DNA of 64,000 nucleotides from Euprymna scolopes (Eukaryota). The translations under genes were made by a program, and so were the position numbers. The stretch lies in assembly GCA_053919585.1 (NCBI GenBank), contig CM132816.1; one strand, 5' to 3'. Under the pieces are notes generated by a model. The model searched no databases, was not told where the DNA came from, and saw nothing but the letters and a program-made list of their open reading frames with translations. This document shows, in pieces, positions 1 through 64,000 of this stretch (within the stretch, counting starts at the first letter, position 1; every line of letters begins with the position of its first letter).

Positions 1-3000
1 TATTCTACTCAAATACTTTGTTCTTATCTTATACTTTATTCTACTCTAATACTTTATTCTAATCTAATACTTTATTCTACTCTAATACTTTATTCTAATC
101 AAATACTTTTTCTTATCAAATACTTTATTCGAATCTAATACTTTATTCGAATCTAATACTTTATTCTAATCAAATACTTTATTCTAATCTAATACTTTAT
201 TCTACTCTTATGCTTTATTCTAATCTAATACTTTATTCTAATCAAATACTTTATTCTACTCTAATACTTTATTCTAATCAAATACTTTATTCTAATCTAA
301 TACTTTATTCTAATCAAATACTTTATTCTAATCTTATACTTTATTCTAATCTAATACTTTATTCTAATCTAATACTTTATTCTAATCTAATACTTTATTC
401 TAACCTATTACTTTATTCTAATCTAATACTTTATTCTAATCAAATACTTTTCTAATCTCATACTTTATTCTAATCTAATACTTTATTCTAATCTAATACT
501 ATATTGTACTCAATTACTTTATTCGACTCAATTACTTTATTCTAATCTAATGCTTTATTCTACTCTAATGCTTTATTCTAATCTAATACTTTATACAACT
601 CTAATACTTTATTCTAATCTAATACGTTATTCTAATCTAATACTTTATTCTAATCTAATACTTTATTCTAATCTAATACTTCATTCTAATCTTATACTTT
701 ATTCTAATCTAATACTTTATTCTAATCTAATACTTTGTTCTACTCTAATACTTTATTCTAATCGAATACTTTTTTTTAATCTGATATTTATTTCTAATCT
801 AATACTTTATTCTAATCTAATACTTTATTCTAATCTAATACTTTATTCTACTCTAAAACTTTATTCTAATCTAATACATTGTTCTAATCTAATACTTTAT
901 TCTACTCTAATACTTTATTCTAATCGAATACTTTTTTTAAATCTGATACTTAATTCTAATCTAATACTGGATTCTAATCTAATACTTTATTCTACTCTAA
1001 TACTTTATTCTAATCTAATACTTTATTCTACTCTAATACTTTATTCTAATAAAATACTTTATTCTAATCAAATACTTTATTCTAATCAAATACTTTATTC
1101 TAATCAAATATTTATTCTACTCTAATACTTTATTCTAATCAAATATTTTATTCTAATAAAATACTTTATTCAAAACTAATACTTTATTCTACTCAAATAC
1201 TTAATTCTACTCTAATATTTTATTCTAATCTAATACTTTTTTCTAATCAAATCATTTATTCTAATCTAATACTTTATTCTAATCTAATACTTTATTCTAA
1301 TCGAATACTTTATTCTAATCTAATACTTTATTCTAATCTAATACTTTATTCTAATCTAATACTTTATTTTACTCAATTACATTATTCTAATCTAATACTT
1401 TATTCTAATCTAATACTTTATTCTAATCTAATACTTTATTCTAATCTAATACTTTATTCTAATCAAATACTTTATTCTAATCTAATACTTTATTGTTATC
1501 TAATACTTTATTCTACCCAATTACTTTCTTCTAATCTAATACTTTATTCTAATCAAATACTTTATTCTAATCTAATACTTTATCCTAATCTAATACTTTC
1601 TTCTAATCTAATACTTTATTCTAATCTAATACTTTATTCTAATCTAATACTTTATTCTAATCAAATACTTTATTCTAATCTAATACTTTATTCTTATCTA
1701 ATACTTTATTCTACCCAATTACTTTCTTCTAATCTAATACTTTATTCTAATCAAATACTTTATTCTAATCTAATACTTTATCCTAATCTAATACTTTATT
1801 CTTATCTAATACTTTATTCTAATCTAATACTTTATTCTAATCTTATACTTTATTCTAATCCAATACTTTATTCTAATCTAATACTTTATTCTAATCTAAT
1901 ACTTTATTCTAATCTAATACTTTATCCTAATCTAATACTGTATTTTTATCTAATACTTTATCCTAATCTTATACTTTATTCTAATCTAATACTTTATTCT
2001 AATCTAATACTTTATTCAACTCAATTACTTTATTCTAATATAATACTTCATTCTAATCTAATACTTTATTCTAACCTTATACTTAATTCTACTCTAATAC
2101 TTTATTCTAATCTGATACTTTATTCGAATCTAATACTATATTGTTCTCAATAACTTTATTCGACTCAATTACTTTATTCTAATCTAATACTTTATTCTAA
2201 TCTAATACGTTATTCTAATCTAATACTTTATTCTAATCTAATACTTAATTCTACTCTAATACTTTATTCTAATCTGATACTTTATTCGAATCTAATACTT
2301 TGTTCTAATCTAATCCTTTATTCTAATCTAATACTTTATTCTAATCTTATCCTTTATTCTAATCTAATACTTTATTCTACTCTAATACTTTATTCTACTC
2401 TAATACTTTTGTCTAATCTAATATTTTATTCTACTCTAATACTTTTTCTAATCTTATACTTTGTTCTAATCTAATACTTTATTCTTATCAAATACTTTAT
2501 CCTAATCTAATACTTTATTCTATTCTAATACTTTATTCGAAAGTAATACTTTTTTCTAATCTAATACTTTATTCTAATCAATTACTTTATTCTAATCTAA
2601 TACTTTATTTTTATCTAATACTATATTCTACTCTAATACTTTGTTCTAATCCAATCCTTTAGTCTAATCTAATACTTTTTTCTAATCTAATACTTTTTTC
2701 TTCTCTAATACTTTATTCTACTCTAATACTTTATTCTACTCTAATATTTTATTCTAATTTAATACTTTATTCTAATCTAATACTTTATTCTAATTTAATA
2801 CTTTATTCTAATCTAATACTTTATTCTAATCAAATACTTTATTCTAATCTAATACTTTATTCTAATCTAATACTTTATTTTACTCAATTACATTATTCTA
2901 ATCTAATACTTTATTCTAATCTAATACTTTATTCTAATCTAATACTTTATTCTAATCTAATACTTTATTCTAATCTAATACTTTATTCTTATCTAATACT

Positions 3001-4218
3001 TTATTCTACCCAATTACTTTCTTCTAATCTAATACTTTATTCTAGTCAAATACTTTATTCTAATCTAATACTTTATCCTAATCTAATACTTTATTCTACT
3101 CTAATACTTAATTCTACTCAAATACTGGATTCTGATATAATGCTTTATTCTACTGTAATACTTTATTCTAATCAAATACTTTATTCTCATCTAATACTTT
3201 ATACTACTCTATTACTTTATTCTAATCTGATACTTTATTCTAATCTAATACTTTGTTCTGTTCTAATACTTTATTCTAATCAAATACTTCATTCTAATCT
3301 AATACTTGATTCTAGTCAAATACTTTATTCAAATCTTATACTTTATTCTACTCTTATACTTAATTCTAATCAAATACTTTATTCTTATCAAATACTTTAT
3401 TCTTATCAAATACTTTATTCTAATCAAATACTTTATTCTAATCTAATATTTTATTCTACTCTTATACTTAATTCTAATCAAATACTTTATTCTACTCTAA
3501 TACTTTATTCTAATCTAATCTTTTTTCTAATCTAATACTTTGTTCTAATCTAATACTTTATCCTAATCTAATACTTTATTCTAATCTAATCTTTATTCTA
3601 ATCTAATACTTTATTCTAATCTAATACTTTATTCTCATCTTAGACTGTATTCTAATCCAATACTTTGTTCTACTCTACTATTTTATTCGAATCTAATACT
3701 TTATTCTACTCTAATACTTTGTTCTACTCAATTACTTTATTCTAATCTTATACTTTATTCTTATCTAATACTTTATTCTAATCTAATATTTTATTCTAAT
3801 CTAATACTTTATTCTAATCAAATACTTTACTCTAATCAAATAATTTTTTCTAATTTAATACTTTATTCTAATCTAATACTTTATATTGATCTAATACTGT
3901 TTTCTAATCAAATACTTTATTCTAATCTAATTCTTTATTCTACTCTAATACTGTATTCTAATCAAATACTTTATTCTAATTTAATACTTTATTCTAATCT
4001 AATACTTTATTCTAATCTAATACTTTATTCTAATAAAATAATCAAATACTGTATTCTACTCTAATACTTTATTCTAATCAAATACTTTATTGTACTTTAA
4101 TACTTTATTCTAATCAAATACTTTATTGTACTTTAATACTTTATTCTAATCAAATAGTTTATTATACTGTTATACTTTATTCTTATCAAATACTTTATCC
4201 TAATCTAATACTTTGTTC

Positions 4219-4814
4219 GGGTTTGTATTACTGTACACATAGATTCGAAAAAGTTGTCAGAAAACAAATATATAACAAACAAATGTTATCAAAGGCAAGA
4301 TAAGTAACTTTTTTAACAAACTGGATATATATTTTGTGTTTTTATTCAATGTAACATATTTATTCAGCTCGAAAAACATGCAGTATTTACCGATGTATTG
4401 GACAATTCAAAATGGCGTCCGACTCTCTCTTACATATGGTAAGTTCGAGAAAAGGTGTTATAAATAATAAACTAGACAAAATACTATTAAAAAATACCGA
4501 ATATATGTCAACCTACGTCACGGTAATATATATTGAGCGAATTTGCAACAGTATTTTCTCTAGTTTATTTTTTATAACACATTTCCCGAACTTACCGTGT
4601 TTAAGAGAGAGTCGGGCGCTATTTTGAATTTTCCAATACATCGGTAAAAACTGCATGTTTTTCGAGCTGAATAAACATGTTACATTGAATAAAAACACGA
4701 AAATTATATCCAGTTTGGTAGAAAAGTAACTTATCTTGCCTTTGATAACATATATTTGTTATATATTTGTTTTTGACAACTTTTTCGAATCTATGTGTAC
4801 AGTAATACAAACCC
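4219..4814. mobile_element. Foldback/MITE-like non-autonomous DNA transposon, copy 1 (~596 bp, almost wholly palindromic)
   Basis: Starts GGGTTTGTATTACTGTACACATAGATTCG and ends CGAATCTATGTGTACAGTAATACAAACCC. Inverted arms are ~270-285 bp with about 20 differences by eye, around a ~20-50 bp centre. Flanked by CTTTGTTC (4211-4218) and CTTTATTC (4815-4822), an 8-bp TSD in satellite register. Confidence 0.9.
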
Positions 4815-7800
4815 CTTTATTCTAATCTAATACTTTATTCTACTCTAATACTTTTTTCTAATCTACTTATTTTTTCTTATCAAATACGTTATTCTACTCT
4901 AATACTTTATTCTAATCTAATACTTTATTCGAATATAATACTTAATTCTACTCTAATACTTTATTGTACTTTAATACTTTATTCTAATCAAATACTTTAT
5001 TATACTGTTATACTTTATTCTTATCAAATACTTTATTCTAATCAAATACTTTATTCTAATTTAATGCTTTATTCTACTCTAACACTTTATTCTCATCTTA
5101 GACTTTATTCTAATCTAATACTTTATTCTACTCTAATACTTTATTCGAATCTAATACTTTATTCTACTCTAATACTTTATTCTAATCTAATACTTTATTC
5201 TAATCTAATACTTTATTCTACTCTAATACTTTATTCTAATCTAATACTCTATTCTATTCTAGTACTTTATTCTAATGTTAGACTTTATACTAATCTAATA
5301 CTTTATTCTTATCAAGTACTTTATTCTAATCTAATACTTTATTCTAATCTAATACTTTATTCTACTCTAATACTTTATTCAAATCTAATACTTTATTCTA
5401 ATCTAATACTTTATTCTAATCTAATACTTTATTCTAATCTAATACTTTATGCTAATCTGATACTTTATTCTAATCTAATACTTTATTCTACTCTAATACT
5501 TTATTCTAATCTACTACTTTATTCTAATCTAATACTTTATTCTAATCTAATACTTTATTATACTCAAATACTTCATTCTAATATAATACTTTATTCTAAT
5601 CTAATACTTTATTCTAATCTAATACTTTATTCTAATCTAATACATTATTCTAATCTAATACTTTATTCTAATCAAATACTTCATTCTAATCTAATACTTT
5701 ATTCTACTCTAATACTTTTTTCTACTCTAATACTTTATTTTAATCAAATAATTTATTCTAATCTAATACTTTATTCTAATCTAATACTTTATTCTACTCT
5801 AATACTTTATTCTAATCAAATATTTTATTCTAATAAAATACTTTATTCTAATCTAATACTTTATTCTAATCAAATATTTATTCTACTCTAATACTTTATT
5901 CTAATCAAATATTTTATTCTAATAAAATACTTTATTCTAAACTAATACTTTATTCTACTCAAATACTTAATTCTACTCTAATATTTTATTCTAATCTAAT
6001 ACTTTATTCTAATCAAATCCTTTATTCTAATCTAATACTTTATTCTAATCTAATACTTTAATCTTATCTAATACTTTATTCTAATCAAATACTTTATTCT
6101 AATCGACTACTTTAGTCTTATTTAATACTTTATTCTAATCTAATATTTATTCTAATCTAATACTTTATTCTAATCTAATACTTTATTCTAATCTAATACT
6201 TTATTCTAATCTAATACTTTATTTTACTCAATTACATTATTCTAATCAAATACTTTATTCTAATCTAATACTTTATTCTAAGCTAATACTTTATTCTAAT
6301 CTAATACTTTATTCTAATCTTATACTTTATTCTAATCAAATACTTTATACTAATCTAATACTTTATTCTAAGCTAATACTTTATTCTAATCTAATACTTT
6401 ATTCTAATCTAATACTTTATTCTAATCTAATACTTTATTCTACCCAATTACTTTCTTCTAATCTAATACTTTATTCTAATCAAATACTTTATTCTAATCT
6501 TATACTTTATTCTAATCTAATACTTTATTCTACTCTAATACTTTATTCTAATCTAATACTTTATTCTTATCTAATACTTTATTCTACCCAATTACTTTCT
6601 TCGTATCTAATACTGTATTCTAATCAAATACTTTATTCTAATCTAATACTTTATCCTAATCTAATACTTTATTCTAATCTAATACTTTATTCTAATCTAA
6701 TACTTTATTCTAATCTTATACTTTATTCTAATCTAATACTTTATTCTAATCTAATACTTTATTCTAATCTAATACTTTATTCTAATCTAATACTTTATCC
6801 TTATCTAATACTTTATTCTAATCTAATACTTTATTCTACTCTAATACTTTATTCTAATCTAATACTTTATTCTAACCTTATACTTAATTCTACTCTAATA
6901 CTTTATTCTAATCTGATACTTTATTCGAATCTAATACTATATTGTACTCAATAACTTTATTCGACTCAATTACTTTATTCTAATCTAATACTTTATTCTA
7001 ATCTAATACGTTATTCTAATCTAATATTTTATTCTAATCAAATACTTTTTCTAATCTTATACTTTATTCTAATCTAATACTTTATTCTTATCAAATACTT
7101 TATCCTAATCTAATACTTTATTCTATTCTAATACTTTATTCGAAAGTAATACATTATTCTACTCATATACTTTGTTCTTATCAAATACTTTATTCTACTC
7201 TAATACCATATTCTAATCTAATACTTTATTCTAATCAAATACTTTATTCTAATCGAATAATTTATTTTTATCTAATACTATATTCTACTCTAATACTTTA
7301 TTCTAATCAAATCCTTTATTCTAATCTAATACTTTTTTCTAATCTAATACTTTTTTCTACTCTAATACTTTATTCTAATCTAATACTTTATTCTAATTTA
7401 ATACTTTATTCTGATCTAATACTTTTTTCTACTCTAATACTTTATTTTAATAAAATACTTTATTCTAATCTAATACTTTACTCTAATCTAATACTTTATT
7501 CTACTCTAATACTTTATTCTACTCTAATACTTAATTCTAATAAAATACTTTATTCTAATAAAATACTTTATTTTAATCTAATACTTTATTCTGATCTAAT
7601 ACTTTATTCTAATCAAATACTTAATTCTAATCAAATACTTTATTCTAATCTAATACTTTATTCGAATCTAATACTTTATTGTACTCTAATATTTTATTCA
7701 ACTCTAAAACTGTATTCTAATCAAATCCTTTATTCTAATCTAATACTTTATTGAAATCAAATACTTTTTTCTAATCTTATACTTTATTCTAATCTAATAC

Positions 7801-10800
7801 TTTATTCTATTGACACTTTATTCTACTCTAATACTTCATTCTAATCTAATACTTTATGCAACTCTAATACTTTATTCTACTCAAATACTTTATTCTAATC
7901 TACTTCTTTTATTCTAATCTAATACTTTATTCTAATCTAATACTTTATTCTAATCTAATACTTTATTCTAATCTAATACTTTATTCTTATCTAATCCTTT
8001 ATTCTAATCTAATACTTTATTCTACTCTAATACTTTATTCTACTCTAATACTTTATTCTAATCTAATATTTTATTCTCCTTAAATACTTTACTCTAATCA
8101 AATACTTTATTCTAATCAAATACGTTATTCTACTCTAATACTGTATTCTAATCAAATACTTTGTTCTAATCAAATACTTTGTTCTTATCTTATACTTTAT
8201 TCTACTCTAATACTTTATTCTAATCTAATACTTTATTCTACTCAAATACTTTGTTCTTATCTTATACTTTATTCTACTCTAATACTTTATTCTAATCTAA
8301 TACTTTATTCTACTCTAATACTTTATTCTAATCAAATACTTTTTCTTATCAAATACTTTATTCGAATCTAATACTTTATTCGAATCTAATACTTTATTCT
8401 AATCAAATACTTTATTCTAATCTAATACTTTATTCTACTCTTATGCTTTATTCTAATCTAATACTTTATTCTAATCAAATACTTTATTCTACTCTAATAC
8501 TTTATTCTAATCAAATACTTTATTCTAATCTAATACTTTATTCTAATCAAATACTTTATTCTAATCTTATACTTTATTCTAATCTAATACTTTATTCTAA
8601 TCTAATACTTTATTCTAATCTAATACTTTATTCTAACCTATTACTTTATTCTAATCTAATACTTTATTCTAATCAAATACTTTTCTAATCTCATACTTTA
8701 TTCTAATCTAATACTTTATTCTAATCTAATACTATATTGTACTCAATTACTTTATTCGACTCAATTACTTTATTCTAATCTAATGCTTTATTCTACTCTA
8801 ATGCTTTATTCTAATCTAATACTTTATACAACTCTAATACTTTATTCTAATCTAATACGTTATTCTAATCTAATACTTTATTCTAATCTAATACTTTATT
8901 CTAATCTAATACTTCATTCTAATCTTATACTTTATTCTAATCTAATACTTTATTCTAATCTAATACTTTGTTCTACTCTAATACTTTATTCTAATCGAAT
9001 ACTTTTTTTTAATCTGATATTTATTTCTAATCTAATACTTTATTCTAATCTAATACTTTATTCTAATCTAATACTTTATTCTACTCTAAAACTTTATTCT
9101 AATCTAATACATTGTTCTAATCTAATACTTTATTCTACTCTAATACTTTATTCTAATCGAATACTTTTTTTAAATCTGATACTTAATTCTAATCTAATAC
9201 TGGATTCTAATCTAATACTTTATTCTACTCTAATACTTTATTCTAATCTAATACTTTATTCTACTCTAATACTTTATTCTAATAAAATACTTTATTCTAA
9301 TCAAATACTTTATTCTAATCAAATACTTTATTCTAATCAAATATTTATTCTACTCTAATACTTTATTCTAATCAAATATTTTATTCTAATAAAATACTTT
9401 ATTCAAAACTAATACTTTATTCTACTCAAATACTTAATTCTACTCTAATATTTTATTCTAATCTAATACTTTTTTCTAATCAAATCATTTATTCTAATCT
9501 AATACTTTATTCTAATCTAATACTTTATTCTAATCGAATACTTTATTCTAATCTAATACTTTATTCTAATCTAATACTTTATTCTAATCTAATACTTTAT
9601 TTTACTCAATTACATTATTCTAATCTAATACTTTATTCTAATCTAATACTTTATTCTAATCTAATACTTTATTCTAATCTAATACTTTATTCTAATCAAA
9701 TACTTTATTCTAATCTAATACTTTATTGTTATCTAATACTTTATTCTACCCAATTACTTTCTTCTAATCTAATACTTTATTCTAATCAAATACTTTATTC
9801 TAATCTAATACTTTATCCTAATCTAATACTTTCTTCTAATCTAATACTTTATTCTAATCTAATACTTTATTCTAATCTAATACTTTATTCTAATCAAATA
9901 CTTTATTCTAATCTAATACTTTATTCTTATCTAATACTTTATTCTACCCAATTACTTTCTTCTAATCTAATACTTTATTCTAATCAAATACTTTATTCTA
10001 ATCTAATACTTTATCCTAATCTAATACTTTATTCTTATCTAATACTTTATTCTAATCTAATACTTTATTCTAATCTTATACTTTATTCTAATCCAATACT
10101 TTATTCTAATCTAATACTTTATTCTAATCTAATACTTTATTCTAATCTAATACTTTATCCTAATCTAATACTGTATTTTTATCTAATACTTTATCCTAAT
10201 CTTATACTTTATTCTAATCTAATACTTTATTCTAATCTAATACTTTATTCAACTCAATTACTTTATTCTAATATAATACTTCATTCTAATCTAATACTTT
10301 ATTCTAACCTTATACTTAATTCTACTCTAATACTTTATTCTAATCTGATACTTTATTCGAATCTAATACTATATTGTTCTCAATAACTTTATTCGACTCA
10401 ATTACTTTATTCTAATCTAATACTTTATTCTAATCTAATACGTTATTCTAATCTAATACTTTATTCTAATCTAATACTTAATTCTACTCTAATACTTTAT
10501 TCTAATCTGATACTTTATTCGAATCTAATACTTTGTTCTAATCTAATCCTTTATTCTAATCTAATACTTTATTCTAATCTTATCCTTTATTCTAATCTAA
10601 TACTTTATTCTACTCTAATACTTTATTCTACTCTAATACTTTTGTCTAATCTAATATTTTATTCTACTCTAATACTTTTTCTAATCTTATACTTTGTTCT
10701 AATCTAATACTTTATTCTTATCAAATACTTTATCCTAATCTAATACTTTATTCTATTCTAATACTTTATTCGAAAGTAATACTTTTTTCTAATCTAATAC

Positions 10801-12451
10801 TTTATTCTAATCAATTACTTTATTCTAATCTAATACTTTATTTTTATCTAATACTATATTCTACTCTAATACTTTGTTCTAATCCAATCCTTTAGTCTAA
10901 TCTAATACTTTTTTCTAATCTAATACTTTTTTCTTCTCTAATACTTTATTCTACTCTAATACTTTATTCTACTCTAATATTTTATTCTAATTTAATACTT
11001 TATTCTAATCTAATACTTTATTCTAATTTAATACTTTATTCTAATCTAATACTTTATTCTAATCAAATACTTTATTCTAATCTAATACTTTATTCTAATC
11101 TAATACTTTATTTTACTCAATTACATTATTCTAATCTAATACTTTATTCTAATCTAATACTTTATTCTAATCTAATACTTTATTCTAATCTAATACTTTA
11201 TTCTAATCTAATACTTTATTCTTATCTAATACTTTATTCTACCCAATTACTTTCTTCTAATCTAATACTTTATTCTAGTCAAATACTTTATTCTAATCTA
11301 ATACTTTATCCTAATCTAATACTTTATTCTACTCTAATACTTAATTCTACTCAAATACTGGATTCTGATATAATGCTTTATTCTACTGTAATACTTTATT
11401 CTAATCAAATACTTTATTCTCATCTAATACTTTATACTACTCTATTACTTTATTCTAATCTGATACTTTATTCTAATCTAATACTTTGTTCTGTTCTAAT
11501 ACTTTATTCTAATCAAATACTTCATTCTAATCTAATACTTGATTCTAGTCAAATACTTTATTCAAATCTTATACTTTATTCTACTCTTATACTTAATTCT
11601 AATCAAATACTTTATTCTTATCAAATACTTTATTCTTATCAAATACTTTATTCTAATCAAATACTTTATTCTAATCTAATATTTTATTCTACTCTTATAC
11701 TTAATTCTAATCAAATACTTTATTCTACTCTAATACTTTATTCTAATCTAATCTTTTTTCTAATCTAATACTTTGTTCTAATCTAATACTTTATCCTAAT
11801 CTAATACTTTATTCTAATCTAATCTTTATTCTAATCTAATACTTTATTCTAATCTAATACTTTATTCTCATCTTAGACTGTATTCTAATCCAATACTTTG
11901 TTCTACTCTACTATTTTATTCGAATCTAATACTTTATTCTACTCTAATACTTTGTTCTACTCAATTACTTTATTCTAATCTTATACTTTATTCTAATCTA
12001 ATACTTTATTCTAATCTAATATTTTATTCTAATCTAATACTTTATTCTAATCAAATACTTTACTCTAATCAAATAATTTTTTCTAATTTAATACTTTATT
12101 CTAATCTAATACTTTATATTGATCTAATACTGTTTTCTAATCAAATACTTTATTCTAATCTAATTCTTTATTCTACTCTAATACTGTATTCTAATCAAAT
12201 ACTTTATTCTAATTTAATACTTTATTCTAATCTAATACTTTATTCTAATCTAATACTTTATTCTAATAAAATAATCAAATACTGTATTCTACTCTAATAC
12301 TTTATTCTAATCAAATACTTTATTGTACTTTAATACTTTATTCTAATCAAATACTTTATTGTACTTTAATACTTTATTCTAATCAAATAGTTTATTATAC
12401 TGTTATACTTTATTCTTATCAAATACTTTATCCTAATCTAATACTTTGTTC

Positions 12452-13047
12452 GGGTTTGTATTACTGTACACATAGATTCGAAAAAGTTGTCAGAAAACAA
12501 ATATATAACAAACAAATGTTATCAAAGGCAAGATAAGTAACTTTTTTAACAAACTGGATATATATTTTGTGTTTTTATTCAATGTAACATATTTATTCAG
12601 CTCGAAAAACATGCAGTATTTACCGATGTATTGGACAATTCAAAATGGCGTCCGACTCTCTCTTACATATGGTAAGTTCGAGAAAAGGTGTTATAAATAA
12701 TAAACTAGACAAAATACTATTAAAAAATACCGAATATATGTCAACCTACGTCACGGTAATATATATTGAGCGAATTTGCAACAGTATTTTCTCTAGTTTA
12801 TTTTTTATAACACATTTCCCGAACTTACCGTGTTTAAGAGAGAGTCGGGCGCTATTTTGAATTTTCCAATACATCGGTAAAAACTGCATGTTTTTCGAGC
12901 TGAATAAACATGTTACATTGAATAAAAACACGAAAATTATATCCAGTTTGGTAGAAAAGTAACTTATCTTGCCTTTGATAACATATATTTGTTATATATT
13001 TGTTTTTGACAACTTTTTCGAATCTATGTGTACAGTAATACAAACCC
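12452..13047. mobile_element. Foldback/MITE-like element, copy 2
   Basis: Same sequence and flanks as copy 1, offset 8233. Confidence 0.9.
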
Positions 13048-14431
13048 CTTTATTCTAATCTAATACTTTATTCTACTCTAATACTTTTTTCTAATCTACT
13101 TATTTTTTCTTATCAAATACGTTATTCTACTCTAATACTTTATTCTAATCTAATACTTTATTCGAATATAATACTTAATTCTACTCTAATACTTTATTGT
13201 ACTTTAATACTTTATTCTAATCAAATACTTTATTATACTGTTATACTTTATTCTTATCAAATACTTTATTCTAATCAAATACTTTATTCTAATTTAATGC
13301 TTTATTCTACTCTAACACTTTATTCTCATCTTAGACTTTATTCTAATCTAATACTTTATTCTACTCTAATACTTTATTCGAATCTAATACTTTATTCTAC
13401 TCTAATACTTTATTCTAATCTAATACTTTATTCTAATCTAATACTTTATTCTACTCTAATACTTTATTCTAATCTAATACTCTATTCTATTCTAGTACTT
13501 TATTCTAATGTTAGACTTTATACTAATCTAATACTTTATTCTTATCAAGTACTTTATTCTAATCTAATACTTTATTCTAATCTAATACTTTATTCTACTC
13601 TAATACTTTATTCAAATCTAATACTTTATTCTAATCTAATACTTTATTCTAATCTAATACTTTATTCTAATCTAATACTTTATGCTAATCTGATACTTTA
13701 TTCTAATCTAATACTTTATTCTACTCTAATACTTTATTCTAATCTAATACTTTATTCTAATCTAATACTTTATTCTACTCTAATACTTTATTTTACTCTA
13801 ATACTTTATTCTAATCTAATACTTTATTCTAATCTAATACTTTATTCTACTCTAATACTTTATTCTAATCTAATACTTTATTCTAATCTAATACTTTATT
13901 CTAATCTAATACTTTATTCTACTCTAATACTTTATTCTAATCTAATACTTTATTCTAATCTAATACTTTATTCTAATCTAATACTTTATTCTACTCTAAT
14001 ACTTTATTCTAATCTAATACTTTATTCTAATCTAATACTTTATTCTACTCTAATACTTTATTTTACTCTAATACTTTATTCTAATCTAATACTTTATTCT
14101 AATCTAATACTTTATTCTAATCAAATACTTTATTCTAATCTAATACTTTATTCTACTCTAATACTGTATTCTAATCAAATACTTTATTCTAATCTAATAC
14201 TTTATTCTAATCTAATACTTTATTCTGATCTAATACTTTACTCTAATAAAATAATCAAATACTGTATTCTACTCTAATACTTTATTCTAATCAAATACTT
14301 TATTGTACTTTAATACTTTATTCTAATCAAATACTTTATTGTACTTTAATACTTTATTCTAATCAAATAGTTTATTATACTGTTATACTTTATTCTTATC
14401 AAATACTTTATCCTAATCTAATACTTTGTTC

Positions 14432-15030
14432 GGGTTTGTATTACTGTACACATAGATTCGAAAAAGTTGTCAGAAAACAAATATATAACAAATAAATGTT
14501 ATCAAAGGCAAGATAAGTAACTTTTTTAACAAACTGGATATATATTTTGTGTTTTTATTCAATGTAACATATTTATTCAGCTCGAAAAACATGCAGTATT
14601 TACCGATGTATTGGACAATTCAAAATGGCGTCCGACTCTCTCTTAAATATGGTAAGTTCGAGAAAAGGTGTTATAAATTATAAACTAGACAAAATACTAT
14701 TAAAAAAATACCGAATATATGTCAACCTACGTCACGGTAATATATATTGAGCGAATTTGCAACAGTATTTTCTCTAGTTTATTTTTTATAACACCTTTTC
14801 CCGAACTTACCGTGTTTAAGAGAGAGTCGGGCGCTATTTTGAATTTTCCAATACATCGGTAAAAACTGCATGTTTTTCGAGCTGAATAAATATGTTACAT
14901 TGAATAAAAACACGAAAATTATATCCAGTTTGGTAGAAAAGTAACTTATCTTGCCTTTGATAACATATATTTGTTATATATTTGTTTTTTGACAACTTTT
15001 TCGAATCTATGTGTACAGTAATACAAACCC
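14432..15030. mobile_element. Foldback/MITE-like element, copy 3
   Basis: Same termini and same flanking satellite variants as copy 1. Confidence 0.9.
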
Positions 15031-16396
15031 CTTTATTCTAATCTAATACTTTATTCTACTCTAATACTTTTTTCTAATCTACTTATTTTTTCTTATCAAA
15101 TACGTTATTCTACTCTAATACTTTATTCTAATCTAATACTTTATTCGAATATAATACTTTATTCTACTCTAATACTTTATTGTACTTTAATACTTTATTC
15201 TAATCAAATACTTTATTATACTGTTATACTTTATTCTTATCAAATACTTTATTCTTATCAAATACTTTATTCTAATTTAATACTTTATTCTACTCTAACA
15301 CTTTATTCTCATCTTAGACTTTATTCTAATCTAATACTTTATTCTACTCTAATACTTTATTCGAATCTAATACTTTATTCTACTCTAATACTTTATTCTA
15401 ATCTAATACTTTATTCTAATCTAATACTTTATTCTACTCTAATACTTTATTCTAATCTAATACTCTATTCTATTCTAGTACTTTATTCTAATGTTAGACT
15501 TTATACTAATCTAATACTTTATTCTTATCAAGTACTTTATTCTAATCTAATACTTTATTCTAATCTAATACTTTATTCTACTCTAATACTTTATTCTAAT
15601 CTAATACTTTATTCTAATCTAATACTTTATTCTAATCTAATACTTTATTCTAATCTAATACTTTATGTTAATCTGATACTTTATTCTAATCTAATACTTT
15701 ATTCTACTCTAATACTTTATTCTAATCTAATACATTATTCTAATCTAATACTTTATTCTACTCTAATACTTTATTTTACTCTAATACTTTATTCTAATCT
15801 AATACTTTATTCTAATCTAATACTTTATTCTACTCTAATACCTTCTTCTAATCTAATACTTTATTCTAATCTAATACTTTATTCTAATCTAATACTTTAT
15901 TCTACTCTAATACTTTATTCTAATCTAATTCTTTATTCTAATCTAATACTTTATTCTAATATAATACTTTATTCTACTCTAATACTTTATTCTAATCTAA
16001 TACTTTATTCTAATCTAATACTTTATTCTACTCTAATACTTTATTTTACTCTAATACTTTATTCTAATCTAATACTTTATTCTAATCTAATACTTTATTC
16101 TAATCTAATACTTTATTCTAATCAAATACTTTATTCTAATCTAATACTTTATTCTACTCTAATACTGTATTCTAATCAAATACTTTATTCTAATCTAATA
16201 CTTTATTCTAATCTAATACTTTATTCTAATCTAATACTTTATTCTAATAAAATAATCAAATACTGTATTCTACTCTAATACTTTATTCTAATCAAATACT
16301 TTATTGTACTTTAATACTTTATTCTAATCAAATAGTTTATTTTACTGTTATACTTTATTCTTATCAAATACTTTATCCTAATCTAATACTTTGTTC

Positions 16397-16996
16397 GGGT
16401 TTGTATTACTGTACACATAGATTCGAAAAAGTTGTCAGAAAACAAATATATAACAAATAAATGTTATCAAAGGCAAGATAAGTAACTTTTTTAACAAACT
16501 GGATATATATTTTGTGTTTTTATTCAATGTAACATATTTATTCAGCTCGAAAAACATGCAGTATTTACCGATGTATTAGACAATTCAAAATGGCGTCCGA
16601 CTCTCTCTTAAATATGGTAAGTTCGAGAAAAGGTGTTATAAATAATAAACTAGACAAAATACTATTAAAAAAATACCGAATATATGTCAACCTACGTCAC
16701 GGTAATATATATATTGAGCGAATTTCTAACACTAATTTCTCTAGTTTATTTTTTATAACACCTTTTCCCGAACTTACCGTGTTTAAGAGAGAGTCGGGCG
16801 CTATTTTGAATTTTCCAATACATCGGTAAAAACTGCATGTTTTTCGAGCTGAATAAACATGTTACATTGAATAAAAACACGAAAATTATATCCAGTTTGG
16901 TAGAAAAGTAACTTATCTTGCCTTTGATAACATATATTTGTTATATATTTGTTTTTGACAACTTTTTCGAATCTATGTGTACATTAATACAAACCC
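16397..16996. mobile_element. Foldback/MITE-like element, copy 4
   Basis: Same termini and flanks, with a few private substitutions. Confidence 0.9.
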
Positions 16997-18398
16997 CTTT
17001 ATTCTAATCTAATACTTTATTCTACTCTAATACTTTTTTCTAATCTACTTAATTTTTCTTATCAAATACGTTATTCTACTCTAATACTTTATTCTAATCT
17101 AATACTTTATTCGAATATAATACTTTATTCTACTCTAATACTTTATTGTACTTTAATACTTTATTCTAATCAAATACTTTATTATACTGTTATACTTTAT
17201 TCTTATCAAATACTTTATTCTAATCAAATACTTTATTCTAATTTAATACTTCATTCTACTCTAACACTTTATTCTCATCTTAGACTTTATTCTAATCTAA
17301 TACTTTATTCTACTCTAATACTTTATTCGAATCTAATACTTTATTCTACTCTAATACTTTATTCTAATCTAATACTTTATTCTAATCTAATACTTTATTC
17401 TACTCTAATACTTTATTCTAATCTAATACTCTATTCTATTCTAGTACTTTATTCTAATGTTAGACTTTATACTAATCTAATACTTTATTCTTATCAAGTA
17501 CTTTATTCTAATCTAATACTTTATTCTAATCTAATACTTTATTCTACTCTAATACTTTATTCTAATCTAATACTTTATTCTAATCTAATACTTTATTCTA
17601 ATCTAATACTTTATTCTAATCTAATACTTTATGCTAATCTGATACTTTATTCTAATCTAATACTTTATTCTACTCTAATACTTTATTCTAATCTAATACT
17701 TTATTCTAATCTAATACTTTATTCTACTCTAATACTTTATTTTACTCTAATACTTTATTCTAATCTAATACTTTATTCTAATCTAATACTTTATTCTACT
17801 CTAATACTTTATTCTAATCTAATACTTTATTCTAATCTAATACTTTATTCTAATCTAATACTTTATTCTACTCTAATACTTTATTCTAATCTAATACTTT
17901 ATTCTAATCTAATACTTTATTCTAATCTAATACTTTATTCTACTCTAATACTTTATTCTAATCTAATACTTTATTCTAATCTAATACTTTATTCTACTCT
18001 AATACTTTATTTTACTCTAATACTTTATTCTAATCTAATACTTTATTCTAATCTAATACTTTATTCTAATCTAATACTTTATTCTAATCAAATACTTTAT
18101 TCTAATCTAATACTTTATTCTACTCTAATACTGTATTCTAATCAAATACTTTATTCTAATCTAATACTTTATTCTAATCTAATACTTTATTCTGATCTAA
18201 TACTTTATTCTAATAAAATAATCAAATACTGTATTCTACTCTAATACTTTATTCTAATCAAATACTTTATTGTACTTTAATACTTTATTCTAATCAAATA
18301 CTTTATTGTACTTTAATACTTTATTCTAATCAAATAGTTTATTATACTGTTATACTTTATTCTTATCAAATACGTTATCCTAATCTAATACTTTGTTC

Positions 18399-18992
18399 GG
18401 GTTTGTATTACTGTACACATAGATTCGAAAAAGTTGTCAGAAAACAAATATATAACAAATAAATGTTATCAAAGGCAAGTAACTTTTTTAACAAACTGGA
18501 TATATATTTTGTGTTTTTATTCAATGTAACATATTTATTCAGCTCGAAAAACATGCAGTATTTACCGATGTATTGGACAATTCAAAATGGCGTCCGACTC
18601 TCTCTTAAATATAGTAAGTTCGAGAAAAGGTGTTATAAATTATAAACTAGACAAAATACTATTAAAAAAATACCGAATATATGTCAACCTACGTCACGGT
18701 AATATATATTGAGCGAATTTCTAACAGTATTTTCTCTAGTTTATTTTTTATAACACCTTTTCCCGAACTTACCGTGTTTAAGAGAGAGTCGGGCGCTATT
18801 TTGAATTTTCCAATACATCGGTAAAAACTGCATGTTTTTCGAGCTGAATAAACATGTTACATTGAATAAAAACACGAAAATTATATCCAGTTTGGTAGAA
18901 AAGTAACTTATCTTGCCTTTGATAACATATATTTGTTATATATTTGTTTTTTGACAACTTTTTCGAATCTATGTGTACAGTAATACAAACCC
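18399..18992. mobile_element. Foldback/MITE-like element, copy 5
   Basis: Same termini and flanks. Small deletion in the left arm (GGCAAGTAAC vs GGCAAGATAAGTAAC). Confidence 0.9.
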
Positions 18993-21871
18993 CTTTATTC
19001 TAATCTAATACTTTATTCTACTCTAATACTTTTTTCTAATCTACTTATTTTTTCTTATCAAATACGTTATTCTACTCTAATACTTTATTCTAATCTAATA
19101 CTTTATTCGAATATAATACTTTATTCTACTCTAATACTTTATTGTACTTTAATACTTTATTCTAATCAAATACTTTATTATACTGTTATACTTTATTCTT
19201 ATCAAATACTTTATTCTAATCAAATACTTTATTCTAATTTAATACTTTATTCTACTCTAACACTTTATTCTCACTTTAGACTTTATTCTAATCTAATACT
19301 TTATTCTACTCTAATACTTTATTCGAATCTAATACTTTATTCTACTTTAATACTTTATTCTAATCTAATACTTTATTCTAATCTAATACTTTATTCTACT
19401 CTAATACTTTATTCTAATCTAATACTCTATTCTATTCTAGTACTTTATTCTAATGTTAGACTTTATACTAATCTAATACTTTATTCTTATCAAGTACTTT
19501 ATTCTAATCTAATACTTTATTCTACTCTAATACTTTATTCTACTCTAATACTTTATTCTAATCTAATACTTTATTCTACTCTAATACTTTATTCTAATCT
19601 AATACTTTATTCTAATCTAATACTTTATTCTACTCTAATACTTTATTTTACTCTAATACTTTATTCTAATCTAATACTTTATTCTAATCTAATACTTTAT
19701 TCTAATCTAATACTTTATTCTACTCTAATACTTTATTTTACTCTAATACTTTATTCTAATCTAATACTTTATTCTAATCTAATACTTTATTCTAATCTAA
19801 TACTTTATTCTAATCTAATACTTTATTCTAATCTAATACTTTATTCTAATCTAATACTTTATTCTACTCTAATACTTTATTCTAATCTAATACTTTATTC
19901 TAATCTAATACTTTATTCTACTCTAATACTTTATTCTAATCTAATACTTTATTCTAATCTTATACTTTATTCTAATCTCATACTTTATTTTACTCTAATA
20001 CTTTATTCTTATCTAATACTTTATTCTAATCTAATACTTTATTCTTATCTAATACTTTATTCTAATCTAATACTTTATTCTAATCTAATACTTTATTCTA
20101 ATCAAGTCCTTTATTCTAATCTAATATTTTATTCTAATCTAATACTTTATTCTACTCTAATACTTTATTCTAATCTAATACTTTATTCTAATCCAATACT
20201 TTATTCTAATCTAATACTTTATCCTAATCTAATAATTATTCTAATCCAATACTTTATTCTAATCTAATACTTTATTCTAATCAAATACTTTGTTGTACTT
20301 TAATACTTTATTCTAATCAAATACTTTATTGTACTTTAATACTTTATTCTAATCAAATACTTTATTATACTCTTATACTTTATACTTATCAAATACTTAA
20401 TTCTAATCTAATACTTTATTCTAATCTAATACTTTATTCTAATCTAATACTTTATTCTACTCTAATACTTTATTCTAATCTAATACTTTATTCTAATCTA
20501 ATACTTTATTATACTCTTGTACTTTATTCTTATCAAATACTTTATTCTAATCTAATACTTTATTATACTCTAATACTTTATTCTAATCAAATTCTTTATT
20601 CTAATCTAATACTTTATTCTAATCTAATACTTTATTCTAATCTAATACTTTATTCTACTCTAATACTTTATTCTTATCAAATACTTTATTCTTATCAAAT
20701 ACTTTATTCTAATCTAATACTTTATTCTAATCTAATACTTTAATATACTCTAATACTTTATTCTCATCTAAGACTTTATTCTTATCTAATACTTTATTCT
20801 AATCTATTACTTTATTCGAATCTAATACTTTATTCTAATCAAATACTTTATTCGAATCTAATACTTTATTCTAATCAAATACTTTATTCTAATCCAATAC
20901 TTTATTCTAATCTAATACTTTATTCTAATCAAATACTTTATTCTAATCCAATACTTTATTCTAAGTTAATATTTCATTCTAATCTAATACTTTATTCTAA
21001 TCTAATACTTTATTCTAATCTCATACTTTATTCTAATCTAATATTTATTCTAATCTAATAGTTTATTGTAATCTTATACTTTATTCTAATCTAATACTTT
21101 ATTCTAATCAAATACTTTATTCTAATCCAATACTTTATTCTAAGTTAATATTTCATTCTAATCTAATACTTTATTCTAATCTAATACTTTATTCTAATCT
21201 CATACTTTATTCTAATCAAATACTTTATTCTAATCTAATAGTTTATTGTAATCTAATACTTTATTCTACTCTAATACTTTATTCTAATCAAATACTTTAT
21301 TCTCATCTTAGACTTTATTCTAATCTAATACTTTATTCTACTCTAATACCTCATTCTACTCTAATACTTTATTCTAATCAAATACTTTATTCTAATCAAA
21401 TACTTTCTTCTAATCCAATAGTTTATTCTAATCTAATATTTCATTCTAATCAAATACTTTATTCTAATCTTATACTTTATTCTAATCTAATACTTTATTC
21501 TAATCTGATATTTATTCTAATCTAATACTTTATTCTAATCTAATACTTTATTCTAATCTAATACTTTATTCTAATCTAATACTTTATTCTAATCCAATAC
21601 TTTGTTCTAATCTAATATTTCATTCTAATCAAATACTTTATTCTAATCTTATACTTTATTCTAATCTAATACTTTATTCTAATCTGGTATTTATTCTAAT
21701 CTAATACTATATTCTAATCTAATACTTTATTCTAATCTAATACTTTATTGTTATCTAATATTTTTTCTAATCTAATATTTATTCTAATCTAATACTATAT
21801 TCTAATCTAATACTTTCTTCTAATCTAATACTTTATTCTACTCTAATATTTTTTTCTAATCTAATACTTTA

Positions 21872-22075
21872 TTCTAGACTTTTAATTTTCCTTCTGGGTT
21901 CCTGCTTTCTTAACTGTACTGACACGCAGAAGTTCAAGTGTTATGTGAACAAACATCTTGCTGCCCAACTCCCTCCATAGTATCCCTGCAACTTATGTCC
22001 CTGATAGTAACCCCCTACATCAAAATGGCACTGTGCCTTGTTTGGGGTGAAATTGTTATAAAAAACTAAAAATAA
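21872..22075 (+). mobile_element. 3' end of a CR1/L2-group LINE (ORF2 C-terminus, 3' UTR, A-rich tail) directly abutting the 18-bp satellite
   Basis: Reads SRL...LLGSCFLNCTDTQKFKCYVNKHLA*, homologous to TCFPDCTNLQKFKCNVNQHLA on the minus strand at ~52975-53045. Ends in TTATAAAAAACTAAAAATAA. Confidence 0.75.
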
Positions 22076-22469
22076 TTGTTAGTGTTTAAGGAATATCTTG
22101 AGGCGAGAAAACGAGAAGTTGTCACACAATTTTGTTAATCTATGTTTATGAAATACATATTAGGGGTTGTTTCGGATTAGAAATATTAAATTGACCGCGT
22201 AAGCATTTATAATCCGTAAAAAAAAAACTTTCGAAATTGAGAACGACATTTTCTTATGTATAATACAAATTGAAATAGGTTAAAATTTTTGGTATTTTCC
22301 TGACGAGAAAATATCAGATGAAGCCTCTGGTGTCTGCTGATACGAAGGTCATGCTTTTTCTGCCAGACAAAAACACTTAAAGTAGTTGTGATCAGTTCTG
22401 TCATGTCAAACACGAGCAACCCGTGAAGATGTTTATAGTGCAAAATAAAATCCGTAATTTGTTCAATTT

Positions 22470-23400
22470 ATTTATTCAACCTTTATTACTGCTATTTTTT
22501 TATTATTTCTTTTTTTTTCGTTCCTAATTTGTATTCCAACTTGTTTCTTGTCGTCTTTATCTACTTTTTTTACTATATCTTTTCTTTTTTCTTTTCTTTG
22601 TCTTTTTGTTTTTCACTTCAAAAGTTTATTCAATAAATATACTTAACGAATTTCGGATAGGAAATAACCATTGTTTTATGAAAAGAGAATAAAAATGAAT
22701 TTCTTTCTTTCAGATGTTAAGATTTTAACCGCTAAACATTTGATAATTTATGTTTTTTACTTTTTATTTAATTTTTCTTCTTTTTATGTACTTATTTTCT
22801 TTATTTCATTCGTTCTTTAATTTTACATATATTACTTTTCTTTCTTATTCTCGTTTACGTTTTCATTCTTTCTTTTTACAAATATTATTTTTCTTTTCTT
22901 TCTTATTCTCGTTTACTTATTTCATTCTGAAATATATATTTCTTCTTGTTCCTCGCAGATTCAGTTCTAACTTCATTATTTTACTCTTTTCTTTTTATTT
23001 TCTTTTTATCTTTGTTCGTTTTACAAACATTATTTTTTCTTTTCTTTTTTTATTCATCATTTTTATTTTTCTTAATCGTCTTTGTTATTTTCTATTTTCT
23101 TTCTCCCGTGTTTCCACTCTTACTCTTTCCATTATCCTCCCATTTTTCTTTCTCTTCTTCTCTTATTTGCTACCCTTTCTTTTCTTTTCTCTAATTTAAA
23201 TGTGTGTCTCTTTTTCTTCTCTTATCATAACCGCCATTATTCCCGCTACCAGTCGAAACATTTTTGTAACTTCTTTTTGTTCTCTGCATATATTTGTCAT
23301 CCACCCGACGGTCACAACTTCTACCCCCTTTTCACCCTTTCCACCCTTTTTCTCTACCTTCGCCCCCTTCTTCTCCTCTTTCTGTCGTCCATCAAACTAA
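22470..23400. repeat. T/pyrimidine-rich low-complexity tract
   Basis: Strong T/C skew that yields Phe/Leu/Ser-rich pseudo-ORFs in several frames. Confidence 0.8.
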
Positions 23401-24437
23401 ACCCAGACGGGCGCCATTCTTACTCCCTACCCATCCTTTCCAGTCTCTTAATATGGCATCAGAGACCCCAGCAATCCAATTCCTACACTTTAAACCTTTT
23501 CTGCTGCACGGCTCTTCTGCTTCTCCGTTTATGTGCTCTGATTCCTTTGTTTTAAAACTAAGACACTTGTAAGCAGACACTTTTTAGTGTTTGACAAACA
23601 GTTCAAATAGTTTTACACGATATTACTATTGTAATAAGCGAAACGCTTTCTTCGTTTGATATTCAATTATCAAGCAAGTGTGGTTCATAAAAAACTGTTC
23701 ACTTACCATCCCAATCAACAACCTTACCATACCTCACGGTAAGACTTTTTCAATTTGGCCAAAATAAATCTCATAAATACTAGATCAAAAGTAAAATTAC
23801 GTTTTTCAAGAAAAATAGTTTTCAATTATATTTTTCTTTTAATTTTAGATTTAAAAATAGGATAAGGGGGACGAATTTATATAAAAGTTATCCGTAGACA
23901 CAACTATGGGTTGGATATCCTTCTCATCTGGTGTAGTTGTATAATCCACCCACCCTTAAAATATAAGATGTTTAGGAATGTATTAATTCGATGAATTTGC
24001 CAATCAGCTTGCTCGTTTTAATAATAACCTAATATTTTATATCCACAGATATTGTGAAATGACGTCAAACGATTATAATCTAATCATAATAAAAATTATT
24101 GACAATTTTTGCTTCATTTTACTTCGTCGAAGATATCAAAAATCAAGGGAGAAGCATAATTATTCGAATATTCCATCATAGTTCTCCTTTATCTCTCAAA
24201 CGTTGAGTTCATAAAGAAATTAGTAATATTAATTTTCCTCTCACTTCGAATACTATATGTTAAATTAATAACAAATACTAAAGTTTTGAATATTTGATCA
24301 GTTTTGACTTCTGTGGAAAATGTCACTATGCTGAGTTGTCCACCCCTTATATACATTTATAAAGAGTGACTTTAGTGTCTAAAAGGCATTCAAGTTTTTT
24401 TCCAACATTTTATTTGGTTCTGCATAGCAAGCCTCAC

Positions 24438-25061
24438 TTATATATATAAGGCATTGTGTGGATTCCGAAATGGTTAGATCGATTCTTTTTTAATATAACA
24501 CAACTGTTCTTCATGTGTCTGGGAGTGTTTTTAGATAGGTTTTGCGTCTGAATGCCTCTAATAAGTACCGAAAATCAATAATCGAAAAGATCCAAGTAAA
24601 GAAGGAACAGTCCGATTTTGAGCAAAACATCACAAATGCATTTAAGAAGCTTTGTCACTTCACAAGCAGTAGAGTTCGGCGTAAAATGTCAACATTTAAT
24701 AAGACTGTGTATCGTTCGAAATAAATGTTTCTGTTTAGAGCATGATTGAACCATAATACTTGACTTCTGTATTTGAAACTTTAATTCAAGTTATTATATA
24801 AAATAATGTTATGAAATCAACACTAGGTTCTCTATAGTGTAATGTAGATTACAATGCATTGTGGATTATATTGCTGCGGGGAGGCGTGTGATGCTTTCTC
24901 TTGGTGCACCGCGGTTGGTCCCCTATTAGAAGAGACAATCGATCGATTTGATTAAATAAAATAGGCGACTTCACTAATTTCGATGAAAATAAAAGTATTG
25001 GAAGTGAGAAACATTCGCTGACCATCATTCAATCATAGGCAACGACGGGTCTCCCTGCTAG
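24438..25061 (+). mobile_element. Probable non-autonomous Helitron
   Basis: 3' end GGCAACGACGGGTCTCCCTG-CTAG|T at 25058-25061. Candidate 5' end TTATATATATAAGG is degenerate, so the left boundary is uncertain. Confidence 0.5.
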
Positions 25062-25983
25062 TATATATATAGATGTATGTGTGTGTGCGTGTGTGGCAAC
25101 ATATGATAAATTAATTCTTTTTTATAAATCACCAACACATCATAGAGATTACAACGGGAGTCACAACTAGTATACACAACAGATTTTACGATGTAAGTTC
25201 GTTGTGGTTCAACAAAAGAAAAGAGGAAACTATCCATGGCAACCCCTGTTAGATGTTGAGATTAAAAAAAAAAAAAAAAAGATAATAAGAAGGAGATTTG
25301 TTTCCAGTAAAAGTTTGTTTATTCTCATATTTTACGATGGAGGTTAGGGTTAGCATAAATGTTCATATCTTGCGATGGAGGTGGTTAGCATAAATGTTTA
25401 TAGCTAAGCTCGAATAGATGTTGACGTTTCAAGATTTGATTAATTTAGGCGGATATCAACCTGTGCCTGAAGTATGACGTGCGTCGGATGCAAATTATAA
25501 ACCAGTGCTCTCATTAATCGTCAATACAAGATCAATACTGCTAACGATAAGAAGCCCACGCTACATGTGTTTGTGTGCTGGCAAGCATCGAGAGACTCGT
25601 ATAGTTGTATATGCGGTCCGGTAGTCTTAGGCTACAATTTGATGGCTCAAGTTCAATGATACAATCTTTAGACAAGGCTGTGTGTAAAAATTATAAAACT
25701 GTATTTGATGGTTAGATGAAACGCTCGGTCCAAATTTAGCTGAAAAAAAAACACACGCACACACGCACACACACACAAAACATTTAATATAGCAAGTGTT
25801 TAAAAACGCATATGTTTGTATTAAGTGCGACGATTTTCATTAGAAAAATGTTCTATAAATAAACTTATAGCAATTTCTTGATCTAAATCGCTTTAATAAT
25901 TTTGTTAGATTGTGAGGGGTATAAGTTTATATATATGTAAGGCTCTAAATATAAAGTGCGTTGGGTATATGATGAGTTGGGTA

Positions 25984-27620
25984 TTTTTTACATAGGCATA
26001 ACCACTCGAGGATAAGGGTTAAGAGTGTACAGTAGTCAATTGGACAATATAGTAATCGTTAGTAATGGACATTCGGTAAATTTTTTAACTTACGTGGAAC
26101 GGCTCATCAAGAACTTGTTTACGTTGGACTTGAAGACAACCATATTCTAGTCAGCTGGAAAGCATGAAAACGGAAGACAATTCCACAGGCGTGCAGTTCT
26201 AAGAAAGAAGCTTTGTTCATGGAATCTACGTTTAGGTTTAGGCACATATAAAGAGTGGGGAATTATTGATAGTGTTTTCAGATAGACGAGTGTTTCTTGT
26301 GAAAGTTTGGCGAGGGGGGGACCATAGATTGAAGCTCAGTCGAGCACTTGCCATGAAAATAACGATAGAGCAGAGACAAACTCGCAACGTCTCTTCTGTG
26401 AGATAGAGGTTGCAGGGAAGAGAAAAGGACATCTCCTACGAGGCTACGAATTCTATTTTGAACTTTATCAAGGCAGGACAAGTCCTTTCTAGCAGCTCCT
26501 GCCCAGATGTGGCAACAGTACTCCATCCTTGAACGTACCTGGCTCTTATATAGATAGAGAATTGCATCAGCAGTGAGATATCTACTGGATCGATAGAAGG
26601 ATCCCACCATTTTTCCAGCGGCCTTGGCAACGGATTTAATGTAGGTGTTCCATTTAAGATCAGGAGTAACGGTCAAGCCCAGAACTTGAGGACTCCCCTA
26701 GACGAGAGCCATTCATTTCAATTAATGCCAGATGTGGATCAGAACGTTGATGATGTAAAGATAAAAGCTTGGTTTTAGATGCATAAAAAGTAACCAGCAA
26801 CTTCTTTCCCCATTGTACCACGTGCTCAAGATCAGAGGAGAGAGAATAGGAGAGAACTTGTTCGTTTACGGTCTTAGATGTGCTACCATAGATGGTAGTG
26901 TCATCAGCATAAATGTCTACGAATGATGTAAGGATGTGATTTGGAAGATCATTAATGTAGATCGGGAAAAGAGTTGGGTCCAGGATGGACCTCTGATGGA
27001 CTCCAGCATTAATACTGTGAGCTTCTGATTTTTTCCCATTAACTGCTACTCTTATGAACCTATCAGAGACAAATGATTTAATAATTGAGAAGACATTTCA
27101 GCTATACCATGGTTGGAGATCTTTATACCATACCCTATCAAAGGCCTTTGATATGTCAAGAGCAATTGCCCTAGAAAAGTAGCCTCCGTCGAGAGATTCA
27201 CTAATCCTATGAGATATAACTGTAAGCACATCTGCTGTAGATCTAGCAGAACGGAAACCATATTGTGTGTCACTGAGAAGGTTATTTTTGCTGAGATGGT
27301 TTATTACTTCTCTTGTGTATATAGTGAAGTGTTTTCGTGTTGTCTAGTGTNNNNNNNNNNNNNNNNNNNNNNNNNNNNNNNNNNNNNNNNNNNNNNNNNN
27401 NNNNNNNNNNNNNNNNNNNNNNNNNNNNNNNNNNNNNNNNNNNNNNNNNNNNNNNNNNNNNNNNNNNNNNNNNNNNNNTTTATCAGCAAACATCACCTTT
27501 ACAACAAATAGGCGGAACATCTTCTGGGGAATTATATCTTGCCAAACAGGGAAACATTTCATTCATTCATCTGAGCTCTTTGTTAATGAATCTGCCAAAA
27601 GCTGAAATGAACATTCCTTC
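25984..27620 (-). mobile_element. CR1/L2-group LINE, degenerate 3' half of ORF2 (RT and C-terminus), interrupted by an assembly gap
   Basis: YADDTT at ~26895-26912 and GVHQRSILDPTLFPIYINDLP upstream. ORF 26278-26676 contains YLYKSQVRSRMEYCCHIWAGA...LQPLSHRRDVASLSLLYRYFHGKCS, followed by RTARLWN. Frameshifted. Confidence 0.9.
27351..27478. other. Assembly gap (N run)
   Basis: 128 N. Confidence 1.
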
Positions 27621-28318
27621 CTAAGAAACGACCAGAAGTCTACGGTTATATTTTTGGACAGCTTTTATTTCATTATGTTTCATTGTTGGCAGATTGCACT
27701 CTTGTGTTAAACTCTGTTTCGCCCACGTACAGGGCAATTACAGACCCTGCCTCCAATATCTTCGTCCTACCTAACTCTTACGAGTAACTCTGCTTGTATG
27801 TAACTATTTCCTTTGTGCTTACTTCACTCGACCACAATAAAGACCCAGTACGTGACTTTCAGGTGCATTTTTTTGACAAATTTATTGTTAATTTAACCAT
27901 TTTAACACTCAACCCCCAAGATTGCATTTCGTTCATTGTTTCGAAATATTTTACTAAACATACAATAACATCTGCATATCTTTTGAAACATAACAGTTTC
28001 AAAACAATAATGTTCATCATCTAACATTTTTTAATAATAATAGTCGATGTTCTAACTTGACTATCAGCAAGGTCACCCGATGTTGCCCTTGCATTGTCTA
28101 ACAATATTTGCTGGAATTAGAACCTGATTTAACATTTAAAACATATAAAACCCGAGTTGCCTTGTTATTTGAACATCAATTCTTGTGATTCTACCGATTG
28201 TAAAAAGAAATATGAAAGGAGCTGAGATACTCGATTTTCCTCCCGTTTCATTCCACTATAAAATATATTTTAATAAAATCACGAGGCAAATAGAGGAAGA
28301 GGGGGAAGAGAGAGATAT

Positions 28319-28379
28319 ACAGACAGATAGATAGATAAATAGATAGATAAATAGATAGATAGATAAATAGATAGATAGA
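28319..28379. repeat. (ATAG)n microsatellite
   Basis: Visible GATA/AATA tetramer run. Confidence 0.9.
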
Positions 28380-29569
28380 GGGGGATAAATAAGGAGTTCA
28401 TGAGAAAAGCATGCGTGTTTCGTGCTTTTTTTTATATCTTCGTGTGGCCGGAAGTAATGTGGTACTGCTATAGAACTTTCATGTCGAAACATATGCTTCA
28501 ATTGTTGCTTTGAATCATTCAGTAACCTCATTTGCACACTCTCCGTCTCCAATGTGATCTCTCAGACAGCCTCCTTGAAGTACCTTGTTGTTTTGAGTAA
28601 TGGCTTATCAACTTGTGGTCGAGAGGTTAGAATTATATCTACTAGTATCACGGCGTGGTCAACATTTCCGAGTGGGCTATCACGTATTTGTTACACAATC
28701 CTCGGGAACTGTGGGCAGAAATAAACTTAGAAGTGGGGCTTCTTGATCCTATTGGAAACGTGATAGGGAGTGGGATATAGAAAGCTAAGTGTGATGCTGC
28801 ATTTGTGTAACTAGAGAAATCAATCTAGTTACTGCGGTGAACATTAAAGTAACCAAATTAATATACTTGAGCCCTAGTATCTAGGAAGAGTGCATGTCAG
28901 ATACATGGTTGATTAGGGTACAGTCCTATGTGGTCGAGGGAGAACGATAGAGAAAATATAAGTAACTAACGTGGGTTTAGTTTAAAGCACATAAAGGTAT
29001 GGTGGCCTTATTCTAGTTTAGATTCTCTAGTCAAGCGGAAAATGTTTTGAATATAGACTCCAAGTCCGCGCGTGTGACTGTCTGAGCCCTTATGGCAAAG
29101 TGGAAAATAACTAGACAGTAGTTAGAAGGTATGTATGAGTGCAGATTAGTTTAACTAAGCGCTTAGATATCCAGGTAGTTTGCTTGGAGAAATGATTCTA
29201 CATCGTTTAAGTTAGTTCTAAGTCCATGAATATTTATGATACAAGCCTTAAGGGGAAAGGTAAATTGGTTGTGTGTCTGGTTTGATCGTGTTTTTTTAAA
29301 TGAGCTGTCATTTCATTTAAAAGTTTCATTTTTAATGTGAGTAGTGTTGAAGCAAGTAGATATGCATAATACAAATAGACCATCAGCCGAGTCTCCACCT
29401 ACAAGATTGTGGCCTCGGTAAACCTCACCGGAAATAGGTGCAGGGTCCCTTTTCATATGCGACTGATATCAGGCAACTGATGATAGAGGCGCTACTCTAA
29501 GCGTTACCGAAGAGTAAGGGCTACTTTACTGTCATTCAATCAGTTTTATTAGAATATCATCTGCAAAAA

Positions 29570-30810
29570 TCTGTTGCGAAATCCAGGTCCCCTAACATTT
29601 TATCCGTCGTTTTTTTTTTTGGGGGGGGATAGCGAGTGCCACCTTCATTCCATGCTGCCATCTTTTTATTTTATATAGTCCTTTATGTGTAATAAGAATT
29701 TGACATACTTTTCTTTCATTGCTATTTACAAATATGTTTCTAACAAATCTATTTGAGTAAATATTCAACCACTGTTTCTTTTTGCAAAAATTTCTTACCC
29801 TGTTGTAAGGGGATAGCTTAGTTCTTTGAAACAATCATTAAAACTGGTAGAATAATTAGCACAAATTTTGATTTTATTTTATTATTTTACATACACAGTA
29901 GATGCTTCCCGGGGACTGTCGTGCGTTTTTCTCTCACACCATGTTTTTCTAATCGTTCTGGTTCATTATCAATAACTTTTACCGATGCATAAGGTACTGA
30001 TCTTTTACAGTGGAAAACTGGTATTATATTTTCTTCCAATTTGAACTTTGCCTTAGCTTTATAACAAAATCCCAATCCTTCCGAAAAAAATTATGGAAAA
30101 TTTTCTGATAAATCTTTTGTAGTTATCTGAAAATTTCAGAATACTATTTTATTGCAGAAAGTATTTATTGGAATATTAAATAGATCGAATTCCGCCTTCC
30201 AATTTGTTCAAAACAAATTCTGTGAATTTCGCATGAGAAAATGTTTTCTTTTCCGTTTAAGCAAGTCTTGATATAAATGTAATTTCCCACGTTACACGGA
30301 ATTATTTTAAATAAGGTTTTTATTAACTTAAGTGCGTTTAGTGTGTGAATATTGGCTTTATCACGCTCATCGACTTTTGCGTTGTCCACTCTTAAATTTA
30401 TAATTTTTTGCCATTCTTCTGTTACATTTTTTAGAGAAATGTTTTGATTCTTCACAATTTAAGTAAGTAACCGGGCCCCCATCTCTTTTTTTTCTGGTGT
30501 GTAGCTTAAGTCTTGTGCGAATATAAGACATTTAAACATGCCGGACGTTATTTCGTTCAACTGTTTACTTAACTTGCATTCCTTGTGTAATCCTCTAATT
30601 TTATTTGTCAGGTTTAGACATTGCAAGTGAATATTAAGCAGCGAACTTTACTTCCCATCTTCGTTAATATTTGTATTGTTTCTTTGAATGTGACTTCTAA
30701 TTGATCGTCTAAAATATTTGGTATATTTTTACATGTCCTATTGGCCTGAACTTTCCTAATAGGAATTATATTTTCTTCTCGCCGGATCAGTTTTACAGTC
30801 ATTTTCAAAA
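29570..30810 (-). mobile_element. Degenerate Ty3/Gypsy LTR retrotransposon fragment (gag remnant, protease region, RT N-terminal part)
   Basis: Minus-strand peptides LNEITSGMFKCLIF..., ISLKNVTEEWQKIINL, GFCYKAKAKFKLEENIIPVFHCKRSVPYASVKVIDNEPERLEKHGV and ILITHKGLYKIKR. Many stops and frameshifts. Confidence 0.75.
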
Positions 30811-31438
30811 ATTTCTTTGTACTTGCGAAAGATACGTAAATCCAAATTTGATGCTAAAATAACACTCGTCGGCAAAACACATAAAGCGAAGATTTATGTC
30901 ATGTAAGGGAAAAATAAAAAATCTATTCGGCATTAATTTAATTGTTTTATTTAATTTGTTGGAGATGCTGACAAACGCGTTTTATAGCTTAAATGCTTCG
31001 CCTATGGGAAAATCAAAGCAGACTGAAAAAATTATTAAGGAAATTTAACAAAGTTTTTTCAGGCACACTTGGTTGTTGTACGAAGTTGAAGTTTCGAATT
31101 AAAAGACAACGTAAAACTAGTATTGAAGCCAAAAAGAAAAGTTCCATTTCCATTGTTAGAAACAATAGACCAAGAATTAGAATAAAATTGAATAATTTAA
31201 AAAGTAGACTACTCTAAATGGGCATCACCTAGAGTCTAGGTGAAAAAAAAAACAGAATAAACAAGGGTTGGAGTGGATTTTTAACCAGGACTGAATTAAT
31301 ATTTAAGTGGCCATTCGTATAACCTTTTCACACGGGAGGAGACATTTTAAAAGTTAAATGAAGGCAAAATATTCCCGAAAATTGATTTGTCAGAAGATTA
31401 TCTGCAAGTCGAGGTAAAAAAAGAATGTACAAAGTAGT

Positions 31439-33422
31439 TAAACATTAACACAAAATTATGTGTTGATTAAACATTAACAAATAATTATGTGTTCATTAAA
31501 CATAAACACATAATTATATGTTCATTAAACATTAACACATAATTATATGTTGACTATTCATTAATACATAAGTATGTGTTGATTTAACATTAAAACAATT
31601 GTGCATTGATTTAACATTAAAACATAATTATGTGCTGATTAAACATTAAAACATAATTGTCTGTTGATTTAACATTAACACATAATTATGCATTGATTTA
31701 ACATTAACACATAATTATGTGTTGATTAAACAGTAACACATAATTGTGTGTTGATTTAACATTAAAACATAATTATGTGTTGATTAAAACTTAACACATA
31801 ATTATGTGTTGATTAAAACTTAACACATAATTATGTGTTGATTAAAACTTAACACATAATTATGTGTTGATTAAACAGTAACACATAATTGTGTGTTGAT
31901 TTAACATTAACACGTAATTATGTGTTGATTAAAACTTAACACATAATTATGTGTTGATTAAAACTTAACACATAATTATGTGTTGATTAAACAGTAACAC
32001 ATAATTGTGTGTTGATTAAAACATTAACACACAATTATGTGTTAATGTTTAATCAACACACTATGTGCTGATTAAGCATTGACACATAATTATGCGTTGA
32101 TTAATACATTAACACATCATTATGTGTCGATTACACATTAACACGTAATTATGGGTTGATTAAACATTAACATACATAATTATATGTTGATTAAACATTA
32201 ACACACATAATTATGTGTTGATTAAATATTAAAACATAATTATGCGTTGATTACACATTAACATATAATTATGTGTTGATTACACATTAACACATAATTA
32301 TGTGTTGATTAAAACATTAACACACATAATTATGTGTTGATTAAAACATTAACACACATAAGTATATGTTGATTAAACATTAACACACATAAGTATATGT
32401 TGATTAAACATTAACACACATAATTATATGTTGATTAAACATTAACACACATAATTATATGTTGATTAAACATTAACACACATAATTGCGTGTTGATTAA
32501 AACAATAACATACAATTTTATGTGATGACTAAAACATTAACACACATAATTATATGTTGATTAAACATTAACACACATAATTATATGTTGATTAAACATT
32601 AACACACATAATTGCGTGTTGATTAAAACAATAACATACAATTTTATGTGATGACTAAAACATTAACACACATAATTATGTGTTGATTAAACATTAACAC
32701 ACATAATCATATGTTGATTAAACATTAACACACATAAGTATATGTTGATTAAACATTAACACACATAATTATGTGTTGATTAAAACATTAACACACATAA
32801 TTATATGTTGATTAAAACATTAACACACATAATTATATGTTGATTAAACATTAACACACATAATTATATGTTGATTAAACATTAACACACATAATTATAT
32901 GTTGATTAAAACAATAACACACATAATTATATGTTGATTAAACATTAACACACATAATTATATGTTGATTAAAACAATAACACACATAATTATATGTTGA
33001 TTAAACATTAACACACATAATTACGTGTTGATTAAAACAATAACACACATAATTTTATGTGATTACTAAAACATTAACACACATAATTATGTGTTGATTA
33101 AAACATTAACACACATAATTATATGTTGATTAAAACATTAACACACATAATTATGTGTTGATTAAACATTAACACACATAATTATATTGTTGATTAAACA
33201 TTAACACACATAATTACGTGTTGATTAAAACAATAACACACATAATTTTATGTGATGACTAAAACATCAACACACATAATTATGTGTTGATTAAAACATT
33301 AACACACATAATTATGTGTTGATTAATCATTAACACACATAATTATATGTTGATTAAAACATTAACACACATAATTATGTGTTGATTAAACATTAACACA
33401 CATAATTATGTGTAGATTAAAA
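31439..33422. repeat. 29-32-bp satellite AACATTAAC(AC)ACATAATTATGTGTTGATTA with a palindromic core, ~65 units
   Basis: Direct periodicity. Core AACACATAATTATGTGTT is its own reverse complement. Mostly 29-bp units on the left and 31-32-bp units on the right. Confidence 0.97.
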
Positions 33423-34975
33423 CTATTGCCTTTCGGTCTTAAAGTAGCACCGAGCCTATTTTTACAAATCATGGATACGATGCTTTTTTATTACTTAGAC
33501 GACATATTAATAAAGAGGGATGATTTTAAAGAAAACAAAATCACACCCGAGTTTTTCAGATAATTGAGAACTACAGATTTAAGATTGAAATTGAAAACTG
33601 TGCGAATATTTCAGGAACAAATTAGGGGATTTGTGTGAGAAAATCGATCCTGAAAGAAGACTAAAACCAAAAGAAACGGAAGTCATAAAAAATATGCCTA
33701 TTTCTAATAACATAACTAAACTGCAATCATTTCTAATAACATAACTAAACTGCAATCATTTCTTGGATTAGCAAACTACTATAATTTATGTATTCTTAAT
33801 ATGTACGAATTTAAAGCGCTATGGAATAAATAATCGAGTTTTAAGTAAAAATGGACGAGAGAATGCGATGATACATTTAATAAAATAAAGAAGTGCTTAT
33901 TATCGGATTTAGCTTTAGCGCACTACGATCCGGTAAAGAAATTAAATGTAGATTCAGGCGCAAGTGAGTATGGCTAGGGGCTCTTACACAAATTCGAGGA
34001 ATGAGTAACAAACTTCAAGCTAATGCTTCAAGAGTTTTGCTAATGGCGGAGAAAAACTATCGTAAAAGTAAGGAGAATTCGCAATAATGCGTGAAAAATT
34101 TCGTAGATTTATTCATGGAAGAACATTTGTTTATGAACCGACCATAAAATATCATGGTCGATTTGGAGGTCGAAGTTCAAAATACAATTTATGCTATCCA
34201 AGAAAATCGCACACGCGAGATTAATTGCGGAAAACGCTGAACTGTTGGAAGGAAAAGTGATTGTAGCACTGAAATAACAAGAACTAACGGAAGTATTGAC
34301 TAACATCATCAGCAAATTACCAGTTACGCTGGAAGAAATTAAAAAAGCAGCTAAAACGAACGAATACATAAGTAAACAAGTGAAAGGGAATAAGTTTTGA
34401 AAGAAGTTTATTTAAGATATCCAGGTATATCCAGAATTAATTCATTAATGCGATGTTTATCACCGCAGAGATTATGTATGCAAGAAAAATACTTTTAATA
34501 TTCGACAAATTGTTGTCAAATAGAAAGAAGGACGAAAATAAATACGAAAATAAATACGAACTATAAATCGTATAAAAAAGGGAATTGAGTTTTTTTTTAG
34601 GAATTATCGGACTAGAAAATGTTTCTTTTTGGGAGGGGGATTGTAACTAGAAGAATCGGGAGTAATCTACATAATTCACAATTCAAGGGGTAAAGTTTGT
34701 CTATAAGATACATCTAATCATACATAGAAACCGTCCAAAACGATGAAGAAATACAAATAGGTGTATTTTATGACTCTTTTCAAATAAAAGAAAATTAGAA
34801 TTTTGATAGAAGCAACAACGAAACAAAAAAAAAACTACTGATTCTTCTAAATGTGAAATTACACGGGCGAATGAATAATAGTGGGAAAATGGAGAGGGCT
34901 AAACATTTAAGTCTTAATCCTAAAAGAAAAAAATACTGAAAGTAAAATTCGATGAAGACTTTTGTTCGGGGAAGG

Positions 34976-35113
34976 TGATATAGTGAAAGCTGCTGACACT
35001 CCCTGAGAATAGATTACTCAATCGATAAAAGATGCTAACAAGCGAGAAATAAGTAAAATTTGATATTACGGCATTCAAGAAATCATTTAGGTGTAAATAT
35101 CTAATTTCTTACA
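34976..35113 (+). repeat. Candidate short 3' LTR of the Gypsy element
   Basis: TG...CA ends immediately after a polypurine tract. No second copy was found in the window. Confidence 0.45.
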
Positions 35114-35159
35114 TTGTAGCTTTTCTGAACAATAAACCTGTTATGCTTACTTTGTGTGT

Positions 35160-35990
35160 TGACCATCATTTAATCTGAATTAATTCATAATGAATTAATT
35201 CCTCCATAGATATATCAGATTTGATGACTTGTAATGAGTATAGGGAATCTCCATGAAATTTCTTTGTATTTTCATCTCAATTATATTTTGTCCATCAGCT
35301 ATGAGTTCAAACCTCCATGTTCGAGTTGCTTTTTTGTTCAATTATATTGATAATCTTCTCTGGCATTTTGTATATTCTCACGCACTCTATTATCCATATC
35401 TGAATTATCTTTTTGTATGCTTTCTTGTAGCCGATCCCTACTATGGTTATGTTTTTCTACTTTTTTGTACATGTATAATAGATTATCTGTTTCTACTTTC
35501 TCTTTTTGATATAGTTTTGTTCATCGGGAAGTAGCTAATGGTTATTGAGAGAGTGGTAACTTTGTTCTCTCAGTTGTGCTGTTAATATTTTCCACGTGGT
35601 TGGTAAGCAGATTATGGGCCTGTTGTTGGAGGCGGTTCCCGCTTTATTATATTAGTGTATTTTTACCTCTGGTCATCCATTCTGGCACGTATGTTTTGAG
35701 GTAACATCTTTTCAGATTTGAAATTTCATGTAATATCGTGAACTTTTGGAGCCAGTAAGCGTATATTCCATCGTGATTTGTCATTTTTCGCAGGGTTGTC
35801 TTGAGTGTTTCATTGTGGAATTTGTTTTCTGCTCCTTTTTCGTGTCTTTTAGTCATTCGAAATTTCTATTTTGGTCTTATCGCTCTTCCTATATCCAGTA
35901 GAGTTTTGTTTCTGTTGGGTACGGTTGTTCTGTTTTTGCTTTTCCTAATTATTTATCCGAAATATGAACAAATCAGAAATCTCCCAATTT
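35160..35990 (-). mobile_element. Degenerate R4/Dong-like (RLE clade) non-LTR retrotransposon RT fragment
   Basis: HDGIYAYWLQKF...VPEWMTRGKNTLI, GTASNNRPIICLPTTWKIL, YKKAYK...WIIECVRIY and GDSL motifs on the minus strand. Confidence 0.75.
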
Positions 35991-37447
35991 ATCGTCTGCA
36001 GATCTCGAAAGAATCAAGAAAATTCGGGAATGTCTGTTACATTTTTAGACGACTATTCTACAGTTGTACATTTTACTTCAAATCTATCTATTTACATCAA
36101 TATAGAAATTTCAGAGTAAGACAATGAACGGTGTCCCAAATCTCTACATGCCTCTTTGTCTACTGAATATCTACACGTCGCCCTAAGGAGAATATCAGGA
36201 CATAACTTGTGTTAAATTTTAAATATGTATATGCGATTTTAATGGCATTTAAACCATAGAACTTTTAAAAATTTAAGTTTATTTCAAAACTTTTAAGCAC
36301 TTAATTGAAAGTCATATGATGTTATGAGTTTCTCATTCAATCCCGAGCGCCATCAAGTCTCCTTGCTATGATTAAACTCTTTTACTCTTTTTATTAGTTG
36401 ACTTACTCTTCAGTTAAATGAGTTCCCATACGAATTCCATAAAAACCAAGAGTTACTGTTGTGAAAAGATATTCAGGTTGACAGATGTCATCATCCGGAG
36501 AATGTAAGAAATTAGTTCGTCTCAGTAATAGCCACCTCCACTGCCATTCGAAGGTTCATAAACAAATCAAAACAAAGATGGCGTTCAATGAATTAATCCA
36601 GCAAGAAAAGTAGATAAGCTACGAACTTCATTTTGAAAGGATGTACAAAAGATATCATTCCTTAATCATTAATCAATAACGCTTTAGTAACGTCACTTGC
36701 TGATTATTTTTACTTTGATTCGTCCGAACCAAGAGGCACGAATTCCCGGTGGGATGCAAGGGGATACTAGGAATTCGGGTCCAGATATATAGGGGGCACC
36801 ATAAGTGAGGAATTGTACAGCGAGATTTAAATTTATGACCATTGATACAGTTAGGAAAACAAAAACAGCTCGAAGAAAGAATTTATTAGTTTACGTGAAT
36901 CCGAATTAGCTGAGTGACGTGTTGGTGAGGTGTATTTATATCGAAGTGTGTAGGCAGAGTAGCATATTTGTCGGTGTACAGTTTAAGTATTGTAAAACAA
37001 GTGCAGAGATGCAATATTGCGACGGCGGGACAGGGGCTTAAACTTGGTTCGCAGTGAGGTGCCCATAAGACTCTTTTTAGATCCTGTCTAAAAGGAAGAA
37101 ATGTGTGGTTGGTACACCAGTTTAGATCTGAAAACAATATTCTATGCATGGATGTGTGGTGGCTTTATAGAGATATATGATACTTTCAGGTGTGAGAAGT
37201 TTTCTCACACGGTAGAGGGGGCCCACTTTCCTTGCAGCAGCCTTGGCAGTATCATCTATATATTTATTCCAATATTAACTCAATTTCAAAATTATCACCC
37301 CTTCAGTCTAATTCCGCTCTGCGCTACAATTTCTAAATCTTAAATCTATTGATGGTCCGCTACCTCGTTAATGCTAAACCTCTTTATGACCATCAGTATG
37401 AATTTCAGACATGCGTTCAGAGATAAGCGTTAGGATATCCGTCTTGC

Positions 37448-39242
37448 TTATCATATACACTAGACAATTATCATATACACTAGACAAATATCATATACAC
37501 TAGACAATTATCATATACACTAGACAAATATCATATACACTAGACAATTATCATATACACTAGACAATTTTCATATACACTAGACAAATATCATATACAC
37601 TAGACAATTATCATATACACTAGACAAATATCATATACACTAGACAATTATCATATACACTAGACAATTATCATATACACTAGACAATTTTCATATACAC
37701 TAGACAATTTTCATATACACTAGACAATTTTCATATACACTAGACAATTATCATATACACTAGACAATTTTCATATACACTAGACAATTATCATATACAC
37801 TAGACAATTTTCATATACACTAGACAATTATCATATACACTAGACAATTATCATATACACTAGACAATTTTCATATACACTAGACAATTATCATATACAC
37901 TAGACAATTATCATATACACTAGACAATTATCATATACACTAGACAATTTTCATATACACTAGACAATTATCATATACACTAGACAATTTTCATATACAC
38001 TAGACAATTATCATATACACTAGACAATTTTCATATACACTAGACAAATATCATATACACTAGACAATTTTCATATACACTAGACAATTATCATATACAC
38101 TAGACAATTTTCATATACACTAGACAATTATCATATACACTAGACAATTATCATATACACTAGACAATTATCATATACACTAGACAATTTTCATATACAC
38201 TAGACAATTATCATATACACTAGACAATTTTCATATACACTAGACAATTATCATATACACTAGACAATTATCATATACACTAGACAATTATCATATACAC
38301 TAGACAATTATCATATACACTAGACAATTTTCATATACACTAGACAATTATCATATACACTAGACAATTTTCATATACACTAGACAATTATCATATACAC
38401 TAGACAATTATCATATACACTAGACAATTATCATATACACTAGACAATTTTCATATACACTAGACAATTATCATATACACTAGACAATTTTCATATACAC
38501 TAGACAATTATCATATACACTAGACAATTTTCATATACACTAGACAAATATCATATACACTAGACAATTTTCATATACACTAGACAATTATCATATACAC
38601 TAGACAATTTTCATATACACTAGACAATTATCATATACACTAGACAATTATCATATACACTAGACAATTATCATATACACTAGACAATTTTCATATACAC
38701 TAGACAATTATCATATACACTAGACAATTTTCATATACACTAGACAATTATCATATACACTAGACAATTATCATATACACTAGACAATTATCATATACAC
38801 TAGACAATTATCATATACACTAGACAATTTTCATATACACTAGACAAATATCATATACACTAGACAAATTTTATATACACTAGACAAATATCATATACAC
38901 TAGACAATTATCATATACACTAGACAATTATCATATACACTAGACAATTATCATATACACTTAACAATTATCATATACACTAGACAATTATCATATACAC
39001 TAGACAAATATCATTTACACTAGACAATTATCATATACACTAGACAAATATCATATACACTAGACAATTATCATATACACTAGACAAATATCATATACAC
39101 TAGACAATTATCATATACACTAGACAGTTTTCATATACACTAGACAATTATCATATACACTAGACAATTATCATATACACTTAACAATTATCATATACAC
39201 TAGACAATTTTCATATACACTAGACAATTTTCATATACACTA
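37448..39242. repeat. 20-bp satellite TCATATACACTAGACAATT(A/T), ~90 units, highly homogeneous
   Basis: Exact 20-bp phase is kept throughout. Variation is almost only CAATTA/CAATTT/CAAATA. Confidence 0.99.
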
Positions 39243-40284
39243 AATTAAATCGAAAATAAACAAAATACCGATATAAGCACATCCAATAAATGTCACTAAT
39301 TGTGCAAAAACGTAATTTGTAACTGTATTTTGTTGAAAACCTGCCGTATATGAACAAAAACCAAAATGGTTGTCTGATTCAAGCTATAGCCAACTTCGTT
39401 AATTGTTAAAATATAACAAAATGCTGGTAGAACATTATACGCTTGGTGGCAATTATTGGATGTGTTTCTATCAGTATTTTGCTTAATTTTCAATTTTGGA
39501 GTGATTATCAAGGCTCGAATGTAACCACCATTTTGTTTTTCGTTATATTTCGATAGGTTTTACATTATCTTTATTTTTAACTAAAAAGCAATCCAGGTAA
39601 AAGAGTAACTTAGCTTGCTTTTTGGTAACATTTACTTCTTGTGTATTTATTTTTTCTCTATTTTCTTTGTTAAATGTTCTGTTAAATTCAAATTGTAGCT
39701 TAAATTTTTTTAATAATTTTTACCAATACAATCTTCGTGATCACTTTTATAAACTAAACAACATTATCGGCATTTTCTCAGAATCTCTATTGCAAAGGAA
39801 ATATATAGCAAGTCGATATTGACTTGTCAGGAAATCAGTATCGATATATTTGACAAGATACGAATTGATCAATAAAGGAAGAGACAATATATCAACAAAC
39901 GCCAATATTACTTAATCTTTCGTCTGTTAGTGTTGATGATTTACTTTTGATACTATCTCGGAGAATAAATATGTAGAAAATGTGTAAGGAAAATCCTTTA
40001 AAATTACTGCGCCCTCTGTAGATGTGTAATGTTGCAGCAACGTAAAGCAATTCAATAACCAGTAAACACCGGTTCTGCACGGAATCCAACTAGCAAGGTA
40101 CCTAGACGGACGCGAACGGTTACTCAGAACGGACCCAACAATCGGTTACTCAGAACGGTCCCAACACCGGTAAGATATGCTCACACCCACACGGCACGAG
40201 AAGCAACAGCAACACGATTCCCGACCAAGTCAATCATCGCTCTCCCAACGTCTTTCAATCACCCGCTTTTATGGCCGTTGCAGG

Positions 40285-40418
40285 CCGGCTAAATTTGCAT
40301 ATTGCGAGAATTCATGTGACTTTGCGAGATATCATCCTTTACAAAAGACGGCGGCCGCCATCTTGATCTTTCTTTCTCTATTTTCGGTCGGCGACGCCGA
40401 GCCGGCCCCGAGGTAAGT
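40285..40418 (+). promoter_or_regulatory. Probable Pol II housekeeping-type promoter and short first exon
   Basis: Local CpG-rich patch with octamer ATTTGCAT (40293), TTGCGAGA twice, E-box TCATGTGAC, a double YY1-type site AAGACGGCGGCCGCCATCTT (40345-40364), a pyrimidine tract, and a consensus donor GAG|GTAAGT at 40413. Confidence 0.6.
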
Positions 40419-42195
40419 CTTTCCTTTTCGTCGGTCTCTCTTACACACCCACACAACACACAAACACGCGGGCGTTTGTCTCCTGGATGCACATTACAAA
40501 ATATTTTTAAAGATGTTATTAAAGAAAATGATATCAGCCATTTTAACTTCAGTTTGGTTTGCTTTGGTTTGCTTTGCTTTGCTTTGGTTTGATTTAAGTA
40601 TATAAAGTTCGAAGTTCTGAAATGTGTATTGTTTTATCTTCATAAAAGAAATAGCATATTTTAATCTATACCTTTTTTCAAGACCTCCTTTGACATCTAG
40701 CTAAGACAAAATCCTGTCAGTAACTGATTTTAATAAGAAATATATATTATGTCAACTATTTCTTTTAAATAGTTTTATAATCAACCATCCGCTGTAAACT
40801 ACCTAGATGAACAGTTATATCCGAGGAATATGAAGAAATATTTCACATTAAATCTTGAACACAATCTAAATAGTTTCCATGTCACGTCACCAAGGTCATG
40901 TATTCGTAGATTTCGTTGTAAAAAGTAGAATGGCTTCTGAGTTGACCTGAATGTCAAAGGGTTTGAGTAAAGGGACGCGTTATTCCTCGTGTACGAGTAA
41001 ATATTATTGCCACATATAAGACGAATGGTTCAGTCATTAGGAGAATGGTTTAGTTGTATGCATGCAGCGGCTCTGCTTTTTTAACAGCGTCGGCGATCAC
41101 AGTTCTCCAAATTCGAGAGCCATGATAATCTCAGGAAGACAAGTAAAGACGGTAGTTTACCGTTGCTTTCCGTCTTGATTCGGGGTCGTATCTCGCTCCG
41201 TGAGGTAAACGCATCCCCAGATACCAATCTGGAAATTTCTACGACTCTGCGCGGTACATACATCGCCTAGCCTTCCCAAATTGTCACCAATCTGGTCAGA
41301 CTCATCGTTGCTAAACTTTGATGATCTGGCGAGAACCGGTGTCAATGTGATATTGTCGCGTATTGAGTTTAGTTGTAGCGTATTGAGTTTAGTTGTACAA
41401 CAGTAGAAGGCAGATTCCATAGATTACATGTATTAATAGTTTGTCAAGCTGCAGTATATGGATGATAAAGAAATTAGCTTTTTCTGAGAATAACGTATTT
41501 GTATATAATTTATTTATTATTTGTATATAATTTATTTATTATTTGTATATAATTTATTTATTATTTGTATATAATATCAAAATAAAAACGATACTTATTT
41601 GATGTACCATTTATATCAATCAAGTCGCATAAACGAAAAAAAATGCACGTTCAAGAAAAGAACAAAATGTGAAGACGAAGAAACGACATTCGGGAAATGG
41701 AAGTACTCCATTGCTACTGCAATCACGGATTTATACTTGACACAAATGTCATCATCCAATGAAGGATCTGTTGCTGCAACAGCCATACAAGTTCCAAACT
41801 CGCTGTTGTGCATTTTCATATTTAACAAAAAGAAGACGGTATTTGCTTGTGTTCGCCCTGTGGACGAACAAATTCGCCGACTGTGACACCATGCAGAAAA
41901 GTACCACCCTCCCTTGAAAACAGGGTCATCTGTAGGATGGCGACGCGTGATGCCTTAGGACGCGATCATGGTAGTCGAGCTATTCTCCCACTTCGGCCCT
42001 TATTTTGCCTAGACCAGAAGTCGGAGAGCTCTGCTCCTCATACTATATATACGTCTATCCCCGGCTGTATCATTTGATCTGATTCTTCTAAAGATTAAAA
42101 CCTTTTTTCTATTTTTTATTTTTCCTCCGAAATAAATATTAGAAGGTGATGATGGAGGGTTAGACACGTTCAGAATAAACATGATTCCACTGCCA

Positions 42196-42455
42196 AAGAG
42201 TAATGTTTTCAAAAAGTAATGTTTCTTAGAAGTAGTGTTTTAAGAGAGGAATCACTTACTTTCTTTGTAAAATTTCATTCTAAGAGTAATGTCCCCTGGG
42301 AATAGTGTTTTCTAAGACAAATATTCCTACACCTACTGCGAAATTACTTTTCATAAGTAATGTTTTCTAAAAACAATGTATTCTGAAATTAATGTACTAG
42401 TACAGCAATCTATTCTAAAAAAAATTGTATTCTGGAAGCAATGGATTCTAAGAAC
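42196..42455. repeat. Old degenerate ~16-bp minisatellite (AAGAGTAATGTTTTCT-like)
   Basis: Recurrent AGTAATGTTTTC / AATGTATTCT motifs at ~16-bp spacing. Confidence 0.55.
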
Positions 42456-42858
42456 GTAAATAAATATCCTTCCTATAGAATTACATTTCACAGTTTTATT
42501 CTGCATTAATAAACACATACATGGTTGATATGTCGTAAAATAAAATAACCAAACTATTTACCCAAATGCGATGTTCCAATTCTTTCAGACATTTTAGACG
42601 GAGCCTGCGGGATTGGAATCTGTACACATGGCATCACCGTTTGAGTTTACACTGTTCTGAGTTGGTCGGGTAAGAGTGCGGTGGGAATTTTTCGAGGCCG
42701 TGACGGTTGTTTGGGTTTCGAAGACAGACGATAAAAAGCAGAGGGTCGGGTGGAATTCAGCACTGGATGGGGAGGGGTACTCTTGAAAGACAAATTAGTA
42801 TATAAGAGTTTCGCTTTATTATATCACAGACTGCTAAATGTAGACGTTCATTGGATGA

Positions 42859-42860
<2 letters not shown>

Positions 42861-42929
<69 letters not shown>
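42861..42929. repeat. (TA)n microsatellite
   Basis: Perfect TA run. Confidence 0.99.
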
Positions 42930-42930
<1 letters not shown>

Positions 42931-42931
<1 letters not shown>

Positions 42932-44810
42932 TAGCAGGACCCGGTAACCGGCGTTTCCCGGCGGAAGCATGCAGACCCCCCCCATCCACATAAAAAAGTA
43001 CCGCTGTTGTTGTCGCCCAACCCCCAACCTCCTCATGTAAAGAACGGCTTGGAGAGGACACCGGCAACCTCCCTATGTTAAGAACGACTTTCGTAATAAC
43101 CCCACATTTTGTGAGTGAGAGTGTTGTTGTCAAAAAATTTATCCGAAATTTAACCTTGATAATCGCTCTCAGGATTCATACGCGCAAATACTCTGAACGA
43201 CCAACAAAAAAATTTGGTGGTAGCAGGGTCGGTCGGCCCGTGCGTATAATCTGGTGACCAGTGATAAAAAGTGCACAATACAGAGCATTATATCTCAGAA
43301 ACTATTTGTATCCGTCAAATAAAAATGAGATTTTCTAAGTCAGCATAGTGGGAAACCTTAAAAATCTCAATTAAAAAAAAAACTGTGCAGTTGGAGCTAA
43401 GGTAAAAAATTATATCAAAAAAGAACAACTGGTGTAAATGCAAATGTATAACAAATAAGTGTTCTCTTATGAAAAGTAAATAAGTTTTGTAACCTACATG
43501 CATAAATTATCGGGTTCAGGGTAGGTTTATTTTTGGTGGGGTGGGGGAATAACTGAGCGGAGATGGCGTTGTGTTCGTCAAATATAATTAAGATTTTCTG
43601 AATCAGCAGAGAGGGGAATCTACAAAACTTGTCATTTATAAGGAAAGTTTGTAGTTGGGGGTAAGGTAAAAATGATCTTTTCTTCAAAGAAAATAAAGTA
43701 CAACTCGTGTAAAAGCAAACATACAAAGGAGAGTTAGAGTTTATAGAATAAGTATATAGCATACGGCAAATATTGGGTTAATTGGGGCAGTAGACGTAGA
43801 CGTACTATTTGGTATTACAAAATTAAAGACGTAAAAATATATAAAATGTAATAAAGTATAGTAGAAAGAACACATCGCCGCTTGGAAGCGTAAACACACA
43901 AAGAAGAGTTCGCGTTTCGAGAATAAGTAAGTATACAGCATACATGGAGGAAATATAGGGTTTAGAGTATTTGGGGGTGTAGAACTCTTATGTGTTATAA
44001 AAAAGAGACTATGAATATTTAAAAATGTAAAGGCCCGGAATAAAGCACAGTAGAAGAAAACATCGTCGCTCCGTAAGCGTAAAACGTAGGCACACAAAGA
44101 AGGGGTACCGTTAGTAGAATAATCAAGTATATAGCGTACATACAGAAAATATTGGGCAATTTTGTTTATTTTTTAAAGGGAGATGTAGAAATGTTTATGT
44201 TATAAAAAAACTAAAGATATATTAAAAAAATATATAAATGGAACGGCCCGTAAAAAGCACAGTAGAAGGAAGAAATTGCCGCTCTGGACGCGTAAAAGGT
44301 AAACACGATTAAACGTAAATGTAATGTAATTTATTTTCAGGGTATTTTTTGTAGGATTTGGTTATTTCGTTTATTAGTTTATGTGTGTATATGTAAGTGT
44401 TGTGTATCAGTACTAAAATTTCTGATAATTAGAGTTTAACATTGTTGCATTTGGATTAATTTATTTTTTAACAGTTGCGTCGTGTAGAGAGAGCAGTCAT
44501 ATTTGTAAATGTCGACCGTGTTCGTTTATATAATAAGATTGTAATCCGGAATAATCTGTTTGTCAGGTCTCAACCAATGGGAAACGAGGGAATGTTAGAA
44601 AGGAGAAAATGTTATTTTTTAATTGGAAATTGAAAGTTAATGGAATGTATACGAGTTTTTATGCAATGACGAAGGGTGCAAGGTCAGTATAGTAATAATG
44701 TATGTACTTCTTCCCGGAGATGACTGGGTGCGGTGGAAGGACATAAGAATTAGAGGGGGAAATACGAACTATTTACTGTATTTTGATCCAGAGCGGAATT
44801 TCTGCAAGCA

Positions 44811-44815
<5 letters not shown>
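42931..44815 (-). mobile_element. Possible non-autonomous Helitron with diverged internal ~190-bp tandem repeats
   Basis: Minus-strand 3' end CCGGGAAACGCCGG...CCTG-CTAG next to a TA run. The other end merges into the next TA run, and no clean TC start is seen. Confidence 0.45.
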
Positions 44816-44863
<48 letters not shown>

Positions 44864-44866
<3 letters not shown>

Positions 44867-45451
44867 AGTTGTTGCATAAGTTCCTGCCGTTTTATAAGAA
44901 AATTTGATTCTAAAACATGTTTTGATATTTGGCAAAGTCTTATATATCATTAGAAAGCACGTAATTTGTTCTACAAGATAATGGTCATCGTTTTTTGCTC
45001 ACACAATGTTTTTCGTTTTTTAGAACAGACAAACGGATTGTCAAGTCACATGTTTGACACCTCCTTCTTTTCGTCTTTAATCGAGACCAAAAAGCGAGTG
45101 ACATGACCAAGGATATTTATGCCGTATATGGAGAAAACGCTATAGCTGAGAGAACTGTTCTAGATTGGTTTATCAGATTCAAACACGGTCATTTTGACCT
45201 TAATAACGCTCCTCGTTCTGGAAGACCAATCAAGATAGACGAAGATCAACTCAGGGTTCTTTTAAAGGAAGATGGCCATCAGACATGTAGAGAATTGGGT
45301 AAAAAGATGAAGCGTGATTTTGCGACAATTTCGCGCCATCTTCAGTCGATGGAATCCACACAAAAATTTGGAGCTTAGGTCCCATATGAACTTTTGCTGT
45401 TAAAATTCTTTGATTTTCTTAAAGAAAACAGCGGGAACTCATGCAACAACC

Positions 45452-45454
<3 letters not shown>
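44864..45454 (+). mobile_element. Internally deleted mariner (Tc1/mariner) element with both TIRs, embedded in (TA)n
   Basis: TIRs TCAAGTTGTTGCATAAGTTCCTGCCGTTTT and AAAACAGCGGGAACTCATGCAACAACCTAA. ORF 45103-45378 matches the mariner HTH region (VYGENAIAERTVLDWFIRFKHG...PRSGRP) and ends at GA*VPYEL, a decayed WVPHEL. No DDD catalytic domain. Confidence 0.92.
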
Positions 45455-45512
<58 letters not shown>

Positions 45513-45514
45513 GT

Positions 45515-48500
45515 ATATATTGTGAGAAATTTCAGCATCATAATTATTAATAATCAAACGAGGGTAATAGCCTATTTGTAGAAAATGATTTGGAGTTAAA
45601 ATACTAAAGTCTTTGTTGGCAAAAGCAATATAAGTGAGAGGTCTGTCATCTATTGCCTTTTGCACATCAGAAAGTGCATCAGAAATTCAAAATAATCCAA
45701 CTTTCTTCTGCCCAACAGTTTTCTCATACATTGCTTGAGGGTTTTAATAAGTCTCTCCCAAGCTCCCCCATGCCAGGCAGAATAAAGAGGAAATGTTCGA
45801 AGAATGATGTGAATAGATTTAAATTGTTCTTTCAGCACGTCAGATTTGAGCACGCTCGACAACAATATTCTGGACGCAACAAAAGATTTCGCGTTATCGG
45901 AATATACATGCGTAGGTATACCAAATAAATTGGTAAACCTAACAAAGGCCAGCATGAAAGAGCGGGTGCTCATAATTGCAATAATTCCAAGTGAATTGCG
46001 CGCAAACTCTTGCATGTAAAGAGCAATACGTACATTTTAACGTCTACCCCTCTAACCTTTATGGAAAATTGTCCGGTAAAATCCACACCCACTTGTTTTA
46101 ATGGGAGATCAAAGTTTACCATATGAGCAGGCAATAGAGACCCTGCAGGTGCCTTACAAGGCAGAGAATTTATTTTTTTACATACGATACAAGTATGCAA
46201 GAATGCTTTTACGGCTTGTCTCCCCTGAGGGATCTAAACCTCAGACAGCCTTAACTTACTAAGGGTTAAATTAACCCCCATGTGGCAACAGTTCAAATGA
46301 GTTTCCTTAATCGCTAGCTTTGTTAAATAATGATTTTTTCCCTAACAAAAAGGGAAACTTGACCTCAAAGGTCAGAATATCAGAATTCTGTATTCTACCT
46401 CTGGTTCTAATTAACCCATCTTTATCAAGAAATAAATCTAAGGCAGTTACCTTAGGGAGAGGCACTTTATCGGAAGGTTGTTTCAAGTAACCTAGTTTAT
46501 GTGAGAAGGCCTCCATTTCCATGTTAGCAAATAGTAATAATTTGGCCCTATTAAAATTGTCAGCACTACAGTGACGTAACAAATCATAAAATTTCAACAC
46601 TTTTTCTAAGACGCCAATTGCCTTAGATAAGCTGAAATACCAATGGGAAGGTATTTTCAGAAGGACGTGTCTCCTGAGAGTACAAACATGATACAATTTT
46701 TTTATTAGTTTCGTTTAGACAATTGGCCAATAATCTTTATTAAACATACATCCAGAAATTGAATAACTGGGAAAATTTAGAAGTATTGAGAGCTATCAAT
46801 ACTTCTGATATTTGCGAAAGAATCCCCCGTTTGGTATTGACCCCAGGGTCCACTAAAGTGGGAGAGATTTTGAACGTATCCCGAATAGGATCATATTGAT
46901 ATCTCAATACCTTCTCAAAGGCTGGGAATGGAGAAGAAATGGTTTCATCCTCCAATATGTTATTTTGTATATTAGCACAGTTAGAATTGCAGGATCGCAA
47001 ATCGAATCCTGCCTCGAACAATCTGCTGAAAACATTGTTATAAATAGTAAGTAAGGATTGTCACAACTGGTAGTGACAAGATTATCCACGTAAAAATTGT
47101 TGGAAATAATATGCAAAGCTGAATCCTTCGCATATTTTTCTGCATGAAATTTCAATATGAAGTTCGGTATAAAGGGCTAGCATTGAACCCAAATATAATT
47201 GTTTTGTACCTGTATGTACATAATCTGCCACCCTTCTTAAAGAAGAAGCAAAATATGTTCTTATTCTCTTCTGATTTAAGGTAAATTCGTAAAAAGGCCT
47301 TCCTTATATCACCTAGAAGGACATATTCGTTTTTCCTGAAATCCAGCAATAAATCCAATAATTTAGCAGAGAAGTTCACACCTATTTAGGCAGCGTCATT
47401 AATCGATGCTCTCTCTCGACGTTTCAGGAAGCAGTTAAATACGGGACGAATTTTTGTCGTCACTCCGGATCCCTCTGTAATAACGGGTCTATGCGGAACC
47501 CAAATATAATCTTCATGATTTCCAGGTGGGACAAAAAACTGCTCCACTATTCCACATTCCTCATAATCCTCAAACACTTGGAGGTACTTATTATACATTC
47601 CCTTCCTTTCTAAGGATCTGCCACTCTCTCCATTATCCTCAAGGAAGACACAAAATTACTTTTTACATGTGGGAGTTTATCTTGATGTCACGGTAAATTT
47701 ATATAGCATTTTCCTTCGCTTAAGACGATGGAGTCTTTAAACTCCTCTATCTTCTTTTTGTCCACGGCAGATAATTTGACCTCTTCTTCGATTCCTAATG
47801 AGTCGAGAGTGAATAATGTCTCTACCCCTCGTTCAACTGTAGATTTGAAGAAGAAAGGTTTTAGAGTAGAACTGATTAAATAGCTGTTTTATTCAGGAAG
47901 GGATTTCAAAACGCTATTAAAGGGAGGCGACTCTACCTTATTCAAAAAATTATTCAAAAAATGTTGGCGCTTGCCAAATGGAATTACGTAATTACCGTGT
48001 TTCCATGCGTTGCCGCCAAGACACCCAACCAAGCTGAGATTATTTAATTTACCCAGAAATTCCAAACCAATAATCCCGATAATGGAAGTTCCACTTAAAT
48101 TCTTATAACCGGGACAAAGCCAGAATCCTTTTTGAGTTAAGTTATTAACAACTTTATCGAAATGATCAACTTTGAATTTTAAATTCAAATCCCTGGAAAA
48201 TAACGCCCCAAATTTAAAAGGATTTTGATCACCCAATTTTATAGATATATTGTGCTCCTGCAATCTCAAGGAGTCATTACCAATTAACGTATTCACCTTC
48301 TTGAGTTTTATTGTTTTAGCCGAACATAATTTAAATAGAATTTCCTGGGCGAAAAACTATCGTTGACTCCCACTATCAATCAAACAGAAAAAGTAAATAG
48401 GTCGACCATGAGCTTTCATCGATATTCTAAGGACAGGAAAATACTGTTCTGTTGTCCAGAATATGTTGTTCTGCCCACAAAGGACTTATTTCCCTTAGGA

Positions 48501-50030
48501 CACATTACACTAAAGTGTTTTTTTAATCCACAGACTGCACATGGGTAAGGAAACTCCTTACATCCTCGACAAACAGCATCCGAGTGTTCACCCAGACACG
48601 AAGTACATAATTTCAATTCCTTGGCCCTTCGGCATTTAGCTTCGAAAGAAGAATATTTTTTACAGTTCTTAATCAAATGGTCTATAGCATCGCAGAGCTT
48701 ACATAATAAAATGGCCTTCACCTCGCGTGGAGAAGACGCCATATTGGATTTTGTATTAGGTGAAGAAGACGCCATATTGGATTTTGTATCAGGTGAAAAA
48801 GATGCCATATTGGATGTTGTATCAGGTGAAGAAGACGCCATATTGGAGTTTGTATTAGGTGAAGAAGACGGCATATTGGATTTTGTATTAGGTGAAGAAG
48901 ACGCCATATTGGAGTTTGTATTAGGTGAAGAAGACGGCATATTGGATTTTGTATTAGGTGAAGAAGACGCCATATTGGATTTTGTATTAGGTGAAGAAGA
49001 CGCCAATCTTGGCGCACAATTTTCCCGCTGAACATCGAGCGGGGCGGCAATCATGGATTCCATAAATATTATAGTATTTAGAGAACCGTTCGCCACTTCT
49101 ACTCATTAATTCTCTCCTTATAATGTTAGGAAATTTAGCAAATAATACATGGGCTATCAATGCCCCCGAGGTTCTACCCTCAATAAAAAAAAAGTCAGTC
49201 TCGAAAGACTTATCTAGTTCTGTCAGATCTCGTTTAACCTTTTCGAGAAATGACCTTAAATTTTTTTGATCCATTACGCGAGACGGACTAGGAATAATCT
49301 CATCGAAAACCCAATTTCTAATTAAATCTGGATTTAAATATTTTCCCTTAAAAGTTCCACGGCTACATCATAGTTGTTCAATGTTACATATAGACTGGAG
49401 ACCACTTCAAAGGCTTCTCCAAGTAGTTTAGATTTAAGCACTTACAATTTGTCAGCCTTGTTCAAATTATCTGTACAAAATTTGAATTTATTCAGAAAGG
49501 TTCTGAACGAAAACTTATCATCTATGGACGTTCTGGAAAACTTCGGACAGTGCATTTTTACGGGCATAATCGTCGTAGGTTGAATATCTCGTGGCGTATC
49601 TATTTTCAGTTTCAACGATAACAATTTTTCTTCAATTTCCGAAGAAAACTCCTCCGAAATCTCACAAAGGTGCGATTTCTCCTCATTTGGAGTCTTGATT
49701 AGAACCATGTATATCAGATCATCCAGATCCTTCAACCAACTTCTAATTACCGTCTCTGGGGACCTTAAAATATCTGGCGAAGGGTTGTTAACTGCTAACC
49801 ACTTCACAGCACTATTTATACGAAGCTTTTTGGCTTCCCATTTAGTCATTAATTCCTTTCGTCCTTAGAGAACAATTAATAAAATAGCAGAGATATAATT
49901 ATCCGCAAATGTATAAGGTGGCGAAAACCTCCAATATTATTCCAAAACGGAATCGTAACCACAAATCAATAAACACAACGCTAACGAAATTTGTCGTCAG
50001 CAATTTATCGGCCCCAAAATTAGGGGAAAA
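45515..50030 (-). mobile_element. Degenerate BEL/Pao LTR retrotransposon internal region (gag-PR-RT-partial RNase H-integrase)
   Basis: Triple Cys/His knuckle (CKLCDAIDHLIKNC, CTSCLGEHSDAVC, CAVCGLKKHFSVMC), protease CLIDSGSQ (~48363-48386), RT motifs VPHRPV...TTKIRPVFNC, GDIRKAFL and NFYVDN, then DKDGLIRTRGRI and integrase GVDFTG, SDNAKSF, WHGGAWERLI, LTPNHFL. Many frameshifts; 3' end truncated. Confidence 0.93.
48729..49005 (-). repeat. 33-bp in-frame minisatellite in BEL gag, ~8 copies of MASSSPNTKSN
   Basis: Unit GGTGAAGAAGACGCCATATTGGATTTTGTATTA, lying immediately upstream of the zinc knuckles in ORF 48416-49096. Confidence 0.95.
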
Positions 50031-50636
50031 TGCTCTAAGGAATAAGAATCAAGCTCTAAACCAAACTCAAAATTCCCCAGCTACACCAAGAGACATGCAG
50101 ATAAATGGGGGGGGGGCTAACCCTTTCCCGTTATTTATCTTTTTTTTATCGAATAAAATTTCAACCCACAGTATTATTTTAGCACAAAATAAATTCAATG
50201 TGAATATTCAAACATGGCAATGCAAATCATCAATCAAACATTAGCAGATCTCAATTCAATTCAATCAATTAATTTAAAATTAAATTAATATTTAATGCGT
50301 GAAGATAGAACACATTCAAATTTAGTGTGATTTTTACATTTAGACATTTAAATCAAGAAAAAAATCATTAACGGTTTCTCTTACTCTTTTTTTTTCAATT
50401 CAAATCACGTGGGATTTTAATTCGAATAAATGCAACTTAATATACTTGTAACTTACGACCACAATTTCAAGGTCGAATTAATCATTATTTAAACACAATT
50501 TCAAATGTAAGGACGATTCCTTTTAATTTTTAATTTTTTTTTCGTGCAAACACATCGTTAATGGAGACTTATAATCAAGGTCATATTAATTTTTAGCGAC
50601 TGAGGTTAAGTTCAAATTCGAAATTAACGAACGAAA

Positions 50637-50689
<53 letters not shown>

Positions 50690-50690
<1 letters not shown>

Positions 50691-51378
50691 TAGCTGTACC
50701 CTGCCACGCGTTGCAGTGGCTCAATTTGGTGTAATGGAAAAATCTAATAAAAGAGAAAATGCATGTTTCTTATATTAGTACAGCAATCCACTGCAAAAAG
50801 TGAAAAAGAAGGCGAAACTGAAAAAAATGGTGCTCTTACAGAATTTGATCTGGATCCTCGAGAGTTTCTGTCAATCATTCATGTTTTGGACTTGACCAAC
50901 AATCAGTGGATGAAGCCGAACGTAGCAAAAATGTTGAAACGCTAAATGCTTTTTTTTTGTTTAAAAAAATGTGATTTAGTAATTAATATTTGGTTGATGG
51001 TGGGGGGAGGGGGGCCTTATATAATAAAGAAAAGATGTGTAAATTAAAAAAATTTGGAAGATAAACAAATGAAATATGTTTTTTTTTTTTTTACTTATCG
51101 AGTTAACAGAAAATGAAACCTTTCGTCAATTCGTGGCTGTGAAATGAATCGAACCGGAAGTTCAGTTTTATCAACAGAACAGATTCGCAGAAACGATAAA
51201 TAAATATATTTATTTTATTTAATATTTTAATTTTAATTAGGTAAATTTATTTTAATAACATAAAAACATACCTCGACTCTAAAAATGGGTTGTCTGAAAA
51301 TTTCAAATAAATTGGTAACGTATAAACATGGTTTTATTTCTTTAGAACGAACCAACTTTACATTTTTATATATATAGA
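50690..51378 (-). mobile_element. Complete non-autonomous Helitron (~690 bp)
   Basis: Minus strand begins A|TCTATATATATAAAA and ends with hairpin GCCAC-TGCAACGC-GTGGC, a 9-nt spacer and CTAG|T. Canonical AT insertion site with no TSD. Confidence 0.85.
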
Positions 51379-51386
51379 TATATATA

Positions 51387-51730
51387 TTGGAATATCCTTT
51401 AAATTAAGTCTCATGTCTGTAGACCAAAAACAGACAGAGGAGTTTGCTAGGCAAAATATTTCAAACAAATATATATACGCATACAAAAATATATATAAAA
51501 ATGTTTGTGTTTACTATAATATTTTTACGCAAATATTACGTAAGTATAAATCATGTAGAGTATCTGCATGAATATAATTACACGTAATAGTTAACTAAAG
51601 ATTATCATTCCATGACTAATAGGGAATTAATTAAAATTAATGTTTAAAAGAATATGCAAATTAGCTCGAGCTTTTTCAGGTGAATAAAATTCCACGATCC
51701 ATATATAACATAAGTGTATTTTCTTTTTAG

Positions 51731-51792
<62 letters not shown>

Positions 51793-51850
51793 CTTACTAA
51801 ACTCCTCTGTCTGCATGACATGAGACTTAATTTAAAGAATATTCCAACCC
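51387..51850. mobile_element. MITE with ~60-bp imperfect TIRs and internal (TA)n
   Basis: Left end TTGGAATATCCTTTAAATTAAGTCTCATGTC...CAGACAGAGGAGTTT matches right end AAACTCCTCTGTCTG...GACATGAGACTTAATTTAAAGAATATTCCAACCC. The terminal GGG is missing on the left. Confidence 0.8.
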
Positions 51851-52194
51851 ATGCAAAACTTTATATTTGGGTTTTAGCCGTGGAAAATCGGTATACAAGT
51901 GTGGAAATTAGAAAAATGGAATTCGAACGATAGCATTACGAATATGCATGCGTAACGTAATAATTATTGGTTTATGTTTTAATTTTTAGCCTTGCAGCAA
52001 ACATGTCTTCATTGCTGAGGCATTACTGTCAAAGGATAAAGAAAAACGTAAGCTAAACGTTTTGGTCTCGATTCTCGGTGGTGACACACGAGTTGTTGTT
52101 TTTTTAACTTTTTTTTTAACTTCATTATCATATATTGAGTTTAATATAATATAATAATAAATACGAAATATGCATTAATCGAATATATTGAAGC

Positions 52195-52231
52195 GTATTT
52201 TACGCCCGGGTTATGTTGGTCGACCTGCTAG
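52195..52231 (+). mobile_element. Helitron-like 3' terminus
   Basis: CCCGGGTTATGTTGGTCGACCTG-CTAG|TATATATA resembles the ends at 25061 and 42931. The 5' boundary is unknown. Confidence 0.4.
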
Positions 52232-52347
52232 TATATATATAATGAAAACATTAACTGTTTTAAAAAACCATTTTGAATGCAAATAAAAGAATTTATTTAT
52301 TTAGTTATCTGTTTATTCTACATTTTTCATTTCAAGATACTTCTAAT

Positions 52348-52478
52348 NNNNNNNNNNNNNNNNNNNNNNNNNNNNNNNNNNNNNNNNNNNNNNNNNNNNN
52401 NNNNNNNNNNNNNNNNNNNNNNNNNNNNNNNNNNNNNNNNNNNNNNNNNNNNNNNNNNNNNNNNNNNNNNNNNNNNNN
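52348..52478. other. Assembly gap (N run)
   Basis: 131 N. Confidence 1.
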
Positions 52479-52964
52479 CCTCCCCCTTCTACCCGTAATA
52501 TACAAGTTGCCCCCTTCAACATACTGGACCAATAATAAATTGTACTTTGAACAAAATAACATATTCTCAGAACGCAGGTATTCCGTGATCACAAAAAAAA
52601 CGATAAGATCGCAGAATATGTGTTTCGTAGGTTTTTACAACTTTTAGCTATTTTTTTTTTTTTTTTTTTTTAGTATTTCCTACGTATTTTTTTAACCATT
52701 TCAGCGCGTTTCGTCCCTCGATCTTCTACCAAATTTTTTAAGGAATTTACCAAAAATGAAATCTAAAATTTAAAAAGTATTTTACTACAGGAAGTTTGAT
52801 ATACTGTCAAAAATTAGAAATCAAGAGATTATTTGAAAAATAGAGAAGGAGTGTCAGAAAGTGTTGGTATAGAGGTGCGAAAAATCGAATTAAATTGGAA
52901 CAACTTTCTTAACAAAATGTTGAAAAAAATATTTGAATTTGTAAGAGAAACTCATGAAATCCTA

Positions 52965-54220
52965 AAAGAATCCTGCAAGATGTTGGTTTACGTTACATTT
53001 AAACTTCTGCAGGTTAGTACAGTCAGGGAAGCAGGTAACATGAAAGGAATTCCTATTGATGTTCGAGGGAAAAAATTGTTAGAGTAGAAAGCTTTCTGGC
53101 ATTTAAGGACTTCAACAGTGAAAGGCGAGATTTTGCTATAGAGCGGGTTTGTCGGGAATATGTATGTCGAGGTACAACGAGTTCACCAGGGCACATTTCA
53201 TTAAAAAATATGTAATACAGGCACAGAAACACAACATTAAGTTGATGGAACAGGAGCTGGAGCTTAGTTGACAAAGTGGGAACATTTATCAAATTGAAAA
53301 CTTTTGTGTACCCTATCCAAGACGGAGAGGTTAGTGGTAAATGCACCAGCCCAGATGTGACAACAATACTCCGTGTATGGGCGAATGGTGGCCTTGTAGC
53401 GGTACAGAAGATACTCTCAGGTGTGAAAAGTATTCGCGCTCGATAGGGGCAACCTACCTTTTTTTGCAGAAGCCACCGAAATGTCCTCAATGTATTTATT
53501 ACAGTTCATATTGCCCGAGGAGTTTGAAGGAAGAATTCTTAGGTAGGGTGTTATTTGTCATGGATGTCATTGGTTGAAGAGGCGTTTTGTAATTGTTAAA
53601 GGAGAGCAGCTTAGTCTTACTAGCATTTAACGTTACCATCTATTTGCGGTCTCATTCCATTACGGTTTGGAAGTCATTTTCTAACAATTTTGCCATTGTC
53701 TTAGATTTGTGTACATCAGTTTTCTCTCGTGCATGTCATAGAGCGTTGTATCATCAACAAATATACCGACCACGGACACAATATTATCAGGGAGGTCGTT
53801 TATGAATATCAGGAATAATAGTGGTTCAAGGGTCGATCTTTGAGGCACTCTCACATTAATGTTATGTTGCTTGGATATAGTTCTATTAATGACAATCTGG
53901 ATGTCCCTATTTTCTAAGAAAGATCTAATTATATTTAGTATATGTACGATTAAATTTTCATTAGCAGTCCTTCGTGCCAGACTTTGTCAAAAAGTATGGA
54001 TATATCAAGGACTACAGCCCTGGCTTCGCCCGCATTGTCCGGTGCATGGTGTATGCGTTGGAAGATGACTGTTAAAATATCCACAGTAGAACGGCATTGC
54101 CTAAATCCATGCAGTTTGTCAGAGAAAAGATCAGCTTTTGCGAGGTGGTGTACTAGTACTTGATTAAGGTCTCAGAGATTTTAGCGAAGAGTGAGAAGAG
54201 ACTGATAGACCGATAATTGA
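52965..54220 (-). mobile_element. CR1/L2-group LINE ORF2 3' half (degenerate); its 5' side runs into the 32-bp satellite
   Basis: On the minus strand: NYRSISLFSLFAKISETLI, VLDIS..FDKVWH, IFVDDTT, YKATIRPYTEYCCHIWAGA, FYSNNFFPRTS...CFPDCTNLQKFKCNVNQHL. Confidence 0.9.
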
Positions 54221-57200
54221 GAGGGGGAAGAGACTGATAGACCGATAATTGATAAGGGGAAGAGACTGATAGACCGATAATTGAGAGTGGGAAGAGACTG
54301 ATAGACCGATAATTGAGAGGGGGAAGAGACTGATAGACCGATAATTGAGAGGGGGAAGAGACTGATAGACCGATAATTGATAGGGGGAAGAGACTGATAG
54401 ACCGATAATTGATAGGGGGAAAAGACTGATAGACCGATAATTGAGAGGGGGAAGAGACTGATAGACCGATAATTGAGAGTGGGAAGAGACTGATAGACCG
54501 ATAATTGAGAGGGGGAAGAGACTGATAGACCGATAATTGAGAGTGGGAAGAGACTGATAGACCGATAATTGAGAGGGGGAAAAGACTGATAGACCGATAA
54601 TTGAGAGGGGGAAGAGACTGATAGACCGATAATTGAGAGTGGCAAGAGACTGATAGACCGATAATTGAGAGTGGGAAGAGACTGATAGACCGATAATTGA
54701 TAGGGGGAAGAGACTGATAGACCGATAATTGAGAGGGGGAAGAGACTGATAGACTGATAATTGAGATGGGGAAGAGACTGATAGACCGATAATTGAGAGT
54801 GGGAAGAGACTGATAGACCGATAATTGAGAGGGGGAAGAGACTGATAGACCGATAATTGATAGGGGGAAGAGACTGATAGACCGATAATTGAGAGGGGGA
54901 AGAGACTGATAGACCGATAATTGAGAGGGGGAAGAGACTGATAGACCGATAATTGATAGGGGGAAGAGACTGATAGACCGACAATTGAGAGGGGGAAGAG
55001 ACTGATAGACCGATAATTGATAGGGGGAAGAGACTGATAGACCGATAATTGAGAGGGGGAAGAGACTGATAGACCGATAATTGATAGGGGGAAGAGACTG
55101 ATAGACCGATAATTGAGAGGGGAAAGAAACTGATAGACCGATAATTGATAGGGGGAAGAGACTGATAGACCGATAATTGAGAGTGGCAAAAGACTGATAG
55201 ACCGATAATTGAGAGTGGGAAGAGACTGATAGACCGATAATTGATAGGGGGAAGAGACTGATAGACCGATAATTGAGAGGGGGAAGAGACTGATAGACTG
55301 ATAATTGAGATGGGGAAGAGACTGATAGACCGATAATTGAGAGTGGGAAGAGACTGATAGACCGATAATTGATAGGGGGAAGAGACTGATAGACCGATAA
55401 TTGATAGGGGGAAGAGACTGATAGACCGATAATTGATAGGGGGAAAAGACTGATAGACCGATAATTGAGAGGGGGAAGAGACTGATAGACCGATAATTGA
55501 GAGTGGGAAGAGACTGATAGACCGATAATTGAGAGGGGGAAGAGACTGATAGACCGATAATTAAGAGGGGGAAGAGACTGATAGACCGATAATTGAGAGG
55601 GGGAAAAGACTGATAGACCGATAATTGAGAGGGGGAAGAGACTGATAGACCGATAATTGAGAGTGGCAAGAGACTGATAGACCGATAATTGAGAGTGGGA
55701 AGAGACTGATAGACCGATAATTGATAGGGGGAAGAGACTGATAGACCGATAATTGAGAGGGGGAAGAGACTGATAGACTGATAATTGAGATGGGGAAGAG
55801 ACTGATAGACCGATAATTGAGAGTGGGAAGAGACTGATAGACCGATAATTGAGAGGGGGAAGAGACTGATAGACCGATAATTGATAGGGGGAAGAGACTG
55901 ATAGACCGATAATTGAGAGGGGGAAGAGACTGATAGACCGATAATTGAGAGGGGGAAGAGACTGATAGACCGATAATTGATAGGGGGAAGAGACTGATAC
56001 ACCGATAATTGAGAGGGGGAAGAGACTGATAGACCGATAATTGAGAGGGGGAAGAGACTGATAGACCGATAATTGATAGGGGGAAGAGACTGATAGACCG
56101 ATAATTGAGAGGGGGAAGAGACTGATAGACCGATAATTGAGAGTGGGAAGAGACTGATAGACCGATAATTGATAGGGGGAAGAGACTGATAGACCGATAA
56201 TTGATAGGGGGAAGAGACTGATAGATCGATAATTGATAGGGGGAAGAGACTGATAGACCGATAATTGATAGGGGGAAGAGACTGATAGACCGAGAATTGA
56301 TAGGGGGAAGAGACTGATAGACCGATAATTGATAGGGGGAAGAGACTGATAGACCGATAATTGATAGGGGGAAGAGACTGATAGACCGATAATTGATAGG
56401 GGGAAGAGACTGATAGACCGATAATTGATAGGGGGAAGAGACTGATAGACCGATAATTGATAGGGGGAAGAGACTGATAGACCGATAATTGAGAGGGGGA
56501 AGAGACTGATAGACCGATAATTGAGAGGGGGAAGAGACTGATAGACCGATAATTGATAGGGGGAAGAGACTGATAGACCGATAATTGATAGGGGGAAGAG
56601 AGTGATAGACCGATAATTGAGAGTGGGAAGAGACTGATAGACCGATAATTGATAGGGGGAAGAGACTGATAGACCGATAATTGAGAGGGGGAAGAGACTG
56701 ATAGACCGATAATTGATAGGGGAAAGAGACTGATAGACCGATAATTGATAGGGGGAAGAGACTGATAGACCGATAATTGAGAGGGGGAAGAGACTGATAG
56801 ACCGATAATTGAGAGGGGGAAGAGACTGATAGACCGATAATTGATAGGGGGAAGAGACTGATAGACCGATAATTGAGAGGGGGAAGAGACTGATAGACCG
56901 ATTATTGATAGGGGGAAGAGACTGATAGACCGATAATTGAGAGGGGGAAGAGACTGATAGACCGATAATTGATAGGGGGAAGAGACTGATAGACCGATAA
57001 TTGAGAGGGGGAAGAGACTGATAGACCGATAATTGAGAGGGGGAAGAGACTGATAGACCGATAATTGAGAGTGGGAAGAGACTGATAGACCGATAATTGA
57101 TAGGGGGGAAGAGACTGATAGACCGATAATTGAGAGGGGGAAAAGACTGATAGACCGATAATTGAGAGGGGGAAGAGACTGATAGACCGATAATTGAGAG

Positions 57201-60200
57201 GGGGAAGAGACTGATAGACCGATAATTGAGAGGGGGAAAAGACTGATAGACCGATAATTAAGAGGGGGAAGAGACTGATAGACCGATAATTGAGAGTGGG
57301 AAGAGACTGATAGACCGATAATTGAGAGTGGGAAGAGACTGATAGACCGATAATTGATAGGGGGAAGAGTCTGATAGACCGATAATTGAGAGGGGGAAGA
57401 GACTGATAGACCGATAATTGAGAGGGGGAAGAGACTGATAGACTGATAATTGAGATGGGGAAGAGACTGATAGACCGATAATTGAGAGTGGGAAGAGACT
57501 GATAGACCGATAATTGAGAGGGGGAAGAGACTGATAGACCGATAATTGAGAGGGGGAAGAGACTGATAGACCGATAATTGAGAGGGGGAAGAGACTGATA
57601 GACTGATAAGTGAGATGGGGAAGAGACTGATGGACCGATAATTGAGAGTTGGAAGAGACTGATAGACCGATAATTGAGAGGGGGAAGAGACTGATAGACC
57701 GATAATTGATAGGGGGAAGAGACTGATAGACCGATAATTGAGAGGGGGAAGAGACTGATAGACCGATAATTGAGAGGAGGAAGAGACTGATAGACCAATA
57801 ATTGATAGGGGGAAGAGACTGATAGACCGACAATTGAGAGGGGGAAGAGACTGATAGACCGATAATTGATAGGGGGGAGAGACTGATAGACCGATAATTG
57901 AGAGGGGGAAGAGACTGATAGACCGATAATTGATAGGGGGAAGAGACTGATAGACCGATAATTGAGAGGGGGAAGAAACTGATAGACCGATAATTGATAG
58001 GGGGAAGAGGCTGATAGACCGATAATTGAGAGTGGCAAGAGACTGATAGACCGATAATTGAGAGTGGGAAGAGACTGATAGACCGATAATTGATAGGGGG
58101 AAGAGACTAATAGACCGATAATTGAGAGGGGGAAGAGACTGATAGACTGATAATTGAGATGGGGAAGAGACTGATAGACCGATAATTGAGAGTGGAAGAG
58201 ACTGATAGACCGATTATTGAGAGGGGGAAGAGACTGATAGACCGATAATTGATAGGGGGAAGAGACTGATAGACCGATAATTGATAGGGGGAAAAGACTG
58301 ATAGACCGATAATTGAGAGGGGGAAGAGACTGATAGACCGATAATTGAGAGGGGGAAGAGACTGATAGACCGATAATTGAGAGGGGGAAGAGACTGATAG
58401 ACCGATAATTGATAGGGGGAAGAGACTGATAGACCGATAATTGATAGGGGGAAGAGACTGATAGACCGATAATTGAGAGGGGGAAGAGACTGATAGACTG
58501 ATAATTGAGATGGGGAAGAGACTGATAGACCGATAATTGAGAGTGGGAAGAGACTGATAGACCGATAATTGAGAGGGGGAAGAGACTGATAGACCGATAA
58601 TTGAGAGGGGGAAGAGACTGATAGACCGATAATTGAGAGGGGGAAGAGACTGATAGACTGATAATTGAGATGGGGAAGAGACTGATGGACCGATAATTGA
58701 GAGTTGGAAGAGACTGATAGACCGATAATTGAGAGGGGGAAGAGACTGATAGACCGATAATTGATAGGGGGAAGAGACTGATAGACCGATAATTGAGAGG
58801 GGGGAGAGACTGATAGACCGATAATTGAGAGGGGGAAGAGACTGATAGACCGATAATTGATAGGGGGAAGAGACTAATAGACCGATAATTGAGAGGGGGA
58901 AGAGACTGATAGACTGATAATTGAGATGGGGAAGCGACTGATAGACCGATAATTGAGAGTGGAAGAGACTGATAGACCGATAATTGAGAGGGGGAAGAGA
59001 CTGATAGACCGATAATTGATAGGGGGAAGAGACTGATAGACCGATAATTGATAGGGGGAAAAGACTGATAGACCGATAATTGAGAGGGGGAAGAGACTGA
59101 TAGACCGATAATTGAGAGTGGGAAGAGACTGATAGACCGATAATTGAGAGGGGGAAGAGACTGATAGACCGATAATTGAGAGGGGGAAGAGACTGATAGA
59201 CCGATAATTGAGAGGGGGAAAAGACTGATAGACCGATAATTGAGAGGGGGAAGAGACTGATAGACCGATAATTGAGAGTGGCAAGAGACTGATAGACCGA
59301 TAATTGAGAGTGAGAAGAGACTGATAGACCGATAATTGATAGGGGGAAGAGACTGATAGATCGATAATTGAGAGGGGGAAGAGACTGATAGACTGATAAT
59401 TGAGATGGGGAAGAGACTGATAGACCGATAATTGAGAGTGGGAAGAGACTGATAGACCGATAATTGAGAGGGGGAAGAGACTGATAGACCGATAATTGAT
59501 AGGGGGAAGAGACTGATAGACAGATAATTGAGAGGGGGAAGAGACTGATAGACCGATAATTGAGAGGGGGAAGAGACTGATAGACCGATAATTGATAGGG
59601 GGAAGAGACTGATAGACCGACAATTGAGAGGGGGAAGAGACTGATAGACCGATAATTGAGAGTGGGAAGAGACTGATAGACCGATAATTGATAGGGGGAA
59701 GAGACTGATAGACCGATAATTGAGAGGGGGAAGAGACTGATAGACCGATAATTGATAGGGGGAAGAGACTGATAGACAGATAATTGATAGGAGGAAGAGA
59801 CTGATAGACCGATAATTGAGAGGGGGAAGAGACTGATAGACCGATAATTGATAGGAGGGAAGAGACTGATAGACCGATAATTGAGAGGGGGAAGAGACTG
59901 ATAGACCGATAATTGAGAGTGGGAAGAGACTGATAGACCGATAATTGATAGGGGGAAGAGACTGATAGACCGATAATTGATAGGGGAAGAGACTGATAGA
60001 TCGATAATTGATAGGGGGAAGAGACTGATAGACCGATAATTGATAGGGGGAAGAGACTGATAGACCGATAATTGATAGGGGGAAGAGACTGATAGACCGG
60101 TAATTGATAGGGGGAAGAGACTGATAGACCGATAATTGATAGGGGGAAGAGACTGATAGACCGATAATTGAGAGGGGGAAGAGACTGATAGACCGATAAT

Positions 60201-63200
60201 TGAGAGGGGGAAGAGACTGATAGACCGATAATTGAGAGGGGGAAGAGACTGATAGACCGATAATTGATAGGGGGAAGAGAGTGATAGACCGATAATTGAG
60301 AGTGGGAAGAGACTGATAGACCAATAATTGATAGGGGGAAGAGACTGATAGACCGATAATTGAGAGGGGGAAGAGACTGATAGACCGATAATTGAGAGGG
60401 GGAAGAGACTGATAGACCGATAATTGATAGGGGGAAGAGACTGATAGACCGATAATTGAGAGGGGGAAGAGACTGATAGACCGATAATTGAGAGGGGGAA
60501 GAGACTGATAGACCGATAATTGATAGGGGGAAGAGACTGATAGACCGATTATTGAGAGGGGGAAGAGACTGATAGACCGATTATTGATAGGGGGAAGAGA
60601 CTGATAGACCGATAATTGAGAGGGGGAAGAGACTGATAGACCGATAATTGATAGGGGGAAGAGACTGATAGACCGATAATTGATAGGGGGAAGAGACTGA
60701 TAGACCGATAATTGAGAGGGGGAAGAGACTGATAGACCGATAATTGAGAGTGGGAAGAGACTGATTGACCGATAATTGATAGGGGGGAAGAGACTGATAG
60801 ACCGATAATTGATAGGGGGAAAAGACTGATAGACCGATAATTGAGAGGGGGAAGAGACTGATAGACCGATAATTGAGAGGGGGAAGAGACTGATAGACCG
60901 ATAATTGAGAGGGGGAAAAGACTGATAGACCGATAATTGAGAGGGGGAAGAGACTGATAGACCGATAATTGAGAGTGGGAAGAGACTGATAGACCGATAA
61001 TTGAGAGTGGGAAGAGACTGATAGACCGATAATTGATAGGGGGAAGAGACTGATAGACCGATAATTGAGAGGGGGAAGAGACTGATAGACCGATAATTGA
61101 GAGGGGGAAGAGACTGATAGACCGATAATTGATAGGGGGAAGAGACTGATAGACCGATAATTGATAGGGGGAAGAGACTGATAGACCGATAATTGAGAGG
61201 GGGAAGAGACTGATAGACTGATAATTGAGATGGGGAAGAGACTGATAGACCGATAATTGAGAGTGGGAAGAGACTGATAGACCGATAATTGAGAGGGGGA
61301 AGAGACTGATAGACCGATAATTGAGAGGGGGAAGAGACTGATAGACCGATAATTGAGAGGGGGAAGAGACTGATAGACTGATAATTGAGATGGGGAAGAG
61401 ACTGATGGACCGATAATTGAGAGTGGGAAGAGACTGATAGACCGATGATTGAGAGGGGGAAGAGACTGATAGACCGATAATTGATAGGGGGAAGAGACTG
61501 ATAGACCGATAATTGAGAGGAGGAAGAGACTGATAGACCGATAATTGAGAGGGGGAAGAGACTGATAGACCGATAATTGATAGGGGGAAGAGACTGATAG
61601 ACCGATAATTGAGAGTGGGAAGAGAGTGATAGACCGATAATTGATAGGGGGAAGAGACTAATAGACCGATAATTGAGAGGGGGAAGAGATTGATAGACTG
61701 ATAATTGAGATGGGGAAGAGGCTGATAGACCGATAATTGAGAGGGGGAAGAGACTGATAGACCGATAATTGAGAGGGGGAAGAGACTGATAGACCGATAA
61801 TTGATAGGGGGAAGAGACTGATAGACCGATAATTGAGAGGGGGAAGAGACTTATAGACCGATAATTGATAGGGGAAGAGACTGATAGACCGATAATTGAG
61901 AGGGGGAAGAGACTGATAGACCGATAATTGATAGGGGGAAGAGACTGATAGACCGATAATTGAGAGGGGGAAGAGACTGATAGACTTATAATTGAGAGTG
62001 GGAAGAGACTGATAGACCGATAATTGATAGGGGGGAAGGGACTGATAGACCGATAATTGATAGGGGGAAAAGACTGATAGACCGATAATTGAGAGGGGGA
62101 AGAGACTGATAGACCGATAATTGAGAGGGGGAAGAGACTGATAGACCGATAATTGAGAGGGGGAAGAGACTGATAGACCGATAATTGATAGGGGGAAGAG
62201 ACTGATAGACCGATAATTGAGAGTGGGAAGAGACTGATAGACCGATAATTGAGAGTGGGAAGAGACTGATAGACCGATAATTGATAGGGGGAAGAGACTG
62301 ATAGACCGATAATTGAGAGGGGGAAGAGACTGATAGACCGATAATTGAGAGGGGGAAGAGACTGATAGACCGATAATTGATAGGGGGAAGAGACTGATAG
62401 ACCGATAATTGATAGGGGGAAGAGACTGATAGACCGATAATTGATAGGGGGAAGAGACTGATAGACCGATAATTGAGAGGGGGAAGAGACTGATAGACCG
62501 ATAATTGAGAGTGGGAAGAGACTGATAGACCGATAATTGATAGGGGGAAAAGACTGATAGACCGATAATTGAGAGGGGGAAGAGACTGATAGGCCGATAA
62601 TTGAGAGGGGGAAGAGACTGATAGACCGATAATTGAGAGTGGGAAGAGACTGATAGACCGATAATTGAGAGGGGGAAGAGACTGATAGACCGATAATTGA
62701 GAGTGGGAAGAGACTGATAGACCGATAATTGATAGGGGGAAGAGACTGATAGACCGATAATTGATAGGGGAAGAGACTGATAGATCGATAATTGATAGGG
62801 GGAAGAGACTGATAGACCGATAATTGATAGGGGGAAGAGACTGATAGACCGATAATTGATAGGGGGAAGAGACTGATAGACCGATAATTGATAGGGGGAA
62901 GAGACTGATAGACCGATAATTGATAGGGGGAAGAGACTGATAGACCGATAATTGAGAGGGGGAAGAGACTGATAGACCGATAATTGAGAGGGGGAAGAGA
63001 CTGATAGACCGATAATTGAGAGGGGGAAGAGACTGATAGACCGATAATTGAGAGGGGGAAGAGACTGATAGACCGATAATTGATAGGGGGAAGAGACTTA
63101 TAGACCGATAATTGAGAGTGGCAAGAGACTGATAGACCGATAATTGATAGGGGGAAGAGACTGATAGACCGATAATTGATAGGGGGAAGAGACTGATAGA

Positions 63201-64000
63201 CCGATAATTGAGAGGGGGAAGAGACTGATAGACCGATAATTGATAGGGGGAAGAGACTGATAGACCGATAATTGAGAGGGGGAAGAGACTGATAGACCGA
63301 TAATTGAGAGGGGGAAGAGACTGATAGACCGATAATTGATAGGGGGAAGAGACTGATAGACCGATAATTGAGAGGGGGAAGAGACTGATAGACCGATAAT
63401 TGATAGGGGGAAGAGACTGATAGACCGATAATTGATAGGGGGAAGAGACTGATAGACCGATAATTGAGAGTGGGAAGAGACTGATAGACCGATAATTGAT
63501 AGGGGGAAGAGACTGATACACCGATAATTGAGAGGGGGAAGAGACTGATAGACCGATAATTGAGAGGGGGAAGAGACTGATAGACCGATAATTGATAGGG
63601 GGAAGAGACTGATAGACCGATAATTGAGAGGGGGAAGAGACTGATAGACCGATAATTGAGAGGGGGAAGAGACTGATAGACCGATAATTGATAGGGGGAA
63701 GAGACTGATAGACCGATAATTGAGAGGGGGAAGAGACTGATAGACCGATAATTGATAGGGGGAAGAGACTGATAGACCGATAATTGAGAGGGGGAAGAGA
63801 CTGATAGACCGATAATTGATAGTGGGAAGAGACTGATAGACCGATAATTGAGAGGGGGAAGAGACTGATAGACTTATAATTGAGAGTGGGAAGAGACTGA
63901 TAGACCGATAATTGATAGGGGGGAAGGGACTGATAGACCGATAATTGATAGGGGGAAAAGACTGATAGACCGATAATTGAGAGGGGGAAGAGACTGATAG
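54188..64000. repeat. 32-bp satellite GA(G/T)AGGGGGAAGAGACTGATAGACCGATAATT, ~305 units, runs off the right edge
   Basis: Direct 32-bp periodicity with high homogeneity. Confidence 0.99.

What the first reader, a model, noticed from the sequence alone, without database searches (positions are those of the whole stretch)
21820..64000. Repeated in-place birth of satellites from short pieces of retroelement coding sequence
Seen: at four independent sites the tandem monomer matches the local ORF of the host retroelement, and the ORF resumes at the array edge. These are the 32-mer (LINE RT NYRxISL), the 29-32-mer (Gypsy RT xINTH), the 18-mer (LINE FYSNxFF) and the 33-mer (BEL gag). Two- and three-copy duplications of 20-29 bp are also present (33700, 41358, 41498). 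The monomers are unrelated to each other and most are bounded by short direct microhomologies. Known: TE-derived satellites are described, often from UTRs, LTRs or Helitron/MITE internal repeats. Inference: this genome has a largely sequence-independent process (microhomology-primed slippage or repeated template re-priming in break repair, then unequal exchange) that turns 18-33-bp segments into multi-kb arrays. The window would then show a 2, 8, 65, 300, 1000 copy progression. I cannot tell from here whether this is already published for the organism.
Basis: partly seen in the sequence, partly recalled or inferred. Interest (0 to 1): 0.8.

Follow-up and report, generated by a model that had tools for sequence, protein, structure and literature searches.

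The report
Satellites grown inside dead retroelement genes
Four old, broken jumping-gene copies in this 5.9-Gb mollusc genome each carry a tandem array (8 to about 1,800 copies) that grew in place from an 18-33-base piece of the element's own coding sequence; it is a clean set of examples of a known route to satellite DNA, not a new mechanism.

Summary
All four arrays (18-mer, 31-mer, 33-mer, 32-mer) sit inside one copy of a LINE, a Ty3/gypsy-type element, a BEL/Pao element and a second LINE. The same element continues collinearly on both sides. For the 18-mer and 32-mer this needed sequence fetched from outside the window.

Unamplified sister copies elsewhere in the genome carry the unit once, at that same site. 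The exact 32-, 31- and 20-mer units occur at this locus only. The 33-mer has one further two-copy case in another BEL copy. Sister copies already carry imperfect direct repeats one unit apart (13/15, about 10/12 and 6/7 bases). Blocks of 0.5, 2 and 8.2 kb show later growth by block duplication.

In-place birth is shown. Low-identity look-alike arrays of the 18-, 20- and 32-mers exist at other loci, and I could not inspect them.

The mechanism matches published models (slippage at non-contiguous repeats; TE-derived minisatellites). The scan has already reported the same thing on other DNA of this genome (s1-247308, s1-279859, s1-279866, s1-268937).

The parts
1..21876 (+). 18-bp-unit array (unit TATTCTAATCTAATACTT). 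It continues 10,321 bp to the left of the window, for about 32.2 kb in total. It contains roughly 2-kb higher-order blocks and an 8,233-bp exact internal duplication.
21877..22077 (+). Right flank of the 18-mer array: C-terminal end of LINE ORF2 (FYSRLLIFLLGSCF..FKCYVNKHL) and the 3' end. The left half of the same LINE lies left of the window (window-equivalent -11740 to -10317).
30837..31437 (+). Ty3/gypsy-type RT, left flank of the 31-mer array (..FPKIDLSEDYLQVEVKKECTK).
31438..33421 (+). 29-31-bp-unit array, 65 copies, with a 126-bp higher-order period. The unit carries a perfect 16-nt palindrome (ACACATAATTATGTGT) that sister copies lack.
33422..34393 (+). Ty3/gypsy-type RT, right flank (LKLLPFGLKVAPSLFLQIMD..YLDDILI). 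It includes a private 29-bp x2.2 duplication at 33700-33763.
37274..37447 (+). Short diverged LINE RT fragment (NYHPFSL..QYEF..) forming the left flank of the 20-mer array.
37448..39242 (+). 20-bp-unit array, 90 copies, with a 500-bp higher-order period. The exact unit is private to this locus. The right flank (from 39247) is a MITE-like inverted-repeat element, so in-place origin is not shown for this array.
41353..41575 (.). Two small tandem duplications: 20 bp x2.2 at 41353-41397 and 22 bp x3.6 at 41496-41575.
46799..50641 (-). BEL/Pao retrotransposon copy (gag with DUF1759 and a CCHC knuckle, protease, RT). It is 84-89% identical to at least 40 scored sister copies.
48727..49005 (-). 33-bp-unit array, 8.5 copies, in frame in BEL gag (SSSPNTKSNMA repeated).
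52974..54187 (-). LINE RT downstream of the NYRxISL motif (a decayed copy, about 79% identical to sister copies). It is the 3'-side flank of the 32-mer array.
54188..64000 (-). 32-bp-unit array. In LINE sense the unit is CAATTATCGGTCTATCAGTCTCTTCCCCCTCT, which encodes NYRSISLFPL. It continues 2,097 bp to the right of the window, where the upstream LINE RT resumes.
27351..27478 (.). Assembly gap, not adjacent to any array or junction.
52348..52478 (.). Assembly gap, 496 bp from the 3' limit of the LINE that hosts the 32-mer. It is not used in any claim.

Best explanation
These are locus-specific minisatellite or satellite arrays that arose after insertion, inside four dead retroelement copies.

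Step 1 (inferred from the anatomy). A segment of 18-33 bp was duplicated in tandem. For the 33-, 31- and 32-mers the join lies between two short imperfect direct repeats that already stood one unit apart in the element. This fits slipped-strand mispairing at non-contiguous repeats or microhomology-mediated repair.

Step 2 (partly shown). Once two or more copies existed, the array grew and was homogenised by unit-level slippage and by unequal exchange or duplication of multi-unit blocks. The blocks of 126 bp, 500 bp, about 2 kb and 8.2 kb are shown; the growth process is read from them.

The coding origin is incidental. The hosts are decayed copies, and coding remnants are simply the part of old repeats that can still be recognised. 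Five further arrays in the same 124 kb have no recognisable coding flanks.
For: - Both flanks of each of the four arrays are collinear parts of one element copy.
- Sister copies of each family carry the unit once at the same site: 10 LINE, 9 gypsy-type and 12 BEL copies aligned. The 18-mer has its best match at the parental site in 11 of 11 loci.
- The host families are confirmed by Pfam: RVT_1 for the LINE; RVT_1, RT_RNaseH_2, Integrase_H2C2 and rve in that order for the gypsy type; DUF1759, RVT_1 and Peptidase_A17 for BEL/Pao.
- Direct repeats are present in unamplified copies: BEL GTGGAGAAGACGCCA and GTGAAGAAGGCGCCA 33 bp apart in 12 of 12 copies; LINE CCCTCT and CC(A/C)CTCT 32 bp apart; gypsy type TAGTTAAAC and TAGATTAAAAC 31 bp apart.
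- Genome-wide counts of junction-spanning patterns equal the local counts: 357/357, 17/17 and 86/86.
- Early stages exist. Another BEL copy has 2.2 copies of the same 33 bp. Other gypsy-type copies carry private two-copy duplications.
- Block growth. In the 18-mer array, 2-kb blocks are 93-99% identical while neighbouring units are about 70% identical. A 600-bp foldback insert was carried along five times at 97.6-100% identity.
- Reads from three other samples pile up 8-20 times single-copy depth on a 1.2-kb stub of the 32-mer array. That is the order expected for an array of 10-24 kb.
Against: - Low-identity (64-76%) look-alike arrays of the 18-, 20- and 32-mers exist at other loci, and their flanks could not be read.
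- The 18-mer locus lacks about 13 nt of parental sequence next to the array, and its boundary microhomology is only 3-4 nt.
- Only half of the 31-mer unit is clearly parental.
- Most isolated two-copy duplications show no microhomology beyond chance, so direct repeats are not required for step 1.
- No long reads were available, so array lengths rest on the assembly and on shallow read depth. The 8.2-kb exact duplicate may be an assembly duplication.
Confidence: 0.8

Rival explanations
1. Seeded families. A short tandem repeat (2-3 units) arose once in a master element, or the same slippage-prone segment amplified repeatedly in many copies. On this view the 18-mer, and perhaps the 32- and 33-mers, are multi-locus TE-borne families rather than single private births.
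For: - Arrays with the same 18-bp period and 66-75% identity exist at 7 or more other loci.
- About 11 loci hold arrays 64-71% like the 32-mer array.
- A second BEL copy has a 2.2-copy duplication of the same 33 bp.
Against: - Exact units are private to this locus.
- 10 of 10 aligned LINE copies and 12 of 12 aligned BEL copies carry the unit once.
- The tree does not place the two-copy BEL copy as sister to the window copy.
- Purine-rich or AT-rich composition may inflate the low-identity matches. The look-alikes of the 32-mer have other periods (about 26-30 bp).
Confidence: 0.15
2. The satellites came first, and the retroelements (for example 5'-truncated LINEs) inserted into or beside them.
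For: Within the window alone, the 18-mer and 32-mer arrays show an element on only one side, as a truncated LINE inserted into a satellite would.
Against: - The fetched flanks show the other half of the same element, collinear and in the same orientation, at the far end of both arrays.
- The unit is itself a piece of the element.
Confidence: 0.02
3. The first duplication was made by the element's own reverse transcriptase, through template switching between direct repeats during insertion. Only the later growth was genomic.
For: - All four hosts are retroelements.
- The joins lie at direct repeats.
- Established knowledge: retroviral reverse transcriptases make such duplications.
Against: - Five other arrays in the region have no retroelement flanks.
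- Other notes of the scan report the same anatomy in a mariner transposon and in a zinc-finger exon (not checked by me).
- Nothing distinguishes this timing from post-insertion slippage.
Confidence: 0.05
4. Assembly artefact: the arrays, or much of their length, are produced by mis-assembly of repeats.
For: An 8,233-bp stretch inside the 18-mer array is repeated with 6,524 bases exactly identical, which could be a false duplication.
Against: - Three independent raw-read runs give 8-20 times single-copy depth on the 32-mer stub, and contigs of a fourth run cover the junction region.
- The arrays carry internal variants and higher-order structure.
Confidence: 0.03

Closest known systems
TE-derived minisatellites and satellites in the human genome (Ahmed & Liang 2012, PMC3389668; Jurka & Gentles 2006, Alu-derived minisatellites, as cited there)
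   Same: Tandem arrays whose unit is a piece of a transposable element copy. They expand locally, are mostly single-locus, and in the Alu cases have short direct repeats at the array ends.
   Different: Here the arrays reach 12-32 kb and about 370-1,800 units, derive from coding parts of LINE, gypsy-type and BEL elements, and are densely clustered. Arrays make up 49% of 124 kb here, against 2.2% in a 188-kb TE-centred sample of the same genome.
Minisatellite birth by slipped-strand mispairing at non-contiguous repeats (Taylor & Breden 2000) and by direct repeats flanking the first unit (Haber & Louis 1998), both as summarised in PMC3389668
   Same: Imperfect direct repeats one unit apart exist in the unamplified progenitor. 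The array ends in an incomplete unit equal to the second repeat, for example the 15-nt tail of the 33-mer array.
   Different: The 18-mer and most two-copy duplications here show no more than 4 nt of microhomology, so the model fits only some of the events.
Satellites derived from LINE ORF2 or other TE ORFs (PROsat, Pvc20 and chicken CR1-derived HinfI, listed in the review PMC9659126)
   Same: The monomer is homologous to part of a retroelement ORF.
   Different: In my understanding those are long-unit, multi-locus satellite families recognised by similarity. Here the unit is 18-33 bp and the parent copy is still attached on both sides. The review notes that non-coding and repetitive TE parts are the usual source.
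Earlier reports of this scan on the same genome (s1-247308, s1-279859, s1-279866, s1-268937)
   Same: Single-locus arrays of tens of kb grown from a short piece of a dead retroelement or gene, with the parent readable on both sides.
   Different: This window holds four such cases, plus small duplications, within 64 kb. This allows a comparison of stages, and shows direct repeats in sister copies.

Membership tests
TE-derived tandem repeat born in place | The unit is homologous to a segment that is present once in unamplified copies of the same element family, at the site of the array. | tested here: met
   32-mer 21-28/32 and 33-mer 26-33/33 at the homologous site. 18-mer best match 13-15/18 at the parental site in 11 of 11 loci. 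31-mer: left 19 nt 17-18/19, and best hit at the homologous site in 9 of 13 loci.
TE-derived tandem repeat born in place | Both array flanks are collinear parts of one element copy. | tested here: met
   About 13 nt of parental sequence are missing beside the 18-mer array. The 20-mer array fails this test, because its right flank is a MITE-like element.
TE-derived tandem repeat born in place | The array is specific to one locus. | tested here: inconclusive
   Exact junction patterns are private: 357/357, 17/17 and 86/86; the 33-mer has 6 local matches plus one two-copy case elsewhere. However, 64-76% look-alike arrays exist at other loci, and their flanks were not readable.
Minisatellite birth at non-contiguous direct repeats (Taylor & Breden; Haber & Louis) | Short direct repeats one unit apart in the progenitor sequence. 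| tested here: met
   Met for three of the four arrays: BEL 13/15 in 12 of 12 sister copies, LINE 6/7, gypsy type about 10/12 in the host copy and weaker in sister copies. Not met for the 18-mer (3-4 nt) or for 11 of 14 isolated two-copy duplications.
Minisatellite birth at non-contiguous direct repeats (Taylor & Breden; Haber & Louis) | The terminal unit is incomplete and corresponds to the second direct repeat. | tested here: met
   The 33-mer array has 8.5 copies and ends in the 15-nt repeat. The 32-mer array has about 372.2 units.
Mobile or dispersed satellite (TE with internal tandem repeats; satellite inserted here) | The same units occur at many loci with different or TE-terminal flanks. 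| tested here: inconclusive
   Not met at 93% or higher identity. Low-identity arrays elsewhere are unresolved.
Host element classes (LINE, Ty3/gypsy, BEL/Pao) | Diagnostic domains in the expected order. | tested here: met
   RVT_1 for the LINE. RVT_1, then RT_RNaseH_2, Integrase_H2C2 and rve for the gypsy type. DUF1759, RVT_1 and Peptidase_A17 for BEL/Pao. The LINE clade and the LTRs were not examined.

The most novel reading that the evidence does not exclude
This genome has an unusually active, regionally clustered process that expands almost any short tandem duplication into arrays of 10-100 kb. The same slippage-prone TE segments (for example the LINE FYSNSF and NYRxISL codons) have given rise to arrays independently in several element copies. 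If so, the genome holds hundreds of dated, parent-attached satellite births at every stage, and these arrays contribute measurably to its large size.
Probability: 0.3. Interest if true: 0.65.

Novelty: new member of a known kind. Interest (0 to 1): 0.4.

Why it matters
How satellites and minisatellites begin is usually inferred long after the event, when the parent sequence is gone. Here the parent is still attached on both sides, and many unamplified sister copies show the pre-amplification state, including the direct repeats where the first duplication joined. Stages from 2 to about 1,800 copies lie side by side.

That makes birth, boundary choice and block-wise growth directly measurable. 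If the other notes of the scan hold, the same can be done across the whole genome.

There is also a practical point. Such arrays give very long artificial ORFs (for example 1,349 codons at 54167-58213) and interrupt TE annotation, so they can mislead gene and repeat annotation of large mollusc genomes.

Tried and rejected
As a weak substitute I used the 51 TE-centred loci already fetched (188 kb).
- The look-alike arrays found could not be fetched for the same reason.
- The first search with four 32-mer units did not even report the window's own array, so I did not use it as evidence of privacy. Pattern searches replaced it.
- No long-read runs were offered. Shallow short reads were used instead, and their depth estimates are rough.
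- Global self-identity at multi-unit lags was uninformative for the 32-, 31- and 18-mer arrays because of indels.
- An ungapped unit-versus-parent test with an 18-mer dimer was not above the shuffled control. The single-unit test was decisive.
- The left flank of the 20-mer gave only hits to an adjacent, unrelated LINE fragment. Its in-place origin stays unproven.
- Pfam found nothing in several long stop-free pieces. The flanks of the five extra arrays look non-coding and were not scanned.
- A tree of BEL copies did not resolve whether the two-copy copy (L058) shares its duplication by descent with the window copy.
- Literature searches found no paper in the held library on TE-derived satellites in cephalopods or in this genome. 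The organism's name is coded, and I did not establish the species.
Full report
**What is there**

TRF on the window finds five long arrays with short units:
- an 18-mer at 1-21876 (1212 copies, 78% matches);
- a 29/31-mer at 31438-33421 (65 copies, 86%);
- a 20-mer at 37448-39242 (90 copies, 95%);
- a 33-mer at 48727-49005 (8.5 copies, 93%);
- a 32-mer at 54188-64000 (307 copies, 95%).

The window is G000:C34:29016001-29080000 of a 5.9-Gb assembly. The two assembly gaps (27351-27478 and 52348-52478) lie at least 496 bp from every element and junction used below, so nothing here depends on continuity across them.

**Array ends outside the window**

I fetched 30 kb on each side.

The 32-mer array ends 2,097 bp beyond the window, giving 11.9 kb and about 372 units. 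On the minus strand the LINE RT then resumes with ..SWKMVIAVPVYKKFCERTNPPNYRSISL. At 54188 the RT continues downstream with NYRSISLFSLFAKISETLI...

The 18-mer array starts 10,321 bp before the window, giving 32.2 kb and about 1,790 units. Its left flank is LINE ORF2 ending ..IPRCKKTF. Its right flank (21877 onward) reads FYSRLLIFLLGSCF..FKCYVNKHL.

So both arrays that looked one-sided in the window have the two halves of one LINE copy around them. This removes the idea that truncated LINEs landed in older satellites.

**Comparison with unamplified sister copies**

Searches of the window's own genome with the flanks found many copies of each element family: 18,604 first-look candidates for the LINE, 726 for the gypsy-type element and 346 for BEL.

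- LINE, 32-mer. Ten LINE copies carry the 32 bp once, at the NYRxISL codons. Upstream RT sequence follows in them where the window has further units.
- Gypsy type, 31-mer. Nine copies read ..TKYLTINTHRGLYRLKRLPFGLKV.. straight through the site.
- BEL, 33-mer. Twelve copies carry the 33 bp once.
- LINE, 18-mer. The unit, read as TTCTAATCTAATACTTTA, has its single best match (13-15/18) at TTCTATTCTAATAGTTTC, the FYSNSF codons, in 11 of 11 LINE loci. That is exactly where the array sits in its host. Closer LINE copies (84-90% identical) align 40 nt into the last units of the array.

Ungapped unit-to-parent identity is 21-28/32 for the 32-mer and 26-33/33 for the 33-mer, in all but one sister copy of each family, against 20 or less for shuffled units. 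For the 31-mer only the left 19 nt are clearly parental (17-18/19), but the best hit is at the homologous site in 9 of 13 loci.

Pfam confirms the host classes:
- RVT_1 for the LINE;
- RVT_1, RT_RNaseH_2, Integrase_H2C2 and rve, in that order, for the gypsy type;
- DUF1759, RVT_1 and Peptidase_A17 for BEL/Pao.

The 33-mer lies in gag, just upstream of a CCHC knuckle. It is in frame, so the ORF stays open across it.

**Locus privacy**

I searched the whole genome with patterns that span a unit junction, allowing up to 3 mismatches, and compared the counts with the local counts.

| Array | Genome-wide matches | Local matches |
|---|---|---|
| 32-mer | 357 | 357 |
| 31-mer | 17 | 17 |
| 20-mer | 86 | 86 |
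| 33-mer | 7 | 6 |

The one extra 33-mer hit is another BEL copy (C15:59485640) with a 2.2-copy duplication of the same 33 bp. A tree of BEL copies leaves that copy and the window copy in one unresolved polytomy, so shared descent and recurrence cannot be told apart.

Searches with long chunks of the arrays give a less tidy picture.
- 18-mer: arrays with the same 18-bp period and 66-75% identity at 7 or more other loci.
- 20-mer: 64-76% at 12 or more loci, with other periods.
- 32-mer: 64-71% at about 11 loci with periods near 26-30 bp, plus about 25 single-unit hits at 89-97% that are simply other LINE copies.

They may be independent births from the same LINE segments, old dispersed families, or in part composition-driven matches. 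This is the main open point.

**Boundaries**

In unamplified sister copies the unit is already bracketed by imperfect direct repeats one unit apart:
- BEL: GTGGAGAAGACGCCA and GTGAAGAAGGCGCCA, 13/15;
- LINE: CCCTCT and CC(A/C)CTCT;
- gypsy-type host copy: TAGTTAAAC and TAGATTAAAAC, weaker in sister copies.

The 33-mer array ends in the incomplete 15-nt unit that the Taylor-Breden model predicts.

The 18-mer has only 3-4 nt of such repeat, and about 13 nt of parental sequence are missing beside it.

Among 14 isolated exact two-copy duplications in all the sequence I held (about 370 kb), microhomology is 0-2 nt in 11 and 5-6 nt in 3. The chance frequency of 4 nt or more is 3.2%. Direct repeats therefore mark the arrays that grew large, but they are not a general feature of small duplications here.

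The 31-mer unit carries a perfect 16-nt palindrome that nine sister copies lack. This could favour stalling and slippage; that is inference.

**Growth**

- The 20-mer array is more alike at a lag of 500 bp (97.5%) than at 20 bp (95.3%).
- TRF reports a 126-bp period in the 31-mer array.
- In the 18-mer array, blocks of about 2 kb are 93-99% identical while neighbouring units are about 70% identical.
- A 600-bp foldback element that landed in the 18-mer array now stands there five times at 97.6-100% identity.
- An 8,233-bp stretch is repeated with 6,524 bases exact. That is either a very recent duplication or an assembly duplication.

Copy number does not track age. Unit identity is 100, 93, 86, 95 and 78% for 2, 8.5, 65, 307 and 1212 copies.

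**Independent reads**

No long-read runs were offered. I laid three raw short-read runs from other samples, each read to about 0.33 times coverage, on a stretch ending in a 1.2-kb stub of the 32-mer array.

- Mean depth on the stub was about 2.7, 2.6 and 6.7. That is 8-20 times single copy, the order expected if all reads of an array of 10-24 kb fall on the stub.
- Contigs of a fourth run cover the junction region.

The array is therefore real at multi-kb scale. The exact lengths remain those of the assembly.

**Context**

The 124 kb around the finding holds ten arrays totalling about 61 kb, or 49%. The 51 TE-centred loci fetched from all over the genome (188 kb) have 2.2% in tandem repeats with units of 10 bp or more. 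They do contain several arrays of 7-10 copies and many two-copy duplications, some of them private events inside gypsy-type copies. The region is thus strongly enriched.

Five of its arrays (34-, 24-, 31-, 36- and 23-mers) have no recognisable coding flanks. Retroelement coding sequence is therefore probably not a special substrate; it is merely recognisable.

Other notes of this scan report the same anatomy elsewhere in this genome. Among those with follow-ups are a 38-mer from RNase H, a 74-mer from a LINE RT, a 221-bp unit from a gypsy integrase and an 84-bp unit from a zinc-finger exon. I did not check them.

**Comparison with what is known**

- TE-derived minisatellites are well documented. 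23% of human minisatellites and satellites derive from TEs, most at single loci (PMC3389668).
- That paper also summarises the two birth models invoked here, and the Alu-derived cases with flanking direct repeats.
- A review lists satellites derived from LINE ORF2 and notes that non-coding TE parts are the more usual source (PMC9659126).
- I found no paper in the held library describing this for cephalopods or other large mollusc genomes. A cuttlefish genome paper reports 5.83% simple repeats without further analysis (PMC13218726). I did not establish that this is the same species.

**Verdict**

In-place birth is well supported for the 32-, 33-, 31- and 18-mers and is not shown for the 20-mer. 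The mechanism is a known one. The claim of a genome-wide, sequence-independent process is plausible but was not tested here, and the low-identity look-alike arrays need to be read before 'locus-private' can be stated without qualification.

Noticed in passing
window 4216-4814, 12449-13047, 14429-15030, 16394-16996, 18396-18992: A foldback (MITE-like) element of about 600 bp with long terminal inverted repeats sits inside the 18-mer array five times. With their surroundings the copies are 97.6-100% identical, so it was captured once and then amplified as part of a 2-kb higher-order block.
   Followed up: partly
window-equivalent -3100 to 13900 (L018 plus window 1-13900): An 8,233-bp stretch of the 18-mer array is repeated in tandem, with 6,524 consecutive identical bases. 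This is either a very recent large duplication or an assembly duplication.
   Followed up: partly
Its left flank is a small diverged LINE RT fragment. Its right flank is a multi-copy element with inverted repeats that matches many loci on both strands.
   Followed up: partly
window 36992-37271 (-) next to 37285-37447 (+): A minus-strand fragment of the LINE ORF2 C-terminal region directly abuts a plus-strand LINE RT fragment in head-to-head arrangement. The origin was not examined.
   Followed up: no
L015:2260-2700 (just right of the 32-mer array's upstream LINE stub): A reading frame that resembles the N-terminal DNA-binding part of a Tc1/mariner-type transposase (..KWMKKFKETGSVHDKPRSGRP..). 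The LINE homology stops after 199 bp here. This is judged by eye only and no domain search was run.
   Followed up: no
window 54167-58213 (-) and other frames of the arrays: Because the units have no stop codon in some frames, the arrays give very long artificial ORFs (up to 1,349 codons) that gene predictors could call.
   Followed up: no
L058:1488-1559 (G000:C15:59485640 region): Another BEL/Pao copy with a 2.2-copy duplication of the same 33 bp that forms the 8.5-copy array in the window.
   Followed up: yes
L020:1-4213, L020:9866 to L019:1067, L015:9525 to L016:1836, L016:5372-9882, L017:9476-9962: Five more short-unit arrays (34-, 24-, 31-, 36- and 23-mers, 0.5 to more than 4.5 kb) lie within 30 kb of the window. 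Arrays make up about 49% of the 124-kb region, against 2.2% in TE-centred loci elsewhere.
   Followed up: partly
window 31438-33421: The 31-mer unit contains a perfect 16-nt palindrome (ACACATAATTATGTGT). Nine sister copies of the element read differently at this point (..CATAGAGGGTTATATAG..).
   Followed up: partly
window 52976 and 53341-53407 (loose ends): Hundreds to thousands of reads from other LINE copies run on past window 52976 with a shared sequence that the window lacks. The host LINE is therefore cut or interrupted at its 3' side, about 500 bp from the assembly gap.
   Followed up: no

What the first reader, a model, noticed from the sequence alone, without database searches (positions are those of the whole stretch)
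21820..22075. The 22-kb 18-bp satellite appears to derive from the FYSN motif at a LINE 3' end
The array ends TTC TAC TCT AAT ATT TTT TTC [one unit] TAGACT...TCC TGC TTT CTT AAC TGT ACT GAC ACG CAG AAG TTC AAG TGT. The related LINE at 52975-53095 (minus strand) reads TTC TAC TCT AAC AAT TTT TTC CCT CGA ACA...ACC TGC TTC CCT GAC TGT ACT AAC CTG CAG AAG TTT AAA TGT. The monomer variant TTCTACTCTAATACTTTA therefore matches the LINE codons expected at exactly this junction, with TTCTA as microhomology. This implies that the minor variant is ancestral and the now-dominant TTCTAATCTAAT is derived (inference).
Basis: partly seen in the sequence, partly recalled or inferred. Interest (0 to 1): 0.7.

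Follow-up and report, generated by a model that had tools for sequence, protein, structure and literature searches.

The report
Satellite born inside one dead LINE
A 32-kb block of about 1,800 tandem 18-base repeats grew in place from six codons near the end of the reverse-transcriptase gene of one old, broken jumping element, whose two halves still flank it; this is a very clean example of a known way that satellite DNA arises.

Summary

- **Extent:** the 18-bp array runs 10.3 kb upstream of the window, 32,198 bp in all.
- **Left flank:** it is the same LINE's ORF2 on the plus strand. It ends at the codon before the F of FYSN.
- **Right flank:** it is the rest of that ORF2, its stop codon, the 3' UTR and an A-rich tail.
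- **Collinearity:** in six intact copies the two flanks lie exactly 26 bases apart.
- **Monomer:** the minor (C) variant matches the LINE 18-mer at that spot 16/18, in phase. No shuffle out of 200,000 reached this.
- **Polarity:** 37 of 38 LINE copies have C at monomer position 6, so the minor variant is most likely ancestral.
- **Single locus:** all 888 genome-wide dimer matches lie in this one array.
- **Recurrence:** about 43,500 LINE copies carry the site once. Five carry an exact or near-exact 2x duplication of the same 18-mer. One other copy carries an independent array of about 390 bp (about 21 units) with both junctions intact.

- The founding direct repeat is CTTC, not TTCTA.
- The T-rich penultimate unit is no closer to the LINE than ordinary C-variant units.
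- 13 LINE bases were lost at the right junction.

The kind is known (LINE-ORF2-derived satellites). The scan already found two similar cases in this genome.

The parts
1..21876 (+). Window part of the 18-bp satellite array. The whole array is C34:29005679-29037876, 32,198 bp, about 1,790 units, and starts 10,322 bp before the window. Its left flank (outside the window, L012:~9100-9678) is the 5'-truncated ORF2 part of the parent LINE.
   Evidence: TRF; upstream loci; unit segmentation; left-flank homology to 38 LINE copies; translation of the left flank
21836..21856 (+). It is unique in the array but no closer to the LINE than ordinary C-variant units.
21872..21879 (+). Right junction TTCTA|GAC. 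CTA is shared between the unit start and the LINE's TGCTAGAC. 13 LINE bases are absent here.
21874..21980 (+). C-terminal remnant of the parent LINE's ORF2. It is frameshifted around 21900. Residues 21903-21980 read CFLNCTDTQKFKCYVNKHLAAQLPP then stop.
21981..22066 (+). 3' UTR and short A-rich tail of the parent LINE. Family homology and read depth both stop at about 22066-22083.
52975..54187 (-). It carries the FYSN site once.

Best explanation
One old, 5'-truncated copy of a very abundant non-LTR retrotransposon (LINE) underwent an 18-bp tandem duplication inside the end of its ORF2. The duplicated segment covers the codons F-Y-S-N-S-F. In the element it is bounded by the direct repeat CTTC at 18-bp spacing, the kind of layout that favours slippage or microhomology-mediated duplication (inferred). 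The small repeat then grew at the DNA level to about 1,790 units (32 kb). Growth was first unit by unit, later by unequal exchange of blocks of about 2, 4.5 and 8.2 kb. On the way it captured a 620-bp foreign insert into a higher-order unit. An early C-to-A change at monomer position 6 spread to about three quarters of the units, so the minor C variant keeps the LINE state. A secondary small deletion removed 13 LINE bases at the right boundary. The array is a neutral by-product of a dead element; no function is implied.

Shown: both flanks are one collinear LINE; the monomer is homologous to the missing LINE segment in phase; the array is at a single locus; the same site has duplicated or expanded in other copies; there are nested large duplications.

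Inferred: the slippage mechanism of the first step, the order of events, and neutrality.
For: - Left flank is LINE ORF2 on the plus strand, ending one codon before FYSN.
- Right flank is the rest of ORF2, the stop, the UTR and the tail.
- On six intact copies the two flanks are exactly 26 bases apart, and both have similar identity of 81-87%.
- The minor monomer is 16/18 to the LINE 18-mer, in phase; 0/200,000 shuffles reach this, and it is the best match position in nearly all copies scanned.
- The genome-wide dimer count (888, all forward) equals the count in this array.
- About 43,500 LINE copies carry the site once.
- Five copies carry a 2x duplication of the same 18-mer. They sit in different genomic contexts, with different 5' ends and in at least two subfamilies.
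- One other copy (L055) carries an independent array of about 390 bp and about 21 units. Both LINE junctions are intact and a private T at position 6 is shared by its units; it too is single-locus.
- Control 18-mers from the same element, with 3-bp direct repeats, give 1 and 0 dimers.
- Internal lags of 8,233, 4,499 and about 1,980 bp show block duplications.
- Contigs from public runs carry satellite words at high depth. The unique right flank occurs at depth 15 in one run.
Against: - No target-site duplication around the whole LINE could be found. That the two halves were once a single insertion therefore rests on collinearity, not on a TSD.
- The right junction is not the simple product of an 18-bp duplication, since 13 bases are missing. 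An extra event must be assumed.
- Positions 14 and 18 of nearly all units differ from the family majority (C and A rather than G and C). These changes must predate the expansion or have been homogenised.
- C-variant units are not enriched at the array edges.
- No read or contig bridging a junction was shown.
Confidence: 0.9

Rival explanations
1. A 5'-truncated LINE inserted into, or at the edge of, a pre-existing satellite. Chance microhomology (TTCTA) sits at its 5' junction, and the similarity of monomer and LINE is coincidental.
For: The right junction shows a short overlap (CTA/TTCTA). The LINE is missing 13 bases there. No TSD was found that would prove a single intact insertion.
Against: - The other side of the array is the upstream part of the same LINE, on the same strand and exactly collinear.
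- The satellite exists at no other place in 5.9 Gb.
- The 16/18 in-phase identity is not reached by any of 200,000 shuffles.
Confidence: 0.02
2. The seed (two or a few units) was made by the element's own reverse transcriptase slipping on the CTTC repeat during insertion, or was inherited from a master copy that carried the duplication. Only the later growth happened at the DNA level.
For: Five dispersed copies with different 5' truncation points carry two units that are identical or nearly so. This is what a duplication made at or before insertion would look like.
Against: - The dimer copies fall in at least two subfamilies.
- The pattern search itself selects for near-identical units.
- In L055 the units share a private change (T at position 6), and in this array nearly all units share C14 and A18 against the family. 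This fits duplication after the copy had begun to diverge.
- The data here do not decide between RT and DNA polymerase for the first step.
Confidence: 0.2
3. The array formed elsewhere (for example as an extrachromosomal circle or at another locus that has since been lost) and integrated into this LINE by homology at the 18-mer.
For: Homology-guided integration would also give in-phase junctions.
Against: There is no second locus anywhere in the assembly. Other copies of the LINE show the intermediate in-place stages. This reading still derives the satellite from the LINE.
Confidence: 0.03
4. Assembly artefact: the array, or its length, is produced by misassembly of long reads.
For: No bridging record was listed over the right junction. 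Array length in assemblies is often unreliable.
Against: - The units are diverged (78% matches) and show structured higher-order blocks and inserted foreign DNA.
- Satellite words occur at high depth in contigs of several public runs.
- Both junctions fall at matching LINE positions, which an artefact would not produce.
Confidence: 0.03

Closest known systems
Satellites derived from LINE ORF2 or 3' ends (PROsat from L1 ORF2 in Phodopus, Pvc20 from L1 ORF2 in harbour seal, chicken HinfI/SCR1 from CR1 3' UTR plus part of ORF2, the common cetacean satellite from the L1 3' end), as tabulated in the review PMC9659126
   Same: A tandem array whose monomer is a piece of a LINE, here of ORF2 coding sequence.
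   Different: - The monomer is only 18 bp (six codons).
- The array is at a single locus.
- The parent copy is still attached on both sides at base-pair resolution.
- 2x and roughly 21x stages exist at the same site in other copies.
- The published cases are mostly inferred from monomer similarity alone (as described in that review; I did not read the primary papers).
Tandem TE dimers by double insertion as satellite seeds (McGurk and Barbash 2018, PMC5932611; title and abstract seen)
   Same: A transposable element supplies the substrate from which a tandem array grows by unequal exchange.
   Different: In that model the unit is a whole or truncated element created by two insertions at one site. 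Here the unit is a short internal segment duplicated between 4-bp direct repeats, and no second insertion is involved.
Other TE-born satellites noted by this scan in the same genome (s1-279859: 62.6-kb, 74-bp array from inside a LINE RT gene; s1-244858: 8.9-kb, 29-bp array from a LINE tail)
   Same: Same genome and same overall process: in-place growth from one dead LINE copy with the parent attached.
   Different: A different LINE site and a shorter monomer. This case adds independent repeats of the birth at the same site in other copies. I did not re-test those notes.

Membership tests
TE-derived satellite DNA (LINE ORF2-derived) | Long head-to-tail array of a short unit | tested here: met
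   18-bp period, about 1,790 units, 32,198 bp
TE-derived satellite DNA (LINE ORF2-derived) | Monomer homologous to a segment of a transposable element, beyond chance | tested here: met
   16/18 in phase with the LINE 18-mer; 0 of 200,000 shuffles reach this
TE-derived satellite DNA (LINE ORF2-derived) | Physical continuity with the parent element on both sides of the array | tested here: met
   The flanks map 26 bases apart on six intact copies, on the same strand
Classical satellite DNA | Many arrays, or very large blocks, spread over chromosomes | tested here: not met
   All 888 genome-wide dimer matches lie in this one array. It is better called a single-locus satellite-like array.
Non-LTR retrotransposon (LINE) | Reverse-transcriptase domain in the element | tested here: met
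   RVT_1, E = 2.8e-23, in a 394-aa open stretch of a family copy that ends with the same C-terminal motif. The parent copy itself keeps only degenerate sequence downstream of most of the RT.
Non-LTR retrotransposon (LINE) | Dispersed high-copy family with variable 5' truncation and a common 3' end with an A-rich tail | tested here: met
   About 43,500 sites on both strands; common 3' end; different 5' ends
Non-LTR retrotransposon (LINE) | Target-site duplication around this copy | tested here: inconclusive
   No shared word longer than 6 bases between the two outer flanks. The copy is old (81-87% identity to the family).
Non-LTR retrotransposon (LINE) | Clade (Jockey, CR1 or other) | not tested
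   The FFPRT..WN..P....FK C-terminal motif and the A-rich tail recall Jockey/CR1-group elements from memory only.
5'-truncated LINE inserted into an older satellite by microhomology | Satellite, not LINE, on the far side of the array, and the satellite present independently of the LINE | tested here: not met
   LINE ORF2 lies on the far side. There is no other locus of the satellite.

The most novel reading that the evidence does not exclude
The CTTC-bounded 18-mer at the FYSN codons of this LINE is a recurrent birth site for tandem arrays. With about 43,500 copies it acts as a genome-wide seed bank, and all stages are preserved (1x, 2x, about 21x, about 1,790x). More broadly, this very large genome may turn short pieces of TE coding sequence into single-locus satellites unusually often. 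Three such arrays were flagged in this one 64-kb window and two more elsewhere.
Probability: 0.35. Interest if true: 0.55.

Novelty: new member of a known kind. Interest (0 to 1): 0.45.

Why it matters
How satellites start is usually inferred from vague monomer-to-TE similarity. Here the whole path can be read at base-pair resolution:
- the parent element is split exactly at the amplified segment;
- the 4-bp direct repeat could have mediated the first duplication;
- other copies are frozen at the two-unit stage and at the roughly 21-unit stage;
- the large array shows later block duplications.

This gives a polarity for monomer variants from thousands of outgroup copies. It also gives a natural series for measuring how often a seed forms and how often it takes off. 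It has no evident functional meaning for the organism.

Tried and rejected
- **TSD search** around the composite LINE: nothing longer than 6 bases.
- **Ancestral variants at the array edges:** neither the C variant nor closeness to the LINE is enriched there. The family states G14 and C18 are rare and not clearly linked to C6 once higher-order copies are discounted.
- **Remnants of the missing 13 LINE bases, or of the upstream LINE, inside the array** (which would suggest a longer original unit): none.
- **The T-rich penultimate unit as a surviving LINE residue:** rejected as evidence, because it is no closer to the family than ordinary C units.
- **Reads:** only short contigs were available and none was shown to bridge the junction. 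Depths are summed over contigs and cannot give copy number. Coded organism names prevent saying whether the satellite is shared between species.
- **Technical failures:** a fuzzy-regex extraction timed out.
- **Literature:** searches found reviews of TE-derived satellites but nothing on cephalopods.
- **Not done:** no full-length consensus of the LINE was built. The LINE clade was not determined, and the large protein search was not spent on it.

Full report
**What is there**

TRF reports an 18-bp array over window 1-21876 (1,212 copies, 78% matches). The window is G000:C34:29016001-29080000 in a 5.9-Gb, 925-contig assembly. Upstream sequence fetched shows that the array continues for 10.3 kb before the window. 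It starts at L012:9679 = C34:29005679. The whole array is therefore 32,198 bp and about 1,790 units.

The commonest unit is TTCTAATCTAATACTTTA (554 exact copies). The second commonest differs only by C at position 6 (159 exact copies). Over all 18-bp units, position 6 is A in 1,166 and C in 381.

**Right flank**

From window 21874 to about 22066 the sequence matches the 3' end of a very abundant repeat, at 88-90% identity for the 40 copies scored. Aligned copies show the end of an ORF. The window reads CFLNCTDTQKFKCYVNKHLAAQLPP and then a stop at 21903-21980. An 85-bp UTR and a short A-rich tail follow.

A family copy with a 394-aa open stretch ends in the same motif and carries RVT_1 at E = 2.8e-23. 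The repeat is therefore a non-LTR retrotransposon. Its clade was not determined.

The 580 bp before the array (L012, about 9100-9678) are homologous to the same LINE family, on the plus strand. This piece carries an internal deletion of about 190 bp and is 5'-truncated near 9100. It ends ...GATGTAAGAAAACC, and the array follows directly. The family reads ...GATGTAAGAAAGCC at that point and then the 18-mer TTCTACTCTAATAGTTTC (38 copies).

In protein terms the flank ends ...IPRCKKT and then the F codon that opens the array. The open family copy reads ...IPRCRRS-FY.. at the same place.

Mapped onto six intact copies, the left flank ends at subject position 1725 and the right flank starts at 1752. 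That is exactly 26 bases apart. Both flanks show similar identity to the family, 81-87%. The array therefore sits inside one LINE copy and replaces a stretch of 26-31 bases.

**Monomer versus the replaced LINE stretch**

The first 18 bases of the replaced stretch match the C-variant monomer at 16 of 18 positions, in the phase fixed by the left junction. Both are followed by TTC. No shuffle out of 200,000 reaches this score; for the A variant (15/18), 6 do. When the monomer is slid in all rotations over about 490 bp of each family copy, this site is the best match in nearly every copy.

**Single locus**

A two-unit pattern allowing two mismatches has 888 matches in the whole genome, all on the forward strand. 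The same count made on my local copy of this array is also 888. The satellite therefore exists nowhere else in the assembly. That removes any outside source for it. It also rules out a LINE landing in an older, dispersed satellite.

**Polarity of the variants**

Position 6 is C in 37 of 38 family copies.

There is no support from inside the array. C units make up 16-32% of units in every full 2-kb bin, with no enrichment at the edges. Positions 14 and 18 (C and A in nearly all units, G and C in the family) must have changed in the founder copy or early in the expansion.

**The first step**

In the element the 18-mer is bounded by CTTC...CTTC at 18-bp spacing. That is a plausible substrate for slippage or microhomology-mediated duplication (inference). 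This step has happened repeatedly.

| Pattern searched | Copies found |
|---|---|
| FYSN site present once (37-nt pattern, up to 3 mismatches) | about 43,500 |
| Same 18-mer duplicated 2x, exact or nearly so | 5 |
| Same 18-mer expanded to about 21 units (L055) | 1 |
| Control 18-mers from the same element, 3-bp direct repeats, as dimers | 1 and 0 |

- The five dimer copies lie on C3, C37, C33, C43 and C36. They have different surroundings and different 5' ends, and they belong to at least two subfamilies.
- L055 (C12, minus strand) carries an array of about 390 bp and about 21 units. It is flanked on the left by ...GGAAGGCT and on the right by the intact continuation of the LINE. Its first units share a private T at position 6, and that array is also single-locus.
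- The control result hints that the FYSN site is favoured. With only two controls this is only suggestive.

**Later growth**

Distances between rare 24-mers show three kinds of block duplication:
- an 8,233-bp duplication covering about 8 kb of the array;
- a 4,499-bp duplication;
- four to five copies of a higher-order block of about 1.97-2.0 kb.

Five copies of a 620-bp non-satellite insert ride in these blocks. Growth was therefore by nested unequal exchange at the DNA level.

**The right junction needs one extra event**

After the last unit the sequence goes TTCTA|GAC. The 13 LINE bases TTCCCCAGAACTG are missing, and no trace of them occurs in the array. The simplest reading is a small deletion between a unit start and the similar TGCTA of the LINE.

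This is possible but needs more steps. That unit is also no closer to the family than other C units are. The L055 array keeps this stretch intact.

**Reads**

Only contig-level data were available.
- The LINE tail has enormous summed depth in runs of three coded organisms.
- Satellite words are present at high depth in three of the four runs.
- The unique right flank appears at depth 15 in one run, in a 2,245-base contig with four differences.
- No bridging record was listed, so the junctions themselves remain supported only by the assembly.

**Context and verdict**

LINE-derived satellites, including ORF2-derived ones, are on record in a review table (PMC9659126). Seeds made by double insertion of whole elements are a different known route (PMC5932611). 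Earlier notes of this scan describe two similar cases elsewhere in this genome and call it a cephalopod. I did not test those notes.

It is an unusually clean new member of a known kind. It adds preserved intermediate stages and repeated births at the same LINE site.

Noticed in passing
L055:1149-1537 (G000:C12, about 51878660-51879050, minus strand): A second, independent array of about 390 bp and about 21 units, grown from the same 18-mer in another LINE copy of a different subfamily. Both LINE junctions are intact and its first units share a private T at position 6. It is single-locus.
   Followed up: yes
L045, L046, L047, L048, L054 (C3:143977006, C37:1054909, C33:74963087, C43:38658026, C36:77893282): Five LINE copies carry exactly two tandem copies of the FYSN 18-mer. 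About 43,500 copies carry it once. Two control 18-mers gave 1 and 0 dimers.
   Followed up: partly
L007, at the FYSN site (alignment): One family copy lacks about 19 bases that cover the same 18-mer. This may be the reciprocal deletion product at the CTTC direct repeat.
   Followed up: no
window 4209-4829, 12439-13059, 14419-15039, 16389-17009, 18389-19009: Five copies of a 620-bp non-satellite insert inside the array. They are carried along by the 8.2-kb duplication and the higher-order block of about 2 kb.
   Followed up: partly
window 54188-64000 with the LINE at 52975-54187 (minus strand): On the minus strand the 32-bp satellite reads NYRSISLFPL, and it abuts the 5' side of the comparator LINE, where FSLFAKISETLI follows. 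One family copy (L031) reads NYRLISLLPL at its RT motif, with roughly two thirds DNA identity to the monomer by eye.
   Followed up: partly
window 31438-33421 and 37448-39242: Two more tandem arrays: 29-bp units x65 and 20-bp units x90. The first was flagged earlier as grown inside a Gypsy RT (s1-288582). Neither was examined here.
   Followed up: no
L012:8629-9077: The sequence just upstream of the parent LINE's truncated 5' end matches another dispersed repeat that is also present in L002. The LINE therefore lies next to, or in, an older repeat.
   Followed up: no

What the first reader, a model, noticed from the sequence alone, without database searches (positions are those of the whole stretch)
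54100..64000. A 10-kb, 32-bp satellite is the amplified RT motif NYRxISL of the adjacent LINE
The reverse complement of the monomer, AATTATCGGTCTATCAGTCTCTTCCCCCTCTC, encodes NYRSISLFPL. The edge unit continues seamlessly as NYRSISLFSLFAKISETLI, the conserved NYRPISLL..xSKxxE segment of non-LTR RTs, at its expected position upstream of LDISxAFDKVWH and xVDD. The edge variant GAGTGAGAAG reappears inside the array (~59310), and GAGTGGGAAG looks intermediate. A CTCT microhomology bounds the unit. The LINE is heavily decayed while the array is homogeneous, so expansion or homogenisation long postdates insertion (inference).
Basis: partly seen in the sequence, partly recalled or inferred. Interest (0 to 1): 0.75.

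Follow-up and report, generated by a model that had tools for sequence, protein, structure and literature searches.

The report
Minisatellite grown inside a dead LINE
A 32-base piece of one dead jumping gene (a LINE), coding the start of its reverse transcriptase, has been copied head to tail about 372 times where it sits; this is a very clean example of a known way for repeat arrays to arise, not a new kind of element.

Summary

**The array.** It starts at window 54188, runs off the window end and stops 2,097 bases later. It holds about 372 units, 11.9 kb in all, with 95-96% matches.

**The flanks.** Both flanks belong to one 5'-truncated, decayed non-LTR retrotransposon copy on the minus strand. 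The near flank reads NYRSISLFSLFAKISETLI and then the frameshifted reverse transcriptase (RT). Most of the 29 other family copies align straight through both flanks, and every copy that keeps this segment has the 32 bases once. In the copies that could be parsed, CTCT short repeats exactly 32 bases apart bound the unit.

**Uniqueness.** All 316 genome-wide hits to the unit-to-unit junction lie in this one array.

**Likely history.** A first duplication arose by slippage between the short direct repeats. The array then grew by unequal exchange; one 27-unit block is duplicated with 26 identical units. The timing "long after insertion" is plausible but not proven. Which unit variant is ancestral cannot be told.

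**Novelty.** Arrays derived from LINE ORF2 are already on record (PROsat, Pvc20, chicken HinfI/CR1). This scan has also reported other single-locus, transposon-derived arrays elsewhere in this (probably cephalopod) genome. It is a new member of a known kind and of modest interest.

The parts
52976..54187 (-). 3' part of a 5'-truncated, decayed non-LTR retrotransposon (LINE) copy: the RT from just after the NYRxISL motif to the element's 3' end
   Evidence: Local blastn against 29 other family copies covers 52976-54219 at 78-80% identity, and all copies end at about 52976. Minus-strand pieces match Pfam RVT_1 (window:53953-54171, E 2e-6; window:53684-53986, E 2e-4). Stops and frameshifts are seen. 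Terminal branch is 0.133.
54188..54219 (-). Near-edge unit. It is the last unit of the array in the LINE's sense, continuous with the LINE 3' part, and has the variant head GAGTGAG on the + strand
   Evidence: It aligns to the single copy of the segment in the other family copies.
54188..64000 (-). 32-bp tandem array, the part inside the window (about 307 of about 372 units). It continues to L031:2097, which is G000:C34:29082097. Beyond it, L031:2098-2256 on the minus strand is the LINE 5' part (159 bases), which lies outside the window.
   Evidence: TRF. Unit map: 63 distinct variants; by the first eight bases of the unit, three main types of 167, 113 and 46 units. The far flank is translated and aligned.
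59307..59338 (-). The only internal unit with the edge-type head (GAGTGAG)
   Evidence: It sits in the block cEBADCABAABA, a paralogue of cCBADCABAABA nearer the edge, so it is one G-to-A step from the C type.
63467..64000 (.). Start of a duplicated 27-unit block. 26 consecutive units are identical between 63467.. and 64332.., the latter lying beyond the window end in L031.
   Evidence: A run of 12 identical units at a lag of 32 units (54572 against 55596) was also found.

Best explanation
A single 5'-truncated copy of an abundant non-LTR retrotransposon was inserted here on the minus strand and decayed. Inside it lies a 32-base segment that codes the first RT motif (N-Y-R-x-I-S-L, the start of Pfam RVT_1). 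In unexpanded family copies this segment is bounded by short direct repeats (CTCT, in some copies CCCTCT) exactly 32 bases apart. The segment was duplicated once by slipped-strand mispairing or unequal exchange between those repeats. This is the Haber-Louis / Taylor-Breden model of minisatellite birth. Once two units existed, the array grew in place to about 372 units (11.9 kb). Growth was by unequal sister-chromatid or homologue exchange, slippage and gene conversion, and included multi-unit steps. It is a locus-specific minisatellite-type array, a by-product of DNA replication and repair. No function is shown. Shown directly: the origin of the unit, the colinearity of both flanks, the uniqueness of the locus, the direct repeats in the ancestors and the block duplications. 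Inferred: the molecular mechanism of the first duplication and of the growth, and the timing.
For: Array and extent. The near flank is the RT continuing from the unit. The far flank is the RT upstream part. In the alignment with 29 other family copies, the copies that span the segment carry it once with both flanks colinear, and this copy has lost no LINE bases at either boundary. LINE extents are 52976-54219 and L031:2066-2256. The two flanks have equal terminal branches, 0.133 and 0.131, as expected for one insertion. RVT_1 starts exactly at NYR in an open 388-aa stretch of a sister copy (L016, E 5e-17). That stretch aligns to the NFRPISLMNIDAKI region of human LINE-1 ORF2p (PDB 8sxt). In all 19 parsable copies the unit bounded by these two positions is exactly 32 bases long; 15 have CTCT at the upstream end and 17 at the downstream end. 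Junction pattern: 316 hits genome-wide, 0 on the other strand, and 316 counted inside this array. Block duplications of 26 and 12 identical units are seen. The birth models are quoted in PMC3389668.
Against: The first duplication left no direct trace, and 4-6 bases of homology is short. Which unit variant is ancestral is ambiguous. No long read or independent assembly was available to confirm the array length. The short-read contigs laid do not bridge from unique flank into the second unit. The orthologous locus in a species without the array was not seen, so the timing is open.
Confidence: 0.87

Rival explanations
1. The seed duplication, or a short array, was made during retrotransposition itself. 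The RT slipped or jumped back on its template at the CTCT microhomology during target-primed reverse transcription, and only the later growth happened in the chromosome.
For: Nothing in the data excludes it, because the first step leaves the same product either way. Template jumping of non-LTR RTs at microhomology is known from my own knowledge and was not tested here.
Against: Among many thousands of family copies (13,424 first-look candidates), no other copy carries even a two-unit tandem that matches the degenerate junction pattern with up to one mismatch. If RT slippage at this site were common, dimers should be seen.
Confidence: 0.08
2. The growth of the array was by rolling-circle replication of an excised multi-unit circle that re-integrated, rather than by stepwise unequal exchange.
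For: A 27-unit block is present twice with 26 identical units. Such blocks could come from a circle.
Against: There is no regular higher-order period. Unit identity at lags of 1-40 units stays at 0.14-0.23 without a clear peak. The repeated blocks occur at many different lags (27, 32, 85, 98, 125...), as expected from many separate unequal exchanges.
Confidence: 0.1
3. The array length, or the array itself, is an assembly artefact: a short tandem run inflated by the assembler.
For: No read spanning the array was examined. Only contigs of short-read runs could be laid.
Against: There are 63 distinct unit variants in a non-periodic order, with nested block duplications. An inflated collapse would not produce that. 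The array bins have summed word depth of about 450-1,760 in three runs of two organism labels, while locus-specific single-copy contigs have depth of about 4-23 (tables 2 and 8).
Confidence: 0.04
4. A LINE landed in or beside an older satellite, and the likeness of the unit to the RT motif is chance.
For: None found.
Against: Both flanks are parts of the same LINE and meet exactly at the unit. The unit aligns base for base with the single-copy segment of the other copies. No such array exists anywhere else in the genome.
Confidence: 0.01

Closest known systems
Transposon-derived minisatellites that grow in place inside a single transposon copy (Ahmed and Liang 2012, PMC3389668: 23% of human minisatellites/satellites derive from transposable elements and expand by local duplication)
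   Same: A short internal piece of a transposon is repeated head to tail inside one copy, the rest of the copy flanks it, and growth is by local duplication.
   Different: Here the array is long for its class (372 units, 11.9 kb). It sits in a mollusc-type 5.9-Gb genome. Unexpanded sister copies show the bounding direct repeats directly, whereas the human survey could explain only 6% of cases by the known birth models.
Satellite DNAs derived from LINE ORF2: PROsat of Phodopus roborovskii, Pvc20 of the harbour seal, and the HinfI repeat with CR1 ORF2 in chicken (table in Zattera and Bruschi 2022, PMC9659126)
   Same: The repeat unit descends from LINE ORF2 coding sequence.
   Different: Those are multi-locus or abundant satellites with long units, known by similarity only. 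This one is a single-locus array with a 32-base unit, still embedded in its parent copy with both joints intact.
Minisatellite birth models: Haber and Louis 1998 (a unit flanked by direct repeats of 5-10 bp) and Taylor and Breden 2000 (slipped-strand mispairing at non-contiguous repeats), as summarised in PMC3389668
   Same: In unexpanded copies the unit is flanked by short direct repeats whose spacing equals the unit length (32 in 19 of 19 copies). The array is a whole number of units plus about the length of the repeat (372.2 units).
   Different: The repeat is only 4 bases (CTCT) in most copies and 6 (CCCTCT) in some. The event itself cannot be observed.
Satellites from tandem transposon insertions (double-insertion model, McGurk and Barbash 2018; from my own knowledge)
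   Same: A transposon supplies the raw material of a tandem array.
   Different: In that model the unit is a whole or nearly whole element made by repeated insertion. Here the unit is 32 bases from inside one insertion.

Membership tests
Transposon-derived tandem array grown in situ | The unit is homologous to a segment that is single-copy in other copies of the transposon family | tested here: met
   In the alignment of 29 family copies, the copies that keep the segment have it once, and it matches the unit position for position.
Transposon-derived tandem array grown in situ | Both flanks of the array are colinear with the transposon and meet at the unit without loss | tested here: met
   Equal terminal branches of 0.133 and 0.131.
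Transposon-derived tandem array grown in situ | The expansion is private to one copy and not inherited from the master element | tested here: met
   All 316 genome-wide junction hits lie in this array.
Satellite DNA in the strict sense (abundant, many loci or megabase blocks, heterochromatic) | High genomic abundance or several loci | tested here: not met
   One locus of 11.9 kb in 5.9 Gb. By unit size and copy number it is a large minisatellite-type array.
Minisatellite birth at flanking short direct repeats (Haber-Louis / Taylor-Breden) | In the unexpanded ancestor, short direct repeats lie one unit length apart at the unit's ends | tested here: met
   The unit is 32 bases long in 19 of 19 parsable copies. 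CTCT is present at the upstream end in 15 of 19 and at the downstream end in 17 of 19; CCCTCT is at both ends in L006 and L010.
Minisatellite birth at flanking short direct repeats (Haber-Louis / Taylor-Breden) | The slippage event itself | not testable with these tools
   It can only be inferred from the product.
Non-LTR retrotransposon reverse transcriptase (Pfam RVT_1) | Match to RVT_1 above the curated cut-off, with the NYRxISL motif at the domain start | tested here: met
   Sister copy L016:1469-2632 (minus strand) scores 62.7 bits against a cut-off of 29.6, with the match starting at NYR. The window's own broken pieces score 28.1 and 21.6 bits, below the cut-off, as expected for fragments. 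The best solved relative is human LINE-1 ORF2p.
Non-LTR retrotransposon clade (CR1, L2, Jockey, RTE and others) | Placement in an RT phylogeny, endonuclease type and 3' end type | not tested
   No full-length copy was in hand and the large protein searches were not spent on this.
Tandem transposon dimers (double-insertion model) | The unit is a whole or nearly whole element | tested here: not met
   The unit is 32 bases from inside a 1.4-kb fragment.

The most novel reading that the evidence does not exclude
This locus may be one instance of a genome-wide habit. In this large, probably cephalopod, genome, short internal pieces of dead transposons and genes bounded by a few bases of direct repeat may be turned unusually often into single-locus arrays of 2-80 kb. 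If so, the genome would hold hundreds of independent, datable satellite births with their unexpanded sister copies as controls. That would allow a direct test of the birth models, which explain only 6% of human transposon-derived tandem repeats (PMC3389668). In support: six arrays with 18-36-base units fill about 40 kb of the 84 kb examined here. Arrays with units of 18-54 bases turn up in 8 of the 29 sampled LINE loci, 113 kb in all. The scan's unchecked notes list many similar cases. Against: the one neighbouring array I looked at (31-base unit) was not shown to be internal to a transposon.
Probability: 0.35. Interest if true: 0.55.

Novelty: new member of a known kind. Interest (0 to 1): 0.3.

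Why it matters
[quoted passage not shown] Here every element of the classical birth model is visible at one locus. The parent transposon copy is there with both joints intact. Thousands of unexpanded sister copies show the short direct repeats one unit apart. The array is unique in the genome, and internal block duplications record how it grew. That makes it a good teaching or benchmark case, and a usable control locus for a genome-wide census of array births in this species. It does not change what is known: arrays derived from transposons and from LINE ORF2 are established, and no function is indicated.

Tried and rejected
**Search for other arrays of the unit.** A 192-base piece of the array found only two unrelated GA-rich arrays. 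These were C5:33.77 Mb (27-base unit) and C44:15.29 Mb (26/52-base unit), which share only the purine-rich part of the unit. They were rejected as relatives.

**Reads.** Only short-read contigs were laid, and other copies of the LINE family dominate them. Locus-specific contigs with 0-3 differences exist in organism A (X1, X2) and organism B (X3). Array words are deep in X1, X2 and X3 and almost absent in X5 (organism C). No contig bridges from unique flank into the second unit. "RNA?" for X2 is only a guess, so no claim about transcription is made, and only a weak claim that the array is lineage-restricted.

**Does the LINE resume beyond the DNA transposon at its 5' end?** No match was found in the remaining 7 kb of L031. 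Other copies are 5'-truncated at many different points, so this copy is simply truncated.

**Are the neighbouring arrays also internal to transposons?** The left flank of the 31-base array ends a ~240-base repeat about 10 bases before the array, but the sister copies do not continue into the unit or the right flank. For the 20-base array, the repeat in the flank ends 174 bases before the array. Neither is shown to be transposon-internal.

**Polarity of the unit variants.** It could not be resolved.

**Not done on purpose.** The N run at 52349-52478 was left alone.
Full report
**1. What is there**

Tandem Repeats Finder finds a 32-base array from window 54188 to the window end (306.7 copies, 95% matches, no indels). 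The window is G000:C34:29016001-29080000 in a 5.9-Gb assembly of 925 contigs. I fetched the next 20 kb. The array runs on for 2,097 bases (65.5 copies, 96% matches). The whole array is therefore about 11,910 bases, or 372 units.

On the minus strand the unit reads NYRSISLFPL. The near-edge unit reads on as NYRSISLFSLFAKISETLI. After frameshifts come ...VVLDISILFDKVWHEGLLMKI and ...GIFVDDTTLY, with many stop codons. The only corrections are the start (54188) and the size (11.9 kb).

**2.

Beyond the last unit, the minus strand of L031:2098-2256 reads ...LAELALVLSKLYDKYLAEPCLLNSWKMVIAVPVYKKFCERTNPP, followed directly by NYRSISL of the first unit. This is the stretch that precedes NYRxISL in non-LTR reverse transcriptases, as predicted.

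**3. Comparison with unexpanded copies**

The near flank has thousands of relatives in the genome: 13,424 first-look candidates, and the 40 that were scored are 78-83% identical. I aligned 29 of them around the motif.

- Every copy that keeps this segment has it once. Most of the 29 run straight from the sequence of the far flank through the unit into the sequence of the near flank. A few are truncated or deleted here.
- This copy has lost no LINE bases at either joint.
- Local blastn puts the LINE at window 52976-54219 and L031:2066-2256. All copies share the 3' end at about 52976.
- The 5' ends of the other copies differ, which is the usual 5' truncation. This copy ends 159 bases upstream of the array.
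- The two flanks give the same terminal branch length, 0.133 and 0.131 substitutions per site, against about 0.06 for the other copies. That fits one old insertion.

An open 388-residue stretch of a sister copy (L016) matches Pfam RVT_1 (E 5e-17), and the match begins exactly at NYR. It aligns to the NFRPISLMNIDAKI region of human LINE-1 ORF2p (PDB 8sxt). The amplified piece is therefore the first RT motif. The clade of the LINE was not determined.

**4. Uniqueness**

A degenerate 28-base pattern that spans the end of one unit and the start of the next cannot match an unexpanded copy. It has 316 hits in the whole assembly with up to one mismatch. All are on one strand, and the reversed control pattern has none. 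Counting the same pattern in the array locus alone also gives 316.

A 192-base piece of the array finds elsewhere only two GA-rich arrays with different units (27 and 26/52 bases), plus single units inside LINE copies. The array is private to this locus. No other copy of the family carries even a dimer that this pattern can see.

**5. How it probably arose**

Nineteen unexpanded copies could be parsed.

- In all 19 the unit is exactly 32 bases long.
- CTCT lies at the upstream end in 15 of them and at the downstream end in 17.
- Two copies (L006, L010) have CCCTCT at both ends.

This is the arrangement required by the classical models of minisatellite birth. These are duplication of a segment flanked by short direct repeats (Haber and Louis) and slipped-strand mispairing at non-contiguous repeats (Taylor and Breden), both summarised in PMC3389668. 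The array length of 372.2 units, a whole number of units plus roughly the short repeat, also fits. The first duplication itself is inferred.

**6. How it grew**

The units fall into 63 distinct variants. Sorted by the first eight bases of the unit, three types dominate, with + strand heads AGAGGGGG (167 units), ATAGGGGG (113) and AGAGTGGG (46). Variation is concentrated in the first eight bases of the + strand unit, which is the G-run at the unit joint.

The order of variants is not periodic. Unit identity at lags of 1-40 units stays between 0.14 and 0.23. Multi-unit blocks do recur:

- 26 consecutive identical units at a lag of 27 units (63467 against 64332);
- 12 at a lag of 32 units;
- 11 at a lag of 85 units;
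- several others.

The last 20 units at the far end are almost all the main type. This is the pattern expected from many unequal exchanges of differing register, with some very recent. A single rolling-circle burst would have left a regular higher-order period.

**7. Timing and variant polarity**

The units differ by 2.9% from their consensus and by 4.9% from each other. The LINE's terminal branch is 0.13, which is an upper bound on its age because it may include subfamily divergence. The present units therefore share an ancestor much younger than the insertion, and the 832-base identical block is very young.

This shows recent turnover, not the date of the first duplication.

The internal unit with the edge-type head (59307) lies in a block that is a paralogue of a block carrying the GAGTGGG form. 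It is therefore most simply an independent G-to-A change.

Whether the ...CCCACTCT or the ...CCCCCTCT form is ancestral cannot be settled. The family majority has the former. Several copies that share this copy's CTATCAG signature have the latter.

**8. Independent data**

Only contigs of short-read runs could be laid, on 1,291 bases across the near joint.

- Locus-specific contigs with 0-3 differences occur in runs labelled organism A and organism B.
- Array bins are deep in three runs of those two labels and almost empty in a run of organism C, although the LINE family is very abundant there.
- No contig bridges from the unique flank into the second unit.
- "RNA?" labels are guesses.

This gives weak support that the array is real and lineage-restricted. 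It says nothing on transcription.

**9. Surroundings**

At the LINE's 5' end a DNA transposon begins at L031:2258. It reads as a Tc1/mariner-type transposase by eye. Its other copies are 94-95% identical and all start at that base, so it is much younger than the LINE. The LINE does not resume beyond it within 7 kb.

The region is crowded with other arrays of 18-36-base units. Arrays of that kind also appear in 8 of the 29 sampled LINE loci.

Earlier notes of this scan, which are unchecked leads, call the genome probably cephalopod or mollusc. They describe other single-locus arrays grown from transposon or gene fragments. So the scan has found this kind of thing before on other DNA of this genome.

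**10. Comparison with what is known**

Reviews list satellites derived from LTRs, from the gag and pol domains of LTR retrotransposons, from the untranslated regions of LINEs and from the inverted repeats of DNA transposons (PMC12628747). They also list LINE ORF2-derived cases: PROsat, Pvc20 and chicken HinfI/CR1 (PMC9659126). In human, 23% of minisatellites and satellites derive from transposons and grow by local duplication (PMC3389668).

This locus is a member of that kind. It is not a satellite in the strict sense, being one locus of 12 kb. What sets it apart is only how completely the history can be read.

**11. Verdict**

Interest is 0.3.

Noticed in passing
window 1-21876; 31438-33421; 37448-39242; 48727-49005; L031:9525 to L032:1836; L032:5372-9882: The 84 kb examined holds six further or neighbouring tandem arrays with short units. 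They are 18 bases x 1,212 copies, 29/126 bases, 20 bases x 90, 33 bases x 8.5, 31 bases x about 77, and 36 bases x 125. Together with the 32-base array, roughly half of the region is made of such arrays.
   Followed up: partly
L031:2258-2990 (+ strand), just beyond the LINE 5' end: A fragment of a DNA transposon whose transposase reads ...HRNTIVKWMKKFKETGSVHDKPRSGRP... and contains stops. At least 39 other copies are 94-95% identical, and all begin at L031:2258 (786 first-look candidates). The family is therefore much younger than the LINE.
   Followed up: partly
window 54164-56002, 56902-60324, 61986-63521 (minus strand): Mechanical open reading frames of 612, 1,140 and 511 codons run through the array. 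The cause is that the sense strand of the unit has no stop codon in any frame. Nothing suggests that they are genes.
   Followed up: no
L031:3409-3668: A short interspersed repeat of about 260 bases is also present near two of the sampled LINE loci (L002, L029) at 73-78% identity.
   Followed up: no
L053:125-3977 (G000:C5:33766624-33770476) and L054:2311-5950 (G000:C44): Two GA/TC-rich arrays (27-base unit, and 26/52-base unit) resemble the purine-rich third of the 32-base unit at 71-73% identity. They lack the rest of the unit and were judged unrelated.
   Followed up: yes
L010:1-678: A 54-base unit repeated 12.6 times at 98% identity lies about 0.8 kb upstream of another copy of the same LINE family. 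Its origin was not examined.
   Followed up: no
L031:9277-9516: The left flank of the 31-base array is the end of a repeat family of about 240 bases that stops about 10 bases before the array. Sister copies do not continue into the unit, so a transposon-internal origin is not shown.
   Followed up: partly
window 52349-52478: A run of N lies about 500 bases beyond the LINE 3' end. It was left as it is.
   Followed up: no
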